Source: Desulfitobacteriaceae bacterium
GTDB lineage: Bacteria > Bacillota > Desulfitobacteriia > Desulfitobacteriales > Desulfitobacteriaceae
Assembly: GCA_049302575.1 (NCBI GenBank)
Contig: JBAQMG010000027.1
Coordinates: forward strand, 840-64,839
Reading direction: 5' to 3'
Length of the DNA: 64,000 bases
The notes under the pieces were generated by a model. It was given only the letters and a program-made list of their open reading frames with translations. It had not been told where the DNA came from and did no database searches. Both the position numbers and the translations under genes were made by a program. Below, in pieces: positions 1 through 64,000 of the stretch; the first letter of the stretch is position 1; every line of letters begins with the position of its first letter.

Positions 1-1
1 T

Positions 2-199
2 GCACCTGATGCTTTCTCGGGACTATTAGCTGTAGGTTTAACCTCTATGGTTGCCATTCAGGCGATGATCAATATGGGAGTCGTAAGTGGGGTTCTACCT
101 GTTACCGGAATTACGTTACCCTTCTTAAGTTATGGGGGAACCTCGTTGGTTTTTACTATGCTGGGAGTGGGCGTGCTGTTAAATATTTCGAGGAGGTAA
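2..199 (+). CDS. C-terminal end of an FtsW/RodA/SpoVE (SEDS) family protein, 5' truncated by the window edge
   Basis: The frame is open from the window edge to TAA at 197-199. The translation ...GVVSGVLPVTGITLPFLSYGGTSLVFTMLGVGVLLNISRR carries the conserved SEDS C-terminal PFLSYGG motif. It lies directly upstream of murG, as in Firmicute dcw clusters. Confidence 0.75.
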   Translation, partial: APDAFSGLLAVGLTSMVAIQAMINMGVVSGVLPVTGITLPFLSYGGTSLVFTMLGVGVLLNISRR

Positions 200-202
200 A
201 CC

Positions 203-1312
203 ATGCGTGTAATTGTTACTGGGGGTGGAACAGGTGGTCATATCTATCCAGCCTTGGCTATTGCTCGGGGTCTTATAGCTAAAGATTTAAAAACGAAGAT
301 TCTTTATGTGGGCACACGTGAAGGGATGGAAGCACACTTAGTACCGAACAGCGGTTTGGAGTTTGCTGGGGTATCTGGGCAGGGCTTACCGCGCAAAATT
401 GGGCTTGAGATGCTTAAAGTAGCAGGCAAAAGTTTCCAAGCTTTGTGGGAGACGAAACAGATTCTGCGCCGTTTTCACCCAGATTTGGTTGTAGGGACAG
501 GTGGTTATGTTTCAGGACCAGTAGTACTTACAGCTGCCCTATTCGGAGTTCCAACTTTGTTACACGAACAGAATGCTTTTCCCGGAATAACTAACAAGAT
601 GTTGGCCAGGGTTGTTCGGCGGGTTATGGTAACTTTTCCAGAGAGTATCGAGCATTTTGGGGCCAAAAAGAAGATAGTTAGGGTCGGTCTACCAGTGCGA
701 CCGGAAATTGGTCAAATCTCCAAGGCAGAAGGTTCAAAGCATTTCGGTTTGCGACCAGAAAACAAAACGATCTTGGTCACGGGTGGAAGTAGGGGGGCGC
801 GAACTCTTAACCAAGCAATGGTGACAGTCCTGAAAAATTTGGTCTTACGCCCTGAAATCCAGGTGATCTGGGCTACAGGGAAGGAAACCCATCAGGAAAC
901 AATCGAGGGACTAAAACGTGAGAGCATTACTTGGGAACGCCCTCGATGGAAGGTTGTTGAATATTTGGAGGATATTCCTCAAGCCTTAGCTTGTGCAGAT
1001 TTGTGTATAGGACGAGCAGGTGCTGCGTCTTTAGCGGAAATTGCTATTGCTGGAAAACCCAGTATTTTGATTCCTTATCCTTATGCGGCAGAAAATCATC
1101 AGGAACACAATGCGCGAGCTGTTGCCCAGGGTGGGGCAGCGAAGATTATTTTAGATTCTGATCTAGACGGCGAAATGCTCTGGCAAATGATTAATGAATT
1201 GCTTTCCGACTTTGCGCTGCTTAAAAGTATGAGTGCTGCGGCTAAGAACTTGGCTCAGCTGGAAGCTCTAAGCAAGATTGTTAATTTGTGTTGGGAAACC
1301 GGCTGGAGATGA
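203..1312 (+). CDS. murG: Undecaprenyl-PP-MurNAc-pentapeptide UDP-GlcNAc transferase MurG
   Basis: 369 aa. The N-terminus MRVIVTGGGTGGHIYPALAIA matches the MurG G-loop. HEQN and a C-terminal GRAGA motif are present. An AGGAGG RBS sits 5 nt upstream. The gene is in dcw context. Confidence 0.95.
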   Translation: MRVIVTGGGTGGHIYPALAIARGLIAKDLKTKILYVGTREGMEAHLVPNSGLEFAGVSGQGLPRKIGLEMLKVAGKSFQALWETKQILRRFHPDLVVGTGGYVSGPVVLTAALFGVPTLLHEQNAFPGITNKMLARVVRRVMVTFPESIEHFGAKKKIVRVGLPVRPEIGQISKAEGSKHFGLRPENKTILVTGGSRGARTLNQAMVTVLKNLVLRPEIQVIWATGKETHQETIEGLKRESITWERPRWKVVEYLEDIPQALACADLCIGRAGAASLAEIAIAGKPSILIPYPYAAENHQEHNARAVAQGGAAKIILDSDLDGEMLWQMINELLSDFALLKSMSAAAKNLAQLEALSKIVNLCWETGWR

Positions 1313-1560
1313 TCGATGCACGAGGTTCGAGGCACGATGCTCGAAGAGTGAACTCGACGTGCATATTCGAGGCACGAGGCGAGATGCACGAAGAGTGATT
1401 ATCGAGCCTCGCGCATCGCGCCTCGAACCTCGCATTTGCTTCGTTTCACCGAGCCTAGAGCCTCAAACCCCGAACCCCGAACTAAGCGTTTATTTATCGA
1501 GCCTCGTGCCTCGAGCTTCGTACTTCGAATTCGCACCTCTTTTGACCGTTCTGCATAACA
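1313..1560. repeat. Roughly 250 bp intergenic block of CGAGG/TCGAGGC-type short units and their reverse complements, forming a long imperfect palindrome
   Basis: The first half carries cgaggttcgaggcacg and attcgaggcacgaggc. The second half carries the complements gcctcgaacctcg and gagcctcgtgcctcgag. The 104-aa ORF predicted here is low-complexity repeat translation. Confidence 0.7.
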
Positions 1561-1598
1561 TAAGGCAGTCAAAAGATTTGTGGAAGGAGTGAATCAAG

Positions 1599-2411
1599 GT
1601 GTGGCCGAGGCGGAAGGTTAGACTCATTACTACAGCTTCCTCAAATGGGTCGCAGGGAGTTCAAACTTTGTTGGAAGCGCTAAACATCGACTATGATGTT
1701 TATAGTTGGACGGAGGAACTTGTTGAAGATATTTCTGATTTTCCTGATCCATGGTTTACCAAGGGTGTATATTGGCCTGAAGTGAGGGCAACGGAATTAA
1801 TGTCAGGGGAAACAATTTCAGGTTGCGACGAGCAACAAACGATCCAAGACTATTTACATAACTTGTGGGAAGGTGAAATACTTATACCTGTTTCCGAGTG
1901 CTGTGTTTTGTGGAAGGACCGTCCTTTGATATGGACATTATTAAACGAGGCTGGTTTTGAAGCTTCACTGCTTTGGCAAAATGGGGAACAATGGTTGGCG
2001 GAAAGAGGTCGAGGAATGATCTGGGTGGTACCCTCGAACTGGCTTTGCTCAGTGGCTGGGGGAACATTTATGGGAAGGCCTAAGGTGCTTATCAGTAAGC
2101 AGACTTCATGGAGGATACGTGAGCAAGCCGTTGATTTTTATGCAGGACCAGCTTGTCATAAATTTTTTGGAACATTACCACGTTGGCCTGAGCGGGACTT
2201 AGAACAAACTGCCTATGAGACGATTGGCTTAGCTCTGGATTTGGGAATTTCTTGGTTTGATATAAAACAGATCTTAACTAAGGTTTGGAACTATGAATTA
2301 GGTGAGTCGATGAGGTGCAAAGATGATGATACTGGACAATTTGCCGGGACGCAAAGAGAGGAATTTTCCTTTGCGCGATTTGACGACTTGGAAAATAGGT
2401 GGACCGGCTGA
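1599..2411 (+). CDS. Hypothetical Trp-rich protein (270 aa) between murG and murB
   Basis: Long ORF with a GTG start 9 nt after AGGAG. I recognise no family. It has about 16 Trp residues. It overlaps the murB start by 89 nt. Confidence 0.5.
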   Translation: MWPRRKVRLITTASSNGSQGVQTLLEALNIDYDVYSWTEELVEDISDFPDPWFTKGVYWPEVRATELMSGETISGCDEQQTIQDYLHNLWEGEILIPVSECCVLWKDRPLIWTLLNEAGFEASLLWQNGEQWLAERGRGMIWVVPSNWLCSVAGGTFMGRPKVLISKQTSWRIREQAVDFYAGPACHKFFGTLPRWPERDLEQTAYETIGLALDLGISWFDIKQILTKVWNYELGESMRCKDDDTGQFAGTQREEFSFARFDDLENRWTG

Positions 2412-3207
2412 ATATGCTTATTGGCCTCCGAATTGTCAGAACTTAGTTGAAGCAGTTAAAAGGGTTAAGGCAGCCGGAATTCCTTTATGGATCATAGGCC
2501 GGGGCTCGAATCTTTTGATTGCTGATCAGGGACTTCCCGGTTTAACGATCATCTGTACGGCTCTGCAAAAGATTACTTGGGGTGATTATAAAGTTAGTGT
2601 CGAAGCAGGGTATAGTTTGGCCCGTTTAGCCCAAGAAGCAGGCGAACGCGCCTGGAGCGGCTTGGAATTTGCCAGGGGAATTCCCGGAACTGTTGGCGGA
2701 GCACTTATTATGAACGCGGGTGCCTATGGTTGTGAAATTGCCCAAAAGATTTTAGAGGTTAGGGTATTAGTGGATGGAGAGTTAAAGAAGCTAAAAAGCT
2801 CTGATCTGAAATTTGCTTATCGGGAGAGTTCCTTGCGCGGCAAGGCCTTGGTTTTGGAAGCGGAGTTCGACTTCGAACCTGGCGAGAGAGCTCAGATTTT
2901 CACCAGCATGAAAAATAACTTAGCCAAAAGAAGAGCCACTCAACCCCTAGACTTACCTAATGCCGGGAGTGTTTTTAGAAATCCCCCGGGGGATTCTGCC
3001 GGGCGCATACTTGAAGTTGCCGGCTGGAAAGGCAAAAGTAGGGGTGGAGCTCTTGTTTCCGTCAAACATGCCAATTTCATCGTTAATGCAGGGGGAGCAA
3101 CTGCGTCTGACGTGCTGAGTTTAATGGACGCCATAAGAGAAGATATCTTAGTAAAGTTCGGTATAGAATTACAGACGGAAGTAGAATACTTAACATTGAG
3201 GGGGTAA
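2323..3207 (+). CDS. murB: UDP-N-acetylenolpyruvoylglucosamine reductase MurB
   Basis: 294 aa. Motifs include TTWKIGGPAEY, IIGRGSNLL, GIPGTVGGA and NAGSVFRNP, typical of the MurB FAD-binding and C-terminal domains. Confidence 0.93.
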   Translation: MMILDNLPGRKERNFPLRDLTTWKIGGPAEYAYWPPNCQNLVEAVKRVKAAGIPLWIIGRGSNLLIADQGLPGLTIICTALQKITWGDYKVSVEAGYSLARLAQEAGERAWSGLEFARGIPGTVGGALIMNAGAYGCEIAQKILEVRVLVDGELKKLKSSDLKFAYRESSLRGKALVLEAEFDFEPGERAQIFTSMKNNLAKRRATQPLDLPNAGSVFRNPPGDSAGRILEVAGWKGKSRGGALVSVKHANFIVNAGGATASDVLSLMDAIREDILVKFGIELQTEVEYLTLRG

Positions 3208-3212
3208 GTGTA

Positions 3213-4481
3213 ATGACTATGGATCGTTATGTCATTACGGGAAAACAGAGTCTCGAAGGAACTATTAGGGTGAGCGGAGCGAAAAATGCTTCTCTCCCTT
3301 TGCTAGCCGCTTCGTTATTGGTAGAAGGTACATCAACCTTATTGGAAATTCCCCGACTAGCCGATATTTCTCATATGATTAAGGTTTTAGAACATTTAGG
3401 TTGTCGAGTAGAACGACAGAATGAAGCTTTATTAATCAATGCAGGATCACTTGAACGTTGGGAAGTTGATGAGAGTTTAATGCGTCAGATGCGGGCTTCA
3501 AACCTTATATTGGGACCTATTTTAGCTCGGAGCGGGCGTGTGCGCATAGCCAGACCTGGTGGGTGTGCTATTGGTTCACGTCCTATGGATCAACATATTA
3601 AAGGTTTAATGGATCTTGGGGTAAAGGTTCGAGAGAAGCATGGCTACATTGAAGCTTGGACAGACCAATTACACGGCGCAGATGTTTATTTGGATGTTCC
3701 TAGTGTTGGGGCCACAGAAAACATTATGATGGCGGCAGTACTTGCCAAGGGAGTAACCTTAATTCATAATGCGGCTAGAGAACCGGAGATTATTGATTTA
3801 CAGAATTTCCTGACTAAAATGGGGGCCAAGGTTCGAGGAGCAGGGATGGATACCCTCCGGATTGATGGGGTTGACTTCCTAAAGCCAGTGGAGCATACGG
3901 TGATCCCGGATCGTATCGAAGCAGGTACACATTTAGTAGCCGCAGTTATGACCCAGGGAGATATTGAAGTACAGAATGTAATCCCTAAACATTTGGATTT
4001 AATCATTGCTAAACTTCGTCAGACTGGGGCTGAAATATGGCAAGGTAGTGACTTTGTGCGTGTGCGTCAGAGCACTAAGATTAGGCCTGTTGATTGTAAG
4101 ACTATGGCTTACCCAGGGTTTCCGACGGATATGCAACCACAATTCATGGCGATGTTGGCTTGTGCTGAAGGCACTAGTATTATAACTGAAACGATTTTTG
4201 AAAATCGCTTTCAACATGTCGATGAATTGCGTCGGATGGGTGCAAATATCACAGTAGAGGGTAGAACAGCGATTATTCGGGGGGCGCCAACTTTGGAAGG
4301 TGCTTTTGTTGAGGCGACAGATTTACGTGCGGGAGCGGCTTTATTTTTAGCTGCTTTAGCTGCGGAGGAAGTCACAGTACTCGAAAATGTTGACTATATT
4401 GATCGTGGTTACGAAAACCTTGAAGAAAAGTATAAGCAAATTGGTGCAAAATTGCGCCGGGTAATTCCGCACGCGTCTTAA
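3213..4481 (+). CDS. murA: UDP-N-acetylglucosamine 1-carboxyvinyltransferase MurA
   Basis: 422 aa. Motifs include [14 protein letters not shown], a catalytic Cys context ([15 protein letters not shown]), and FENRF..ELRRMGA. Confidence 0.95.
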
Positions 4482-4563
4482 ATTGTCGAAAGTTTTTTTT
4501 GCGAAAGGGCATGACGAGATACTAAGTATTCGTTATACTTGGAATAGGGAGGATTAATAACCA

Positions 4564-5289
4564 ATGCAACCCAAGAAAACGAATACTTCTTTTCTTTATT
4601 TGATGGTGCTAATTATCTTAATTTCATTAGGTCTGGTATTCTTTTTGCGTTCCGGTTTCTTTGCAGTACAGAAGGTTGATTTTCAAGGACTTTCTAATAT
4701 TCCTGTAGGGGAAATGCAAAAATTAGCGGGTCTAGTTCAAGGCGAAAATATTTTCCTGTTTGACCAAAATGTACTAAGTCGAAGACTAAATTTACATCCA
4801 CTTGTACAAAATGTGAGTTTTCAAAGGAAATTGCCCCATACTTTAATTGTACAGGTCACTGAAAGGACACCCTTCGCCTTGGTTCTTGTCCCCAAAGGTA
4901 TTTTAGAGGTAGATTCTCAAGGGGTTTTTTTGAGGAGATTAGAGAGTTGGCCTAATAAGGATAATCCTGTGATCGACGGAATGAGTATTTCGGAATCAGC
5001 GGGACCAGGTCAAAATATTTCTACACCTCCTTTAACATCAGCCCTCCTTTTACTTGGACAAGCCCCCAAGGCTCTGCTGCCATTAATTGGTGAAGTTCAT
5101 GTTAATTCTATCCAACAAATGACTCTTTTTTTGATCAGCGGTGTAGAAGTTCGTTTGGGTCAGGCTGAAGACTGGAAAGCTAAGCTTGCTTCGTTGTTTC
5201 AACTTTTGAATGATAAGGGCTATCAATCGTTTCAACAAGGAGTACGCTATATTGATTTTACAGCGGCCAAGCCAGTCATAGGCCGCTGA
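4564..5289 (+). CDS. ftsQ: Cell division protein FtsQ/DivIB (POTRA domain)
   Basis: 241 aa with a single N-terminal TM segment, followed by a POTRA-like segment (VQKVDFQGLSNIP...NIFLFD...P.V..V.F.RKLPHTLIVQVTER). Its position after the mur genes is as expected. Confidence 0.85.
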   Translation: MQPKKTNTSFLYLMVLIILISLGLVFFLRSGFFAVQKVDFQGLSNIPVGEMQKLAGLVQGENIFLFDQNVLSRRLNLHPLVQNVSFQRKLPHTLIVQVTERTPFALVLVPKGILEVDSQGVFLRRLESWPNKDNPVIDGMSISESAGPGQNISTPPLTSALLLLGQAPKALLPLIGEVHVNSIQQMTLFLISGVEVRLGQAEDWKAKLASLFQLLNDKGYQSFQQGVRYIDFTAAKPVIGR

Positions 5290-5292
5290 GAG

Positions 5293-5313
5293 TCGAATAT
5301 CGAATATCGAATT
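5293..5313. repeat. Heptamer tandem repeat, TCGAATA x3
   Basis: The sequence reads tcgaata tcgaata tcgaatt, immediately after the ftsQ stop codon. Confidence 0.9.
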
Positions 5314-5326
5314 GGGGGTATCTAGG

Positions 5327-5656
5327 ATGTGGTTGCCAGCCTTAGGGCTTATTTTAGGACTAGCTATTGGATATATTAGTCCATTTTCCGTGCCAATAGA
5401 TTATGCTAAATACCTTTCAGTAGCAATCTTAGCTGCTTTGGATTCCGTCCTAGGGGGTATTAGGGCTGCTCAAGAGGAACATTTTGATAGTATGGTTTTT
5501 CTGACTGGTTTTTTTAGTAATATGCTTTTAGCAGGGTTACTGGCCTATGTTGGGGATCGCATTGGTGTTGACCTTTATTTAGCTGCAGTTGTAGCCTTTG
5601 GGGTACGCCTCTTTCAGAATCTGGCAATTATTCGTAGGCATTTACTGAAAAAATAA
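5327..5656 (+). CDS. sbp: Small basic membrane protein (Sbp/YlxX-like, DUF1290-type)
   Basis: About 110 aa, hydrophobic with a basic C-terminus (IIRRHLLKK). It occupies the position of B. subtilis sbp downstream of divIB. The ATG at 5327 is preferred over the TTG at 5312. Confidence 0.7.
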   Translation: MWLPALGLILGLAIGYISPFSVPIDYAKYLSVAILAALDSVLGGIRAAQEEHFDSMVFLTGFFSNMLLAGLLAYVGDRIGVDLYLAAVVAFGVRLFQNLAIIRRHLLKK

Positions 5657-5662
5657 GGTTAG

Positions 5663-5908
5663 GTAAATCACTATTGCACGTTCGCATGCACTGCATTTGC
5701 TACTTGATTGCCGCTAAGCCTAAACGACAAAACCTCTTTGTAGTTCTGCATGTGAACACCGCTTTTTGCCGTCCATGGCAAAAGCGGTATCAGTCCATCA
5801 GTCCATCAGTCCATCCTTGGACAAGTCCCTTGTCGTTCTTAACGCCTTATCGTCTGCTCTCGCTGACGCAAATTCCGCTAAATGACGCTCTTAGCAATAG
5901 TGATTTAC
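5663..5908. repeat. Non-coding ~245 bp segment bounded by perfect 15-bp inverted repeats (GTAAATCACTATTGC), MITE-like or structured
   Basis: The left arm is at 5663-5677 and its exact reverse complement is at 5894-5908. An internal hairpin lies at about 5759-5790. The (CAGTCCAT)x3 array lies at 5791-5816. The segment sits where ftsA is normally found. Confidence 0.4.
5791..5816. repeat. Octamer tandem repeat, CAGTCCAT x3
   Basis: The sequence reads cagtccat cagtccat cagtccat cc. Confidence 0.9.
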
Positions 5909-6103
5909 GGGCTTGGTATGGGGAATTAAAATGATAATTATACGCTAGGGACTAAAAGTCATGTCACAATACCAAGTAGCTCGTACTGGTAAAAAAGAAT
6001 TGAAAAAAGTTCAGAGAAAAAAAGGGATAATTAAATGTTATATAGAATCTCTGTAAGATAAGGATAATCGCGAGAATTACGGCGAGGGGGTCGAAATCCG
6101 TAG

Positions 6104-7162
6104 ATGCTAGAATTTGATATTGACTTAAACCAGTTTGCTGAGATTAAGGTTATTGGCGTGGGTGGGGGCGGAAATAATGCGGTGAATCGCATGATTACTG
6201 CCGGGCTTCAGGGAGTAGAGTTTGTCTCAATTAATACTGATTCACAGGCGTTACAGCTTTCACGAGCGGGACAAAAAGTGCAAATAGGAACAAAGCTTAC
6301 TAAGGGTTTGGGTGCTGGGGCCAATCCAGAGATTGGAGCCAAGGCTGCTGAGGAAAGTCGTGAGGAACTATTAAAGGTTTTAAAGGGCGCAGATATGGTT
6401 TTTGTTACTGCAGGTATGGGGGGTGGAACAGGAACTGGAGGTGCTCCTGTCGTTGCTCAAGTGGCTAAAGAGTTAGGGGCTTTAACCGTGGGTGTTGTGA
6501 CTCGTCCCTTTTCCTTTGAAGGCCGCAAGAGGGCAATGCAGGCCGAAAAGGGTATTGCAGATCTTAAAAGCAAGGTGGATACTTTAATTACTATTCCCAA
6601 TGATCGCTTGCTACAAGTAGTGGACAAGCATACCACGATTCATGAGGCTTTTCGCATCGCGGACGATGTATTGCGTCAAGGTGTCCAAGGAATTTCAGAC
6701 TTAATTGCCGTCCCCGGCTTGATCAACTTGGATTTTGCCGATGTGAAGACTATTATGATGAATACTGGTTCGGCCCTTATGGGCATTGGGCAGGCAACGG
6801 GTGAGAACAGAGCCGTGGATGCTGCACGCAAGGCAATTTCTAGTCCATTATTGGAAACTTCAATTGAAGGAGCCAAAGGAGTCCTCCTGAATATTACCGG
6901 TGGACAAAATCTGACTCTGTTTGAGGTCAATGAAGCTTCAGAAATTATTGCTGCGGCCGCAGACCCAGAAGCTAATATTATCTTCGGCGCTGTAATTGAT
7001 GACAATATGAAAGAAGAAGTTCGGGTTACCGTCATTGCGACGGGTTTTGATCAGCGTGCTCTGGTTCTGCCTACACATGCTAAAGCGCAAGACCGAATTA
7101 TTCTTCCTGTGACCAATGATTCGGATCTAGATATACCTGAATTTTTACGCCGCCGACGCTAG
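6104..7162 (+). CDS. ftsZ: Cell division GTPase FtsZ
   Basis: 352 aa. Motifs include [17 protein letters not shown] and the tubulin signature [11 protein letters not shown]. The C-terminal peptide is [12 protein letters not shown]. Confidence 0.97.
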
Positions 7163-7166
7163 TATT

Positions 7167-7240
7167 CGAGGCACGAGGCACGATTGTGAATTGGTTTTTT
7201 TCGTCCTTGATTATGCATTATGCATTATGTATTATGAATT
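7167..7240. repeat. Two heptamer arrays after ftsZ, CGAGGCA x2-3 (7167-7187) and TTATGCA x4 (7211-7240)
   Basis: The sequences read cgaggca cgaggca cgattgt, and ttatgca ttatgca ttatgta ttatgaa. Confidence 0.85.
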
Positions 7241-7243
7241 AAG

Positions 7244-7287
7244 CAGGAAAAACGCTCACCCTTGGTGAGCGTTTTTCCTGTTATTTG
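7244..7287 (+). terminator. Rho-independent terminator of ftsZ
   Basis: A 16-17 bp stem, caggaaaaacgctcacc / gtgagcgtttttcctg, has a cttg loop and is followed by ttatttg. Confidence 0.8.
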
Positions 7288-7349
7288 CTACGAAATCTAC
7301 AGAACTCGTACTTGTTTGCTTAATAATGCCATTTGCTGCCATCGCAAAG

Positions 7350-7381
7350 CGACAGGTTTCATTCCTTATCTCGGGTATAAT
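7350..7381 (+). promoter_or_regulatory. Candidate spoIIG-type promoter
   Basis: TATAAT lies at 7376-7381. A CGACAG element (a TTGACA-like, reverse 0A-box-like AGCGACA) lies 20 nt upstream. The over-long spacer resembles the Spo0A-dependent spoIIG promoter of Bacillus. This call rests on sequence pattern only. Confidence 0.3.
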
Positions 7382-7411
7382 TTGGAGAGAAGGGAAATTA
7401 GAAAGGATTAA

Positions 7412-8326
7412 GTGAAGATGGGCGTTGGAACCTATCTGGATTTGGCTTTATTAATTAATGGGGGGATGGACGCATTTTTACTTATTGTAACTGGGCGAAT
7501 GCTTAATAATCCCATAAAATCTCTACGAGTATTTTACGGAGCCTTACTTGGAGAGATTCCTGTATTATTTGCCTTAGGTCCAACAACAATTTGGTTAACT
7601 TTAAGTAAGGTTTTAATCCCTATGTTGATGGTGTGGATTACTTTTCCAACCAGAGACTTCCAAAGACTAGGCAAAACACTCACTGTTTTTTGGTTGTTGT
7701 CTGCGGGCTTGGGCGGGTTTGTTTATGCATTATGGGGGTGGGTTAATTTTCAGGGGGCGCTCGGAAGTGGAACTTTAGACTTAGCGCTAGACAAGAGTTG
7801 GCTACTCCCACTAGCGGCTTTTTTATGGTGGAGAGGGCAATTTGCTTGGCAGCGTTGGCGTAAGCAGCAAATAGTTTTAGATCAAGGGCTTTATGATTTG
7901 GAGATTGACTTTGGTGAAGATGGTGGTATTGCTAAAGTCAAAGCCCTGCTAGATACTGGGAATCATTTGCGGGATCCACTGAACAACGTACCTGTAATTC
8001 TCTTGGAAGAGGAAGTGGCCGCTGCTTTAATGCCAGAAAGATTACGTTGTTTTCTTCAAACCCCTTGGCAAGAAAGTCCCGATCCTTGGCCATTCTTGTG
8101 GAAAAATAATCCTGAATTACTCAAAAGTCTGGTTTTCATACCCTATCAGGGGATCGGTCGTCAAAGCTGGCTTCTAGGTGTACGTCCGCGGCGGGTGTGC
8201 TTTAATGAAAAAACTGGAAAAAAAGAATTTTCAGCTACGATTGCTTTGGTCCAACAAGTATTAAGTCCCGAAGGAAGTTATCAGGCTCTAATTCATCCGG
8301 AACATATTCAGAAAGGAGAAATTTAA
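7412..8326 (+). CDS. spoIIGA: Sporulation sigma-E precursor processing peptidase SpoIIGA
   Basis: 304 aa. The multi-TM N-terminus is (Y)LDLALLINGGMDAFLLIVTG. The aspartic protease motif LLDTGN is present. The gene is immediately upstream of sigE. The start may be the ATG at 7418. Confidence 0.9.
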   Translation: MKMGVGTYLDLALLINGGMDAFLLIVTGRMLNNPIKSLRVFYGALLGEIPVLFALGPTTIWLTLSKVLIPMLMVWITFPTRDFQRLGKTLTVFWLLSAGLGGFVYALWGWVNFQGALGSGTLDLALDKSWLLPLAAFLWWRGQFAWQRWRKQQIVLDQGLYDLEIDFGEDGGIAKVKALLDTGNHLRDPLNNVPVILLEEEVAAALMPERLRCFLQTPWQESPDPWPFLWKNNPELLKSLVFIPYQGIGRQSWLLGVRPRRVCFNEKTGKKEFSATIALVQQVLSPEGSYQALIHPEHIQKGEI

Positions 8327-8329
8327 TCA

Positions 8330-9061
8330 ATGAAGTTGTGGCAAGAGGTCCAATTTAAGCTCAACTATTTTTGGCTATTTTTGAGACGTAAACTCTTCAG
8401 ACTTACTGGAAAGGGAATTTACTATGTTGGGAGTAGCGAAGCACTACCCCCGCCCTTAAATTCTGAGGAAGAGGGAATTCTCTTAGAACGTTTAGAATTG
8501 GGAGATTCTTTAGTTAGGGACATTTTGATTGAGAGAAATTTGCGTTTAGTTGTTTATATTGCCCGTAAATTCGAAAATACTGGGATAGGGATTGAAGATC
8601 TGGTTTCCATTGGTACAATTGGACTTATCAAAGCAGTCAATACGTTTGATCCGCAAAAAAAAATCAAGTTAGCAACGTATGCTTCGCGTTGCATTGAAAA
8701 TGAAATTTTAATGTATTTGAGGCGGAATAACAAAACGCGTTCGGAGGTTTCTTTCGACGAGCCTTTGAATATTGACTGGGATGGCAATGAATTGCTGTTA
8801 TCGGATGTTATGGGAACGGAAGTAGATGTTATTTCCCGTCCAATAGAGGAAGAAGTGGATCGGCAACTTCTTTACTTAGCTATGGGGAGGCTCACTGAAC
8901 GTGAAAAACTAATTATGGAATTAAGGTTTGGGATAGATAATGGAGAGGAGAAAACTCAAAAAGAGGTGGCTGATCGTTTGGGGATATCACAGTCTTATAT
9001 TTCGCGTTTAGAAAAACGAATTATACGCAGACTCCGTAAAGAATTTAGTCGATTAGAATAA
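8330..9061 (+). CDS. sigE: RNA polymerase sporulation sigma factor SigE (pro-sigma-E)
   Basis: 243 aa. The pro-sequence followed by [13 protein letters not shown] matches the pro-sigma-E cleavage region. Sigma70 regions 2 and 4 are present ([21 protein letters not shown]). Confidence 0.95.
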
Positions 9062-9116
9062 CAGAGTTGATCCTCGGGCATACTCTCGAAAGGAAATTTT
9101 CTGGGAGGTGCTCGAA

Positions 9117-9890
9117 TTGGCCTTTAACAAAGTTGAAATTTGTGGAGTGAACACTTCGAAGTTACCAGTACTCAAAAGTGCTGCCATGAAAGAGTTATTT
9201 ATTGCCTACCAAGCGGGAGATCGTAGTTGTAGAGAAAAGCTGATCCATGGTAATCTTCGCTTAGTATTAAGCGTTATTCAGAGATTTACCAACCGTGGGG
9301 AGTTTGTTGATGATCTCTTTCAAGTTGGTAGCATTGGCTTGATGAAAGCGATTGATAACTTTGATCTTGGTCAGGAAGTCAAGTTTTCTACTTACGCTGT
9401 CCCGATGATTATTGGGGAAATTCGTCGGTATTTAAGAGACAACAATCCTATTCGGGTGAGTCGTTCGTTACGTGATACCGCTTATAAAGCGTTACAAGTA
9501 AGGGATCAACTTGTCAGTGAATGTTCCCGTGAACCAACCGTGACCGAGATTGCCAATAAACTTACTCTGCCACGTGAAGAGGTTATATTTGCCCTAGATG
9601 CAATTCAGGAACCTATCTCGCTCTTTGAACCAATTTATCATGATGGAGGCGATCCGATCTTTGTCATGGATCAGATTGGTGATGACCGGCATAATGACAA
9701 TGGTTGGCTTGAGGGATTAGCAGTACGCGAGGCTTTGCGTAGGCTTGGAGAAAGAGAAAAGTTAATTCTATCACTGCGTTTTTTTAATGGAAAAACTCAA
9801 ATGGAAGTGGCTGATGAAATCGGGATTTCCCAAGCACAAGTTTCAAGATTGGAAAAGGCGGCCCTTAATCATATGCGCAAGTTTGTGTAA
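9117..9890 (+). CDS. sigG: RNA polymerase sporulation sigma factor SigG
   Basis: The N-terminus (M)AFNKVEICGVNTSKLPVLK is diagnostic of SigG. GNLRLVLSVIQRF is also present. The TTG at 9117, 8 nt after GGGAGG, is preferred. The ORF track gives a GTG at 9108. Confidence 0.93.
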   Translation: MAFNKVEICGVNTSKLPVLKSAAMKELFIAYQAGDRSCREKLIHGNLRLVLSVIQRFTNRGEFVDDLFQVGSIGLMKAIDNFDLGQEVKFSTYAVPMIIGEIRRYLRDNNPIRVSRSLRDTAYKALQVRDQLVSECSREPTVTEIANKLTLPREEVIFALDAIQEPISLFEPIYHDGGDPIFVMDQIGDDRHNDNGWLEGLAVREALRRLGEREKLILSLRFFNGKTQMEVADEIGISQAQVSRLEKAALNHMRKFV

Positions 9891-9951
9891 TTCGAAGTTC
9901 GAAGCGCGAAGTTCGAATGGACTTTCGAGTATCGAACATCGTGCATCGATT
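9891..9951. repeat. Heptamer-phased TTCGAAG/TCGAACA-type repeat block after sigG
   Basis: The sequence reads ttcgaag ttcgaag cgcgaag ttcgaat ... tcgagta tcgaaca tcgtgca tcgatt. Confidence 0.85.
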
Positions 9952-9993
9952 ATGCCGCTCCCTCATATGTTTTAGTGGGGGGAGGGAATAACG

Positions 9994-10266
9994 ATGAGGA
10001 TTTCGGAATTACGCTTGCTTGATATAGTCAATATCAAAGATGGTCGTCGACTTGGTCCCATCAAAGATCTTGATCTTGATTTGGAGCGTGGTGTTGTTAA
10101 AGGGATAGTTTTACCGGGACCTTCCCGAAGTTGGGGTTTTTTCAGCGGCGGGAAATCTGAAGATATTATTATTCCTTGGGAAAGAGTGAAAAAAATTGGC
10201 GTTGATGTCATTTTAGTGGATGTTAGTGATTTGCCGGATTTTGAAGACAATGAGGAACGGCGATAG
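9994..10266 (+). CDS. ymxH: YlmC/YmxH family sporulation protein (PRC-barrel)
   Basis: 90 aa. MRISELRLLDIVNIKDGRRLGPIKDLDLDLERGVVKGIVLPG is the typical YlmC/YmxH N-terminus. Its position after sigG is conserved. Confidence 0.85.
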   Translation: MRISELRLLDIVNIKDGRRLGPIKDLDLDLERGVVKGIVLPGPSRSWGFFSGGKSEDIIIPWERVKKIGVDVILVDVSDLPDFEDNEERR

Positions 10267-10276
10267 GGGGGATAAA

Positions 10277-10330
10277 AGGGGCCGCCTCTCATAGAAATGT
10301 AAATTTCTATGAGGGGCGGCCTTTATTCTC
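10277..10330 (+). terminator. Rho-independent terminator after ymxH (copy 1 of a duplicated ~75 bp segment)
   Basis: A long hairpin, aggggccgcctctcatagaaat / atttctatgaggggcggcct, is followed by ttattctc. Confidence 0.8.
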
Positions 10331-10594
10331 ATAAAAAGCAAAATAAGAGAAGGATCTAAATTACCTTTTCAATGGCTTAAATAGTTTGTTGAGTAACTTC
10401 GTTCAGTGAAGAGACTAACCCGTCAGATAAGTACCCACGTGATTAAAATGACAGATGTTTTGTTTTGCGACAATATTTCCCAAATAACCTCTTGTAAATA
10501 TAAATCTTGAAATGATAGTATGGTTATAAGATTCAGGAATGTATGCAATAATCACCCATTAAACATGCGAAAACCCTGAAAGAAGGAAGACTTA

Positions 10595-11200
10595 ATGTTA
10601 ATATTTAAAAAGCGAATTGTTATTTTACTAGTTTTAAGCTTTATAATGAGTTTTTTTGGGATTTCAAATACCTGTTTAGCTTATAGTGCTCAGAATGCAG
10701 CAACCTATGCTGAACAATGGGCTTTAAGTAGAAATTCTAATTACCCCAGTTTTACTGAGGACTGTACCAACTTTGCATCTCAAGCACTGTATGCTGGAGG
10801 AAGACCTATGTTATATGGGTCTACCGAAGATACTAAATGGTATGTAAGAAAAATTTTATTTGTATGGGATTATACTTTATCCTGGTCAATGGCCAGTTAC
10901 TTTTATAACTTTTTAGGATCAAATTCAGCTCCACTTCAAGGTTCGTGGACAACCAGTTCTGCGCCTGGTAACGATAAGTCCGAGATAATTAAAGGCGATG
11001 TTCTTTCTTATGATTGGGACGGTGGTGGTAGTAAAGACCACTCAGCAATAGTAACATATATGGGATATGACCCTAATTCTAGTAATTTTGGGGATTTGGT
11101 TTGTTACCATAGCAAAGATAGATATCGAGGAATATGGCATTTGCGTCCATATAACGCAAATTATATGACAACAATAGTTTACGACCGCAGACCAAGTTAA
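10595..11200 (+). CDS. Secreted putative amidase-domain protein
   Basis: 201 aa with an N-terminal signal/TM segment. AATYAEQWALSRNSNYPSFTEDCTNFASQALYAGG has the catalytic-Cys context (DCTNF.SQ) of the 'putative amidase domain' family, with a later H in DHSAIV. The DNA is strongly AT-rich relative to its flanks. Confidence 0.65.
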   Translation: MLIFKKRIVILLVLSFIMSFFGISNTCLAYSAQNAATYAEQWALSRNSNYPSFTEDCTNFASQALYAGGRPMLYGSTEDTKWYVRKILFVWDYTLSWSMASYFYNFLGSNSAPLQGSWTTSSAPGNDKSEIIKGDVLSYDWDGGGSKDHSAIVTYMGYDPNSSNFGDLVCYHSKDRYRGIWHLRPYNANYMTTIVYDRRPS

Positions 11201-11210
11201 TATAGTAGGA

Positions 11211-11786
11211 GTGAAGTTAATGTTAAAATCTTTTGTTAAAAAAAGGATAATAATAATTTTTAGCCTTTTAGCTATGTTACTTTTAAGTTCAGGTTTTATC
11301 GCACAACAATTAAGTAGCGAGCAATTGGAGATTGAAAAATTGATTAAAAACGCTGTAAATACTACAAAATCTATAAATCAATTACCTGATCAATTTTTAA
11401 GTAATCCCAATGAAAAAATACCTCGACAAGTTAAAGAGAAAATGTATGAAAAAATATCGTTCGAGTTCAACAAAATATATAGTTCAGACTCGGAAATTTT
11501 AAAAAGACGCATAGATTCCCTTAAAGGAACAATTTCGTGGCAAGAGTCTGATAATTTCAGGGCATTAGGTGGTGGAATAAAAAAAGTTGAAAATTTAATC
11601 ATTAATATCAACGGTAATAATGCAACTGCTAACGTGGATATTACAAGTTTTGTAAAAATAAAAGAATCAAATGGAAAAATTTTTACTCCTGAAGGTAGTT
11701 CTCATTACAAATTTAATTTAGTAAAAGAAGAAAATACTTGGAAAATTTCTGAAGAAATATTTGATGTAACATCTGGCGCTCCATAA
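11211..11786 (+). CDS. Hypothetical membrane-anchored or secreted protein
   Basis: 191 aa with an N-terminal hydrophobic segment. No family is recognised. It is AT-rich and adjacent to the amidase-like gene. Confidence 0.5.
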   Translation: MKLMLKSFVKKRIIIIFSLLAMLLLSSGFIAQQLSSEQLEIEKLIKNAVNTTKSINQLPDQFLSNPNEKIPRQVKEKMYEKISFEFNKIYSSDSEILKRRIDSLKGTISWQESDNFRALGGGIKKVENLIININGNNATANVDITSFVKIKESNGKIFTPEGSSHYKFNLVKEENTWKISEEIFDVTSGAP

Positions 11787-11864
11787 AATATACAATAATG
11801 GAGGAGCTTTCTACGATAAAGTGAGACAAAAATCACTTTATTAGTATTAAAAAGATGTTTTAAA

Positions 11865-11917
11865 AGGGGCTGTCTCATAATAGAAATGTAAATTTCTATG
11901 AGAGGCGGCCTTTTTTC
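11865..11917 (+). terminator. Terminator hairpin (copy 2 of the duplicated ymxH terminator)
   Basis: The hairpin ggggctgtctcataatagaaat / atttctatgagaggcggcc plus a T-run is about 85-90% identical to 10274-10349 over roughly 75 bp. Confidence 0.75.
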
Positions 11918-12029
11918 TCATAAAAAGCTAAAAGACGAGTCCAAAGACCAGCTTTCTAGTATAATTTAGTTATGCTGCAAAACAAACAAACTATACTCAA
12001 AAATTATACTGGAAATAGTTGGGTTTATC

Positions 12030-12438
12030 AACTTGTACTTCCACTAAACATGGAAGTTTAAATACCCGAAGATGACTCAGTAAGACTGCTATGCCATATA
12101 TCACAGAGGAATTAGATTACAAGGCCTTCATCAAGCCACAGATCTATGAAGCCATGAAAAAAGAAGTTTTAGCAAGATGATTGGCAAACGAAAAAACATG
12201 ATCTATGATCCAGAAAAAGATGAATATCTCTGCCGCAATAATAAAAAATTAGTGATTGCTGGTTAAGACTACAAAAATTTCTAAAAGTGGCTATAAATCG
12301 TATGTCATCATCTATGAATGTGAGAGTTGTGGAGGCTGTACTTTCAAGAATCGATGTACCAAATTAGCGGGTAATAAGAGATTGTCTACATCAAAATTAT
12401 TTTTGGAAAAACGAGCAGAAACATTACATAATATGTGA
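12030..12438 (+). mobile_element. Decayed IS1182-family transposase remnant
   Basis: Fragments lie in different frames with stop codons. They include LPLNMEV*IPEDDSVRLL (the N-terminal IS1182 motif), IYDPEKDEYLCRNNKKLV, and YECESCGGCTFKNRCTKLAGNKRL (the C-terminal CxxC..C motif). Most of the DDE core is missing. Confidence 0.55.
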
Positions 12439-12541
12439 TAGTCAGATTTGAAGGGCTTACTGAAATTTTTTCTATATCTTAAGCTTGATGCAGGTGAAAC
12501 GCATCGTTTCGACAGGGTTTTAGATTGTCCTTTGTGGATAA

Positions 12542-12858
12542 TATGGTATAGTTAATTTAAAAGCTCAAGGAGTCCCAATCGGCTTTTCAGCTCGTGAGGG
12601 TGGAGTTAGTGATAACCCTTTAAGTCACTTAATTTAGGTTTTCATGTAGGGGACAATCCTGAAAAAGTTTTTGAGAATCGCAGCCGTTGGCTTTCTGAAT
12701 GGGGAGCAACTTGGTCTGATTTTGTAATGGGTGAACAAATCCGTGGAACTCAGGTTGTTTGGATAGATGAGGAGTCTGGGGGGCGAGGGTCTCGTAGTTT
12801 AGAGACAGTAATTCCAAATATCGATGGGTTGCTGACGCAAAGTCAACTGGGAGGATGA
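12542..12858 (+). pseudogene. pgeF: Truncated and frameshifted N-terminal fragment of pgeF/ylmD (YfiH/laccase-domain purine nucleoside phosphorylase family)
   Basis: The translation reads ...GFSAREGGVSDNPLSH(L), then after a -1 frameshift near 12630, NLGFHVGDNPEKVFENRSRWL...MGEQIRGTQVVWIDEES..IPNIDGLLT. It stops at 12856-12858. The entire C-terminal half with the Cys/His active-site residues is absent. Confidence 0.65.
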
Positions 12859-12900
12859 GTGCTTGGATGCGGCAAAGGTTGGAGAGGGGACGAGGGACTA

Positions 12901-13590
12901 GTGGGTGCAACTATCTTAGTCGTTGATGATGAAGAACTTATTCAGGAATTGCTGCGTTTTAACCTAGAAAAGGAGGGCTATAAGGTTGTTATTGCTAAAG
13001 AAGGTAGGCAAGCGCTCGACTTAGTAGCACAGGAACATCTGGATTTGATCGTTCTAGATTTAATGTTGCCTGGAATTGATGGTTTGGAAGTATGTCGGCA
13101 ATTACGTTTGAATCCTAAATTTCAAGAGTTGCCTGTGATTATGTTAACAGCTAAAGGTGAGGAGCTTGATAAAGTCCTAGGTTTAGAACTAGGGGCAGAT
13201 GATTATATGACTAAGCCTTTTAGTCCTAGAGAACTATTAGCACGAATCAAGGCACGCTTACGCCGTGTGCGGAATTCCGAAGAGGATAACGAAATTGTTT
13301 ATGGTGAGTTACGCTTAAATATTAATAGCTTTCGAGTGTATATTCGTGGAGAAGAGGCAGAATTAACTCCGAAGGAATTTGAATTATTGAGGATGTTGGT
13401 TTCACGTCCTGGTAGGGTATATTCGCGAGATGAGCTGTTGGAACATATATGGGGTTATGAATACACAGGGGATACACGCACGGTCGATGTACATGTCCGG
13501 CATTTGAGGCAGAAAATTGAGATTGACCCCTCTAATCCTGATTATATAGAGACAATACGGGGACTGGGCTACCGTTATAAGGGTAAATGA
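12901..13590 (+). CDS. OmpR/PhoB-family response regulator
   Basis: A receiver domain (ILVVDDEE...DLIVLDLMLPGIDG...TAKG...KPF) is followed by a winged-helix domain (LTPKEFELL..L...GRVYSRDELL...VDVHVRHLRQKIE...IETIRGLGYR). A GTG at 12901 after a GGAGAGGGGA-like RBS is preferred. The ORF track starts at 12859. Confidence 0.9.
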   Translation: MGATILVVDDEELIQELLRFNLEKEGYKVVIAKEGRQALDLVAQEHLDLIVLDLMLPGIDGLEVCRQLRLNPKFQELPVIMLTAKGEELDKVLGLELGADDYMTKPFSPRELLARIKARLRRVRNSEEDNEIVYGELRLNINSFRVYIRGEEAELTPKEFELLRMLVSRPGRVYSRDELLEHIWGYEYTGDTRTVDVHVRHLRQKIEIDPSNPDYIETIRGLGYRYKGK

Positions 13591-13591
13591 G

Positions 13592-14986
13592 ATGAGTATA
13601 AAGTGGCGTCTAACAGGCTTTTTCATAATTATGGCAGGATTATCTCTTTTGCTCTTTTGGGTAGGTCAGAGTGCCTTTATGGGTTCTGTAGGTATCGAAG
13701 TAGACCCATGGGTTGTGATTTTGGCCTTATTATTCCCTAGTGGAGCGGTATATTTTTATTTATTAAGGCTCTCGCAAAGATTGGAAAAACTTGTTGAGGC
13801 CACCAAATACATTGCCCAGGGGAATTTCGAGAGAATTTCCTTTTTAGATTCGACTGATGAATTAGGTAGAATTGCCGGAGAACTAAACAGTTTATCACGG
13901 CAGGTGGAAAGCGTTGTTAAAAAGGGCTCACAAGAAGCCAATAAAATGGCAGCTATCCTCACTGGAATGCAAGAGGGGGTTGTAGCCCTAGATCAAGTTG
14001 GGAGAATAGTTCTTGTCAATCGTGCAGCTGAAAATTTTTTTAATCGTCGACAAGAGGAGGTTAAATTAAAATATTTAATTGCCCTTGTGGAACATCAAGA
14101 ATTAGACAAACTAGTGAGTGAAAGTTTGGCAGGAGAACCTCCCGGAAATACTGAATTTACTCTAGATCAACGTATTTTGCGGGTTCAAGTCAGCCCTATT
14201 CTTGCCGAAGATGGACATTCTAGGGGCGCGGTCATTGTCTGCTATGATATTACAGAACTTAGACGTTTGGAACAGGTTAGAACTGAATTTGTCGCTAACG
14301 TGTCTCATGAGTTAAGGACTCCACTAACCTCAATTAAAGGTTTCGCAGAGACTCTTTTAGATGGTGCAGCAGAGGTTCCTGAGTTCAGAGAACGTTTTCT
14401 AAAGATAATTCAGGCCGAAACGTTACGTTTACAACGTTTAATTGAGGATCTTTTGACGCTTTCATACTTCGAAAATCGTGATAATCGTCGGGTAGGACTT
14501 GCTCCGGAACAAAGTCTGATCCAAGATGCTTATGAGAAAATTAGGCCGATTATCGAAAGTTATGCCGAGGCTAAGGCAATTGGTCTTAAGATCGAGCTTG
14601 CTAGTGATTTGCCAGAGGTAGCTTTAGGCGGTGACTTATTAAGCCAAGTTTTGCTCAACCTTTTAGAAAATGCAGTTAAGTATACTTCTGAGGGTAATGT
14701 CTGGTTACATGGAAAACTAGTTGGGGGACAAGTATATTTGGAGTTTGGGGATACAGGGAGTGGAATTCCTGAAGAAAGTTTACCGCGGATTTTCGAACGT
14801 TTTTATCGCGTAGATAAAGCCCGTTCCAGAGAACAAGGCGGAACGGGTTTAGGCTTAAGCATTGTAAAACATATCTTGGAAGAGTGCGAAGGGAAAATAG
14901 AAGTTGCATCTCAACTAGGGATAGGTACGGTTTTTACCTGCATTTTACCGAGTGTTAAGATTAGAAGATTAGAAGTTAGAAGTTGA
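13592..14986 (+). CDS. PhoR/ResE-like sensor histidine kinase (2 TM, HAMP, PAS, HisKA, HATPase_c)
   Basis: 464 aa. The H-box is FVANVSHELRTPLTSIKGF. The N-box is LLNLLENAVKYT. The G-boxes are DTGSGIP and GGTGLGLSIVK. The start overlaps the regulator stop (ATGA). The last ~10 codons are encoded by heptamer repeats. Confidence 0.9.
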   Translation: MSIKWRLTGFFIIMAGLSLLLFWVGQSAFMGSVGIEVDPWVVILALLFPSGAVYFYLLRLSQRLEKLVEATKYIAQGNFERISFLDSTDELGRIAGELNSLSRQVESVVKKGSQEANKMAAILTGMQEGVVALDQVGRIVLVNRAAENFFNRRQEEVKLKYLIALVEHQELDKLVSESLAGEPPGNTEFTLDQRILRVQVSPILAEDGHSRGAVIVCYDITELRRLEQVRTEFVANVSHELRTPLTSIKGFAETLLDGAAEVPEFRERFLKIIQAETLRLQRLIEDLLTLSYFENRDNRRVGLAPEQSLIQDAYEKIRPIIESYAEAKAIGLKIELASDLPEVALGGDLLSQVLLNLLENAVKYTSEGNVWLHGKLVGGQVYLEFGDTGSGIPEESLPRIFERFYRVDKARSREQGGTGLGLSIVKHILEECEGKIEVASQLGIGTVFTCILPSVKIRRLEVRS

Positions 14987-14996
14987 GAGTTGAGAG
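14954..14996. repeat. Heptamer array TTAGAAG/TTGAGAG spanning the kinase stop codon
   Basis: The sequence reads gttaaga ttagaaga ttagaag ttagaag ttgagag ttgagag. Confidence 0.85.
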
Positions 14997-15025
14997 CGGA
15001 TTTGTAGACTTAATGGGGTGAAAAT

Positions 15026-15961
15026 TTGAGAGGTGTTAATCGACATTCTAGGGGTTTGTTGTGGGGTTTAGTTGTAATAGTGATTTTAAGCGGTGGTGGA
15101 CTTTGGTTCTATCGTTCAATAGTAACTAATAAGGAACTTACCTTCGATTATGCACAGGCAGGAGTTATTAAACATGGTATTAAGGTAAAGGCGACCTTCG
15201 TAAATCAGGAATTTGTGATTCATACTACAGTAGCTGGAAAGGTACAGTTTTTAGGCGTTGACGGGCAGCGTTTTCGGCGGGGGGAAACTGTGGCTAATGT
15301 ACAACCGGAAGGAACAGCTCCAGGGACGAAGACTGGAAATCAAGGCACAATAGCTTTGGCAGCACCGAATGGTGGCTTGTTTTTTCATAAAATTGACGGG
15401 TGCGAAACCTTTCTAACAACAGAGAATTTGCGAAGCACTAATTTAGCAGAACTGCTATCTCAAAAAGCAACGGTTCAGACCACGGATTCTGTTCAAGCTG
15501 GAGGGGTAATCGGCAAAATCGTCAATAATCTTGTACCTACAGAAGCCTTTATCGAACTGCCGTCGCTCAATAATATTATGATCGGTAAAAGTATTCGCTT
15601 AACTATTGCTGATCAGGTCCAAGTTGCTAAAGTTATTCTTAAGTCGGAACGTCCGTTAGGTACTGTTGTTCAGTTTAACCAATTTGTTGATAAATCAGTG
15701 GAAAATCGTCAACAAGAAATTATTTGGGAAGCTCAACCGTCAGTGAGTGGTATTATTATTCCAAAGAGCTCATTATGGACGCAAGGTGAGGAGCAAGGGG
15801 TGTATGTTATATTCGAAGGTGTAATACACTATCGAAAAGTTAAGATTTTAGACGAAAATGAGACCCGGGTTTGTGTTCAAGACTTGCCAAGCGGTATGCC
15901 AATTGTTATCATACCAAGAAATGGGATTGAAGGAATGCTAGCCAGCGCAAAAAAACCTTAG
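15026..15961 (+). CDS. Membrane-anchored protein with an HlyD-like barrel-sandwich region (function unknown)
   Basis: 311 aa with a TTG start and an N-terminal TM segment (LLWGLVVIVILSGGGLWFY). The segment GKVQFLGVDGQRFRRGETVANV resembles lipoyl/HlyD hybrid motifs. The family assignment is weak. Confidence 0.45.
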   Translation: MRGVNRHSRGLLWGLVVIVILSGGGLWFYRSIVTNKELTFDYAQAGVIKHGIKVKATFVNQEFVIHTTVAGKVQFLGVDGQRFRRGETVANVQPEGTAPGTKTGNQGTIALAAPNGGLFFHKIDGCETFLTTENLRSTNLAELLSQKATVQTTDSVQAGGVIGKIVNNLVPTEAFIELPSLNNIMIGKSIRLTIADQVQVAKVILKSERPLGTVVQFNQFVDKSVENRQQEIIWEAQPSVSGIIIPKSSLWTQGEEQGVYVIFEGVIHYRKVKILDENETRVCVQDLPSGMPIVIIPRNGIEGMLASAKKP

Positions 15962-16028
15962 GTTACATAGAAACAGGCAGGAAACAAGGATGAGTCTGTA
16001 GAATTGTTCTGGATAGGGGAGAGTATCC

Positions 16029-16712
16029 ATGGAAATTGCCCATAAACTTAATGAAATACGTCAAAAAATTGTTCGAGCAGCCAATAGAGCAGGACGTGAT
16101 CCCAAGGGAGTAGAGTTATTAGCTGTGTCGAAAACGATTCCAGCAACATTTATACAGGAGGCGTTTAGAGCAGGGCAGAGGGACTTTGCTGAGAACCGGG
16201 TTCAGGAATGGTTGGACAAAGCATCAGTTTTACCTGAGGATTGTCATTGGCATTTAATTGGCAAGCTACAAACTAATAAAGTAAAATATTTGGATCAGAG
16301 AATTACTTTAATTCATTCCTTAGATCGTTTGGCACTTTTACAACAATTAGAGGTACAAGGTGCTAAGCGAGACCATATTTGGTCTACTCTTATACAGGTA
16401 AATATTGCTCGTGACTCGGCTAAAACTGGTTTTTTACGTGAAGAGGTGTCGGATTTTTTGCTGGAGACTGCAGGATATCCTCATGTTCGGGTGGCTGGTT
16501 TAATGACCATCGGTTCCTTGGAGGCTGATAGTCAAGAGACAAGAGGATTTTTTCGAGAACTTCGCATCTTGCGGGATAAATTAGTGGAGGATTTTTCAGA
16601 ACAGATCCCTTTAAATGAATTATCAATGGGTATGAGTCAGGACTTTGAAATCGCAGTTGAAGAAGGTGCCACTATAGTACGGGTAGGACGAGATATTTTT
16701 GGAGAACGATAA
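16029..16712 (+). CDS. yggS: YggS/YlmE family pyridoxal-phosphate homeostasis protein
   Basis: 227 aa. Motifs include LLAVSKT (the PLP lysine), FAENRVQE, WHLIGKLQTNKVKY and LSMGMSQDFEIAVEEGAT.VRVG..IFG. Confidence 0.92.
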   Translation: MEIAHKLNEIRQKIVRAANRAGRDPKGVELLAVSKTIPATFIQEAFRAGQRDFAENRVQEWLDKASVLPEDCHWHLIGKLQTNKVKYLDQRITLIHSLDRLALLQQLEVQGAKRDHIWSTLIQVNIARDSAKTGFLREEVSDFLLETAGYPHVRVAGLMTIGSLEADSQETRGFFRELRILRDKLVEDFSEQIPLNELSMGMSQDFEIAVEEGATIVRVGRDIFGER

Positions 16713-16720
16713 ATGATACT

Positions 16721-16758
16721 AATTCATAATTCATAATTCATAATTCATAATGCACAAT
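16721..16758. repeat. Heptamer tandem repeat, AATTCAT x4 plus degenerate units
   Basis: The sequence reads aattcat aattcat aattcat aattcat aatgcac aatttta. Confidence 0.9.
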
Positions 16759-16875
16759 TTTAAAATTAGTTTTACTTAAATTTTGTTAATGTTCGCTTTG
16801 CAATCAATGCTTTAAACATTTGGCAGTGAAATCTTATAATAGATAATAAGACTTAACTAAAGGAGGAAAAAATGT

Positions 16876-17319
16876 ATGCCTAAATTCATAGACAAGGTGA
16901 TTGGAATTATGGGATTTGGAGATGAAGAAGCAGAAGTAGATTTTAATGGAGAAGGGGAAAAAGAGGAAATTTCCCGCGAGGAGGTACGCACAGGTAGGAG
17001 GAGCGCTCAAGTCGTTAGCATTCATTCTCAAAAGCAAATGCGAGTGGTTGTTTTTGAACCTAAATCTTTCGAGGATTCTCAAGGTATTGCAGACCAGCTT
17101 AGGAACAGGCGTCCAGTTATTGTGAACTTGGAAAATGCCGAGAAGACTTTAGCTAAGCGTGTAGTTGACTTTATCAGTGGGACAACCTATGCTCTCAATG
17201 GTAATATGCAAAAGGTTGGGAATGGTATTTTTCTGTTTGTGCCCAATAATGTTGATATTTCTGGGGAAATGCGCGAGGATTTGCGAGACAAAGGTATTTT
17301 TTGGCCAAGCTCCAAATAA
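16876..17319 (+). CDS. sepF: Cell division protein SepF
   Basis: 147 aa. The conserved core is VVVFEPKSFEDSQGIADQLRNRRPVIVNLE......AKRVVDFISGTTYALNG..QKVG..IFLF.P.NV. It sits in the ylm context. Confidence 0.9.
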   Translation: MPKFIDKVIGIMGFGDEEAEVDFNGEGEKEEISREEVRTGRRSAQVVSIHSQKQMRVVVFEPKSFEDSQGIADQLRNRRPVIVNLENAEKTLAKRVVDFISGTTYALNGNMQKVGNGIFLFVPNNVDISGEMREDLRDKGIFWPSSK

Positions 17320-17361
17320 GGAGGGATTTGCATTTTAACTCTTATTGGCAATATTGGTAAT

Positions 17362-17616
17362 ATGGTAATTACTATTATGGTGTATGCCATCGGGATTCGC
17401 GCTGTGCTATCATTTTTTCCACACTCTCCACAGCAGCCTCTAATTCGCATTCTCTATGAAGTGACAGAACCGTTATTGAAACCTTTTCGGCGTTTTCAAC
17501 TCGGTGGGGCAGCTATGAGTATGGATTTTTCACCTTTACTGGCTTATATGGTTCTACAATTTCTTGTCAGACCGCTTTTCGGTGGTTTGATGCAGATATT
17601 AATGGGTGTTTTTTAG
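17362..17616 (+). CDS. yggT: YggT/YlmG family membrane protein
   Basis: 84 aa with two TM segments. The conserved YEVTEPLLKPFRR motif is present. It sits in the ylm context. Confidence 0.85.
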   Translation: MVITIMVYAIGIRAVLSFFPHSPQQPLIRILYEVTEPLLKPFRRFQLGGAAMSMDFSPLLAYMVLQFLVRPLFGGLMQILMGVF

Positions 17617-17679
17617 GATGCGTATTGCCTGGAAAGTCACGGTGATCAAGGTGCAACGGCATTAGAAGGGATGATACAT

Positions 17680-18141
17680 ATGCAAATGACGCCGATTGAC
17701 ATTCGAAATAAGGAGTTTCGTAAAGGCATCAGGGGTTACCAATGTGCAGAGGTTGAAAAGTTTTTGGAAAATGTCAGTAAGGAATTTGAGGTTTTTTATA
17801 AAGAAAACTTTGAATTAAGGGAAAAAGTTGGGTTAATGGAGGTTGAATTAGCCCATTATCGTAAACTAGAGTCTACTTTACATCAAACTATGGTTTTGGC
17901 CCAACAAACCGCCGAAGAGGTTAAAGCGGCTGCACATCATGAATCCGAACTATTGTTGCGCGAGGCTGAACAGGAAAAAATTAAAAAGTTGTCTGAAGCG
18001 CAACTTAAATGGGAAGAAATACAAGGAGAAATCCAAGACTTAACACGTAAACGAGAACTGATCAGAACGCAATTAAAATCGTTTCTTACCGCACAACTTG
18101 ATTTAACAGGTTCTATGGATGCTTTCAGTAATATGACTTAA
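17680..18141 (+). CDS. divIVA: Division-site and polarity protein DivIVA
   Basis: MQMTPIDIRNKEFRKGIRGY is the canonical DivIVA N-terminal lipid-binding motif. It is followed by coiled coil. The ATG at 17680 is preferred, about 9 nt after GAAGGGA. Confidence 0.9.
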   Translation: MQMTPIDIRNKEFRKGIRGYQCAEVEKFLENVSKEFEVFYKENFELREKVGLMEVELAHYRKLESTLHQTMVLAQQTAEEVKAAAHHESELLLREAEQEKIKKLSEAQLKWEEIQGEIQDLTRKRELIRTQLKSFLTAQLDLTGSMDAFSNMT

Positions 18142-18183
18142 ACAATAGAAGTTTGCAGAAGCTATTTAGCTCGTGGTACAATT

Positions 18184-18268
18184 CAGAAGTCGGAGGCTAT
18201 AATAGAAGTCAGATGTCAGAAGTCCGAGGTCAGATCGGGGTCGGACATCGGACATCGGACATCGAGAA
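18184..18268. repeat. Heptamer-phased repeat block (CAGAAGT/TCGGAGG ... TCGGACA x3)
   Basis: The sequence reads cagaagtcggaggc...gtcagatgtcagaagtccgaggtcagatcgggg tcggaca tcggaca tcggaca tcgagaa. Confidence 0.85.
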
Positions 18269-18298
18269 ACATTTTGGGCAGAGAAGGAAATAACCAAT

Positions 18299-18778
18299 AT
18301 GAAGAGTTTAGTAGTTACTGAACTGAGTTTTGATTTTCTAATACAGGGATTAGGATTGAATCCTTCAGAGGAGGAGGGTTTGATTGGGAAAGTTGGACGT
18401 CATGAAATTCAACTTGTTACTTCTGTAAATTCAAACATTGATTTGGCTATGACAGAAGTTCAGATTTTTTATCTAGGTTTAATCCATGCAGGTGACACAT
18501 TCCGCTCCGGTGACATATTAATGGTAGGGAGTGACGACTTCATAGATCGTGCCTTTAGAGCTCTTGACGAGATGGAACAACGTGGAGTTGTTGTAAATTT
18601 GACAATGTCTAGCGATCCCAATCATTTGTTTGTAAACAAGGTAGAGTTAATCAAGGAAGTCGAGTTATGGCGGGAGAAAAAGGTGCCTTTCCTTTGTCTA
18701 TTGATGATGGAGCCGCTTGATTCCGAAGGTAAAACAAAAATGGTAACTTTAATTCGAAAAATACTAAATAAAGTTTAA
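18299..18778 (+). CDS. Hypothetical protein (159 aa)
   Basis: An ORF with a reasonable RBS (GAAGGAAATAACCAATATG). No family is recognised. Confidence 0.45.
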   Translation: MKSLVVTELSFDFLIQGLGLNPSEEEGLIGKVGRHEIQLVTSVNSNIDLAMTEVQIFYLGLIHAGDTFRSGDILMVGSDDFIDRAFRALDEMEQRGVVVNLTMSSDPNHLFVNKVELIKEVELWREKKVPFLCLLMMEPLDSEGKTKMVTLIRKILNKV

Positions 18779-18799
18779 ATATGCTAAGGCGTTGAAAAG

Positions 18800-19002
18800 G
18801 TCGTTCCTTGTGTAAACACTCTAAACAGCGAGCGGGGATGATGTAAGTAAGTGGAGTTCAACAAGGAATATCCCCTTTGAGTGAGGAGCCGAATCATAGT
18901 AGGTTGTTTCCGTGTAGTTTCCGTTACAAGACTTCCGAGTGGACTAAACGGCAACAAGGGTGGTTTCGCGAGAAAAATCTCGTCCCTTTTGGGGGCGGTT
19001 TT
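18800..19002 (+). promoter_or_regulatory. T-box leader (Ile-specific) controlling ileS
   Basis: A conserved T-box sequence, caacaaGGGTGGTttCGCGag, lies at about 18950-18972. A candidate AUC specifier lies in gccgAATCAtag (~18889-18895). A terminator and T-run (ggttttttatttttt) end near 19002. The leader is immediately upstream of ileS. Confidence 0.8.
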
Positions 19003-19010
19003 TTATTTTT

Positions 19011-19042
19011 TCGAATATCGCGCATCGAGCCTCGTGCATCGA
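19011..19042. repeat. TCGAATA/TCGAGCC-type short repeat block between the T-box terminator and the ileS RBS
   Basis: The sequence reads tcgaata tcgcgca tcgagcc tcgtgca tcgaaaa, in strict 7-nt phase. Confidence 0.8.
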
Positions 19043-19062
19043 AAAAACCTAGGAGGTAAAAA

Positions 19063-21834
19063 ATGGATTATCGTGATACATTGAATTTACCAGAAACTGA
19101 TTTTCCCATGCGTGGGAATCTTCCTCAGCGGGAACCGGAAATATTAAAGTCGTGGGAGGAAGCAAACTTATATGAGCAGGTTCAAAAGGCTCGTGTTGGG
19201 TACCCACGCTTTGTTTTACATGATGGACCACCCTATGCCAATGGGGATATTCATCTTGGCCACGCTCTCAATAAAATCTTAAAAGATATTATCGTAAAAT
19301 ATAAAACCATGGCAGGTTTTGATGCTCCGTATGTACCAGGGTGGGATACTCATGGTCTTCCTATCGAACAACAAGTAATTAAGAAGCTTGGTCTGAATAG
19401 GCATGCGGTTTCGCCGTTGGAGTTTCGGGCTAAATGTAGGGAATATGCTGAAAAGTATGTAAATATTCAACGTGAGCAATTTAAACGTTTAGGGATTCGA
19501 GGGGATTGGGATCACCCCTATCTTACCTTGCAAAAGGAGTATGAAGCAGCTCAAATCGGTGTATTTGGAGAAATGGCTAAGAAAGGGTATATCTACAAAG
19601 GCTTAAAACCTGTGTACTGGTGTCCTTCTTGTGAAACAGCTTTAGCCGAGGCTGAGATAGAATATGCTGATAAAACGTCAACAGCAGTTTATGTTAAGTT
19701 CCAAGTTCGGGATGGACGGGGAGTTTTGAGTGAAGATCGGAATTTCGTGGTGATTTGGACGACTACTCCGTGGACGCTACCAGCTAATTTAGCGATTAGT
19801 GTGCATCCAGAATTTACTTATGCGGTAGTAAAAGTTGGCGAGGAATCCTGGGTGGTAGCAGAAGGAATGCTTGCTGCTCTACGTACTTTATGGAACCTCG
19901 AACTACCCATAGAAAAAAGCATTTTAGGTAAAGAACTCGAAGGCGTCATTTGTCTAAATCCTCTGGTAGATAGGGATTCGGTGCTTATTTGTGGTGAACA
20001 TGTAACCTTAGAACAAGGAACAGGTTGTGTGCATACTGCTCCAGGGCATGGGGAAGATGACTTCATCATTGGTAAAAAATATGGTTTGCCGGTGCTTTGC
20101 CCCGTCGATCATCGGGGAAAATTTACGGATGAAGCAGGCGTTTACGTCGGCCTTAAGGTTGATAAGGCTAATCCGGTTATCGTTGAGGATTTAAGAAACA
20201 GTACTGCTTTGATTCACGATGAAAAGATTCAACATAGTTATCCCCATTGCTGGCGTTGTAAAAGTCCAATCATTTTTCGAGCTACTGAACAGTGGTTTGC
20301 TTCAATCGATGGTTTTAGGCAAGCAGCCTTGGCTGAAATAGAGCAAGTAAAGTGGATTCCTTCTTGGGGAAGGGATCGTATTTACAATATGGTTGCTGAT
20401 CGTGGTGACTGGTGCATATCTCGACAACGAACCTGGGGGGTACCCATTCCGATTTTTTACTGTGAAGCTTGTGGTAAAGAAACAATTAATACCGCAACTC
20501 TTACTAAAGTTCAGGAAATGTTTAGAACTGAAGGATCAGATGCTTGGTTCGCTCATTCAGCAGCAGAATTATTACCAGATGGCTTTACTTGCACATGTGG
20601 GGGTCGGGAATTTCGTAAAGAGACTGATATTATGGATGTCTGGTTTGATTCAGGGACCAGTCATACGGGTGTTTTACAACTGCGCGAAAACTTAAAGTGG
20701 CCCGCGGATCTCTATCTAGAAGGGTCTGATCAACACCGGGGTTGGTTTAATTCATCCTTATCAACCTCTGTAGCGGCCTACGGCAAAGCCCCTTATATGG
20801 CGGTCTTGACGCACGGTTTCTTAGTTGACGAACAAGGGCGAAAGATGTCTAAGTCCATGGGAAATGGTGTTGATCCTCTACAGGTGATCAAAGAAATGGG
20901 CGCTGATATTATTCGTTTATGGGTCTCTTCGGCGGATTATAAAAATGATGTGGCTGCTTCGCCCAGAATTATGAAGCAAATGACCGAGTCCTATCGTAAG
21001 ATTCGGAATACTTTACGCTTTTTATTAAGTAATCTTAAGGATTTTGACCCTGTCACGGATAAAGTAGTCTATAACGATTTACAGGAAATTGATTGTTGGG
21101 CTTTGCTCAAGTTGACTAAAGTAGTTGAGCGAGTGCTTCAAGGGTATGAAAACTATGAATTTCACTGGATTTACCATACCTTGCATAATTTCTGTACTGT
21201 AGAACTAAGTGCCATCTATCTGGATATTGTCAAAGATCGTCTTTATGTTGAGGGCAAGAAATCCGTCTTACGTAGGTCTGCTCAAACTGTGCTTTATGAA
21301 ATCTTAAATGCCTTGGTACGCTTACTTGCTCCTATCCTAACCTTTACTGCAGAAGAAATTTGGCCCTATGTACCGGGCGTAAGTAAGTCATCAAGGATTC
21401 AGACTGCTGAATTGCCCAAGGTCATGGAGGAATGGGTTGACGAGGAACTGGCCGAAAAATGGGATAAAGTGTTAGACCTGCGAACCGATGTGGCTAAGGT
21501 TTTGGAAAAAGCCCGGCAAGAAAAAATGATTAATCATCCTTTGACTGCCCAAGTTGAGCTTTATCCTACACTAGAACAATATGATTTTTTACAATTAGTT
21601 CCGAATTTAGCAGATATCTTTATCGTTTCTGCGCTAAATGTGCATCATCCTGAGGAACTTCGTCCGGAAGGGGTTTGGCAGGCAGAAGTACATGAAGGAT
21701 TAGCCATCTTAGTCAGCCCAGCTGAGGGAGGAAAATGTGAGCGCTGTTGGATCTTTAATAAGTCAATCGGAGAGCACCAAGACCATCCCACACTTTGCCC
21801 ACGTTGTGCTACAGTTGTAGGGCAACATAAATAA
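19063..21834 (+). CDS. ileS: Isoleucine--tRNA ligase (type 1, C-terminal zinc finger)
   Basis: 923 aa. The HIGH motif is [11 protein letters not shown]. The KMSKS motif is present. The C-terminus carries CERC....CPRC. Confidence 0.97.
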
Positions 21835-21851
21835 AAACAGTATCATTTTCT

Positions 21852-21881
21852 GGGACCTTGTTTGAAAGGTCCCTTTATTTT
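21852..21881 (+). terminator. Rho-independent terminator of ileS
   Basis: The stem gggacctt / aaggtccc has loop gtttga and is followed by tttatttt. Confidence 0.8.
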
Positions 21882-21989
21882 AGCAAAAAAGCAGGATTTA
21901 AGGAGTATTAGGTAGAAAACATTTAATTGTTGACTTTGTATATAATAGAAAGAAAACTAAGACCGAAGAACTTTTTGACCAGATATGTG

Positions 21990-22440
21990 ATACAGTCGTA
22001 GGGGGTGGCAGAAATACAGATTAAAGTTTTACGGGTTACTAGTACTATGGTTACTGCCTTAGCTAATGGGTGTCAGGCAATTGTCCCGGTTCTTACTCCT
22101 GAGGAGGCAATAGAAAAACGTTTGATGCTCCTAGGGGCTTTATTGGGTGGGGAACGCTAGGCTATGTGTATTGAGGGGTTTGATTTGGGGAACTCTCCTT
22201 TGACTATGTTCCCGAGATAGTAGGTGAAAATCGCGTTATTATGACTACGACGAATGACACCCGTGCTATTAGAGCCTGTAATACTCAGAGACTTGTTTCC
22301 TTGGGTTTTGAGGATGATGTTATTTTGTGCTACATCAAATATTTTGCCGATTGTACCAGTATTAGTTCAAGATGAAATTGTCTGGCTTACTGAAGAAACG
22401 AGTGGTAATAATAGTGAAAGTCAGGTTTTTTGATTAGGAT
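21990..22440 (+). pseudogene. comB: Decayed 2-phosphosulfolactate phosphatase (ComB-family) gene
   Basis: The translation reads KVLRVTSTMVTALANGCQAIVPVLTPEEAIEKR..LLGGER*..IEGFDLGNSP, then after a frameshift VIMTTTNDTRAI. There are in-frame TAG and TAG-TAG stops and at least one frameshift. Confidence 0.6.
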
Positions 22441-22604
22441 TAGGTGAGAAGATGTCTGTGTGACCCATCATGTTGGGTTTGCTGGAGGTGGTATTGACCG
22501 AGCCATTCTAATTACTTCTTTTCTAGCAAGATTAACGAAATAATTTGTAAACCAGTTTAAGGTTTAAGTACAAAACCTCGTTAGAAGTAAAGAACGATCG
22601 AAAA

Positions 22605-22634
22605 TTGTCGTTTTGAGGGAAAATGTAATATAAT
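22605..22634 (+). promoter_or_regulatory. Candidate sigma-A promoter for pduL
   Basis: TTGTCG at 22605-22610 is followed by an 18-nt spacer and TATAAT at 22629-22634. This call rests on sequence pattern only. Confidence 0.3.
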
Positions 22635-22691
22635 GGGGATTAGGAAATTTAACCTTCGTTTGGTAGATAACCGTACAGGAGGGTGATATTT

Positions 22692-23264
22692 ATGGCTTCT
22701 TTCCAAGTCCCCGTGGGGATTTCTAATCATCATGTACATTTGGCAGAATCAGATGTTGGAGTGTTATTTGGTACGGAGCATAAGCTGACTAATATCAAGG
22801 ATTTATCTCAACCTGGTCAGTTTGTCTGTGAAGAAATGGTTAGCTTAGTGGGTCCCAACGGTTCAATCAGTAATGTTCGTATTCTTGGTCCAGTGCGAAA
22901 GGCTTCACAAGTCGAATTATTAAACAGTGATACGTACAAACTTGGCATTTTCCCACCACTCAGGGATTCTGGGCAACATGAGGGAACTCTTGGCATAGAT
23001 GTAACTGGGCCTTCTGGAAGTATTCGATTGGAGAGCGGGGTTATGATCGCTGCTCGTCATATTCATATGACTTCGGAAGATGCTCAGAAATATCGGCTAA
23101 AAGATGGGGATCATGTTCGAGTAGCCGTTTCAGGACCCCGTGGAGGAATCTTTGACAAAGTTCTGATTAGGGTAAATCCTAATTATGCGTTAGACATGCA
23201 TGTAGATATTGATGAGGGTAATGCTTTTAGTCTTAAGAATGGGCAGTTCCTCGAGGTTTTGTAG
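22692..23264 (+). CDS. pduL: Phosphate propanoyltransferase PduL-like
   Basis: VPVGISNHHVHL...LSQPGQF.C.E.V.L.GP.G....VRILGP.R...QVE, and a second repeat IAARHIHM...G..V.V, match the duplicated PduL domain. The ATG at 22692, 8 nt after GGAGGG, is preferred. Confidence 0.85.
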   Translation: MASFQVPVGISNHHVHLAESDVGVLFGTEHKLTNIKDLSQPGQFVCEEMVSLVGPNGSISNVRILGPVRKASQVELLNSDTYKLGIFPPLRDSGQHEGTLGIDVTGPSGSIRLESGVMIAARHIHMTSEDAQKYRLKDGDHVRVAVSGPRGGIFDKVLIRVNPNYALDMHVDIDEGNAFSLKNGQFLEVL

Positions 23265-23422
23265 TAGATATTTAAAAACCGGTGAGTATTACGGGAATGG
23301 ATACCACCTTTTTGATATACCTGTCTTAAAAGTACAATTTTAGGGTAGCAAAAGTGCAGCTTGGGCATGGGGGGAATTGTATAATACTCATGCTTTATCT
23401 AAAAATGCTACCTATTTTATTT

Positions 23423-25846
23423 TTAAGGTTCAGAAGGAATAGGTTTTGCTTGCCGTTTTACTTTATTGCGCTTAAGCACAAGCGCAATGGTTATCCAAGT
23501 TAAAATTAAACCGACGGTGGTGGCAATCCATTGAGCAACAGTTGTAGCGGGAATATAAAATGTTTGGAGGCCAGAAGAATTTTCCATGCCTGCCCCAAGT
23601 AGAAGGTAATCAAGGCCAGGAATGAAATTTAAGCGATAGATAATATGTCCGGCCAGAACGAGAGGTGTTAAAGCAAAAACCAGTTTAACACGTAGGGAAG
23701 TGGCTTTTGTTTTAAAAGGTTTGGCAATCCACCAAGTAAAAAGTCCACTCAACAGGGCGGCTCCCCAATAAAAAAGACTAAACCAAACTTTCCAGGCAGT
23801 AGAAGGCCATTGTGCTCGTAATGGTTCAAAATAGATAATCGGAATTAAAACAGCAAACAAGATGGCGATAAAAATAACATATCCCTGGTTAACTCTTACG
23901 AGATGCCAAACTTCACGCCCAGGCATTCTTAAGTTGACTTGGACCGAACCGTTGGGACAATTGCGAACACAGTTAAAACACAGTTTGCAATTCAGATTAT
24001 TGTCTAAATAAGGTAGATGTTGAGACATTGGACAGCCTGCAACCCTATCTTTACCAACATAACACTCAAACGTAGTGCACTTATTTAAGCAAACGTCAGC
24101 ATCCGCTCTAACTTCTACCATCGAGCCTATCGAAGCTGTCCCAATAAATCCACCCAAAGGACAAAAATGATGGCACCAGGTATGGCGCGGATAGAGAATT
24201 CCGATTAAAATAGCCGCCGCTTGAACCGTAATTAACCAAGCAGCAGTATACGCTGGACTAAAACGCATGGCAGTAAAGACTTCAAACCATAAAATCAACA
24301 GAAATAAAAAACTGACCACCAGATAATCATACTTAATAAAAAAATCTGGAACTGGGCGATTGAGGTGTAACTTCTTTTGAATGAAATCCATGATCGTCGA
24401 AAAAGGACAGACACTACACCATAATCTACCTAAGAATGGAGAAATAATCACGAGTGCAGGCCACCATAAACCCCAAACCAAAACAAATATTTTGGTGGTA
24501 AGCGTGAGCGTTGGAGCAAAAAGCAATAATAAGACGATTATCGTAAAGATAAGAGCACTCACCAGCCGGAGACCAAGGATGAAGGTGCCCTTCTTAAAGA
24601 AATTTTCAATTTTTGGCCAAGATAAAAGGTTAAGGAGTAGACCGCTTTTTTCAGAAGTAGGTCCAAAAAATATTTGCTCTAAGCCAATAATATCTTTTTC
24701 TGCCAGAAAGAAGGCTCTTTCAATAACTTGGATTAATTCAGTAACGTTTCCTTGGCTGTAATGATGGGATAATAATAATTGGGTCGCTTCTTGATTAAGC
24801 ATTGGAACGTTTCGCTTGTTTTTAAGCGCCATTTTTTCGAGGATTCCTTGGGCAAGGATCGGAATATCTCTTTTGCGCTCGCGTAGGGGAGTAATTTCAT
24901 AAGTGTGAGTAAAACATTCCAGTAGTTCAGGAATTATTTTTGGTCCTGAGGCATCGGGTTCTGATTGTATACTTCCTATGATAGAGCATTTGTTATTCAA
25001 GGTTTTCAAAGCTTGGGATAGTTTGAGCTGGGTGTGTGGGGAAATAAGGTCTATTTCACCGATATATAAGGTTCCACCTTTGGCAATGTCGAAGAGACTG
25101 TTGTTTGGAATAGTAGTGGAGCCTTTCTGGCTGACTTGCACGACGATCAAGTCTCCCCATTGCTGATCGAAACGTCGCCCCTCTACAGTGATAAAAGGAA
25201 ATTTTTCACCGAAGCGACGTTGATGAACGTACCAGGCCATCATTTGGCGACCAGTACCCCGCTCCCCTTTTAAAAGTAAGTTTCCAGCTGATTGAGAAAG
25301 TTCCTCAAGTTTTCGCTCAGTTTCCTTGGTTGTTTTGACACTTCCCCAAAGACCGTAAAATTTTTCTTTATATTTGGTGAGTTGTAAACTCGAACGGAGA
25401 TATTCCTTGTATTTGGCTTCGGATAAGATTAGGTTGGTGTCATTCAGGTTTTGAAATACGCGACTCACAAACGTTTGGTTAAGATGCGGCCACCTGAGGA
25501 GCATCTGCCCAAAGCTTACAGCATCGAGCGCTAAAACTCGACATTGCTTAAGACAACGAATGCTTGTAGGGGAGGGCTTACCAGTTAGTAAAGAAAGGTC
25601 TCCAAAAACATCCCCTGGACCAAATGAATGGACTCGCCAGGGATGTCCTTCTTTATTAATAAAGACTGCTGCTTTACCCTCAACAAGGACATAAAAGGGA
25701 TTCTGTTCCTGATTCTGTTTAATGATTTCTGAACCCTCTTCATAGTCTTGCCATTGGAAGTCATTGGCGAGTTCAGTTAATTCCGCTGATGTTAACTCGG
25801 AAAAAAGCTCTAAGTTGGCTAGATTATAAACTTTGTCTTCAATCAT
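23423..25846 (-). CDS. Fusion protein with cyclic-nucleotide-binding domain, degenerate sigma54-type AAA+ domain and NapH/MauN-like membrane polyferredoxin
   Basis: 807 aa. The N-terminus has a CAP_ED-like pattern (FGDLSLLTGKPSPTSIRC). The central region aligns to NtrC-type AAA+ but has GERGTGRQ for GESGTGKE, GGTLYIGEI for GGTLFLDEI, no GAFTGA and no HTH. The tail SQGNVTELIQVIERA is conserved. The C-terminal ~400 aa has about 8 TM segments, two CxxCP motifs (WCSVCPF, CHHFCPLGG) and two ferredoxin clusters (CKLCFNCVRNCP). Confidence 0.8.
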   Translation of the reverse strand: MIEDKVYNLANLELFSELTSAELTELANDFQWQDYEEGSEIIKQNQEQNPFYVLVEGKAAVFINKEGHPWRVHSFGPGDVFGDLSLLTGKPSPTSIRCLKQCRVLALDAVSFGQMLLRWPHLNQTFVSRVFQNLNDTNLILSEAKYKEYLRSSLQLTKYKEKFYGLWGSVKTTKETERKLEELSQSAGNLLLKGERGTGRQMMAWYVHQRRFGEKFPFITVEGRRFDQQWGDLIVVQVSQKGSTTIPNNSLFDIAKGGTLYIGEIDLISPHTQLKLSQALKTLNNKCSIIGSIQSEPDASGPKIIPELLECFTHTYEITPLRERKRDIPILAQGILEKMALKNKRNVPMLNQEATQLLLSHHYSQGNVTELIQVIERAFFLAEKDIIGLEQIFFGPTSEKSGLLLNLLSWPKIENFFKKGTFILGLRLVSALIFTIIVLLLLFAPTLTLTTKIFVLVWGLWWPALVIISPFLGRLWCSVCPFSTIMDFIQKKLHLNRPVPDFFIKYDYLVVSFLFLLILWFEVFTAMRFSPAYTAAWLITVQAAAILIGILYPRHTWCHHFCPLGGFIGTASIGSMVEVRADADVCLNKCTTFECYVGKDRVAGCPMSQHLPYLDNNLNCKLCFNCVRNCPNGSVQVNLRMPGREVWHLVRVNQGYVIFIAILFAVLIPIIYFEPLRAQWPSTAWKVWFSLFYWGAALLSGLFTWWIAKPFKTKATSLRVKLVFALTPLVLAGHIIYRLNFIPGLDYLLLGAGMENSSGLQTFYIPATTVAQWIATTVGLILTWITIALVLKRNKVKRQAKPIPSEP

Positions 25847-26434
25847 AAGTCCTCCAATAGCATAAATTTATGAAATTAGCGGAGATCTTCATAATATCCA
25901 CTGATTATACTGTTTTTATTAATATAATGTATAAGGGGCGTTCTGCCAATATGCTCTTATTTCTGCAGATCAAGCCATTGCGATTATTGTTGATCCAGAA
26001 AGCTCTATATCACTGCTAATATTGAAGGAACGTTACTACTCGGGCATTGACCTTTCAAAAAAACCGAACAAAAACACCACCACCTGCTATAATAAAATAA
26101 AAACTTTGTGGGTGGTTATCGTATGAATGAGGAGAGCGTAATTAAATCTTACAATGAAGGTCATAGAAAAAAGAGACTTCTAAACACAGCCTGAGATAGA
26201 TAAATTTTCAATGAGTAACACTACGTTGTAGTATTAAGACTTATAAATTAATATACTGGGTCTCGTGAAAGGTAGAGAAGAGTAGTTCACTAAACTTCTC
26301 TTCTCTTGGCTACTCCATATTTAATAGATACCTAACTCTTTATGAAAATACTGAAATGTGGAATATCTACGCAACAATGCCTTGCCTAGCAAATGTTGTT
26401 TGCTTAATGCTTTTGTGTAAAGATTAATATATTA

Positions 26435-26758
26435 TTATAATCTTTGTTGAGTAAAATGTGCCTTGCCTCTTAGTGCATCAAATTCATTTTGCCGAATAAT
26501 AGGCTTGGTCGTATTGTCTATATACCTATTTTTATCAGTAATAACGATTGATTTCGATAAGTCTAACCCACATTTGTTTTGCTTGTCAGTTTGAACTACA
26601 TGATTATGGTTAATGTTTGAACGAAGTGGTATTGCGAAATCAAGATTGTTAATTGTGGCTATAATCATTATATATGGCCGATTATCCTTTTGTTCGATTT
26701 CAGAGCAGGTAATAAAATCATTATAAAACTCCCTTGTTAGAAATACATATTTTACCAC
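26435..26758 (-). CDS. Small hypothetical protein, possible ToxN/AbiQ-like (type III toxin-like) fold
   Basis: 107 aa from the GTG at 26758. That start is supported by a paralogous remnant at 57.2 kb that begins ATG-GTA-AAC-TAT. (M)VKYVFLTREFYNDF...DNRPYIMIIATINNLDFAIPLRSNINHNH loosely resembles the ToxN/AbiQ pattern (FY...RPY.G....I....YF.PLSS.K.KH). Family membership is not verified. Confidence 0.45.
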   Translation of the reverse strand: MVKYVFLTREFYNDFITCSEIEQKDNRPYIMIIATINNLDFAIPLRSNINHNHVVQTDKQNKCGLDLSKSIVITDKNRYIDNTTKPIIRQNEFDALRGKAHFTQQRL

Positions 26759-26822
26759 TCTTCCTCCATAATAAAATGACTCCGCTAATATTAGCGGAGT
26801 CATACATCTTCACATTGAGCTT
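26734..26822. repeat. Copy 1 of an ~88 bp direct repeat (partner at 57151-57238, ~92% identical)
   Basis: ttgttagaaatacata.tttacca...ttcctcc.taataaaatgactccgctaata(t)tagcggagtcatacatctt....ttgagctt is present at both loci in the same orientation. It covers the first 8 codons, the RBS, the palindrome and about 20 nt upstream. Confidence 0.85.
26776..26803 (-). terminator. Perfect 12-13 bp palindrome in the 5' UTR of the toxin-like gene (attenuator/terminator or operator)
   Basis: atgactccgctaa-ta-ttagcggagtcat is followed on the coding strand by tttattat and then the GGAGGA RBS. It is conserved in the second copy at 57193-57219. Confidence 0.5.
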
Positions 26823-26868
26823 TTTTTAGATTTACTTGCCCACGCTCTATGAGCAAATCTTCATATTT

Positions 26869-26897
26869 ATTATAAAACTATGGTTCTAAATTGTCAA
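26869..26897 (-). promoter_or_regulatory. Consensus sigma-A promoter driving the toxin-like cassette
   Basis: The minus strand reads TTGACA, then a 17-nt spacer (atttagaaccatagttt), then TATAAT. This is a perfect consensus with optimal spacing. Confidence 0.55.
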
Positions 26898-27103
26898 CCT
26901 CAAGAATTTAATTATTGATTCTTCAATAAACGTCATCTAACAATTATATAATCAGAGTTTTATATTTTATTATATGCTTAGGTTTTAAAAAATATACTTT
27001 TTTAACTATAACGTATAAGGACCATTTTGCAAATATGCCCCTGAACGCATGTCCAATCCAGAGCATAAAATGAACTCAGATAAGTTATCGAGGAGGGGGT
27101 AGT

Positions 27104-27238
27104 GTGGACCAAGCAACTTTAATTTCTCTAAAACGGCGCACGGACGATGTTTTATTAGAACAACGAGAGACGAATAAAAGTATAACCACACTGACTGAAA
27201 GGGTAACACGGGTAGAGGAAAACTCAAAATCCGCATAA
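27104..27238 (+). CDS. Possible 44-aa coiled-coil micro-ORF
   Basis: A GTG start lies 4 nt after GAGGAGGGGG. The translation is VDQATLISLKRRTDDVLLEQRETNKSITTLTERVTRVEENSKSA. It is followed by a hairpin at 27269-27292. It is too short to appear in the ORF track. Confidence 0.3.
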   Translation: MDQATLISLKRRTDDVLLEQRETNKSITTLTERVTRVEENSKSA

Positions 27239-27268
27239 CAAGTCCGAGCAAATCAAATAGCAAGATGT

Positions 27269-27292
27269 AAAGCAGGAAACGTCCTGCTTTTA
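27269..27292 (+). terminator. Hairpin after the micro-ORF
   Basis: The stem is agcagga-aacg-tcctgct, followed by ttta. Confidence 0.4.
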
Positions 27293-27420
27293 ACCGTTAA
27301 TTCCTATTTGGACAGCCCTATTGTAGGAAGATATTGTCTTTGCGAATTCGCAGTAAGTACTCTTAGGGTATTTACTGAATAGAGATAAGGTATGTATTAC
27401 ACAATTCGAGATGAGGTGGG

Positions 27421-28443
27421 GTGGAAGTGACTGAAACAAACCTAGTTTATAATAGTCATTTCCTGTTGTGGCAAGAAAGCAGGCTGGACTTTCCGGACGG
27501 TTGGCTTCAAACAGGCGGAGATACGGCAACGAAGTGGGAGTGGGTTGGCACTCCGGAAGGTTCAAGGGCTATTAAGATTGTCCATCCGTCGGGGCCGAGA
27601 GCGGGGATTACTCAAGAAAATAATGTCGTGATACCTGCTGGAGAAGGGCAGAGATGGGAAATCAGAGTTGTGCTTCAGACGGAGCCGGCGGAGATTCCTT
27701 GCTATATTCGAGTTTATCTTGGTGCAGTGAGCCAGTATTTAGTTTCCGTGCGACCAGGCTCAGGACCGGAAGAATATACCCGGGTTTTTTCCACGCCAGC
27801 AGGAGTAAATGGACTTCGGGTCGAGGTTGGGATTCTCGGAGAGGGAATAATTATAGTTCACGAGATTCAGGGCTGGAGGCTCTACCCCAAGCGAGAATTA
27901 CGGCTTGATGAAAAGGGGCAAATATACGTTCGTCACATCGATTCCATAGGGCAGATTCAAGCACCTGTCTCGGTGAGACTGGTGAGCCCTCTTCCGATAC
28001 CCGTCGATCTAAGAACACCCATAAGAGCTGACTTGCGGGATTTGACGCCTGCTCGTGATGGTCTAAAAATTTACGGTAGTAATGGAAATCCAATAATATC
28101 AACGAGTGATGGTGTAGTTCAAATTAAGATGTCTGGAAGAAAGTATATTCAAAGTGCAGAACCGGTGACCGCCTCTAATGTCTTCGGTTCAACCATACCT
28201 AGAGATGTAGCCGAGGTGAGTGTATATTCTTATGCTGTTCATAATATTGGCGGAGAAGGAGTATCGGTGCAATTACAAATCAGCCCGGATGGAGCAATTT
28301 GGACGGAGGATGATTTGGAACACGAGATATTACCGGGAGCACTTGAGGTTTTTACCCCAACTCACTTTCTCCGTTATGTACGCTTAATTTATCGTTCACA
28401 AGCTCTTAATCCTCTTACGGTGTGGTTTCAGGCTCAGGGTTAG
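27421..28443 (+). CDS. Uncharacterised two-part protein with an N-terminal jelly-roll/CBM-like region and a C-terminal domain shared with the 35487-36065 product
   Basis: 340 aa. The C-terminus VSVQLQISPDGAIWTEDD...FLRYVRLIYRS...LTVWFQAQG aligns with ALVKMQISPDGTNWLDET...FLKYARVYYSA...LNVFFQGEL of the paralog. From memory this may correspond to a DUF family annotated in Clostridia (possibly DUF6385). I cannot verify that here. Confidence 0.7.
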   Translation: MEVTETNLVYNSHFLLWQESRLDFPDGWLQTGGDTATKWEWVGTPEGSRAIKIVHPSGPRAGITQENNVVIPAGEGQRWEIRVVLQTEPAEIPCYIRVYLGAVSQYLVSVRPGSGPEEYTRVFSTPAGVNGLRVEVGILGEGIIIVHEIQGWRLYPKRELRLDEKGQIYVRHIDSIGQIQAPVSVRLVSPLPIPVDLRTPIRADLRDLTPARDGLKIYGSNGNPIISTSDGVVQIKMSGRKYIQSAEPVTASNVFGSTIPRDVAEVSVYSYAVHNIGGEGVSVQLQISPDGAIWTEDDLEHEILPGALEVFTPTHFLRYVRLIYRSQALNPLTVWFQAQG

Positions 28444-28536
28444 ATAAATCATTTAAGCGCAAAGAACTTAATGAGTTCTTAAGAATATAATGGGATAGAC
28501 GAACAGGAGAAGCGAACTTATAGAGGGGAGATTGTA

Positions 28537-28836
28537 TTGGACGGGCTTGCTTTAGTGCTTTTATTAGCCGTTGTGGTAGAGAAACTAGTTGAGATCTTTA
28601 AAGATATTGTTTACTCTATTCCCATGTTCCCAGATAAGTTTAGGCCCCTTACTTTGGAACTATTGAGTTTGACATGTGGTTTACTTTTTGCTTTTCAGAG
28701 TAACATTAATGCATTTGAACTACTAAATGTTAAGATCTCGGACCCTATGGTTGGAATAGTGACAACGGGCCTTGTGATAGGCAAGGGAGCAAACTTTGCG
28801 CATGATTTTTTCCAGTCTTTCAGTAAAACCAAATAA
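28537..28836 (+). CDS. Small membrane protein (99 aa, 2-3 TM, holin-like topology)
   Basis: A TTG start follows GAGGGGAG. Hydrophobic segments are LALVLLLAVVV, LLSLTCGLLFAF and IVTTGLVIG. The tail is polar. It is the only membrane protein in the island. Confidence 0.5.
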   Translation: MDGLALVLLLAVVVEKLVEIFKDIVYSIPMFPDKFRPLTLELLSLTCGLLFAFQSNINAFELLNVKISDPMVGIVTTGLVIGKGANFAHDFFQSFSKTK

Positions 28837-28877
28837 ACTATAAGAGGGACTTGTGTGCTATGTCACACAAGTCCCTC

Positions 28878-30473
28878 TTATTTTTCCCATTCAACAAGAT
28901 TGGGAGAGGGAGCTAAGATCGAGCGGTATTGTTCTAAATTACCGTAAGTGCCGTGGGGGTCGAGTTGCTTATATCTGTAATATTTTGCCAAGCGGTCCTG
29001 GGGTCTGAGCCAGCCAAGGTGTTTTATGCGCAGAGGGCTGGTTCCGCCACGTAAGTCAATCATGTTTTTGGGAAACCTTCCGCAATGTTGGGGGGTTTCT
29101 TGCCATTGCGCTTGAAATTCGGGAAGATAGCGGACCGCAAAGGGGCGATACCATTTGTGGGCTTGCCAAAGCGGATCCTCCCGGTAGTGGGTTTCTGTCC
29201 ACATGTCAAACAGACGAAAGGAATAGTAATCTATAGTTGAAGAGTGGGTTATAAGTTCTCGCAGCTGTTTAGGAGCATCTTCTTCGAACATTTCATCCGC
29301 GTCTAAAATAATAATCCATTCCGGTTGGGTACTTATGGCCATTTCCCAGAGCTGTTTTCGGAGGAGTATCTCGTTATGAAACAGGGGCTCTTTGTTTGAA
29401 CGGAGGGTTAAGGGAATTCCCTGAAGGATTTCTTGGCAGAGCTGGGCGGTATTGTCCTCACTGGCATCGTCTAAGATAACGGCATGGGCGATGTAATCAG
29501 TGGCCTGTTTTAAGACCATTTCTAAATGGCGGCCGGATTCATTGCGAACTAACATTGCCAGAGTGATTTTACCTGGACTAGCTGTCAGGGTAGAGTTGGC
29601 TATAGGGACAATTGGCCCTCCATGGGCGACGTTTAAGTTATCAGGGTAACTAACTATAACAGCGTCTGAAGACTTGGCATAAGTTAGTTTGGCTTTATAC
29701 TCTTGCAGTTTTCTGAGTTCGGATTCCCGATAGATATGAAAAGGCGGGTAATGCGTATCGGCATAAAGCTCTAGCCCTAGGGCGGCAGCCCGAATACAGA
29801 AGTGGCGATCTTCGCCGATAAACCCTAAATTGGATATTTCTTGAAACGATACTCCTCGTTCAAGGGCGTTACGACTAAGGAGTGTACAAGCACCTAAACC
29901 ACCCACTTTATAGGTTCCAGGTCGGGAGAGCAAATTAAGAAATTCTTGGGTTTTTTTGTTCATTTCCTCTTCACTAAGAGGTTCCCCCCTCCTCGATTCA
30001 TATAGGGTGTACTGATCCCTTTGCCATACTTGGGGAAGTGGGATCAGTTCAGGTTTCCAACGTGTCCAGTAGACTTCTGATACAATATCCTTTTTAAGAG
30101 AAAGCAGATGGGGTAGGGTATTGGGAGCCAGGTAGAGATCGGAGTCGACGAGAAAAAGGTAATCGTACTTTTCGTCGAGGGCTATTTTAATAAAGAGGTC
30201 TTTATAACGAGCAACCTTCCAAATTAAATCCTCCTGCCAATAATGGGTGGACTCATCACGAGGGTAATCTCCCTCGGTATCGCCAGGGAAAACTCGAACC
30301 TGCGGGTGTTCAAGGGCAAAATCGGTGAGCAAAGTATGGTCATTGTGGTCATCAATAAAGGTAAAATCAAGCTCCACCTGGCTAGCCTCTAAGCGGGTGA
30401 GTGAGTCCAAAAATTCAGAGAGGATGCAGTCATTTTGTTTAACCGGGCTGGCTAGGAGAACACGATGTTTCAT
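28878..30473 (-). CDS. Two-domain glycosyltransferase (two GT-A modules)
   Basis: 531 aa. The N-terminal module has FIDDHND...LFLVDSDL (DxD). The C-terminal module has ITLAMLVRNE....AVILDDASEDNT...IIILDADEMF, a GT2 signature. Confidence 0.85.
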   Translation of the reverse strand: MKHRVLLASPVKQNDCILSEFLDSLTRLEASQVELDFTFIDDHNDHTLLTDFALEHPQVRVFPGDTEGDYPRDESTHYWQEDLIWKVARYKDLFIKIALDEKYDYLFLVDSDLYLAPNTLPHLLSLKKDIVSEVYWTRWKPELIPLPQVWQRDQYTLYESRRGEPLSEEEMNKKTQEFLNLLSRPGTYKVGGLGACTLLSRNALERGVSFQEISNLGFIGEDRHFCIRAAALGLELYADTHYPPFHIYRESELRKLQEYKAKLTYAKSSDAVIVSYPDNLNVAHGGPIVPIANSTLTASPGKITLAMLVRNESGRHLEMVLKQATDYIAHAVILDDASEDNTAQLCQEILQGIPLTLRSNKEPLFHNEILLRKQLWEMAISTQPEWIIILDADEMFEEDAPKQLRELITHSSTIDYYSFRLFDMWTETHYREDPLWQAHKWYRPFAVRYLPEFQAQWQETPQHCGRFPKNMIDLRGGTSPLRIKHLGWLRPQDRLAKYYRYKQLDPHGTYGNLEQYRSILAPSPNLVEWEK

Positions 30474-30511
30474 AATTTACAACTCCCTTTCCTAGAAACA
30501 AAAAGAGTTCA

Positions 30512-31621
30512 CTAAAGCGTAACAAAGAATAAGAAGGCTTCCTTTAAAGCGCTATTGATTTTGTGCTTGGCCTTGAAATGCATAGGCTCCAGGTCTTGTT
30601 TCTCAAGGGCTAAACTACAGAGCTGGATTTCCTTAAGGGCGAGTGTCAAATAATTATGGGCAAGGTTCTTTGCATTAGCTGAATTGGACTCACTCGTTCT
30701 ACTCCCGAAGATCTCAAGGAGATGGTTGAAGTCCTCAGCCGCTTCATGGTAGTTCGTTTGGGAGAGGTAAGCAGTTCCTCTGAGCAGAAGGAAATTCGAT
30801 TGGTCTGGATACATACTCAAAGCCTTACTTAAAAAGTCGATTAATTTTATTGTTTCTTCAAGGCAGAGATAGCCAAGCGCAATATTGAGGAGAACATCTT
30901 CAAAGTAACCCTCGTTACCCGACATGCGCGTTAAGGCTTTTGTAAAGTGTTTTAGCCCCTCGGTGATAGAGTCCTGTTGATAATATTCGACCCCGAGGCA
31001 GAAGAGAAGGAAAGAATTGTCTGGATTCCTATCGAGTTCCTTAATAAGGATATGACTGTTGCGAGAAAATTTTTCTTTAGATAGTAAACGATCGTTAAGG
31101 TAACCATAGTGATTAAGAGTGAGAGGGGCGGAGGCTAAACCGCTGCCGTTATTCGCTCTCAGAATAGAAGGGGCTACTTGTTCATGAATTGCTCCCTCAA
31201 ATTGATAAACTGAATTATTTCGAAATAAACGCACAACTTGATCGTAGGATTCACCTGGGGTTGGGTCGAGGATATTTTTAATATTAAGAAAATAACCTTC
31301 AATCTGGACGTTGTTTAAAAGTTCGTAGAAGGTTTTGGGGTTTACAGATTCAAGAATTTCGTCTGCATCCAGAACCAAGATCCACTCAGAAGAGGCTTGT
31401 TTTAGGGCGAAGTTCCTAGCTAACGAGAAGTCGTTTAGCCAATTTAAGTGAAATAATTTGGCTCCCGCAGCTAGGGCCAATTGGGGAGTGTTGTCGGTAC
31501 TTCCTGTATCAATAACAATAATTTCATCCGTTAAATCCCGGACGCTTTGGATTGCAGCGAGCAGGCAGTCTGCCTCATCTCTGACGATCATGCATAAGCT
31601 TACAGTTTCTTTAGTGTTCAT
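30512..31621 (-). CDS. GT2 glycosyltransferase fused to TPR repeats
   Basis: 369 aa. VSLCMIVRDE...IIVIDTGSTDNT...NDFSLARNFAL..A...WILVLDADE is followed by a TPR-like helical C-terminus. It overlaps the upstream gene's stop by 11 nt. Confidence 0.85.
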   Translation of the reverse strand: MNTKETVSLCMIVRDEADCLLAAIQSVRDLTDEIIVIDTGSTDNTPQLALAAGAKLFHLNWLNDFSLARNFALKQASSEWILVLDADEILESVNPKTFYELLNNVQIEGYFLNIKNILDPTPGESYDQVVRLFRNNSVYQFEGAIHEQVAPSILRANNGSGLASAPLTLNHYGYLNDRLLSKEKFSRNSHILIKELDRNPDNSFLLFCLGVEYYQQDSITEGLKHFTKALTRMSGNEGYFEDVLLNIALGYLCLEETIKLIDFLSKALSMYPDQSNFLLLRGTAYLSQTNYHEAAEDFNHLLEIFGSRTSESNSANAKNLAHNYLTLALKEIQLCSLALEKQDLEPMHFKAKHKINSALKEAFLFFVTL

Positions 31622-33371
31622 CGTTTATCCAACCATTCCTAAACTTAGCTTTAAGGCGTTTGTTTAAGTCTTGTATCCGCTGCTCATAGTTCTTAAGCAG
31701 CTGCTCGAAACCTTTTTCTGAAGCTTGCAGAAGAGTTTCCAGGCCTTGGCTCCAGGCCTCAACTCGGGGGCCGTTAGACATCACATGAGCTCGATAACGC
31801 TTACAGTCAAGCAACAGTTCTGTAGTAGGGATTAAGGTTTCCTTTCCCCGGATACTCAGCAGATATGGCGTGATAGTTTGCTTTTGCATTAGCCGGATTA
31901 AACACAGGAGAATGTACGCTTCACACCGGTTCGATTGATTTTTCCAAAGCATATTCGCCAAGACTTTAGCTTTCAGATCATCACCGAGCAGGGTAAGCGC
32001 GACAATCGAGAGTGCTTGGGCAGACGGGTAGAAAGAGCTGTTCGTCGTAATCTGGCTTAAAGACTCAAGCCCAGCGTGTGCTCTGCCCGAATAGATACAA
32101 TATTTGCCGTAGAAAAAAAGGAAGCGTTCATCACCCTGGAAACAGTCTTTATGGGTTTCCAAACAGAGATAGGCTTGCTCCACATGATCCGAGAGGAAAA
32201 ATAAATTTGCAGAGGTGAGGCAGAAAAGGGTGTCATCAAGAAATCCAAGATCTTCGAGGTGTTGATAACAGAAAGCGGATCCTTGTTCACTAAGCAGGAT
32301 CAAAAAGAGACTGTATAGGGGGTAAGGATACTTTGGGTTAAGCTCAAGAGCCGTTTCATAAGCACCTCCGGCTTCTGGGGTTTTTCCGAGCTTTTCATAA
32401 CAAAAGCCCAGGTGATAGTAAGCTAAGAAACTTTCTGACCCTGTCAGATGGCTGAGTAAAGCCGGGGGTGTACCGCAATCAATGGCCTGGTTAAACCATT
32501 TTAGGGCAATGAGGTATTCCCCCTTTTCTTCGAGGAGAAGTCCACCAAGATAAAAGATATCTGTAAAATTGGGGTAGCGCAGGCTTGCTTCGAGACAGAG
32601 GGAGAGAGCTTCATCGAGCCGTCCTAACGCTCTTAAGGATATGAGAAGATATTTTAGAGTAGGTGCCCGAAAAAGCAGGTGATCATCACTTAGACTGGAA
32701 TAGGCTTTTTGCAAGAAAGGTAGAGCATAGCCCGGTTTATCAAGCATGAGCCACTCCACGCCAAGGTAATAGTGTAAAAAAGGGTTATGAGGGTCTGCTT
32801 GAGAGGCTTTTTTCAGCAGGTGAAGGTTGCGGTTTCTTTTCTGATGACGTATTTTTAAAGGCAGTAATTTATGCTTGATAGTGGGTCCCACGGCAAGGCC
32901 GACTTTTTGTTGGTCTGGGATAGAGACCTGTTCATGAATCTTGCCGATGTACTGATAGTTCCCGTTATTTCTGAACAATCTGAGCACATAAAACGTATTA
33001 TATTCTTCTGTTGAATCCGAAATGGGATTAAGCAGAGGAAGCAAGAAAGCTTCTTTGTCTTTTTCTCTATTTATCAAGGAGTGAAAGCTGAACGAAGCTT
33101 GGCACTGGACTTCCTCGTCGGCATCTAGGGCCAAGATCCAAGTACCCGAAGCATGTTCAAGGGCAAAGTTTCGGGCGGCGCTAAAATCGTTATGCCAGGG
33201 GTAGGTATAAACATTTGGGGTATAACGCTCGGCAATGCTGATGGTATCATCGGTAGACCCTGTATCAACGATGATTATTTCATCGACTTTATCTTTAACG
33301 CTTTCCAGGCAATCGGCTAAATGGAGGGATTCATTTCTGACGATCATGGTGAGGCTAATCCGTTCGTTCAT
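31611..33371 (-). CDS. GT2 glycosyltransferase fused to a long TPR domain
   Basis: The start is set at MNERISLTMIVRNES (33371), matching its paralogs. The ORF track extends to 33524. IIIVDTGSTDDT...NDFSAARNFAL...ILALDADE is followed by about 400 aa of TPR. Confidence 0.85.
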   Translation of the reverse strand: MNERISLTMIVRNESLHLADCLESVKDKVDEIIIVDTGSTDDTISIAERYTPNVYTYPWHNDFSAARNFALEHASGTWILALDADEEVQCQASFSFHSLINREKDKEAFLLPLLNPISDSTEEYNTFYVLRLFRNNGNYQYIGKIHEQVSIPDQQKVGLAVGPTIKHKLLPLKIRHQKRNRNLHLLKKASQADPHNPFLHYYLGVEWLMLDKPGYALPFLQKAYSSLSDDHLLFRAPTLKYLLISLRALGRLDEALSLCLEASLRYPNFTDIFYLGGLLLEEKGEYLIALKWFNQAIDCGTPPALLSHLTGSESFLAYYHLGFCYEKLGKTPEAGGAYETALELNPKYPYPLYSLFLILLSEQGSAFCYQHLEDLGFLDDTLFCLTSANLFFLSDHVEQAYLCLETHKDCFQGDERFLFFYGKYCIYSGRAHAGLESLSQITTNSSFYPSAQALSIVALTLLGDDLKAKVLANMLWKNQSNRCEAYILLCLIRLMQKQTITPYLLSIRGKETLIPTTELLLDCKRYRAHVMSNGPRVEAWSQGLETLLQASEKGFEQLLKNYEQRIQDLNKRLKAKFRNGWINDEH

Positions 33372-35361
33372 GTCTGGATGCAACCTCCTCTGCCAACTTC
33401 TGAAAAACATTGTTTTCTGGATATTTTGCCAGGGCCTCCTGCAGAATGTTTTGCCGCCAAGTGTTATAGAGGTTGATAAGACGAACATAGTAGCGAGGAG
33501 TATCCGGGTCAATTTGGAGGGCATGTTTATAATGTTGTTCTGCTTCGGTAAGCCGTTCTAGGTGGGAGTAGATTTCTGCCAGCTGAAAATGAGCTTCAGC
33601 CGATTGATTTTTTTCAATGACTGTTTGTAAAAATGGGAGGGCTCTGCTTTCCTCACTATAATCCACAAAGATTTGGGCAATCTTCAGGTTGTACTCGATC
33701 AAGCATTCCGGTTGAAGAGCGTGTAAGAAATACAGTGCCCGCTCGATTTCCTGCAGGGAGACCAAGCGTTGGACTATATCAAGCAAAAGCAACATCCCCT
33801 CCGGACCCAAAATCATTCGGGGGGAAGGTGCGGTTTTCCCTGAATAGGCTAGAAAGAGGGAAATCACATTTTTGGTATCCTGAGCTAATCCGAGAGCATG
33901 CAGCTCTTTACACAGGGTGCGGACTTTCGAGGATTTATCCTGAATCCAGAAGCAAAACAGCTTATTTACTGTGGCTATAGGGTATTCAGAGCTTCCCGGG
34001 GTGAACTCTTCTAGGAGTCTTAAGGCTTCAAAGAACCGCTGTTCCTGAATGAGGCAGATCCCTTTTCTCAGTTTGATATCGGGTGAAACAGGGAACCCGG
34101 CCTCGGCTTGGTCGAAATAGTGTAAGGCGAGACCATAGGCTCCGTGTCTGTAATAGATGTCTCCCATAAGTCGATTGGCCTCGGGCGTGCAGAAATCACA
34201 AACCTTTTCCAGGCATTCCATCGTATAGACCGGTTCTTCGGTTGGTTTTAAAATGCCAACCAGACTTTCTAAAGCGTGGGTAAAGCGTGCGTTGTCGCGC
34301 AGGCTATAGAGGTAATACTTGAGCGCTTCTTCTTCATCCAAAAAGGACTCTGCAATTTGAGCAAGATAATAGTAAGACCTAAAACCCCTGATCCCGCCAA
34401 AGGAGGCGTATTGTGGGGGTTGTTCAGGCATGGATAGGGCCTGGAGAAAGGCATTCCGCGCTTGAGCATAATGTTTAAGGTCTAGGAGGATGAGACCGGT
34501 ATAATAGTAAAGATCCGCATAGTTGGGGAAGAGCTTGAGGGCTAGGGCAGCAGAATTGAGTGCCTCATGTAGTTGGTCAGAAGACTGCTGAGCTATCACA
34601 ATATAACGTAAGAGCTTGGGGAGGTAGATTGTGTTCGGATCAATGTCCGTTGCCGACTGAATTAAGACGGCAGCCGCTTCCGCATATCGTTCGGCCCGGA
34701 AAAGTTCTACTCCATAATGGTATTGTAGTAAGCGGTTATGAGGATTTTGAGCTAGTTCCTTCTCAAGCAAGGTCAGGTTTCTCAACTTCTTATCTTTCTC
34801 CCTGATTACTTCGTCTAAATAACCGTGATGGACAAGGATAAGATCCTCGGCGACCTGATAACGGGCTTGGGGATTTTTCTCTAAAATAACATCAGCGATT
34901 TGTTCGTGAATCGCACCACGAAAGCGATATTCCTTTTTATTGCGGAAGAGCCGAAACACAAGATCGGGAACAGTTTCGAGACAACCTTCTTTCCCGAGGT
35001 GATTTATGATTTTCACAAAATATCCTTCAACCGTCTCGTTTTCAATGAGACGGCTTAAAATCTCCCGGCTTTCGGGAGAGAGCTCTTCGTCAGCGTCTAA
35101 AAATAAAATCCACTCCCCTTGAGCGAGCGCTAAGGAGGCGTTTCGGGCATCACTGAAATTATCGTTCCAAGGTAAATGATGAATCATAGCGCCATACTGG
35201 CGAGCGATTTCACACGTTGAGTCAGTAGACCCAGTATCGACGATAATGATCTCATGGACAAGGCCAACTATACTATTTAGGCACCGGCTTAGGTTTTGTT
35301 CTTCATTTTTTACAATCATGCACAAACTAACTTTTACCGCCATCACTTGTTTGCCTCGCAT
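33355..35361 (-). CDS. GT2 glycosyltransferase fused to a long TPR domain
   Basis: 668 aa. VSLCMIVKNEE..L.RCL.S....V.EIIIVDTGSTDST...NDNFSDARN..L..A.GEWILFLDADE is followed by TPR repeats. It is the first gene of a four-gene minus-strand operon. Confidence 0.85.
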   Translation of the reverse strand: MRGKQVMAVKVSLCMIVKNEEQNLSRCLNSIVGLVHEIIIVDTGSTDSTCEIARQYGAMIHHLPWNDNFSDARNASLALAQGEWILFLDADEELSPESREILSRLIENETVEGYFVKIINHLGKEGCLETVPDLVFRLFRNKKEYRFRGAIHEQIADVILEKNPQARYQVAEDLILVHHGYLDEVIREKDKKLRNLTLLEKELAQNPHNRLLQYHYGVELFRAERYAEAAAVLIQSATDIDPNTIYLPKLLRYIVIAQQSSDQLHEALNSAALALKLFPNYADLYYYTGLILLDLKHYAQARNAFLQALSMPEQPPQYASFGGIRGFRSYYYLAQIAESFLDEEEALKYYLYSLRDNARFTHALESLVGILKPTEEPVYTMECLEKVCDFCTPEANRLMGDIYYRHGAYGLALHYFDQAEAGFPVSPDIKLRKGICLIQEQRFFEALRLLEEFTPGSSEYPIATVNKLFCFWIQDKSSKVRTLCKELHALGLAQDTKNVISLFLAYSGKTAPSPRMILGPEGMLLLLDIVQRLVSLQEIERALYFLHALQPECLIEYNLKIAQIFVDYSEESRALPFLQTVIEKNQSAEAHFQLAEIYSHLERLTEAEQHYKHALQIDPDTPRYYVRLINLYNTWRQNILQEALAKYPENNVFQKLAEEVASRHERTD

Positions 35362-35486
35362 CTCTTTTTTCGTTTTAATAATATATGCACACTAAAACTG
35401 AAACTTTCCGTCGAGATAGAGAATATCATGTAGTGTGTGATCTGGATAATATTGGATTACATGAGAAAGGAAGGAGGAATAGAAGC

Positions 35487-36065
35487 ATGGCGAATTTTAA
35501 AATTTTTCAAGACAATCCTGATCAGGCAAAGGTCAAGATATTCGGAAGTAGCAATGCAGCTTTAAACACGGATTCCTCAGGTAACTTGACAATTACGTCT
35601 ACTGGGTTGGCGGTCGAGCCACCGACCGGAGGTCTGCTCATCACCTCCTCAGGACTGGCAATTACGTCAACCGGTTTAGCGATCGTGCCGCCGACCGGAG
35701 GTCTGCTCATCACCTCTACAGGACTGACCATGATCAGTGCAACGACAGATGTATCCGCTACCCTTGCTAATATCACAGATATTGCTGGGAGCGGGGATAC
35801 AACTTATACTGTCTTAGGTGTCGAGACCTGGACCTTTGGTGTCGTCAACGAATCATTAGCTGCAAACGCCCAGGCCTTGGTAAAAATGCAGATCAGCCCA
35901 GATGGAACAAACTGGTTAGATGAGACAGGCACTGTGACGATTAACCAGAACTCATTAACTACTTTAGTCACATCAATATTTTTAAAGTATGCGCGAGTCT
36001 ACTATAGTGCTGTGAATGCAGCTAGTGCGGTTACTTTGAATGTTTTCTTCCAGGGAGAGTTGTAG
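35487..36065 (+). CDS. Uncharacterised protein, a short paralog of the 27421-28443 product with a repeat-containing N-terminus
   Basis: 192 aa from the ATG at 35487, 7 nt after GGAGGA. The ORF track starts at 35385. KIFGSSNAALNTDSSG parallels KIYGSNGNPIISTSDG of the paralog. The C-terminal QISPDG...FLKYARVYY domain is shared. Confidence 0.7.
   Translation: MANFKIFQDNPDQAKVKIFGSSNAALNTDSSGNLTITSTGLAVEPPTGGLLITSSGLAITSTGLAIVPPTGGLLITSTGLTMISATTDVSATLANITDIAGSGDTTYTVLGVETWTFGVVNESLAANAQALVKMQISPDGTNWLDETGTVTINQNSLTTLVTSIFLKYARVYYSAVNAASAVTLNVFFQGEL
35592..35729 (+). repeat. Tandem duplication of 2 x 69 nt inside the CDS (23-aa units ITSTGLA..PPTGGLLITS.GL.)
   Basis: Units at 35592-35660 and 35661-35729 are about 80% identical at the DNA level. 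Confidence 0.85.
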
Positions 36066-36173
36066 AACAGAATACTTTAGATATATTTAACTTGCTAACA
36101 AAAAGTAAAAGGACCGGTTTGTACTCAGTACTCCCCGGTCCTTTTCAAATTCTGTAATTTAAACGGTATTTGG

Positions 36174-37748
36174 TTAATCAGCAACAGCAAACTTGACAGT
36201 AACCGTTGTACCCGTTGGATTTGAGTCGAAGTTAATTTCTGCTTTATGACGGGCAGCTATACTATGACATATCGCTAGCCCTAACCCTGTCCCTCGTTCT
36301 TTGGTTGTGAGGAACGGAGTACCAAGCTTTTCGAGTATAACAGGGTCAAAGCCGCTACCTCGGTCGCGGATTTTAAGTATTATATGGTTCCCTAATATAT
36401 GCGTTTGAATCGTAAGAAGTGTACCACGTGGCATGGCTTCTAGGCCATTTCTCGCCAAGTTCAGGATGAGCTGTCGAAGCTCATTTTCATTTCCATGAAT
36501 GTCCGCGACCTGTTCAAGCTTAAGTTCTAGATCTTTTTCTTGATTTAGGGCATCCGCTAATAAAAGTGGAGATAGAGACTTCACTACCTTTGAAATATTG
36601 GTCAACTTAAAATCAGAGGGGTTGTCCCTAGCTAGGTTTAAGAAATCAGTAAGAATGAGATTCGCTCGATCGAGTTCCTCGATCATTAAGTCATAGAATT
36701 CGTGATATTGCTTTGTATCGTCCTTGGAGCCGAGCATTTGTAAAAACCCGCGAACAGTAGTCATTGGATTCCTTACTTCGTGAGCAATCCCCGCTGCCAT
36801 CTCTCCTACAAGATTAAGTCGATCCAAACGTGCCAATTCTCGTTCAGCCTGCTTTCTCGCTTCTATGTTGCGGCAAAAAATAGATATTCCGTTCGCTGTT
36901 GGATAAATACTAAAGTCAGCCCAATACCCGATTAGTGGCGCATAAGATTCAAATCGTATTGGTTGGCCATTTTCCATTACTTGTAGACAAAAATCATTGA
37001 TCAACTTATTATCATTCTTATAAATTTGCCAATAATCAGATCCTACCAAATGATTATGTAGTCCGTTTGCCTTACGCGCCTCAACCATGGCCTTATTAGC
37101 ATAGGTTATTACCCATTTGCGATTAACAGCTAGGAAACCATCGTTAATACTTTCAAGTAAATTAACCATCTCATGATTCGCTTTGTGGAGTTCATTCTTG
37201 GCGGCTTCTTTTTGGATAATCTCACTTCGAAGTTGCTTATTAATTACCCGAAGTTCACCAATACGCAATTTGACTATTTGCTCTAAGTCTTCCCGAGATT
37301 GATTCAATTCTTTTTCTTTAAGTTCATTCTCGGTAATGTCCCATACAGATACTACCCTGTAGTCTTTTCCGTTAACAGTAACATCATGAGCGTCAACGTG
37401 TACAGGGAAAGTACTGCCATCTTTTTTGAGATGGACAGAATTATAAGCGTAATGACCACTTTCATGAATTATGCGCACGATTTCACTAAGATCTTTTTGA
37501 CAATCTGGAGCATATACATCTTTCATTGATTTGCCAATTAACTCAGGAATACTATAGCCATGCATAGCCGCATAATGGGGATTCGTTTTTAGAATTTCAC
37601 CACTGATGGAGTCGGAAACTACCATACCCCAATAATTCTCTGTGAAAATTCGCTCCCAAATCGTATTTTCGTCTTGAGCACGTGCTAATTCTGCTTCTAG
37701 GAAAGCAACTTTTTGTTTTAATTTGGTTATCACTTTGTCTGAAGACAT
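36174..37748 (-). CDS. Orphan cytoplasmic PAS-domain histidine kinase (sporulation-kinase-like H-box)
   Basis: 524 aa with an N-terminal coiled coil and two PAS-like regions. The H-box is IAHEVRNPMTTVRGFLQML, the KinA-E style. HATPase motifs are NLARNGLEAM, DRGSG and GTGLGLAICH. There are no TM segments and no adjacent response regulator. Confidence 0.88.
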   Translation of the reverse strand: MSSDKVITKLKQKVAFLEAELARAQDENTIWERIFTENYWGMVVSDSISGEILKTNPHYAAMHGYSIPELIGKSMKDVYAPDCQKDLSEIVRIIHESGHYAYNSVHLKKDGSTFPVHVDAHDVTVNGKDYRVVSVWDITENELKEKELNQSREDLEQIVKLRIGELRVINKQLRSEIIQKEAAKNELHKANHEMVNLLESINDGFLAVNRKWVITYANKAMVEARKANGLHNHLVGSDYWQIYKNDNKLINDFCLQVMENGQPIRFESYAPLIGYWADFSIYPTANGISIFCRNIEARKQAERELARLDRLNLVGEMAAGIAHEVRNPMTTVRGFLQMLGSKDDTKQYHEFYDLMIEELDRANLILTDFLNLARDNPSDFKLTNISKVVKSLSPLLLADALNQEKDLELKLEQVADIHGNENELRQLILNLARNGLEAMPRGTLLTIQTHILGNHIILKIRDRGSGFDPVILEKLGTPFLTTKERGTGLGLAICHSIAARHKAEINFDSNPTGTTVTVKFAVAD

Positions 37749-37873
37749 TTGTCAAACCACTCTTTACTATTAGATTGCGCTATGTGTTCTTAGATGTGTA
37801 TTCTTAGGTATTCTATATATTTATTTCCAATCCTCCTTATCATTCTATGTTTTTATAGGATCATGTGTTGTGT

Positions 37874-38866
37874 TCAACGCAAAGTTTGATAAGCAGCGAG
37901 GGTCATGGCAGCGACCTTAGACCAGGGATAATGTCTCTGGATATGCTCCGTAAGTGGCAGTGGAGATAGGCTTAAAGCCTTCTCCAAGCCCAAACGCAGG
38001 CTGCTATCATCCAGTGGTTGAACATAAGCTGCCATATCTTTGAAGTATTCGTAAGTACTACCTTGGTTAGTTGATAAAACCCTTGTTCCGCAAGCCCCGG
38101 CCTCTAGGCTTGAAAGGCCGGGGGTTTCAAACCAACTTGGCAAGGCATGAACTTTAGCTGCGGCATAAGCTGAGGCTAAGAGTTTGCCTTGTTGGGTGCC
38201 CAGATAAGTGACGTTGGGATAAGAGCGGGTCAATTCGAAATACTTGCGGTCATTGACGGGTCCGATTAGTATTAAAGGCAGGCCTAACTCTTGACAGACC
38301 CGTGCTAACCAATGTTGGTTTTTACGGGGTGAAATGCGGGCTACAGAAAGGATAAAGTCTTCAGGCAGATTAGGAAAACGCTGGCGGAATAAGGCGGGTC
38401 CAAGGTTAGGATAAGAATCAGGGAAACCATTGGGTATAACTAAGTAGGGAGCGTTCTTCGAAAAGTCCTGTTTGAGGTTGTCCATTTCTCTCTCGCCGTT
38501 GGGCAATAATAGCTGGCTTTCCCGTACGAGCCGTGCCCGCATGGGTTGGGCTATATTCCAAGTTGCGAGGGCATTGTGGGTTGCCTTGTCTCTCTGTAAA
38601 AAGGCACTCGGGTTCCAATAGACAGGGGATAGGACTGTCTTTTTTTGCTGTTTTTGGGCGTTAAGGAAGAAGAGATAGCTTTCTTTAATACGGGTTATAT
38701 TGAAAATATGAACCAAGTCAAAAGAAGAGAGCAACTGGTTAGGGTCAGTAGAAATGGAGATTTCTACGCCTAAGTTTTTCAAACCCTGTCCAGTCGAGAG
38801 CATTTGCACAGTATCGCCAGCTGGATTTTTGAGAAAATCTGGTCTTATTTGCAAGAGTACCTTCAC
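37874..38866 (-). CDS. GT-B fold glycosyltransferase (GT4-like)
   Basis: The start is set at the GTG at 38866, 7 nt after GGAGG. The ORF track gives 38938. The C-terminal motif is ...VHALPSWFETPGLSSLEAGACGTRVLST. Confidence 0.8.
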   Translation of the reverse strand: MKVLLQIRPDFLKNPAGDTVQMLSTGQGLKNLGVEISISTDPNQLLSSFDLVHIFNITRIKESYLFFLNAQKQQKKTVLSPVYWNPSAFLQRDKATHNALATWNIAQPMRARLVRESQLLLPNGEREMDNLKQDFSKNAPYLVIPNGFPDSYPNLGPALFRQRFPNLPEDFILSVARISPRKNQHWLARVCQELGLPLILIGPVNDRKYFELTRSYPNVTYLGTQQGKLLASAYAAAKVHALPSWFETPGLSSLEAGACGTRVLSTNQGSTYEYFKDMAAYVQPLDDSSLRLGLEKALSLSPLPLTEHIQRHYPWSKVAAMTLAAYQTLR

Positions 38867-38921
38867 AAGGAGACCTCCTTTTCGCGGGGCACGATATGGA
38901 AATTCAAAAGAATTTCCTTCT

Positions 38922-38948
38922 CTTCGAACCTCTGACATCGAACCTCGC
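38922..38948. repeat. Short TCGAACC-type repeat between two minus-strand genes
   Basis: The plus strand reads cttcgaacctctgacatcgaacctcgc. The minus strand reads GAGGTTCGATGTCAGAGGTTCGAAG, the same unit family as 1320-1335. Confidence 0.7.
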
Positions 38949-39904
38949 TATTTGATAGCTAATAATTGACTGCGAACGGATTGGATCCGCTGAGCGTAGG
39001 TATGCAGACGGTAAACATCCGCCTGGCCCTGAAGGGCGATTTTGTGGCGTAGGTCTTCACGAGTAAGATAAAAACGCGCTAGTTCTGCTGTTTCGTCTGG
39101 ATGACGACTCCAGACTAAGTGAACATGGTTTTGAAACAAGTTTTCCAGGGCGGGTGTCCAGTGAGAAAGAAAGAAGGCACCACACCCTAAAGCTTCAAAA
39201 GTACGCATGCTCATCATAGTAGGAGAATCAATGACTGAGTTGAGTCCTAGGACAATCTTGGCAGAAGAATAGGCCGCCGGAAGGCCGGAATGGGGCAAAT
39301 AGCCTGCGTAGGTTTCCGGAGGCAACGTGTAATTATCAGTGTTAGCCAGCCAATGTTCGTTACCATATACTCGAAGCTTGTAGGAACTCCTGTTCAATAA
39401 GGGTGTAAGAATTGTTTCGATCCCGACCTTGCGTTGAGGATAGGATGTATAGTAGTTGGCCACCAAAAGTAAATCTGTTGCATACAGTGCAGAGGGTTCA
39501 AGACGGCGGTGAAAAGCTGGATTACAGGCAAAATTAAAGTATAAGGCCTTAATGCCCTGCTGTCGGTAACGGTTGACATAGTCTTCAGCCGGGGTAAGGA
39601 CAAGAGCCGCTCCGCGGGCAAGAGGTAAGGACATTCGACGCCAATCCGGGGGATCATCAATGGCCCAGTACACAAGAGGAAGCTTAAGGCTGCGTAAGAG
39701 CGGGAACAATTTGCTGGCTACAGTAGAAATAGAGACTCCCTCGGCAAGGGCGAAGTTTGGCCGCCAAGTGCGTAATAACAGTTTTAGTTCATCAGCCCAA
39801 TTACTTTGCTGGACAGGTAGGAAGCGGACTTCATCCTCAGCTGTGAAACCGGAAGCTAGACCTTGGGTTAACAGATTGGAGTTATTTAAACAAAGTACTT
39901 TCAT
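38948..39904 (-). CDS. CgeB-like spore maturation protein / glycosyltransferase
   Basis: 318 aa. The C-terminus MSMRTFEALGCGAFFLSHWTPALENLF.......W......ELA.FYL..EDLR..IA.QG.......HTYAQR matches my recollection of the CgeB-family (Glyco_trans_1_2) signature. Its size is similar to B. subtilis CgeB. Confidence 0.65.
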   Translation of the reverse strand: MKVLCLNNSNLLTQGLASGFTAEDEVRFLPVQQSNWADELKLLLRTWRPNFALAEGVSISTVASKLFPLLRSLKLPLVYWAIDDPPDWRRMSLPLARGAALVLTPAEDYVNRYRQQGIKALYFNFACNPAFHRRLEPSALYATDLLLVANYYTSYPQRKVGIETILTPLLNRSSYKLRVYGNEHWLANTDNYTLPPETYAGYLPHSGLPAAYSSAKIVLGLNSVIDSPTMMSMRTFEALGCGAFFLSHWTPALENLFQNHVHLVWSRHPDETAELARFYLTREDLRHKIALQGQADVYRLHTYAQRIQSVRSQLLAIK

Positions 39905-39907
39905 AGG

Positions 39908-40129
39908 CTATCTCCGTTGATCGGCCTGGATAATTACCATTTGGATTGATTGTACCAGGGAAGCAGTGTTTACATGGTATCGTTGGGCAACCTGCTCAAC
40001 GCTCATATTGAGTAAGATCTTGGAGCCTCAACCAGAAGAGGGGATGCCAAATTTCTGCAACGTTGTTTTTAGGTGCGGATATAAAGTTAAAATTTCGCCG
40101 ACGTTAGTCTTGTTAGTTACTTGAACCAT
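39908..40129 (-). CDS. 73-codon ORF with an in-frame TGA (codon 34), DUF1858/ScdA_N-like redox-motif protein; candidate selenoprotein or pseudogene
   Basis: The translation is MVQVTNKTNVGEILTLYPHLKTTLQKFGIPSSG-TGA-GSKILLNMSVEQVAQRYHVNTASLVQSIQMVIIQADQRR. The ATG at 40129 overlaps the upstream stop by 13 nt. The TAG at 39908-39910 lies 3 nt before the next gene's ATG. The TGA is at 40028-40030. The ORF is invisible to a standard ORF track. Confidence 0.35.
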
Positions 40130-42078
40130 TTTGCCCAAAATCCTTTCTGATGCTCTTTTGTTGTTTTTTCTTTTTCTCTTTCTCTTTCTCTTTCGATTTG
40201 TATGGTGGAGATAAGTTGCTCAATTTTTTGAAAGGAAGTTTCTCGATCGTTTTGTAATTGGTTAACTTGACTTTCTAAACCAACGATAGTTTTTAGGATA
40301 GGATCAAGTGTTTTAGTAATCATTGGAGCAAGGACCTGGGTTAGATGTTCATTATCCCGATTATGCTTTATAAAGGAAACTTTCTGGGGAGCGAAAACTG
40401 GTAAAGAGTCGGTCATAGTTGTTGAACCAGTATTTAAGCCTAGAGAGGAGGATGAATTATTACGGCCTTTTTTTGGTTTTAGGGTTCGGGATTTGTTTTT
40501 TTTCTGGTTTAGCTCAGATTCAGACTGTGGCGGATTGCTGTGTGAATTTTCTGTGAGAGTTTCGAGGATAGCCCCTGCTCCATTTGGAATAGTGAATGTG
40601 CCAGTGTTGGATTCCTGTGGAATTCCCTTTGGAGGTACGCTGGATTCTGATTCAAGGGTCGTTAGGGTTTCCAGAAGGGAAGGGAGTTCTAGTGATTCTT
40701 GTAGTGGGTTAGTTTCTTCAGAAATATTGTCTTTATGGACTGCTTCCGCTGCGGTTGCGGCAGGTGGTATTAAATCATCAGGATAGTCATCATAGGCAAA
40801 CTGCAGGATATTCTCTAATGTCGGTTGAGTGAGAACAGGAGGAGTTGGGATAGACATGGCAATGGGTGATTGAACGGTATTGTAGGCAGACTGATTATAG
40901 GTGGGAATTTGGCTATTAATGGGTGTGATCTGAGTAGATGACGAAGCTTGAGTATAGGTGAGAGAAGATTGAATAGTTGTGGGTGGAGTCGTAGAGGGCA
41001 AATAGGGAGACTGGTTGATTTGGGCAGACATAGAATTGAAATTTAGACCAAGCTGCTGGTGATAGGCTGGTGTTCGTGAAGCTTGGCTCTCTTCAAGCCA
41101 GTAGGCATTGTAGTAACTTGAATTATTTTTTCGAATATAACGCAGATGACGATGTGTTGGAGCATTGCTAATAATTTGCTTCCAACCATCCCCTTTATAG
41201 AAAAGCAAAGTTTCAACTTCCGCATGGACTAAGAGCCACAGACCGCCATTGATTTCCATCGACCCTAAGCCCCTAATCGGTCCATTAAGTGTTTGAAGAG
41301 CCGCTGGCGCTTTAAGCCAGTTACCTGATAATTCTTGAACCCCGGTCAGATAGGCCCAACCTACTTCGATCTTGCCGTTTGCTGTTTTAGCGAGCCAAAA
41401 AAGGTGATGGATATTATCCGGAGTCATTATAGAAGTCATATCGATGACTTCTTGCTGAATTTGTAAGGACTGTAAAGTGTTGCCCCAGAGATAAAAAGAG
41501 CCGTTAAAACGATTGGTCAAGATAAGCGTTTGACGACCTTGAAAAGTCATCATTAAGAGGTGGAGATTACCTTCTCTGTCTAAAACAATATCATAGAGTG
41601 GTTCGCGGGAATGGAAGACTTCGCCTAAATTAACACTTCGCCACGTTTTACCGTTCCAAAATCGGTGTTCAATGCGCCATAAATCAGGAATGGCATAGTG
41701 GGAATAGGCATAGAAAATATGTACAGTTTTGCCCAAGGGAAAAAGCAATAGACGACGGTAGCGTGTGGTGCGTACATCAAGTTTGGCCAGTACAGTAGTT
41801 TGATTTTGGCCTGAACCATTGATTAGGGTATAACAAAGGTCACCGTTACCTTTAAGCATTACTAGGTGAACTTGTTCAGAATTGGCTGCCATGCCCTGGA
41901 TTAAAAGGAGCGGTTCTTGTAATTGATAGAGCGGAGAGTAGGAATGTTCTTTGTAGAGGAGACAGCCGGAAGAGTTCATTTGTAAATAATAATGGGTATT
42001 TTCATAGGAAATGAGTTGGGGCGGTAAATAAACTGTTTTGTTGGGAACCGCCAACTTAATCACGCCCTTCCTAAGCAA
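40117..42078 (-). CDS. Uncharacterised 653-aa protein with a beta-rich N-terminal ~350 aa, a ~230-aa P/T/S/Q-rich linker and a C-terminal coiled coil with an (ER)n/(EK) tail
   Basis: Long ORF with no recognisable family. The low-complexity region is ...SPYLPSTTPPTTIQSSLTYTQASSSTQITPINSQIPTYNQ... The tail IQIEREREREKEKTTKE is encoded by a (TCTCTT)n-like microsatellite at about 40168-40195. Confidence 0.6.
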   Translation of the reverse strand: MLRKGVIKLAVPNKTVYLPPQLISYENTHYYLQMNSSGCLLYKEHSYSPLYQLQEPLLLIQGMAANSEQVHLVMLKGNGDLCYTLINGSGQNQTTVLAKLDVRTTRYRRLLLFPLGKTVHIFYAYSHYAIPDLWRIEHRFWNGKTWRSVNLGEVFHSREPLYDIVLDREGNLHLLMMTFQGRQTLILTNRFNGSFYLWGNTLQSLQIQQEVIDMTSIMTPDNIHHLFWLAKTANGKIEVGWAYLTGVQELSGNWLKAPAALQTLNGPIRGLGSMEINGGLWLLVHAEVETLLFYKGDGWKQIISNAPTHRHLRYIRKNNSSYYNAYWLEESQASRTPAYHQQLGLNFNSMSAQINQSPYLPSTTPPTTIQSSLTYTQASSSTQITPINSQIPTYNQSAYNTVQSPIAMSIPTPPVLTQPTLENILQFAYDDYPDDLIPPAATAAEAVHKDNISEETNPLQESLELPSLLETLTTLESESSVPPKGIPQESNTGTFTIPNGAGAILETLTENSHSNPPQSESELNQKKNKSRTLKPKKGRNNSSSSLGLNTGSTTMTDSLPVFAPQKVSFIKHNRDNEHLTQVLAPMITKTLDPILKTIVGLESQVNQLQNDRETSFQKIEQLISTIQIEREREREKEKTTKEHQKGFWAKWFK

Positions 42079-42158
42079 TAGTGATTTACGGGTTTGGAAC
42101 GAGGAAACGGTGGATTTTCTAGCAAAAGGGGCTGCCGTTTGACAGACCGCTTACAGGA

Positions 42159-42184
42159 GGCCTATGGGCAAAAGCCCATAGGCC
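42159..42184 (-). terminator. Perfect 11-bp hairpin between the propeller gene and the 653-aa gene
   Basis: The stem is ggcctatgggc-aaaa-gcccataggcc. There is no clear U-run on the minus strand, so its function is uncertain. Confidence 0.4.
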
Positions 42185-42242
42185 GGTTACAAGAAATAAT
42201 TCAAGATTTTAGAAGAAAAAGAATGTGGCTAATTAGGTGATG

Positions 42243-43802
42243 CTATTTGAAACACGCTGAGTCATCTAATTGTGGCGGGAAGAAATCACTCGGGAATGGC
42301 GTCAGTGTAGTGTCTACAAAGGTTAGACATGGATTGAGTTCCAAGGTCAGGAATTCTTCACAAAGAGGGGGCTCTGGACAGTAGCCAAAGGCTGGAACAA
42401 GGAGTTGAACTAGGCCAGTGACCTTGGTGATGACAAAGCTGCCGATGGCCAGTTGGATAGTGGTAGCCGTAAAGATTGGACTGACAAGTACTTCGCTTCT
42501 GGTTTCAACCCGCAAACTGAGATCAAATTCCGGTCTGGTTGGTGGGAAATAGAGGACGATGTCCTTTAGAATATCCGGTAAGAATCCTGTGAGGACAACG
42601 ATAGCCCCGCTAGCATCCCTTAAAGTTAGCGTGTAAGGAATTTGGATGGTGAACTGTACTCTTGAGAAGTTCGGGCGCGAGGGAATTGGTGTGATTGCAA
42701 TAGAACCTGGTACGATTATGCCATTAGCAAAAGTCATACTGATAAAGGTGAAGGGTCCTGCCCCAATGGGGAGATTGACTAGGAAGGTGGGGAAGCATTC
42801 CCTTTGCTGGCAGCTGGCATAGACTTTCTCTACGATGATGCAGACGGATTCGGCAACTTCTTCCAGTTGATATGGGTCGGTCAGATCAATTGGGGCACCA
42901 GGTTCTAAGGCTGAACCTACTCTGCCTACGGTTACGCCTCTAGGTGGGAGGGCGGTCGGGAGAGCGGCAGAAATAGTATTAGTAGCGGCATTGATAATAC
43001 TGATTGAACTATCGCCTTCGTTGGCTACCCAAACTTGCGTCCCGTCACCTGTAACATCAATTCCCCGTGGTTGCAGACCAACTGCGATAGTAGCGATAAC
43101 AGTATTAGTTATAGTAGATATGACACTGACCGTGCCTGAGGCGTTATTGGTGACATAGACGAACGGATTTACAGGGTTTGCAGCTATTTCTATGGGGGTA
43201 GTACCTACTGCAATAGTGGTTAGGATACCGTTGGTTGCAGTGTTTATGACAGTAACATTGTTGCTGCCGCTGTTGACTACATAAAGCTTAGTGTTATCAA
43301 GGCTGGTGACCAAACCATGAGGAGATGTTCCCACGGCGATTGTGGCGACAACTAAATTGGTGGTTGGATTAATTACCGAAACGGTATTGTCTACGCTATT
43401 ACTAACATATACTCGGCTTCCATCTCTGGCGACGGTAACATCCACTGGGCCGTTGCCAACTGTTATCGTGGCCACGACGGTGTCGGTAGGGATGTTAATG
43501 ACAGTGACCGTTCCAGAGCCGGAGTTTGTCACATAGGCTGTTGTACTTGTTGGGTCAACTGCGACCGATGTTGGAGCAATACCTACTGGGATCGTAACTA
43601 TTACGTGGTTCTTGTTCGTACAAATGACAGTGACGGTGTTACTACCGAAGTTAGGAACATAGACCTTCGTACCATCCGGTGTGCGTTTTGGGAACAACGG
43701 AGAAACGCCCACGGGAATGGTAGCAATCAACTCATCGCTATAGACATTGTAAATTGCGACGGAGTTGTTGAGGGTCACCCAGGCATGGGTCTCAAATAAC
43801 AT
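42243..43802 (-). CDS. YVTN-family seven-repeat beta-propeller protein with an uncharacterised Cys-containing C-terminal domain
   Basis: 519 aa. About seven ~42-aa repeats follow the pattern (V/A)YV(T/S)N.gs.tVsVI......v.atI.VG..P. The C-terminal ~215 aa has 8 Cys residues (CIIVEKVYASCQQREC...YCPEPPLCEE...C...SACFK). No signal peptide is evident. Confidence 0.8.
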   Translation of the reverse strand: MLFETHAWVTLNNSVAIYNVYSDELIATIPVGVSPLFPKRTPDGTKVYVPNFGSNTVTVICTNKNHVIVTIPVGIAPTSVAVDPTSTTAYVTNSGSGTVTVINIPTDTVVATITVGNGPVDVTVARDGSRVYVSNSVDNTVSVINPTTNLVVATIAVGTSPHGLVTSLDNTKLYVVNSGSNNVTVINTATNGILTTIAVGTTPIEIAANPVNPFVYVTNNASGTVSVISTITNTVIATIAVGLQPRGIDVTGDGTQVWVANEGDSSISIINAATNTISAALPTALPPRGVTVGRVGSALEPGAPIDLTDPYQLEEVAESVCIIVEKVYASCQQRECFPTFLVNLPIGAGPFTFISMTFANGIIVPGSIAITPIPSRPNFSRVQFTIQIPYTLTLRDASGAIVVLTGFLPDILKDIVLYFPPTRPEFDLSLRVETRSEVLVSPIFTATTIQLAIGSFVITKVTGLVQLLVPAFGYCPEPPLCEEFLTLELNPCLTFVDTTLTPFPSDFFPPQLDDSACFK

Positions 43803-43924
43803 GTGCTATTCCCCCCTTACGGAATATTTGAGTTTATGGAGTATAGAACTTTTTCATGGTATCTTATTCATTGAGGTAGGAGTGTGTTACAGTTGCCCCG
43901 TTTGGGTTGGTGGAGTTTACTAAA

Positions 43925-44929
43925 TTATGTCGCTCTAAAGTCGTGAAGGCTTTTTTGAATTTGACTACTCATTTGGCTAGCACGCTCTGCCCAGTCATTG
44001 CTTTGGGCGTAGGCGATACGTTGGCCTTTCCACAAATCTCCTTTCTGAACAATTTGCTCTAGGCGTAGGGAAAAACGGGTTGGGTCACTGTCTAAATAAA
44101 TCTTTGGAACTGAGATAAGTTCCGGTAAGGGTGTGGCCATCACAGGCAGACCTGTAGCATAATATTCGTAAAGTTTTATAGGGTTACAGCCTTTGGTCAT
44201 TTCTGTTAGTCGGAAAGGGATCAGTCCGACACTAAAATGCTGGAGATAACCAGGTAACTGAGTATAAGGCTTTAAACCTAAATATTTTATGTTGGGCATT
44301 TTTAAAGGAAACTTTCTCATTTGAAACAGAGCACCCATAAAAACAAATTGCAGTTGAGGATTGCCCTTGATTACGTGTTTTAAAAGATCCCAATCGACCC
44401 AAGGGGCGATTGCTCCACTATATCCAATAATTGGTTTACCGGTGGGGAGGTCAACTGGTTTTTGAGTTCGGGGTGCCGAAAAACGGACGGTATCCACCCC
44501 GTTTGGAACTAAATAAACATTCGGATGGGCTGCGGAAAGGTGTTCATAAATACTTTTGGCACTGGCAAAAATCAAGTGGGCTTTTTTTAGGATAGTAGGA
44601 TAATAAGGAGCCCAACTGGCGAATTCTTCTTTTGGTTCATCTACGGCATCGTAAATGATCATATCTGGGGCATATTGTTCAATTAAATTAATATGAGAGG
44701 GCACACTTAACCAAAGAATACGGGGTCTGGGGTGAGGAATGCTTAAGCTGGAAATTCCCTGACATAAATTGAAAGTATTCGAGAGTTTTTTGACACCAGG
44801 TACTGGGAAATCCCCAAGATCTTCATAAAGAACGGTATATCCTTGAGCGGCCAACTGCCGCATGATCTGTTGCGGTCTCTGGAACATCCAGTTCCAAGGG
44901 ATTGAAGGTGGATAGATAATTGTAGGCAT
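43925..44929 (-). CDS. GT-B glycosyltransferase (TuaH-like)
   Basis: The start is set at the ATG at 44929 after AGGAGG. MPTIIYPPSIPWNWMFQRPQQIMRQLAAQGYTVLYED resembles the TuaH-type N-terminus. The C-terminus has NPIKLYEYYATGLPVMATP. Confidence 0.75.
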   Translation of the reverse strand: MPTIIYPPSIPWNWMFQRPQQIMRQLAAQGYTVLYEDLGDFPVPGVKKLSNTFNLCQGISSLSIPHPRPRILWLSVPSHINLIEQYAPDMIIYDAVDEPKEEFASWAPYYPTILKKAHLIFASAKSIYEHLSAAHPNVYLVPNGVDTVRFSAPRTQKPVDLPTGKPIIGYSGAIAPWVDWDLLKHVIKGNPQLQFVFMGALFQMRKFPLKMPNIKYLGLKPYTQLPGYLQHFSVGLIPFRLTEMTKGCNPIKLYEYYATGLPVMATPLPELISVPKIYLDSDPTRFSLRLEQIVQKGDLWKGQRIAYAQSNDWAERASQMSSQIQKSLHDFRAT

Positions 44930-44941
44930 AGAACCTCCTGT

Positions 44942-44990
44942 GCAATGCATAATGCATAATGCTTAATGCTTAATAATGAATTGTGAATTA
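44942..44990. repeat. Heptamer array ATAATGC/TTAATGC (the minus strand reads GCATTAT, the same family as 7211-7240)
   Basis: The sequence reads gcaatgc ataatgc ataatgc ttaatgc ttaataa tgaattg tgaatta. Confidence 0.85.
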
Positions 44991-45065
44991 ATTATATTGG
45001 TCTCTGTATAAGGTATGTTGAAACTTAAATAGTGGGAAACATGGTTAAACTTTAGGACAATAGAC

Positions 45066-45150
45066 CTATTTCATAACAAATTCCTGAATGTAGATATTAC
45101 CGTAAATGCTGGCATAAGCTATGCCTAGTCCTATATGTGTCATCCTGAAA
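45066..45150 (-). pseudogene. 3' fragment of a CAP/SCP-domain gene (paralog of the partial gene at 63880-64000)
   Basis: The minus-strand translation is DFRMTHIGLGIAYASIYGNIYIQEFVMK*. The paralog reads NVTHIGVGIVYGSVFGDIYVQEFLQE* at the window end. No upstream reading frame remains. Confidence 0.45.
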
Positions 45151-45284
45151 TCTAAAAAACAAGTTTAAACACAGTCAGTAAATTTATTAAGTGAATGATT
45201 ACGAACAGAAAGATATTGAATAAATTGAAGGGGGAGTAAGATTTGATTTTACTAAGGTAAGTCTTTTTTTGGAGGGATGCTACT

Positions 45285-46412
45285 TTGAAGGTTTTATCAT
45301 TAACTAATGAATTTGGGGAAGAACATTTTGGTGGAGCAGGTACGGCCGTTACCGGAATGCTTCGTATGTTCTCTCAACAAGGTGTACAGCAGGTGGTAGT
45401 TGTACCTGATAGTAGGCGAAATGAACCAGCTTGGGTTATAAGACATGGAAATATAAAAATATTTAGTTTACCGCGTACAGAAGCTTATTTCGGATACTTG
45501 GGGTTTATCAATTCTGAAAAGGTACTTTTAGAGTTACCAGAACTTAGAGAGGACTGGGACCTGATTCATATACATGCCATTAACTTTGCTCCTTTGACAT
45601 ATGCTCTTTCGGGGGGGAGGATTCCAATACTCTACTCTGTATATTCAATTTTGCGTGAGGAATTAGGGAATAACTTGGCCCCCGAACTTCAGGCGCAATT
45701 TGCGTTCCAGGAGGAATTATTCACTAAGTGTCAGCGGATTCACCTGATGAGTCAGAGTGTGGGACATTACATTAATACAAAATTCCCCGAATTATTGAAA
45801 AGAACAAAAGTAGTTCCTTTAGGAATTAATCCTTCGCAGGAGCGTTGGTTAGGAGGTAATCCAAATGCCTTGCTTTATGTTGGTAGATTACTTGGTTATA
45901 AGGGAATTGAAGATCTGATTAAAGCTTTGTACCTAGTGAAGCAGAGTGGTCGGACGTTTACTTTAGATATTGTTGGCAGAGGAGCAGATGATTACGAAAA
46001 TCGTTTAAAGGTTCTTGTAAAGAGTCAAAAATTAGGTAATCATGTTAGGTTTCATGGCTGGCAAAATAATCAGCAGTCGGTCGAACAATGGATGAAAGCC
46101 TCTGGGCTTCTAATCGTTCCTAGTCACAAGGAGGCCTACGGCTTAGTAGCCTTAGAGGGAATGGCTACTGGGGTTCCGTTAATTATTTCCAAGGCCGGTG
46201 GTTTGGCTGAATTAGCAAATTATTCCTGCGCCTTAACTTTTGATGCAGGAAATATTGGACAGCTAGTTCGGGCAATTAATAAGGCTTTGGATAATCCGGC
46301 TTTAATGCACAGCCTTGCCCGTACTGCTCAACAACGTGCTGCTGCTTTGGAATGGTCTAAGCTGATTCCAAAATATCTTGAGTTATACTCCGAGACTATT
46401 CGCAATGCATAA
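45285..46412 (+). CDS. GT4-family glycosyltransferase
   Basis: 375 aa with a TTG start. The N-terminus has FGGAGTAV. The C-terminal E-x7-E region is PSHKEAYGLVALEGMATGVPLIISKAGGLAE. Confidence 0.85.
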   Translation: MKVLSLTNEFGEEHFGGAGTAVTGMLRMFSQQGVQQVVVVPDSRRNEPAWVIRHGNIKIFSLPRTEAYFGYLGFINSEKVLLELPELREDWDLIHIHAINFAPLTYALSGGRIPILYSVYSILREELGNNLAPELQAQFAFQEELFTKCQRIHLMSQSVGHYINTKFPELLKRTKVVPLGINPSQERWLGGNPNALLYVGRLLGYKGIEDLIKALYLVKQSGRTFTLDIVGRGADDYENRLKVLVKSQKLGNHVRFHGWQNNQQSVEQWMKASGLLIVPSHKEAYGLVALEGMATGVPLIISKAGGLAELANYSCALTFDAGNIGQLVRAINKALDNPALMHSLARTAQQRAAALEWSKLIPKYLELYSETIRNA

Positions 46413-46443
46413 TAATGATTGGGGAAAACATTCAAATCGTTAT

Positions 46444-46860
46444 TGTGTTCCTCATAGAGTTATGTTTGGTGTGGATGAATCTGTTTGTGACACTCCAAGG
46501 GTATTTGAAGCCTTCACTAAGGCCTGCCTTAAAAAAGGTCGGGATTTTTATAATCCACTCGTACCTGAGTTAGTCGAGGTTAGTGATGTGCGGCTTACAG
46601 AACTCAGCAAGGTAGTGGAAAATGTTAAACGTTATGTAGATGTGGCTTTTGCCCAAGAGATTTATCGTTATTGTATTCGTCACGGGCTGGACTTTAATAG
46701 CTTAAGATCTGCAGTCAATAGCAAAGTAAATGTTGAATTACTGGGAACTGATCGGGGTATTGGGGGGAGTGCCTCCCTAAGGATATGGGGTTTTTGCGGG
46801 CAGTTTTTGTTCGAGAAAGTACTATTGCAGAATGGGCAGCAAATACAGTGCCGAAGGTAC
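46444..46860 (+). pseudogene. Truncated, frameshifted paralog of the nucleotide-sugar dehydrogenase at 58762-59811
   Basis: VPHRVMFGVDESVCDTPRVFEAFTKACLKKGRDFYNPLVPELVEVSDVRLTELSKVVENVKRYVDVAFAQEIY aligns to residues ~121-195 of the intact gene at about 80% identity. There is a frameshift near 46765. The Rossmann N-terminus is missing. Confidence 0.65.
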
Positions 46861-46871
46861 AATCGTACCTT

Positions 46872-47864
46872 CTATCCCTTCGCGATATTAAGCAAAATAG
46901 TCTCTACTTGATCAGCGGTACGTTGCCAGGTCCAGGGTTTAACAAAAGTGGTTCCGAAAGTAGCTAAACGCTGGCGTCCTTCGTTGTCTTGTAACAACCT
47001 CTTCATGGCATTAGTTAGTTGAATAAGATCACTAGGGGGAACTACGAGGCAGTTTTCACCATTTCTGGTGTAATCTCGATTTCCACCGCAATCGGTAGTT
47101 ACTACAGCGGTTCCGCAAGCCATTGCCTCTAAAGGAGGCATACCAAGTCCCTCACTAAAAGAAGTGTACACATAAAGATCGGCCTGTGCATAGAGCCTGG
47201 CCATCTCGATATCGGTTGAAGCAACTTTAATCATATATGGAACTGAACTTTCAAAAGGCACTCCTTCAGGAATAACTACATGGATATCGAAATCGTCAAT
47301 TTGTTCTTTTAACTGTTTGCAGGCTTCTAAGAAGTTAGCATTTCCTTTCCAATGGTAACCTGGACCGCGCATGATATAGAAGACACTTTTTCGCCCCGTC
47401 TGGGTCGAAAGCTTAGGGTGGGGATGAAAAATAGCAGTATCAACCCCAGCATTAATAACGATGCTATCAAGGCCAGTTTCGTTTAAAATGATTTGGCGTT
47501 GCCACTGGGAGATAGTAATGATGGGAGCCTTGATCTGATATGTTTTTTTGGACAGTTCAGGGTTGAGAACAAATAGGGGTTCATAGACGAGGCTTAGTCT
47601 GACGACTTGGCCTTTTTTTGATTGCCAAGCTGGCATGACTGTTGGATAGAAATTTGGCAGAATAAAATCAGCTGGGGGAAAAGAAGCTGGAGTTAATTCT
47701 TTAACTCGTTTAATTTTAGCACGTACAGGCCATGCTTGAACGCCACTTTCAGGTATCACGAATTCTACATTATGTCCTTTATCAACTAAGGCATTAGCTA
47801 ATTGATAAAGAAATCGGGCTCCTCCACCAGTTTCTAAACTAAGAGCAGGAATGACTATTTTCAT
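46872..47864 (-). CDS. GT4-family glycosyltransferase
   Basis: 330 aa. The N-terminus has GGGARFLYQLANAL. The C-terminus has SFSEGLGMPPLEAMACGTAVVTTDCGGNRDY. Confidence 0.85.
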   Translation of the reverse strand: MKIVIPALSLETGGGARFLYQLANALVDKGHNVEFVIPESGVQAWPVRAKIKRVKELTPASFPPADFILPNFYPTVMPAWQSKKGQVVRLSLVYEPLFVLNPELSKKTYQIKAPIITISQWQRQIILNETGLDSIVINAGVDTAIFHPHPKLSTQTGRKSVFYIMRGPGYHWKGNANFLEACKQLKEQIDDFDIHVVIPEGVPFESSVPYMIKVASTDIEMARLYAQADLYVYTSFSEGLGMPPLEAMACGTAVVTTDCGGNRDYTRNGENCLVVPPSDLIQLTNAMKRLLQDNEGRQRLATFGTTFVKPWTWQRTADQVETILLNIAKG

Positions 47865-47908
47865 TAGGAGACCTCCTACAAAGCAGTTTACTGTCAGTAT
47901 ATGCTGAT

Positions 47909-48075
47909 CGGAAGCCAGACGTCAGAAGCCAGAGGTCGGAAAAGTCAGAGATCAGGGATTAGAAGAGCGAATAGCGCGGTTTGGTTATGGAGTTCGCATA
48001 TCCAGTTTAGAGTGTTGTGTATTGGAGTTGTCATTCGCCTTTCGAACATCGGATATCGAACATCGGATCTCGTAG
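47909..48075. repeat. Divergent-promoter spacer containing two repeat blocks, CAGAAGC/GTCGGAA-type (47909-47968) and TCGAACA/TCGGATA x5 (48041-48075)
   Basis: The first block reads cggaagccagacgtcagaagccagaggtcggaaaagtcagagatcagg. The second reads tcgaaca tcggata tcgaaca tcggatc tcgtaga. Confidence 0.8.
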
Positions 48076-48142
48076 ACTGTGACCGATAAACCTAAATTTA
48101 CATAGGATATTGTGATAACTTCCTAAGAAGGGATGAGAGAAA

Positions 48143-49132
48143 TTGGGAATAGAAAATAGACAGATCTTAATTACTGGGGCAGGAGGCTTTATAGGCAGCC
48201 ATTTAACTGAAGCTTTAGTCAAAGCAGGAGCCAAAGTCCGAGTTTTTATCCGTTATAATTCTATGAATGGCCAGGGCAATTTGGCAGACCTAGACCACTC
48301 ATTGTTAGAAAATGTTGAGGTGATCGCAGGGGATCTCCGAGACTCAGATGTAGTTGATAAAGCAGTATCAGGTTGCGAGTTTGTTTTTCATTTAGGAGCT
48401 TTAGTGGGTATTCCTTATTCTTATAAAAATCCGCGGGAAGTTGTGGAGACGAATGTTCTTGGTACCTTTAATGTTCTTACAGCGGCGCGCGAGCATCAAG
48501 TTAACCGAGTCATTCATACTTCGACCAGTGAAGTGTATGGGTCGGCACTTTATGTCCCTATTGATGAGTCCCACCCACTCCAAGGACAGTCACCTTATTC
48601 CGCAAGTAAAATCGGGGCAGATAAGTTGGCAGAAAGTTTTTATGCCGCTTTTGACCTGCCAGTTGTGACAATACGACCCTTTAATAGTTATGGACCACGG
48701 CAATCAGCTAGAGCAGTTATTCCCACGATGATTACTCAAGCACTTACCTCTGAAGAGATTAAGTTAGGAAATACGGAAATACTGCGTGATTTTACGTTTG
48801 TGACAGACACTGCTGAGGGATTTATGGCAGCCGCTCTGAATGAAAAGGCAGTTGGAAAGGTTATTAATATAGGATCGGGACAGGAAGTTTCTATCGGACA
48901 ATTGGCCCAAATTATTGTAAATAAAGTACAACATCCCATCCCTATCAGTTTGGACGTTAAGCGCCTTAGACCAGGACGCAGTGAGGTAACACGTCTTTTG
49001 GCAGATAACCAGCTTGCCAAAGACGTTCTGAGTTGGGAGCCACGCGTATCGATCGAGGAGGGAATAGAACGAACAATCGTTTGGATTGCTGCCCATTTAA
49101 ATCGTTATCAGCTTGGCGAATACCAGATTTAA
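48143..49132 (+). CDS. NAD-dependent nucleotide-sugar epimerase/dehydratase (extended SDR)
   Basis: 329 aa. Motifs include ILITGAGGFIGSHL, STSEVYG and YSASKIGADKL (YxxxK). Substrate specificity cannot be determined from the sequence. Confidence 0.88.
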   Translation: MGIENRQILITGAGGFIGSHLTEALVKAGAKVRVFIRYNSMNGQGNLADLDHSLLENVEVIAGDLRDSDVVDKAVSGCEFVFHLGALVGIPYSYKNPREVVETNVLGTFNVLTAAREHQVNRVIHTSTSEVYGSALYVPIDESHPLQGQSPYSASKIGADKLAESFYAAFDLPVVTIRPFNSYGPRQSARAVIPTMITQALTSEEIKLGNTEILRDFTFVTDTAEGFMAAALNEKAVGKVINIGSGQEVSIGQLAQIIVNKVQHPIPISLDVKRLRPGRSEVTRLLADNQLAKDVLSWEPRVSIEEGIERTIVWIAAHLNRYQLGEYQI

Positions 49133-49157
49133 ACTTTCAGCAGAGAAGGAGAACGAT

Positions 49158-49850
49158 ATGCAAGCTGTTATTTTGGCAGGAGGGAGAGGCTCACGCCTTG
49201 ATCCCTATAGCCGGGTTTTACCGAAACCGCTTTTTCCCATTGGACACGATCCGATTGCGGCCCTTCTAGTGAAACAACTTAAAAACGCCGGGTTCGAGGA
49301 AATTATTATGTGTCTGGGGTATTTAGCTGATTTGATGATGGCCTATTTTCAAGAGGGTGACCGTTTTGGGTTACCTATTCGTTATGCGATAGAAACCTGT
49401 CCTTTAGGAACGGCAGGTCCTTTGAAAATAATTACCAAGCTTGCCGACGATTTTTTAGTAGTAAACGGTGATGAATTAACGACCTTGGATTTTGAGGCTT
49501 TATTTGCCCACCACCTGCAGATGAAAGCGGCTATGACGGTCGCTGTTCAAAAGAAGCTAGTTCCTTCCTCGTTTGGAGTTTTAGATATTAAAGATGGGCA
49601 AGTGATTGCCTATCGTGAAAAACCGACCCTTAACTATTGGGCGAGTATGGGGATTTATGTCTTAAATAGGAAAGTCCTTAAGTTGATTCCTGAAAACAAA
49701 CGCTTTGACATGCCAGACTTGGTCCAAGATCTTCTTAAGGAGCAAGCACGTATCGTGAGTTTCGAAAGTGAAGATCTCTGGTTTGATATTGGAACGAACG
49801 ATGATTTAGAGAAGGCACAAAAGGCCTTCGATCAGTTCCGACCAGATTAA
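49158..49850 (+). CDS. Sugar-1-phosphate nucleotidyltransferase
   Basis: The start is set at MQAVILAGGRGSRL after AGAAGGAGA. The G-x-G-x-R-L signature, LPKPL.PI and LGTAGPL are present. Confidence 0.85.
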   Translation: MQAVILAGGRGSRLDPYSRVLPKPLFPIGHDPIAALLVKQLKNAGFEEIIMCLGYLADLMMAYFQEGDRFGLPIRYAIETCPLGTAGPLKIITKLADDFLVVNGDELTTLDFEALFAHHLQMKAAMTVAVQKKLVPSSFGVLDIKDGQVIAYREKPTLNYWASMGIYVLNRKVLKLIPENKRFDMPDLVQDLLKEQARIVSFESEDLWFDIGTNDDLEKAQKAFDQFRPD

Positions 49851-49907
49851 AGTTCTGAGTGCTAGAACTATCTGTTTTTGCTTCCCATAGTATAAAGGAA
49901 ACTATTT

Positions 49908-49975
49908 GCGATGCTCGAAGTTTGATGCTCGATGAATGAGGTTCGAGGTTCGAACTACGCGCCTCGAACCTCGAA
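49908..49975. repeat. TCGAAG/TCGAGGT repeat block with internal inverted symmetry
   Basis: The sequence reads gcgatgctcgaagtttgatgctcgatgaatgaggttcgaggttcgaactacgcgcctcgaacctcgaaaa. Confidence 0.8.
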
Positions 49976-49993
49976 AAAGGGAGGTGGCAGAGC

Positions 49994-50893
49994 TTGGGAA
50001 AGATATTAATCTTGGGAGCAGCAGGAATGCTGGGGCATAATTTATTTTATTATCTATCTGAGAAGGGTGGTCACGAGGTACTAGGTACGGTTCGGTCGGA
50101 TAAAGAGTTATCCGGTTGGTTACCTCCGGAACTCCTGAAGAAAGTACGCTCCGGCGTAGATGTCAATCATTTCGAGAGTATCGTTTCAGTTATCGCGGAT
50201 TTCCAACCGGATATCGTGATTAATTGTGTCGGTATCATTAAACAAGTGTCAGCCGCTCAAGATCCGCTTATAACCCTAACCGTTAACGCTCTTTTGCCGC
50301 ACAGGATTGCTCTGCTTTGTAAGGCAACCAGTGCGCGGTTTATACATGTCAGCACGGATTGTGTCTTTGATGGTGTGAAAGGCAACTATTTAGAAAGTGA
50401 TATTTCTAACGCTACCGATTTATATGGCCGAACGAAATTCCTGGGAGAAGTTCTCTATCCACACTGTGTTACCTTACGTACTTCAATTATTGGGCATGAA
50501 TTAAAAGGGAGATATGGTTTGGTAGAATGGTTATTAGCTCAAAAAGTCAAAGCTCGAGGTTTCACCAAAGCGATATACTCCGGTTTTCCGACAGTGGAAT
50601 TATCACGAATAATCAATGATTATGTTCTTCCTAATCCGGAACTGAAAGGGCTTTATCACGTCTCGGCTGATCCAATCTCTAAATTTGAGTTATTAAAAAT
50701 TGTAGCTACAGAGTATAAGAAAAAGATCGAAATTGAACCGGAGGGAGAGCTGCAACCAGACAGATCGCTCGACTCTTCCCTGTTTCGTACCCTTACCGGT
50801 TATACTCCGCCGTCTTGGCCGCAACTCATTGAGCAAATGCATTTAGATTATTTGCATTTTCCTTTTAACAAAGTTTTCTTGGGGGTAAAATAA
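49994..50893 (+). CDS. RmlD-like (dTDP-4-dehydrorhamnose reductase family) sugar nucleotide reductase
   Basis: 299 aa. Motifs include ILILGAAGMLGHNL, STDCVFDG and YGRTKFLGE (YxxxK). Confidence 0.8.
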   Translation: MGKILILGAAGMLGHNLFYYLSEKGGHEVLGTVRSDKELSGWLPPELLKKVRSGVDVNHFESIVSVIADFQPDIVINCVGIIKQVSAAQDPLITLTVNALLPHRIALLCKATSARFIHVSTDCVFDGVKGNYLESDISNATDLYGRTKFLGEVLYPHCVTLRTSIIGHELKGRYGLVEWLLAQKVKARGFTKAIYSGFPTVELSRIINDYVLPNPELKGLYHVSADPISKFELLKIVATEYKKKIEIEPEGELQPDRSLDSSLFRTLTGYTPPSWPQLIEQMHLDYLHFPFNKVFLGVK

Positions 50894-51957
50894 TGAGGCT
50901 TTTAGAGAATAAAGTGCTCGTAATTACCGGTGGCACGGGCTCTTTAGGCAAGGTCTTAACACGCCGATTATTAACAAAAGAATTGGGTATGCCTCAGAAA
51001 ATTATTATATTTTCGCGTGATGAAGCCAAACAGCATGCTATGCGAGTTGAATATCAGCAGAAAAGTAAGGTTACAGATGAAGTGATTTATGATAATTTTG
51101 CTAGACTGATTGAGTTTAGAATTGGCGATATCCGTGACTATGCTTCGGTTTGTTCTGTTTTGAGAGATGCTGATGTCGTTATTAATGCCGCTGCTCTAAA
51201 ACAAGTTCCTTCTTGTGAGTATTTTCCTTTTGAAGCGGTGTTGACTAATGTGCTTGGTCCAGAAAATATCGTCAGGGCGATTCGCGAGAACAATTATAAA
51301 GTAAAAACCGTGGTTGGGGTATCTACGGATAAAGCCTGTAAACCGGTGAATGTTATGGGAATTTCTAAGGCTATGCAAGAGCGGATATTTATCACAGCTA
51401 ATGTGACGCTTCCCAAGACAAGATTTATTTGTGTGCGTTATGGTAATGTGCTTGCTTCCAGGGGGTCTGTAATCCCTTTGTTTCATGAACAAATTAAGCA
51501 CGGTGGTCCGATAACGATAACGACCAAGGAAATGACGAGATTCTTATTACCCTTAGAAAGTGCCGTCGATACCATTTTTGCTGTCCTTTCAGGCGCTAAG
51601 CGTGGTGAAATATATATACCAAAAATTCCTGCGGCGCGCATCGTTGATGTAGCCAAGGCTTTGATTGAAGATCGGAGTTTGTTAATAGAATATACGGGAA
51701 TTCGCCCAGGAGAAAAGGTTCATGAAGTATTAGTTTCTGAAGAAGAGGCTTGGCGAGCGTATGATCGGGGCGACTATTATGCGATTAAACCCATGCTTCC
51801 CGAATTGTTTATTGCGGAGCCTGGTCAACAGGCGTTGTCCAAAGAGTATAGTTCTGGCGATTTTCTCATGACCCTCGAAGAAACGGAAGCTTTGTTAAGA
51901 AAGCATTATCTGATGGTGGGGCAAGACTATATCGACGAAGGAGAATTTTTGCGTTGA
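50893..51957 (+). CDS. CapE/FnlA/WbjB-type UDP-GlcNAc 4,6-dehydratase/5-epimerase
   Basis: 354 aa. Motifs include VLVITGGTGSLGK, FSRDEAKQ, NAAALKQVPSCEYFPFEA and STDKACKPVNVMGISKAMQE. The last carries Met-x3-Lys in place of Tyr-x3-Lys, the hallmark of the CapE/FnlA subgroup. Confidence 0.82.
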   Translation: MRLLENKVLVITGGTGSLGKVLTRRLLTKELGMPQKIIIFSRDEAKQHAMRVEYQQKSKVTDEVIYDNFARLIEFRIGDIRDYASVCSVLRDADVVINAAALKQVPSCEYFPFEAVLTNVLGPENIVRAIRENNYKVKTVVGVSTDKACKPVNVMGISKAMQERIFITANVTLPKTRFICVRYGNVLASRGSVIPLFHEQIKHGGPITITTKEMTRFLLPLESAVDTIFAVLSGAKRGEIYIPKIPAARIVDVAKALIEDRSLLIEYTGIRPGEKVHEVLVSEEEAWRAYDRGDYYAIKPMLPELFIAEPGQQALSKEYSSGDFLMTLEETEALLRKHYLMVGQDYIDEGEFLR

Positions 51958-53438
51958 AGAACTATAGTATCGTGTGTATATGTCAAATTTATAATGAACT
52001 TTGTAAAGGTAACCTAGAACGGTTTGTAAATTATGTTTTACCCTTAGTAAGTCATTTGGTTGTCTATGATGACGGCAGCACGGATGGCAGCTATGAATAT
52101 ATGCTAAAGAATACACCATATGTCCTTAGAGGGACTAAAAATGATTTTGTCAATGAACGAAGCCATAAGCAGCTCCTGCTGCAAGAGGCTTTAAAGCTAA
52201 AGCCGGATTTTATTTTGTGGTTAGATGCAGACGAAGTATTAACCGCCAATGCCGCCGAGAAGCTTCAGGAATTGTGTGCACTTTGTGACGAAAAGCAGAA
52301 AGATGCTGTGAACATGCATGAAGTAAACCTTTGGCGCAGTTATGCTTGGCAACGGTTGGACAGTTTATATGATTCAGGTTGGTTTTGCCGTCTCTGGCTT
52401 GATGACGACGAGCCTAAACCGCTGAGCTTTGCGAAGTCTTTAGCTTATGTCGAAGAATACCGGGAAGAAGTGTTTGAGATAATTTCAGGTGGGGTGGATT
52501 TTGAGGGTGCTCTGCAAGAATTACCCAAGCGTACTTTTGCACCTAGGCAAGTTATGCTGGAGAAGAACTTTTCCACTCAGGATTCTATGCAAATGTGGCA
52601 GCGTTTACTAACGGCTGTCTTTAAAGAACTCATGATTGCCAAAGCCAACGATCAAGGAGGAGTCGAACGGCCTAAGGTATCAATAATCATTACAACCTTT
52701 CAGAGAACGCATTTGTTAAGGTGGGGGCTCTATTCCTTAGCCCTCCAGACCATGCCCTTTGAGTTTGAAACCATCGTCGTTAATGATGGCTTACTAGATG
52801 AAACAGAAGAGATTTGTAACGAGTTCAAGGAAAAACTTAATTTGAAGTATATATTTACCGGACAAAGAAATCTGAAGGGTGGTTCGGTTTGGCGGGTACC
52901 TGGTTTTGCTATTAATATTGGGGTCAAGCAATCCACAGGGGATATTTTAGTCATGTGTTGCGCTGAAATGTTTCATATTAACGATACTATAGTAAGGCTG
53001 ACTAAGCCTATTTTGGATAATCCTAAATTGTTGGGTATTCCGCTTGGAAAGGATGATCGTAATGGGGCTTTACTGGAGTGTATCAATAAAAATAACGGAA
53101 CTTTTGATCTTGCGACGTACAACAAGTGTGTGGATTTAACGACTACAATGCCATTTTTGATGGCCCTTCATCGCAGTCAATTTATAGAAATCGGGGGCTA
53201 TGATGAAGATTTTGTGGGGATTGCTTATGACGATCGGGATTTAATCGATCGATTATTGGGAAATGGTTGCCATTACTGTCCGACAGATGCGACAACGGTA
53301 CATTTGTACCATCCCAGAGCGAAAGGTTATTATGAGGGTGAAGGTCCCCCCGAATGGGACTATAATAAAAATTTGTACTTTTCTAGAATGGGTAAAATAG
53401 TCAGAAATGAAGGTAGAGCGTGGGGGATTTTACGATAA
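51954..53438 (+). CDS. Two-domain GT2 glycosyltransferase
   Basis: 494 aa. The first module has VVYDDGSTDGS...ILWLDADE. The second has VSIIITTFQR...TIVVNDG....YDDRDL. Confidence 0.8.
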   Translation: MKNYSIVCICQIYNELCKGNLERFVNYVLPLVSHLVVYDDGSTDGSYEYMLKNTPYVLRGTKNDFVNERSHKQLLLQEALKLKPDFILWLDADEVLTANAAEKLQELCALCDEKQKDAVNMHEVNLWRSYAWQRLDSLYDSGWFCRLWLDDDEPKPLSFAKSLAYVEEYREEVFEIISGGVDFEGALQELPKRTFAPRQVMLEKNFSTQDSMQMWQRLLTAVFKELMIAKANDQGGVERPKVSIIITTFQRTHLLRWGLYSLALQTMPFEFETIVVNDGLLDETEEICNEFKEKLNLKYIFTGQRNLKGGSVWRVPGFAINIGVKQSTGDILVMCCAEMFHINDTIVRLTKPILDNPKLLGIPLGKDDRNGALLECINKNNGTFDLATYNKCVDLTTTMPFLMALHRSQFIEIGGYDEDFVGIAYDDRDLIDRLLGNGCHYCPTDATTVHLYHPRAKGYYEGEGPPEWDYNKNLYFSRMGKIVRNEGRAWGILR

Positions 53439-53506
53439 CGAGTGTTTCCCAGATAAACTTCCCATAGGTAAATTCCTAGATAAATTCTCCCAGGCTGATT
53501 TTTAGT

Positions 53507-53560
53507 AAAGGGGCTGTAATAAATCTTCATTTTGAAGTTTGTTACAGCCCCTTTATTTGC
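53507..53560 (+). terminator. Rho-independent terminator
   Basis: The stem aaaggggctgtaa / ttacagccccttt (13 bp) is followed by atttgc. Confidence 0.7.
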
Positions 53561-53753
53561 TTAGAAAAATTAGCCGGTTTCAAAGTGGAGTAGGGAAAGT
53601 TACCTCAAGTAGGGCTTGTCCTCTTATAGGGTATGTCTAGGAATTGTTCCAGCAAGCACAAGCGAACTCGCTTCGCTCGATGATTCCTGGTAACCAAATT
53701 AGGACATGAACAATACAATAAATTAACCCATAATTTAGGAGGTTATTGGATAT

Positions 53754-54092
53754 ATGCCTTATTTAACGACGGGTATGTTGGGTAACACCTCGGTTGAGGG
53801 CGTTAGACAGAGTTCAACGCTCTCAGTAAATATCTCGAATGTTGATACTTCTACAGTAGCTATTCAAGTTGAGGGGTTTTTTCAGAGTGGAACAACAAAA
53901 ATGAAGTATGTAGAAGAGTTTTTCACTCTTAAAGCAGGAACAGTGGCCTTGAAGAATTATATCGTCCCATTTAATGCCTTTGAGTTTGTCTTCTTTGTTA
54001 GCTCTCAGGCGGTAAAAGTCTCTGTATGGAGTAAAGACGTTAATGGAAATCTTACTTCAGCTCATTTGGTAGTGGCCGAAGCAAGCGCCTGA
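53754..54092 (+). CDS. Small uncharacterised protein, paralog 1 of a three-member tandem family
   Basis: 112 aa with a strong RBS (TTAGGAGGTTA). It shares with the next two genes the pattern MP.LTTG...NT.VEGVR.SSTLSVNISN.DTSTV..Q.EGFFQSGTTK.KYVEE.F.L.AG.V...NY...F.AFEF.F.VSS.AV.V..W.KD..GNLT.AH.VVA.E. Confidence 0.8.
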   Translation: MPYLTTGMLGNTSVEGVRQSSTLSVNISNVDTSTVAIQVEGFFQSGTTKMKYVEEFFTLKAGTVALKNYIVPFNAFEFVFFVSSQAVKVSVWSKDVNGNLTSAHLVVAEASA

Positions 54093-54159
54093 ACAGTAAC
54101 GAAAATCGGACAAGTACAATATAATGTATAAACCCATAACTTAGGAGGTTAGAAAAAAT

Positions 54160-54504
54160 ATGCCTGATTTAACAACGGGTTTGTTTAATAACACCCCAGT
54201 TGAAGGTGTTAGACCGAGTTCAACACTCTCGGTAAATATCTCGAATGATGATACTTCTACAGTGGATGTTCAAATTGAAGGATTTTTTCAAAGTGGAACG
54301 ACAAAGGTGAAGTATGTAGAGGAGCTTTTTCCCCTTACAGCAGGTAGTGTGACCCAGAGAAACTATTTCGCCCAATTTGATACCTTTGAGTTTCAATTCA
54401 CGGTTAGCTCAGGGGCTGTTGAAGTCACTGCTTGGGGAAAAGACGCAACGGGAAATCTGACAACAGCCCATAGGGTAGTTGCCCAAGAGGTTAACCCATT
54501 TTAA
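54160..54504 (+). CDS. Small uncharacterised protein, paralog 2
   Basis: 114 aa. Its upstream sequence is nearly identical to that of paralog 1 (aacccataacttaggaggtta). It is about 60-65% identical to paralogs 1 and 3 over the shared domain. Confidence 0.8.
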   Translation: MPDLTTGLFNNTPVEGVRPSSTLSVNISNDDTSTVDVQIEGFFQSGTTKVKYVEELFPLTAGSVTQRNYFAQFDTFEFQFTVSSGAVEVTAWGKDATGNLTTAHRVVAQEVNPF

Positions 54505-54541
54505 CGAGAAAATATTATAAATAATGTAAGGAGACGAGAGA

Positions 54542-55831
<1,290 letters not shown>

Positions 55832-55876
55832 TTATTCTATAAGTTAATCTAATCCACAGAATAAATTGGTGTGGCT

Positions 55877-55910
55877 AAAGTCCCTTGCTAACCCCAAGGG
55901 ACTTTATTTT
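55877..55910 (+). terminator. Rho-independent terminator of the collagen-like gene
   Basis: The stem aaagtccctt / aagggacttt is followed by atttt. Confidence 0.8.
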
Positions 55911-55992
55911 AAGCTTTTGTTTTCATGATAAACTTCCCAATAAATTTATTTTGAATATATATAAAGTAATCTGTTGAAAAGGGGCAGAAAAA

Positions 55993-57129
55993 ATGGAGGG
56001 TAAGGAAATAAGCATCAGTCTATGTATGATAGTCCGTAACGAAGAGAATACAATTGCGCGCTGTCTTAATTCCGTCAAAGGTATTCCTGATGAAATAGTT
56101 ATTGTTGATACAGGTTCCTCAGATCGTACGCAAGAGATTGTCCAAGAATTCACTGATAAAATCTTTGATTTTACTTGGATTGATGATTTTGCGGCTGCCC
56201 GCAATTTTGCTTTTAGCAAAGCAAGCACGGATTATATCCTTTGGCTGGATGCCGATGATATTTTTGCAGAGTCTGATCGGGAGCAGTTTCTGAAACTGAA
56301 GATAAATTTAGATCCCTTAATGGACGCCGTCAATATGCCCTATCTTTTAGCATTTGATCAGTTTGGCGCAGTTACTTTCAGCTTAAGAAGGAATCGCTTG
56401 GTTAAACGAAGTAAGAACTTCCGATGGATTGGGGCTGTACACGAGTATTTGGAGGTGCCTGGACAGGTTTTAAACTCTGATATTTGTGTAACCCACAAGG
56501 GAATGGGAGGGGGTGATGCTGACCGCAACCTTAAAATATATGAGAAGCGTAAGGTCAAAGGGGAATCGTTTTCCCCACGGGATTTATACTACTATGCTAA
56601 CGAACTGTTTGATCACCAACTCTATAAGCGAGCGATTGAAGCTTACCAGGAATTTTTTGAGACTGGACAGGGCTGGGTCGAGGATAAAATTGCTGCTTGC
56701 GGAAAAACGGCGGATTGTTACCAAAACTTGGGAGAAAAGACCAAACAACTGGAATATATCTTTAAATCCTTTGAACATGCCACCCCAAGGGCTGAGTTCT
56801 GTTGTCGCTTAGGTTTTTATTTTCTGAGTGCTGAGCATTATGAACAAGGGGTTTTCTGGTACAAACTGGCTACTCGATTGGAAAAGCCTATTGACAGCTG
56901 GGGACCTATGATTGAAGCCTGCTTTACGTGGTTACCGCATTTACAGTTGTGTGTTTGCTATGATCGCTTAGGTAAACATGAGTTGGCCTATGAGCATAAT
57001 GAGATTGCTAGAAAGTATCGTCCGGAAAATACCCAAGTTATGTACAACAAGAATTATTTGGAGGGTATTTTAGGATTGGGAAGGGCCGCCGAAACGGAAG
57101 AAATCAATCAGGAATTAGCCAGTAAGTAG
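55993..57129 (+). CDS. GT2 glycosyltransferase with a TPR-like C-terminus (fourth member of the family)
   Basis: 378 aa. ISISLCMIVRNEE..IARCL.SV....DEIVIVDTGSSDRT....DDFAAARNFAF..A..DYILWLDADD is followed by a helical repeat tail. Confidence 0.85.
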   Translation: MEGKEISISLCMIVRNEENTIARCLNSVKGIPDEIVIVDTGSSDRTQEIVQEFTDKIFDFTWIDDFAAARNFAFSKASTDYILWLDADDIFAESDREQFLKLKINLDPLMDAVNMPYLLAFDQFGAVTFSLRRNRLVKRSKNFRWIGAVHEYLEVPGQVLNSDICVTHKGMGGGDADRNLKIYEKRKVKGESFSPRDLYYYANELFDHQLYKRAIEAYQEFFETGQGWVEDKIAACGKTADCYQNLGEKTKQLEYIFKSFEHATPRAEFCCRLGFYFLSAEHYEQGVFWYKLATRLEKPIDSWGPMIEACFTWLPHLQLCVCYDRLGKHELAYEHNEIARKYRPENTQVMYNKNYLEGILGLGRAAETEEINQELASK

Positions 57130-57153
57130 AGGCTAGCCCTCTACTTACTTTTG
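57121..57153 (+). terminator. Terminator hairpin overlapping the stop codon of the GT2-TPR gene
   Basis: The stem agtaagtagagg-ctagc-cctctacttact is followed by tttg. Confidence 0.7.
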
Positions 57154-57238
57154 TTAGAAATACATAGTTTACCATTATTCCTCCGTAATAAAATGACTCC
57201 GCTAATATAGCGGAGTCATACATCTTCCCGTTGAGCTT
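57151..57238. repeat. Copy 2 of the ~88 bp direct repeat (partner at 26734-26822), the truncated 5' end of a toxin-like gene paralog
   Basis: The minus strand reads palindrome, GGAGGA, then ATG GTA AAC TAT GTA TTT CTA ACA AAA. Homology to copy 1 then stops at the GT2-TPR terminator. Confidence 0.85.
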
Positions 57239-57550
57239 ATTTATCTTTGTGTGTAGTTCTGGCAAATTAGCGGCAAACTGCTTGGTAACGACCTTGGCAA
57301 CTTTTGAGGCAAAATGGCAAGTGAACTCGTTCAACTAAAGCTGAACATCGAGAATTCGGTGGGGGAGTCTACCGCTCTTCGCCGCTTAAAATTTCTTTGT
57401 GGATAGGCGGCTTGGGCGAAACCCTACACTGTAGGTTTTCGTCACCGAAGCAGAGTACGGGGTACCACTCCCTTGCAGAATTGGGAGTTTCACGATTGGA
57501 TGAACTGGTCAAAAGAGCCGAACAAAAAACCAGCAATCGCTTGCGGGACT

Positions 57551-57583
57551 AAGGTTCCTATGGAGCAGATGGTCGGAATTGAA
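57551..57583 (-). other. Isolated tRNA 3'-end fragment (variable loop, T-arm, acceptor 3' strand, CCA), att-site-like
   Basis: The minus strand reads AGGTC GTCGG TTCAATT CCGAC CATCTGC T CCA. The upstream 40 nt cannot form D or anticodon arms or the acceptor 5' strand, so this is not a complete tRNA gene. Confidence 0.6.
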
Positions 57584-57701
57584 CCGACGACCTGTAGTTG
57601 TTCATAAGTATAGCTATTTGTGCTGTCAATATGAATATTTTTTCTTGATTGCATATCATAATTATGATAAAATTATGATAACCAACAAGGAGGTGTATAT
57701 T

Positions 57702-57989
57702 ATGCCACAAATCAGACCGATTTCCGATCTTCGCAATAATTTTACCGAGATTTCCCGCATCGTCCATGAGGCGGGTGAGCCGGTTTTCCTGACCAAGAAC
57801 GGCTACGGTGATATGGTTGTCATGAGCGTTGAGCAGTTCGAAGCGTTCAGGCAGGAGCGCCGAATTGATGTCGCCTTGCAGGAAGCCCAGAAGGAAGCCT
57901 TGGAGAATCCAATTCGCTATGACTTCGATGAGGTTTCTTCCAATCTTCGCAAGAAGTTGATTGCAAAGCTGGATGGAGCCGATGCGTAG
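57702..57989 (+). CDS. Phd/YefM-family type II antitoxin
   Basis: 95 aa from the ATG at 57702, 8 nt after AAGGAGG. MPQIRPISDLRNNFTEISRIVHEAGEPVFLTKNGYGDMVVMSVEQFE is a typical Phd/YefM N-terminus. Its stop overlaps the toxin start (ATGCGTAG). Confidence 0.85.
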   Translation: MPQIRPISDLRNNFTEISRIVHEAGEPVFLTKNGYGDMVVMSVEQFEAFRQERRIDVALQEAQKEALENPIRYDFDEVSSNLRKKLIAKLDGADA

Positions 57990-58278
57990 AATTGTCATGC
58001 TCCCTCGTGCCGCACAGGACTTAGAGGATGTGGTCGATTACCTTTCGCAATTCTACGCAACCACTGCGCTAAAGCAGTACGACCGCATTGTTTCTAAAAT
58101 ACAAGAACTGCCCCACTTTCCACTTAAATATGAGGAATACGGAGCCGGTCATTACCGTTTTTCCTATCGCAGGATGATAGTGTACGACTACTTGGTATTT
58201 TATGCCGTGCTAGATGACACAATAGAAATCCATCGTATCCTACACGGAAAAAGGGACATCGGAAGATACTTGGATTGA
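57982..58278 (+). CDS. ParE/RelE-family type II toxin
   Basis: 98 aa. MRRIVMLPRAAQDLEDVVDYLSQFY....A.....I...I..L..FP........Y.....YRRMIV.DYLVFY......IEIHRILHGKRD fits the ParE/RelE plasmid-stabilisation pattern. Confidence 0.8.
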   Translation: MRRIVMLPRAAQDLEDVVDYLSQFYATTALKQYDRIVSKIQELPHFPLKYEEYGAGHYRFSYRRMIVYDYLVFYAVLDDTIEIHRILHGKRDIGRYLD

Positions 58279-58404
58279 ATATTAATGCCTCGGGTAGCCG
58301 CAGTTTTTGCGGCTACTGCCTTTTCCGACCCTTCTAATCATTTTGCTGATGTCAGCAAAATGATCCCGTATTAGGCTTTGCTTCCATTATGCCGTGTTTG
58401 ATAA

Positions 58405-58611
58405 AAAGAGCACAGAATTGAGCAACTTAAGAAAGAGCATTCTGCAGAGAAGGAGGATCTGAGCAATCAGCTATTAAATGATTCGGGTAAGGTTACAGCT
58501 AAGATAGCTAAATCCTTTGCTGAAAGTGAGTTTGAGAAATACCGAATTGTGCAGGAAAGATTGTTTCAGTCGGATTTTGATAAGTTTGCTAAAGAATTAT
58601 TAGAAAAATAG
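58405..58611 (+). pseudogene. C-terminal fragment of a RhuM-family gene
   Basis: The translation ...KVTAKIAKSFAESEFEKYRIVQERLFQSDFDKFAKELLEK* matches the conserved RhuM C-terminus. No N-terminal part is present. Confidence 0.55.
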
Positions 58612-58761
58612 AAATGGATGCAAGAAGCGTTTGCCCCTTCCAAAGCGACTATTGACATCTAAATCCAATATTTCGGGGAAAAGCATACCTCTGTTGTATC
58701 AATAAGGGATGGACTGCCATAACTTATAGTGATGAGTTAGGGGAAGGGATGGATCCCAAAC

Positions 58762-59811
58762 ATGAAAATTGGTGTCGTTGGTCTGGGTAATATCGGCTTT
58801 AATCTTTTCACTTACCTCTGTCGTATATTTCCGGGAAAGGTCATCGGGGTGGATGTGAATGAGAGTAGGGTCAACGAATTACAGAGCAAGGGTTATCGGG
58901 TGACCTCGGATTATCGAGAATTAACAGGGATAGATGTTTGGTTAATGGCTCCTTCCACGGGTAATCAGGGGCAAAACCTATTTTCGGCCTTAGCGCAGAT
59001 GATCATCTTTCCAGGTTCTTTAATTTCCATTGAATCGACGTTGCCTCCGGGAACAATGAGGCGTGTGCGAGAATTTTTAGAGGAAAAAGGGTTCAGATTA
59101 GGAACTGATATTTTCTTGATTCATGTACCCCATAGGGTAATGTTTGGTGTTGATAAAACTGTTTGTGATACCCCACGGGTAATGGGGGCCTTTACAAGTG
59201 CCTGTCTAGAAAAGGGGCGTCATTTTTATACTCCGTTGGTTCCCCTTCTAGTTGAAGTTTCCGATGTCCGGGTGGCGGAGCTGTCTAAGGTGGTTGAGAA
59301 TGTAAAGCGCTATGTTGATGTAGCCTTTGCTCAGGAAATTTATGGCTATTGTGTGGATCAGGGAATGGATTATAACGAGCTAAGATTGGCAGTAAATAGT
59401 AAAAATAACGTCGAACTTCTGGGTACAGACTGGGGTATTGGTGGGGAGTGCTTGCCTAAAGACATGGGCTTCTTACGGACTGTTTGTCCTTCAACCTTGT
59501 TGGAAGGGGCGGAACAGGCGGATAGGGAGTACCAGGATAGGCTCGTACAACAAGTGGGCAGTGCTAAGCAGGTTTTAGTTAGGGGTTTAAGCTATAAAAC
59601 AGGGGTTAAGGATCTTAAGCATAGCAGAGGGGTCGATTTGGTCAGAGCTTTAGAAGCGGCAGGGAATACCGTCTGGGTGGAAGACCCTTTATTTACTCCT
59701 GAGGAGTTAAGGCGAGCGGGCTTTAAGGCCTATGATGAGAGCGATCTGGGGAGTGAAAAACAAATGGATAGGGTGGTGTTGGAGCGGCAAAGGGCCTTAG
59801 ATCAAAAATAA
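58762..59811 (+). CDS. Nucleotide-sugar dehydrogenase (UDP-glucose/GDP-mannose dehydrogenase family, short form)
   Basis: 349 aa. The Rossmann motif is MKIGVVGLGNIG. The catalytic Cys context is GIGGECLPKDMGF. The C-terminal domain has LVRGLSYKTGVKDLKHSRG. Confidence 0.85.
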   Translation: MKIGVVGLGNIGFNLFTYLCRIFPGKVIGVDVNESRVNELQSKGYRVTSDYRELTGIDVWLMAPSTGNQGQNLFSALAQMIIFPGSLISIESTLPPGTMRRVREFLEEKGFRLGTDIFLIHVPHRVMFGVDKTVCDTPRVMGAFTSACLEKGRHFYTPLVPLLVEVSDVRVAELSKVVENVKRYVDVAFAQEIYGYCVDQGMDYNELRLAVNSKNNVELLGTDWGIGGECLPKDMGFLRTVCPSTLLEGAEQADREYQDRLVQQVGSAKQVLVRGLSYKTGVKDLKHSRGVDLVRALEAAGNTVWVEDPLFTPEELRRAGFKAYDESDLGSEKQMDRVVLERQRALDQK

Positions 59812-59857
59812 GGTTCAATGGACGACCGTGAATTGCTTAGAAAAAGGAGTAAAGCAG

Positions 59858-60775
59858 ATGGCCAAAATATTAGTAACAGGGAGTAAAGGAACGTTAGGTT
59901 CGCGATTGGTAGAAGTATTGCAAAACCTGGGACATGAGGTTTGGGAAGTTGATTTGCAACACCATCTCGGGGAGAAATATATTAGGGCGGACATCTCTGA
60001 GTATCGCCAGTTAGAACGGGTTTTTGAGCAAAATTATGATTGTGTCTTTCATTTAGCTGCTGAATTTGGCCGTATTAATGGAGAACATTATTATGACACA
60101 CTTTGGAAAACAAACGTAATTGGGACTCGTAACATTTTAGAATGGCAATTGAAAAAAGGGTTTAAACTCATATTTACAAGCTCCTCCGAAATATACGGGG
60201 AAGCAGCGGAACCCCTTTTGACCGAAGATTTGCCTTTAAAAAAGACGATTATTCAGCATAATGACTACGCTTTAACCAAGTGGGCTAATGAAGTTCAGAT
60301 CATAAATTTCGAAAAAAAATACCAATCTCCGATTGTTAGACTGCGCTTATTCAATGCTTATGGCCCAGGGGAGTACTATCATTCCTACCGTAGTGTTGTT
60401 TGCCTCTTTATCTACCGGGCGTTAAAGGGGATTCCTTATGAAGTTTATGAGAGCTACTACCGTGTTTTTATGTATGTCGATGATTTAATTCCGACTATAG
60501 CTAACGTGGCAAATAACTTTAAGCCCGGTGAGGTTTACAACATCGGAGGAACGGAATATCGCAGTGTCAAAGATTTAAGTGAGTTAGTGTTAAACTATAC
60601 GGGCGGTGATCCGAGCCTAGTGAAGTATCTTCCAGAAGACAAACACAATACAGTCAGTAAACGACCAGATATTAGCAAAGCGACGGCTGATCTTGGTCAT
60701 AACCCAAAGGTATTGCTAGAAGAGGGATTACCCATTACCGTAGAGTGGATGAAGACGATATATCGTAGTTCGTAG
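59858..60775 (+). CDS. NAD-dependent nucleotide-sugar epimerase/dehydratase (extended SDR)
   Basis: The start is set at MAKILVTGSKGTLGSRL after AAAAGGAG. SSSEIYG and YALTKWANE (YxxxK) are present. The last codons (YRSS*) run into a heptamer array. Confidence 0.85.
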   Translation: MAKILVTGSKGTLGSRLVEVLQNLGHEVWEVDLQHHLGEKYIRADISEYRQLERVFEQNYDCVFHLAAEFGRINGEHYYDTLWKTNVIGTRNILEWQLKKGFKLIFTSSSEIYGEAAEPLLTEDLPLKKTIIQHNDYALTKWANEVQIINFEKKYQSPIVRLRLFNAYGPGEYYHSYRSVVCLFIYRALKGIPYEVYESYYRVFMYVDDLIPTIANVANNFKPGEVYNIGGTEYRSVKDLSELVLNYTGGDPSLVKYLPEDKHNTVSKRPDISKATADLGHNPKVLLEEGLPITVEWMKTIYRSS

Positions 60776-60817
60776 TTCGTAGTTCGAATATCGAATATCG
60801 AATATCGAATATCGATT
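60762..60817. repeat. Eight perfectly phased heptamers, TCGTAGT x3, TCGAATA x4 and TCGATTA
   Basis: The sequence reads tcgtagt tcgtagt tcgtagt tcgaata tcgaata tcgaata tcgaata tcgatta. It spans the epimerase stop codon and ends at the RBS of the next gene. Confidence 0.95.
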
Positions 60818-60831
60818 AAGGAGGGCCGCTA

Positions 60832-61566
60832 ATGCTAATACCTAGAGTTAGTGTAGTCATCCCAACGTACAATCACGTCCGGTATCTACCCTATGCCCTT
60901 GATAGTGTCATCAATCAGGGTTATCCAAATCTTGAGGTGTTTGTGATTGATGATGGTTCCAACGATGGAACAGCCCAAATAGTGAATCTCTATCGTTCAA
61001 AAATTAACTATATTTACAAAGAAAATGGGGGAACACCCAGCGCCTTAAATCTTGGGTTATCTCTTGCAACTGGTAAGTATATCTGCTGGTTAAGTGCAGA
61101 TGACATATTAATGGAAGGAAAAGTGGCCAAACAGGTTGGACTGATGGAAAGTGATTCGAGCTTGGGTTTAAGCTACACGAGCTTTGTGGTTATTGATGCC
61201 AATGGTAAAAAGCAATATGATGTAAATTCAACTTATTTTCCCGACAAGCAGGAAATGGTGACTAAGCTCATGGAGGGCTGTTTTATTAATGGATCTTCCG
61301 TAATGATGAGAAGTTCTGCTTTAAAGATAATAGGGAATTTCGACGAGAGTCTGCCCCAAGCGCATGATTATGATTTGTGGTTCCGCTTTCTTCGTCATTA
61401 TTCATGCGGATTTCTGGAGGAACATCTGCTGGCCTATCGCTGGCACGGTGAAAATATGAGTCAAAATCCCAACGAAGCATGTTCTGCGATCGTTAGAGAG
61501 AGAGCTAAACAACTTTTTCCCGAGTGGTTAACAACGGAAACACCAATATGCTCAGAACCACCGTAG
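60832..61566 (+). CDS. GT2-family glycosyltransferase
   Basis: 244 aa. Motifs include VSVVIPTYNH..YL..AL.SV.NQ.Y.NLEVFVIDDGSNDGT and WLSADD. Confidence 0.88.
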   Translation: MLIPRVSVVIPTYNHVRYLPYALDSVINQGYPNLEVFVIDDGSNDGTAQIVNLYRSKINYIYKENGGTPSALNLGLSLATGKYICWLSADDILMEGKVAKQVGLMESDSSLGLSYTSFVVIDANGKKQYDVNSTYFPDKQEMVTKLMEGCFINGSSVMMRSSALKIIGNFDESLPQAHDYDLWFRFLRHYSCGFLEEHLLAYRWHGENMSQNPNEACSAIVRERAKQLFPEWLTTETPICSEPP

Positions 61567-61606
61567 ATGTAGGGAACTAAAATAAGGGTAGAGGGGAAAT
61601 CCTGAC

Positions 61607-62713
61607 ATGAAGATAATGACCATATTAGGTACGCGTCCAGAAATCATTCGCTTAAGCCGGATCATTCCTCTTTTAGATGACCTTTGTGATCATATCCTCG
61701 TGCATACAGGCCAAAATTTTGAGCGGACGTTAAGTGATATATTTTTTACTGAACTAAAGTTGAGGTCACCAGATTATTTGCTAAACTGTCGGGCTTCGAC
61801 ATTGATGGGTCAAATCGGCGAGATACTCCGCGGGTGTGAACAGGTGATGCTTAAAGAGCAGCCTGATCGCCTGCTTATTTTAGGGGATACCAATAGTGCC
61901 TTAGCGGCGATGGTCGCTAAACGGCTACGGATTCCGGTTTACCATATGGAGGCGGGTAACCGTTGTTATGATGATCGTGTGCCGGAGGAAATCAACCGCC
62001 GAGTTATCGATCATTGCAGCGATATTTTATTGCCTTACACAGAACGAAGTCGGGCTAATTTGCTTAGTGAAGGGATTAACGGGGAACGTATTTATGTTAC
62101 TGGTAACCCGATATGGGAAGTTCTCAAGCATTACGCAGACAGGATTGAACAAAGTCAAATTCTGCAGGCTTTGAGAGTAGCCAGCAAAGGCTATTTTCTA
62201 GTGACCTTGCATCGGGCCGAAAATGTCGACGATGAGGAACGTCTCACCAAATTCATAAACGCCCTAGATAGATTAGCTGCAGAATATGGGAGGCCACTTA
62301 TTTGCTGTCTTCATCCCCGTACTCGTTCCCGGTTGGAGAAGCAAAGCAGGACTTTTGCCGGAACCGGCATCCAGGTCGTGGAACCGTTAGGCTTATTCGA
62401 TTTTGTATTTCTAGAGCAAAATGCCTTTTGTGTTTTGAGCGATAGTGGGACAGTCCAAGAAGAGTGTTGTCTCTATAAAATACCTAATGTGACTTTACGG
62501 GATGTAACCGAACGACCGGAAACATTGGAGGCGGGAAGCAATTTGCTTGCTGGATGTGAACTGGAAGTAATCTCGCAGGCGGTGAGAACAGTTTTAAGTC
62601 AGGGCTCGGACTGGGAGCCTCCACCAGAATACTTGGCGCCAAAAGTAAGTCGAAAGGTTAGCAAAATAATTCTAGGTGGGGGTACAACAGTGAAGCCTTA
62701 CAACAAAAAGTAA
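61607..62713 (+). CDS. UDP-N-acetylglucosamine 2-epimerase (non-hydrolysing; WecB/FnlC/WbvD-like)
   Basis: 368 aa. Motifs include MKIMTILGTRPEIIRLS, LILGDTNSAL, HMEAGNRC, PEEINRR..DH, LVTLHRAENVD and SDSGTVQEE. Confidence 0.9.
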   Translation: MKIMTILGTRPEIIRLSRIIPLLDDLCDHILVHTGQNFERTLSDIFFTELKLRSPDYLLNCRASTLMGQIGEILRGCEQVMLKEQPDRLLILGDTNSALAAMVAKRLRIPVYHMEAGNRCYDDRVPEEINRRVIDHCSDILLPYTERSRANLLSEGINGERIYVTGNPIWEVLKHYADRIEQSQILQALRVASKGYFLVTLHRAENVDDEERLTKFINALDRLAAEYGRPLICCLHPRTRSRLEKQSRTFAGTGIQVVEPLGLFDFVFLEQNAFCVLSDSGTVQEECCLYKIPNVTLRDVTERPETLEAGSNLLAGCELEVISQAVRTVLSQGSDWEPPPEYLAPKVSRKVSKIILGGGTTVKPYNKK

Positions 62714-62809
62714 GGCTAAGCACCAGCCGACTTTTCTCTGGAAGTTAACAATATAGCTTATGGGAGCCCAGGTTTATCTGTTACTCTGTCTGCATTGCAA
62801 CTTATAGCG

Positions 62810-62836
62810 AAGGACGGCCATTCTTCGACCGTCCTT
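62810..62836 (+). terminator. Possible terminator hairpin after the 2-epimerase gene
   Basis: The stem is aaggacgg-ccattcttcga-ccgtcctt. The T-run is weak. Confidence 0.4.
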
Positions 62837-62965
62837 TATCGAGAGAAGTTCTTTTTGGGTAGTAAGGTAACGGTCATATTCATACTTAACTAGTTTGATT
62901 TCCTAAGTCTTCAGATATGTAACACGAAACTAAAAAATATATTGGAAGTTGATGCTAATGTTAAA

Positions 62966-63348
62966 TACACTCTATCAGATAAATTATGGAGTTACCTTCA
63001 GGTTTATGCTGTAAAGCATAAGGCGAAAGGCAATGGATTTGGATATGGATTAGCTGACCTCAATGGATACACAAGAACGTTGAGTGCAAGATATTAGATG
63101 GTTCTGAAATCCTTATTTCGCAGTTGGGGTGTAATCCTAGAAGATTGACGCCACGTGAATGAGCCAGACTGCAAGGCTTCCCTAATTCCTTTAAGATTGT
63201 TGTGTCGGATACTCAGGCGTATAAGCAATTTGGAAACCCTGTAGTTGTTAATGCTATTGAAACGACGATCAGACAGATTATTTCCGTTATGGATCTTACG
63301 GATGATGCACATAGTTTCGAAGAACCAAGATTGATCGCCTTACCTTAA
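62966..63348 (+). pseudogene. C-terminal fragment of a DNA (cytosine-5) methyltransferase with a frameshift and a nonsense codon
   Basis: YTLSDKLWSYL...KGNGFGYGLADLNGYTRTLSARY is followed by a frameshift, then [57 protein letters not shown]. These are motifs IX-X of Dcm-type enzymes. Motifs I-VIII are absent. Confidence 0.65.
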
Positions 63349-63444
63349 ATAAAATTGCAATATTAGTAATTGCTTTTCGTCCTGACAAAAGTATCATGAT
63401 ATTGAGCAGGGCATTAGTAATAGTCAAACTAGAGCAGAAAGATG

Positions 63445-63480
63445 AAAATAAAAAAGGCCAGTTAAACTGGCCTCTTACTA
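63445..63480 (-). terminator. Rho-independent terminator of the SASP gene
   Basis: The minus strand reads aggccagt-ttaa-actggcct, followed by tttttatttt. Confidence 0.75.
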
Positions 63481-63494
63481 AATTACGTTGTAAA

Positions 63495-63644
63495 TTAACG
63501 ACTCTTTCCGAAACTTTCAAACGTCCGACGAACCATTTCCCCACCAACGGAACCATTTTGACGTGACGTAAGATCTGCACCAAGGGCAACCCCCATTTGT
63601 GATGCAATTTGATTTTTGTCTACTGGTAAATTGTACTTCGCCAT
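63495..63644 (-). CDS. Alpha/beta-type small acid-soluble spore protein (SASP)
   Basis: 49 aa, too short for the ORF track. The translation is [49 protein letters not shown]. It contains the SASP signature (G..LG.....R.NGSVGGE). An AAGGAGG RBS lies 9 nt upstream. Confidence 0.85.
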
Positions 63645-63879
63645 TAGCTTTTACCTCCTTATAATGTTTTTTAACGGGTTTGTTATTGAGGCATTTTTGA
63701 TGCTTAAGCTTGAGCACTAATTCTAATTTATCCAAATTTATCGCTGATATTCAAGGAAACTTTTGGGTATTAACATGTATTTGCATTTGAATACCAAGGA
63801 GTAACCCCTGAGTGTTATCCTCTTCTAAGTCGACTTAGCATTCTGAAATACAAAACTCCAGTTCAACAGTTTCAGTTTT

Positions 63880-64000
63880 CTATTCTTGCAAAAATTCTTG
63901 GACGTAGATATCACCAAATACGCTGCCATAAACTATTCCTACCCCAATATGCGTAACATTAGGGTCTAGGATATTGACCCGGTGACCTATACTCAGCATA
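63880..64000 (-). CDS. 3' end of a CAP/SCP (YkwD-like) domain protein, truncated by the window edge
   Basis: The minus-strand translation is ...MLSIGHRVNILDPNVTHIGVGIVYGSVFGDIYVQEFLQE*. GHR.NIL...F..IGVG.......YW.Q.F is the CAP-domain C-terminal pattern. Confidence 0.6.
   Translation of the reverse strand, partial: MLSIGHRVNILDPNVTHIGVGIVYGSVFGDIYVQEFLQE

Follow-up and report, generated by a model that had tools for sequence, protein, structure and literature searches.

The locus at positions 27421–62713 of the window (the whole 64-kb stretch of DNA analysed) probably encodes, with a likelihood that we put at roughly 0.7, the components of the outermost spore layer and the enzymes that decorate this layer, which would be made late in sporulation in the mother-cell cytoplasm. 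Eleven soluble glycosyltransferases, one CgeB-like protein, two nucleotide-sugar gene sets and several signal-free structural proteins are encoded there (Table 1). The first-pass annotation had likewise proposed a glycoprotein spore outer layer, and every in silico test run, all at the level of sequence, supported this reading. Spore-surface glycosylation of this kind is known in Bacillus and Clostridioides, and in Clostridium collagen-like genes are co-located with those of cysteine-rich envelope proteins and glycosyltransferases (PMC7333573); what is added here are two uncharacterised families and a conserved cassette.

The presence of spoIIGA, sigE and sigG within the window indicated an endospore-forming host, and a SASP gene is carried there as well; the host is, by sequence-based prediction, a Desulfosporosinus-like, sulfate-reducing sporeformer. 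Earlier description of the locus as a ‘mosaic island’ overstated its foreignness, as its G+C content (0.40–0.48) is the same as that of the flanks and as synteny with D. orientis and D. youngiae is kept despite insertions. Given this synteny across the genus, it is therefore judged to be a conserved but variable locus and not a recently acquired island. The PAS kinase, lacking in the syntenic locus of D. orientis and present in only one of 78 related loci, the Phd/ParE pair (57705–58278) and the other fragments are judged to be insertions outside the conserved locus.

Table 1. Predicted features of the locus, with positions in the window
Feature	Position	Strand	Evidence or remark
340-aa DUF6385 protein	27421–28443	+	Pfam DUF6385 E 2.5e-26; no signal peptide, no hydrophobic segment
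99-aa small membrane protein	28537–28836	+	Matches phrog_20258 (function unknown) over its full length, E 1.4e-13
531-aa double GT-A glycosyltransferase	28878–30473	-	Pfam GT2 at 317–435; N-terminal half weakly Anp1-like
369-aa GT2-TPR glycosyltransferase	30512–31621	-	Pfam GT2 E 2.5e-18 and TPR_2/TPR_1
GT2-TPR glycosyltransferase, probably 586 aa	31611–33371	-	Pfam GT2 and TPR; ORF as listed to 33524
668-aa GT2-TPR glycosyltransferase	33355–35361	-	Pfam GT2 E 2.9e-24 and many TPR models
SigK-like promoter element AAC-N17-AATATCATG	35402–35430	+	57 nt upstream of DUF6385 start codon
192-aa DUF6385 fibre-like protein	35487–36065	+	Pfam DUF6385 E 2.1e-22
Cytoplasmic PAS histidine kinase, lineage-specific insertion	36174–37748	-	Pfam PAS, HisKA, HATPase
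354-aa GT4 glycosyltransferase	37874–38938	-	Pfam Glycos_transf_1 E 8.5e-14
318-aa CgeB/YkvP-type GT-B-like protein	38948–39904	-	Pfam Glyco_trans_1_2 E 3.9e-27
653-aa protein	40117–42078	-	Matches no family in Pfam or NCBIfam; D. orientis has a syntenic gene of 593 aa
519-aa YVTN beta-propeller with ~210-aa C-terminal domain	42243–43802	-	TIGR02276 repeats E 4.2e-63
SigK-like motif	43860–43888		Upstream of 519-aa propeller gene
341-aa GT-B-like protein, TuaH-like, weak	43925–44950	-	NCBIfam TuaH 85.8 bits, far below cutoff; weak Pfam GT1
375-aa GT4 glycosyltransferase	45285–46412	+	Pfam Glycos_transf_1 E 1.1e-32
NDP-sugar dehydrogenase pseudogene fragment	46378–46911	+	Central UDPG_MGDP_dh domain only (Pfam)
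330-aa GT4 glycosyltransferase	46872–47864	-	Pfam Glycos_transf_1 E 8e-25
SigK-like motifs	Upstream of 48143 and of 49994		Nucleotide-sugar set 1
Nucleotide-sugar set 1	48143–51957	+	Pfam
494-aa double GT2 glycosyltransferase	51954–53438	+	Two Pfam GT2 stretches
SigK-like motif	53692–53720		Upstream of 112-aa gene; conserved in D. youngiae
112-aa free-standing paralog of collagen N-terminal domain	53754–54092	+	Alignment A1
SigK-like motif	54098–54126		Upstream of 114-aa gene
114-aa free-standing paralog of collagen N-terminal domain	54160–54504	+	Alignment A1
429-aa BclA-type collagen-like protein	54542–55831	+	Pfam Collagen and BclA_C; no signal peptide
378-aa GT2, helical C-terminal half, SgtA/GmaR/SunS-like	55993–57129	+	Pfam GT2 E 4.4e-23
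Inserted debris	57104–58278	.	ToxN-like gene fragment, 18-nt tmRNA 3'-end-like match, Phd/ParE toxin-antitoxin pair
Nucleotide-sugar set 2 plus one glycosyltransferase	58762–62713	+	Pfam
Plain 244-aa GT2, TuaG-like	60832–61566	+	Pfam; inside set 2 region

Two proteins previously linked only as QISPDG paralogs both carry Pfam DUF6385. In the 340-aa protein a beta-rich N-terminal domain precedes a C-terminal DUF6385 jelly roll. The second, listed as a 226-aa ORF, was shortened to 192 aa by correction of its start to 35487, the length of a 100%-identical NCBI protein; it consists of a conserved N-terminal peptide, two 23-aa Thr/Ser/Gly-rich repeats (a 69-nt tandem repeat in the gene) and a C-terminal jelly roll, and its AF2 model (pLDDT 86.5) had PirA and the Ena3A/Ena2A/Ena1B jelly rolls as top Foldseek matches. 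Upstream of this gene, a glycosyltransferase operon runs divergently, with the 668-aa GT2-TPR gene first and the 531-aa double GT-A gene last. Within it, the true start of the listed 637-aa ORF (31611–33524) is most likely 33371, giving a product of the length of the D. orientis ortholog, and the hydrophobic N-terminus of the longer ORF would therefore be an ORF-calling artefact.

This arrangement was followed in 42 long loci (each at least 18 kb) of other species of sporeforming Bacillota; related loci numbered 78, each no longer than 20 kb. A DUF6385 gene adjoined GT2-TPR genes divergently in 40 of the 42, with a median gap of 165 bp; exactly three GT2-TPR genes were present in 33, a homolog of the double GT-A enzyme in 34 and homologs of the 369-aa GT2-TPR enzyme in 40. 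Orthologs of the 340-aa DUF6385 protein occurred in 17 of the 78 loci, and the 99-aa membrane ORF was kept in nine. All named records with DUF6385 came from sporeforming Bacillota lineages. The literature searched contained no mention of DUF6385 or of a Desulfosporosinus exosporium, and the divergent DUF6385/GT2-TPR cassette of sporeformers, defined by sequence comparison, is a new finding and widely conserved.

The collagen-like protein comprises an N-terminal domain (residues 1–117), GXY triplets (118–297) and a BclA_C/C1q-like head. Its 60 triplets are uninterrupted; 53 are GAT and 54 have Thr at Y, in keeping with the approximately 53 noted before. The head scored 61 bits with Pfam BclA_C (cutoff 38) and matched B. 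anthracis BclA (1wck, E 1.2e-14), whereas the Bacillus exosporium leader motif is absent. The 112-aa protein is 66% identical to the 114-aa paralog and 52% identical to the collagen N-terminal domain, and belongs to no family in Pfam, NCBIfam, PDB or PHROG. The AF2 model of the 114-aa protein is an eight-strand beta sandwich (pLDDT 72.7), nearest to TM1070/ASRT (TM-score 0.6). Relatives were found in Desulfosporosinus, Paenibacillus and Fictibacillus, all named records being from sporeforming lineages, and the small-paralog/collagen/glycosyltransferase arrangement is syntenic across Desulfosporosinus species. The family formed by the collagen N-terminal domain and the two small paralogs is unannotated and is a second new finding.

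A filamentous endospore appendage in place of a simple nap would be a refinement of the spore-surface reading that we regard as possible but unlikely. The two ~113-aa proteins would polymerise via a conserved N-terminal peptide and the collagen protein would cap or decorate the fibre, on the model of the collagen-like F-Anchor/F-BclA and L-BclA on F-ENA and L-ENA fibres; a second type of fibre might be built from the DUF6385 proteins. Three paralogous domains do follow one another in tandem, of which one is joined to collagen and the C1q-like head (the tandem array of D. youngiae comprises four such genes); residues 4–11 (L-x-T-G-x-I-x-N) are among the most conserved of a domain that nearly always begins at residue 1, and the first ~20 residues of the 114-aa model form a low-confidence extension outside the beta sandwich. 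In F-ENA, collagen-like anchor proteins reuse the subunit domain, and subunits dock to each other by an N-terminal hook (PMC12357932), a precedent for both features. However, neither sequence nor profile comparison gave a link to DUF3992 or DUF4183, the fold matched by the small-protein model is not that of Ena or F-ENA, cysteines for Ena-type cross-links are lacking, and at the Paenibacillus locus examined every copy of the domain is part of a long protein, none standing free. The DUF6385 jelly roll matched Ena3A, Ena2A, Ena1B and Ena1C (E 5e-4 to 5e-3), but such Foldseek scores are typical of any jelly roll, viral capsids and PirA being equally high.

The enzymes of the locus argue for decoration of proteins. 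The at least 12 glycosyltransferases first counted stood as a mix of types, the Pfam count now being 11 plus the CgeB-like protein, whose D. orientis ortholog also matched YkvP_N weakly. Both double GT-A proteins and the plain GT2 were recovered, as were four GT-B/GT4 enzymes (of ‘four or five’), the 341-aa one weakly. Three of four claimed GT2-TPR fusions were upheld by Pfam; in the fourth, the 378-aa GT2, no TPR was found by Pfam, and its helical C-terminal half gave weak matches to designed TPR proteins and SunS instead. GmaR and SunS are cytoplasmic enzymes that act on proteins or peptides. The best PDB relatives of the 668-aa enzyme were GmaR (E 4.7e-36) and SunS-type enzymes (1e-23 to 1e-20), which agrees with the protein-directed activity proposed earlier and predicted here; the 378-aa enzyme matched GmaR (E 8.5e-28), SunS-type enzymes (1e-16) and the NCBIfam SunS family (72.6 bits, below cutoff). 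C. difficile SgtA, in which GT2 and TPR are combined as in the GT2-TPR enzymes here, is the product of a gene adjacent to bclA3 and adds O-GlcNAc to Thr residues in the collagen repeats of BclA3 (PMC7157674). Similarly, the 378-aa GT2 gene starts 161 bp downstream of the collagen gene, and a strong terminator follows it (57121–57149).

Both nucleotide-sugar sets of the first-pass annotation were found by Pfam. Set 1 comprises a LegB-like NDP-sugar 4,6-dehydratase, a sugar-1-P nucleotidyltransferase, an RmlD-like reductase and a PseB/FnlA-like UDP-GlcNAc 4,6-dehydratase, with NCBIfam scores that were all below the cutoffs (LegB 431 bits, cutoff 475; PseB 304; FnlA 272; rmlD 101); its predicted product, assigned to class level, is a 6-deoxy-hexose(amine). 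Set 2 comprises an NDP-sugar dehydrogenase (UDP-ManNAc-DH-like), an epimerase/dehydratase, the 244-aa GT2 and a non-hydrolysing UDP-GlcNAc 2-epimerase; wecB scored 281.7 bits (cutoff 210), the remaining genes being below theirs.

SigE and SigK promoters have the -10 element in common and are told apart by the -35 element (ATA and AC, respectively), and C. difficile bclA1-3 are SigK-dependent (PMC3789822). In other genera, AAC-N17-[AC]ATAnnnT[AG], a motif partly refined on the same sequences, occurred in 37 of 64 non-redundant regions upstream of DUF6385 genes versus 0.5 in shuffles; the Sporomusa element is the canonical CATAGACTA, whereas the Desulfosporosinus -10 starts with A in place of the canonical C. 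The promoter search in the window gave eight correctly placed matches to AC-N16/17-[AC]ATAnnnTA versus 0.9 expected (maximum of three in 100 shuffles), six of them in the locus, so that putative SigK-like motifs are over-represented before its genes. Matches to the strict CATAnnnTA form upstream of the two small genes are just 17 nt away from the ATG.

In the proposed pathway, SigK-type promoters would turn the units on in the mother cell, where GmaR/SgtA-like GT2-TPR enzymes would bind structural proteins through their TPR domains and add the first sugar to Thr/Ser. Which locus proteins are substrates we infer; examples would be the GAT-repeat Thr residues, 54 in number, and the DUF6385 stalk, which is rich in Thr/Ser. 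GT-A, GT4 and CgeB-like enzymes would lengthen the glycans, drawing on 6-deoxy-hexosamine-type and ManNAc(A)-type sugars made by the locus, and assembly of the proteins would take place on the spore surface, with the free-standing N-terminal-domain proteins acting as a platform or polymer that receives the homologous domain of the collagen protein. Through its cysteine-bearing domain, the propeller protein may become part of a cross-linked layer. Mother-cell lysis would expose the layer, and no transporter would therefore be needed.

Consistent with the earlier claims, no priming transferase, Wzx, Wzy, chain-length regulator or ABC transporter was matched in Pfam or NCBIfam among the 31 ORFs, no export function was found in the window or within the roughly 1.3 kb that follow on the right, and a Kyte-Doolittle scan of all 31 ORFs gave a convincing hydrophobic N-terminal segment in the 99-aa ORF alone, with no signal peptide or anchor in the collagen or other structural proteins. 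This bears on the improbable alternative of a vegetative envelope polysaccharide or S-layer-glycan locus (capsule, teichuronic-acid-like polymer) with export genes elsewhere. Many glycosyltransferases and two sugar-nucleotide sets would suit such a locus, several enzymes weakly resemble TuaG, TuaH, EpsD/EpsE and WecB (NCBIfam), a likeness to teichuronic-acid and EPS enzymes that counts against a spore-surface layer, and export genes could lie beyond the 64 kb of genome visible. Against it stand the lack of priming and export genes, four glycosyltransferases of the GmaR/SunS/SgtA protein-directed type, the interleaved signal-free structural proteins including one of BclA type, the confinement of the cassette to sporeforming lineages, and the enrichment of SigK-like but not sigma-70-type motifs (37 found versus 35.8 expected).

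Since GmaR-like GT2-TPR enzymes are the classic flagellin O-glycosyltransferases, an island for glycosylation of flagellin or another vegetative protein was also considered, and is very improbable. Among solved structures, Listeria GmaR is closest to the GT2-TPR catalytic domain, and LegB/PseB-type genes, frequent in flagellar glycosylation islands, are present; however, they lack the remainder of a nonulosonic-acid pathway, tblastn with a B. subtilis Hag query found no flagellin-like sequence in the window or the 78 loci of up to 20 kb, Pfam scans of the window gave no flagellar genes, and it is DUF6385 that is conserved next to the GT2-TPR trio.

Prophage or defence-island debris, with a collagen tail fibre, a holin-like ORF and toxin-antitoxin pairs lying among sugar genes by chance, is hardly credible: the BclA_C-like head does match PHROG ‘collagen like minor tail’ (E 2.4e-15), which together with the missing leader motif counts against the spore-surface reading, the 99-aa ORF resembles a function-unknown PHROG and mobile traces occur (a ToxN/AbiQ-like ORF with 6A RNA, the Phd/ParE pair, a tmRNA-end fragment, a methyltransferase remnant), but these are limited to the edges and 57.1–58.3 kb, Pfam found no capsid, terminase, portal, tail-tube or integrase gene in the window, the core genes lie outside any PADLOC system, and the small-paralog/collagen/glycosyltransferase arrangement, like the left half of the locus, keeps its synteny across Desulfosporosinus species.

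Two further proteins would belong to the spore-surface layer. The C-terminal domain of the propeller protein represents a family with conserved Cys; UniRef tags some relatives as SipL SPOCS/DUF3794, a tag that the Pfam scan did not reproduce. The 653-aa protein has a globular N-terminal part of ~340 aa, a Ser/Thr/Pro-rich middle (S+T+P of 30–50% over residues 351–600, the last 50 of these at 28%) and a charged coiled-coil-like tail. The dehydrogenase pseudogene fragment is, by sequence similarity, paralogous to the dehydrogenase gene of set 2 (58762–59811).

Pfam, NCBIfam and hydropathy scans of all 31 ORFs of the locus bore out the inventory of the first-pass annotation, which had proposed, from the sequence alone, a mother-cell protein-glycosylation or spore-surface system. 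Two double GT-A proteins, one plain GT2, a CgeB/YkvP-type protein and two sets of sugar-nucleotide genes were found as claimed; three of the four reported GT2-TPR fusions were clear and the fourth is a GT2 with a helical C-terminal half, and the 'four or five' GT4/GT-B enzymes were counted as four. The other structural members are two DUF6385 ('QISPDG') proteins, a collagen-like protein, a 653-aa Ser/Thr/Pro-rich protein and a YVTN propeller protein. The sole convincing membrane segment belongs to the 99-aa ORF at 28537, no polytopic membrane protein is present, and no ORF matched a Pfam or NCBIfam family for a priming transferase, flippase, polymerase, chain-length regulator or ABC transporter, the functions that mark a Wzx/Wzy- or ABC-dependent surface polysaccharide locus. 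The host chromosome is that of an endospore-forming member of the Bacillota, a small acid-soluble spore protein (SASP) gene lies just to the right of the locus, and the nearest named relatives are all Desulfosporosinus. Our general reading of the locus is a spore-surface glycoprotein system (probability about 0.7). A vegetative polysaccharide locus with its export genes elsewhere is improbable given the absence of priming and export families from all ORFs and, like the two further alternatives considered below, conflicts with several independent observations.

Coordinates of the features discussed, in window numbering
Feature	Position	Strand	Remarks
End of division/cell-wall cluster	first 22 kb		murG, murB, murA, ftsQ, ftsZ, spoIIGA, sigE, sigG, ylmE, sepF, divIVA, ileS (in order)
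ToxN/AbiQ-like ORF	26435-26860	-	122 aa
DUF6385 gene	27421-28443	+	
Membrane protein gene	28537-28836	+	99 aa
Double GT-A gene	28878-30473	-	
GT2-TPR trio	30512-35361	-	369, 586 and 668 aa; the 586-aa protein was listed as 637 aa and probably starts at 33371
DUF6385/GT2-TPR intergenic region	35362-35486		
DUF6385 gene	35487-36065	+	listed as 226 aa; true start at 35487 gives 192 aa
PAS kinase gene	36174-37748	-	
653-aa protein gene	40117-42078	-	Ser/Thr/Pro-rich
Propeller protein gene	42243-43802	-	519 aa
Dehydrogenase fragment	46378-46911		pseudogene
Sugar-nucleotide set 1	48143-51957		
Double GT-A gene	51954-53438	+	
Small paralog gene	53754-54092	+	112 aa
Small paralog gene	54160-54504	+	114 aa
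Collagen protein gene	54542-55831	+	429 aa
378-aa GT gene	55993-57129	+	
Second ToxN-like N-terminus	57104-57334	-	truncated
Match to tmRNA 3' end	57572-57589	-	18 nt
Sugar-nucleotide set 2	58762-62713		
Dcm-type remnant	~62940-63300	+	

The DUF6385 proteins consist of a conserved N-terminal peptide, a variable number of copies of a 23-aa Thr/Ser/Gly-rich repeat and a jelly roll modelled with pLDDT > 95, whose best Foldseek matches are PirA, the appendage subunits Ena3A, Ena2A, Ena1B and Ena1C, and viral capsid proteins. For Ena3A, Ena2A and Ena1B the E-values were 5e-4 to 1e-3 and the TM scores 0.52-0.57; the DUF6385 proteins lack cysteines. The models share a general fold with Ena subunits, PirA and capsid proteins, which does not imply homology. 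Scanning one genome per GTDB species with a DUF6385 alignment yielded 78 loci, distributed among Desulfosporosinus, Desulfotomaculum and its relatives, Desulforudis, Pelotomaculum, Desulfofundulus, Ammonifex, Sporomusa, Pelosinus, Anaerospora, Aneurinibacillus and Syntrophomonas, all of them Bacillota lineages known for endospore formation.

When the window proteins were compared by tblastn with the 42 of these loci that are at least 18 kb long, GT2-TPR homologs were found in 40, with exactly three distinct GT2-TPR genes in 33, and the double GT-A in 34. In all 40 loci where both were found the trio was divergent from the DUF6385 gene, the nearest GT2-TPR gene lying on the opposite strand at a median distance of 165 bp. 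The CgeB-like gene, the GT4 genes and the genes for the 653-aa and propeller proteins were, among the long loci, confined to Desulfosporosinus, and the module of the collagen gene and its small paralogs was not found within 10 kb of DUF6385 in any long locus. From this survey it follows that the window joins at least two modules, uniting an old DUF6385/GT2-TPR cassette with a collagen/N-terminal-domain module that bears its own SgtA-like GT. The gene of the 99-aa membrane protein, which matched the phage family phrog_20258 over its full length (E 1.4e-13), is kept after the DUF6385 gene in Desulfosporosinus.

The collagen protein contains 60 uninterrupted GXY triplets (residues 118-297; Pfam Collagen E 6.2e-27), 53 of which are GAT; Thr occupies the Y position in 54, against about 53 in the first-pass count. 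Its C-terminal head is of the BclA_C (C1q/TNF-like) type (PF18573, 61.2 bits versus a cutoff of 38; B. anthracis BclA structure 1wck, E 1.2e-14). The Bacillus exosporium leader/targeting motif (TIGR03720), which binds ExsF/BxpB, was not detected, an NCBIfam scan at E <= 0.1 returning collagen-adhesin models only; the N-terminus is instead a folded 117-aa domain of an unannotated family, paralogous (52-66% identity) to the free-standing proteins of the two genes immediately upstream. This family, without a match in Pfam, NCBIfam, PHROG or the PDB, comprises about 158 clusters at 50% identity, with named records from Desulfosporosinus, Paenibacillus and Fictibacillus. The domain sits nearly always at the extreme N-terminus, alone or before collagen repeats, YVTN repeats or other long regions, and its best conserved positions include residues 4-11 (L-x-T-G-x-I-x-N), part of the sequence set having been chosen on that motif.

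An AF2 model of a small paralog (pLDDT 72.7) is a beta sandwich of eight strands; its conserved N-terminal extension is poorly modelled, and cysteines are absent. Homology of the small paralogs to Ena or F-ENA subunits was rejected and the analogy alone kept, as these proteins gave no Pfam DUF3992/DUF4183 match and no PDB sequence match, and their top Foldseek matches were TM1070/ASRT. The DUF6385 proteins gave no Pfam DUF3992/DUF4183 match either. Kinship between the small-paralog and DUF6385 families was likewise rejected (hhalign probability 0.3%). In D. youngiae (L002, 12268-13824) a fourth gene with the N-terminal domain, encoding 518 aa without a Pfam match, follows the collagen gene and has no counterpart in the window, which shows turnover of 'display' modules on this domain. 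In a Paenibacillus locus (L007, CP150148.1 1590695-1612263) two tandem proteins of 710 and 522 aa carry the domain; their genes are flanked by three small sigma-70-family genes, two with the Pfam pattern of the window sigE (r2, r4, weak HTH_3), which may be a dedicated regulator set.

All four candidate GT2-TPR proteins matched a Pfam GT-A (GT2) domain at the N-terminus. C-terminal TPR models were matched by the 369-, 586- and 668-aa proteins; in the 378-aa GT no Pfam TPR was found, a weakly matching designed TPR (E 6.6e-4) being the only sign of one. The closest solved relative of the catalytic domains is Listeria GmaR (E 4.7e-36 with the 668-aa protein, 8.5e-28 with the 378-aa one), followed by SunS/ThuS-type peptide S-glycosyltransferases (1e-23 to 1e-14; PDB 22ao, 7msk and 7msn for these enzymes together), all cytoplasmic and transferring sugar from a nucleotide sugar directly to protein or peptide. 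Their substrates are flagellin or bacteriocin peptides, whereas neither flagellin nor a lantibiotic-like precursor is encoded nearby. A flagellin glycosylation island, for all the kinship with GmaR, is highly improbable, since no flagellin or flagellar gene stands beside the GTs: tblastn with an approximate Hag sequence found no flagellin in the window or the 78 related loci, and Pfam scans of the window found no flagellar genes.

In C. difficile, SgtA, a 358-aa GT2 with four C-terminal TPRs whose gene adjoins bclA3, transfers beta-O-GlcNAc in vitro onto Thr of the BclA3 collagen repeats (PMC7157674). In the window the collagen gene is followed after 161 bp by the 378-aa GT gene; this gap has no strong terminator, whereas the end of the GT gene has one directly behind it. 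This arrangement makes the enzyme the prime candidate for initiating glycosylation on the GAT repeats. The collagen and DUF6385 proteins may each be substrates of the GT2-TPR-type enzymes encoded next to them. The CgeB-like protein has a Glyco_trans_1_2 C-terminal domain (PF13524, E 3.9e-27, 95.4 bits versus a cutoff of 25); a YkvP_N/DUF3880-type N-terminal domain was not detected in it, and a weak precomputed match exists in the D. orientis ortholog. Sugar set 1 comprises LegB-like, PseB/FnlA-like and RmlD-like genes, and set 2 WecB and a UDP-ManNAc-dehydrogenase-like gene. Because WecB alone passed the curated NCBIfam cutoff, the predicted donors are given as types, 6-deoxy-hexose(amine) and ManNAc(A), rather than as named sugars.

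The last 220 residues of the propeller protein fall into a family of ~210-aa proteins whose members come from Desulfitobacterium, Alkaliphilus, Clostridium and Tissierellia; across 24 of them five cysteines are invariant and one nearly so. Such conserved cysteines, serving disulfide cross-links, are a trait of SPOCS/DUF3794 spore-envelope lattice proteins (CsxA, CsxC, CdeC, SipL). UniRef labels some homologs SipL SPOCS/DUF3794; a Pfam scan of the 24 members gave no such match, and a PDB profile search gave none. CsxA and CsxC, which build an exosporium lattice, are now assigned the SPOCS/DUF3794 fold (bioRxiv 10.64898/2026.09.03.749163).

SigE and SigK promoters of C. difficile have a common -10 element and differ in the -35 (ATA versus AC), and bclA1-3 are SigK-dependent there (PMC3789822). 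Of 64 non-redundant loci, 37 have the element AAC-N17-[A/C]ATAnnnT[A/G] upstream of the DUF6385 gene, where shuffled sequences gave 0.5; the distance between its -10 end and the start codon is mostly 32-57 nt, and canonical CATAnnnTA occurs at DUF6385 genes in Sporomusa and several other distant loci. The element also precedes both small-paralog genes, where it is kept in D. youngiae, as well as the propeller and RmlD-like genes; that of the LegB-like gene has an AC -35 (CAC, not AAC). Across the window the a-priori-style motif AC-N16/17-[AC]ATAnnnTA gave eight well-placed matches versus 0.9 expected, six of the eight in the locus, and sigma-70-type motifs showed no enrichment (37 found versus 35.8 expected). 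The relaxed SigK motif, which was refined on the same data, is well placed before six units of the locus; in Desulfosporosinus its -10 begins with A. Of four window matches to a strict SigK expression, two lay only 17 nt from the ATG of the two small-paralog genes, leaving no room for a ribosome-binding site, and were replaced by an upstream AAC-N17-AATAnnnTA. A SigE pattern scan of the window gave nothing useful.

The divergent DUF6385/GT2-TPR intergenic region, like its equivalents in loci L008-L085 of the genome scan, holds a second conserved box, AATATATGCA, that reads GCATATATT on the GT strand, resembling a CATAnnnTA -10 element; a conserved G(T/A)AAC-N-TTCC element is ~10 nt away. The CATAnnnTA-like box is conserved on the GT strand in many genera, but neither AC nor ATA was found at the right spacing from it; as no recognisable -35 for that strand was seen, the box could be a site for a shared regulator. 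The PAS kinase, a cytoplasmic orphan histidine kinase whose inserted gene separates the DUF6385 gene from the GT4/CgeB-like operon, has a SigK-like motif 93 nt upstream, is absent at the equivalent D. orientis position and was found in one of the 78 related loci. Orphan kinases of this type feed the clostridial sporulation phosphorelay.

The locus is of a known kind, to which BclA-type nap proteins, SgtA-type GTs, cge/sps genes and csxA-bcl-GT clusters belong. As in C. difficile bclA3-sgtA (PMC7157674, PMC3789822), the gene of a collagen-like protein, Thr-rich in its GXY repeats and ending in a globular head, adjoins that of a GT2 of ~360-380 aa with a helical/TPR C-terminus, all proteins are cytoplasmic, export genes are absent, and SigK-like motifs correspond to the SigK dependence of bclA. 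The GT gene, however, lies downstream of the collagen gene rather than upstream, the 117-aa folded N-terminal domain and two free-standing paralogs are added, and the locus, roughly tenfold the size, has 10 additional GTs as well as two sugar pathways and DUF6385 proteins. With the BclA nap of B. anthracis/B. cereus (rhamnose/anthrose operons, ExsFA/BxpB anchor) it shares the BclA_C head, a collagen stalk with Y-position Thr, nearby sugar-nucleotide genes and synthesis that would occur in the mother cell; it differs in the missing TIGR03720 leader, GAT instead of GPT repeats, predicted 6-deoxy-hexosamine/ManNAc(A) sugars instead of dTDP-rhamnose/anthrose (no rmlA/B/C set passed the cutoff), and an anchor partner that would be the small paralogs rather than ExsF. 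The B. subtilis crust (cgeB, cgeD, sps; PMC7439481, PMC13577073) likewise has a CgeB/YkvP-type protein, a LegB-like dehydratase and a nucleotidyltransferase, and in both the mother cell would be where soluble GTs modify spore-surface proteins, but CgeA/CotVWXYZ homologs and a complete legionaminic-acid pathway are missing here, and GT2-TPR, collagen-like and DUF6385 proteins are missing there.

The csxA-bclA-GT cluster of Clostridium sporogenes/botulinum (PMC7333573; bioRxiv 10.64898/2026.09.03.749163) also combines collagen-like genes, a GT and a cysteine-bearing envelope protein, the SPOCS/DUF3794 labels on homologs of the propeller C-terminal domain recalling the CsxA/CsxC fold; in contrast, SPOCS was not found by Pfam in the 24 family members, the domain is fused to a YVTN propeller, and GTs are far more numerous here. 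S/L-ENA (DUF3992) and F-ENA (DUF4183) with their collagen-like anchor/tip proteins (PMC12357932) resemble the present proteins in beta-sandwich subunits of ~100-115 aa with a conserved N-terminal peptide, in the reuse of the domain on a collagen-like protein with a C1q-type head, and in the DUF6385 jelly roll (Foldseek E ~5e-4). Unlike them, the present proteins have no sequence tie to DUF3992/DUF4183 and no cysteines, polymerisation is putative, and the shared domain, C-terminal in F-Anchor, is N-terminal in the collagen protein.

The first-pass annotation had treated the region as an island, which does not hold in the sense of a recent foreign acquisition: its G+C content and skew are not distinct, tRNA and integrase genes are absent, and synteny extends within the genus. 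The left half is collinear with D. orientis DSM 765 (DUF6385 genes, small ORF, double GT-A, three GT2-TPR, DUF6385, GT4, CgeB-like, ~600-aa protein, propeller protein, GT-B, GT4, dehydratase) and the right half with D. youngiae DSM 17734 (GT4, four sugar genes, large GT2, small paralogs, collagen protein, GT2, GT4s, dehydrogenase, epimerase). Because gene order is kept in this way, the locus is a conserved but variable feature of the genus, with local decay and insertions (PAS kinase, Phd/ParE pair, ToxN-like fragment, tmRNA-end-like fragment). That it is prophage or defence debris is hardly credible, as PADLOC and PHROGs gave peripheral matches only.

A spore-surface glycoprotein system of this make-up would be expressed late in the mother cell, where the GT2-TPR enzymes would O-glycosylate Thr/Ser of the collagen repeats, the DUF6385 stalks and possibly the 653-aa protein, the remaining GTs would extend the glycans with sugars made by the locus, and the products would be assembled on the spore surface; the free-standing N-terminal-domain proteins would form a platform or polymer receiving the N-terminal domain of the collagen protein. 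That these small proteins form a true appendage we consider unlikely. A more elaborate proposal, tentative and on balance doubtful, is that two undescribed assembly systems are encoded: one in which the GT2-TPR trio and double GT-A O-glycosylate DUF6385 fibres in the mother cell, conserved from Desulfitobacteriaceae/Desulfotomaculia to sporeforming Negativicutes, and a new ~113-aa beta-sandwich filament or anchoring platform with a conserved N-terminal docking peptide, whose domain Desulfosporosinus and Paenibacillus also carry in fusion with collagen stalks, beta-propellers and further display modules. Such a platform would parallel the ENA/F-ENA architecture without homology.

The first-pass remark that the composition seemed undescribed agrees with the literature searched, which gave nothing relevant on DUF6385 or on Desulfosporosinus/Desulfotomaculum with exosporium or collagen-like proteins. 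Measured against it, three things appear to be new: the occurrence and composition of the locus in Desulfitobacteriaceae and Desulfotomaculum-type sporeformers, the DUF6385/three-GT2-TPR cassette reaching into Negativicutes, and the domain family common to the collagen protein and its two small neighbours. Spore-surface layers govern sticking, dispersal and recognition of spores, and their molecular knowledge comes nearly all from Bacillus and a few Clostridium/Clostridioides species. The locus supplies a definite set of components for a large and environmentally important group, the sporeformers that live by sulfate reduction or acetogenesis (Desulfosporosinus, Desulfotomaculum relatives, Sporomusa), and predicts that DUF6385 proteins are spore-surface glycoproteins modified by the conserved GT2-TPR trio and that the unannotated ~113-aa domain is an assembly or anchoring module of collagen-like and other surface filaments. 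If true, this would give a function to Pfam DUF6385 and to the unannotated domain family, extend the SgtA/BclA3 paradigm of cytoplasmic protein O-glycosylation across much of the sporeforming Bacillota, and add an independent case of the 'subunit domain reused on collagen-like protein' design known from endospore appendages.

Traces of mobile elements were seen at the edges and at 57.1-58.3 kb. The 122-aa ToxN/AbiQ-like ORF (Pfam ToxN E 0.014; PADLOC AbiQ E 8.8e-4) is directly preceded by a match to the Rfam 6A RNA (RF02925, 57.3 bits versus a gathering score of 41.2), and the two could form a type III toxin-antitoxin-like pair with the 6A RNA motif as RNA partner. The truncated second ToxN-like N-terminus (ILAESFYYGG..V.YVFLT) and the match to the tmRNA 3' end (E 0.012) both lie beside the Phd/ParE pair, and together look like the scar left by a former mobile-element insertion at an ssrA-like site. 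A Dcm-type DNA cytosine methyltransferase is represented by a C-terminal remnant (RLQGFPNSFKIVVSDTQAYKQFGNPVVV), broken by a stop codon and situated between the SASP gene and the last sugar gene.
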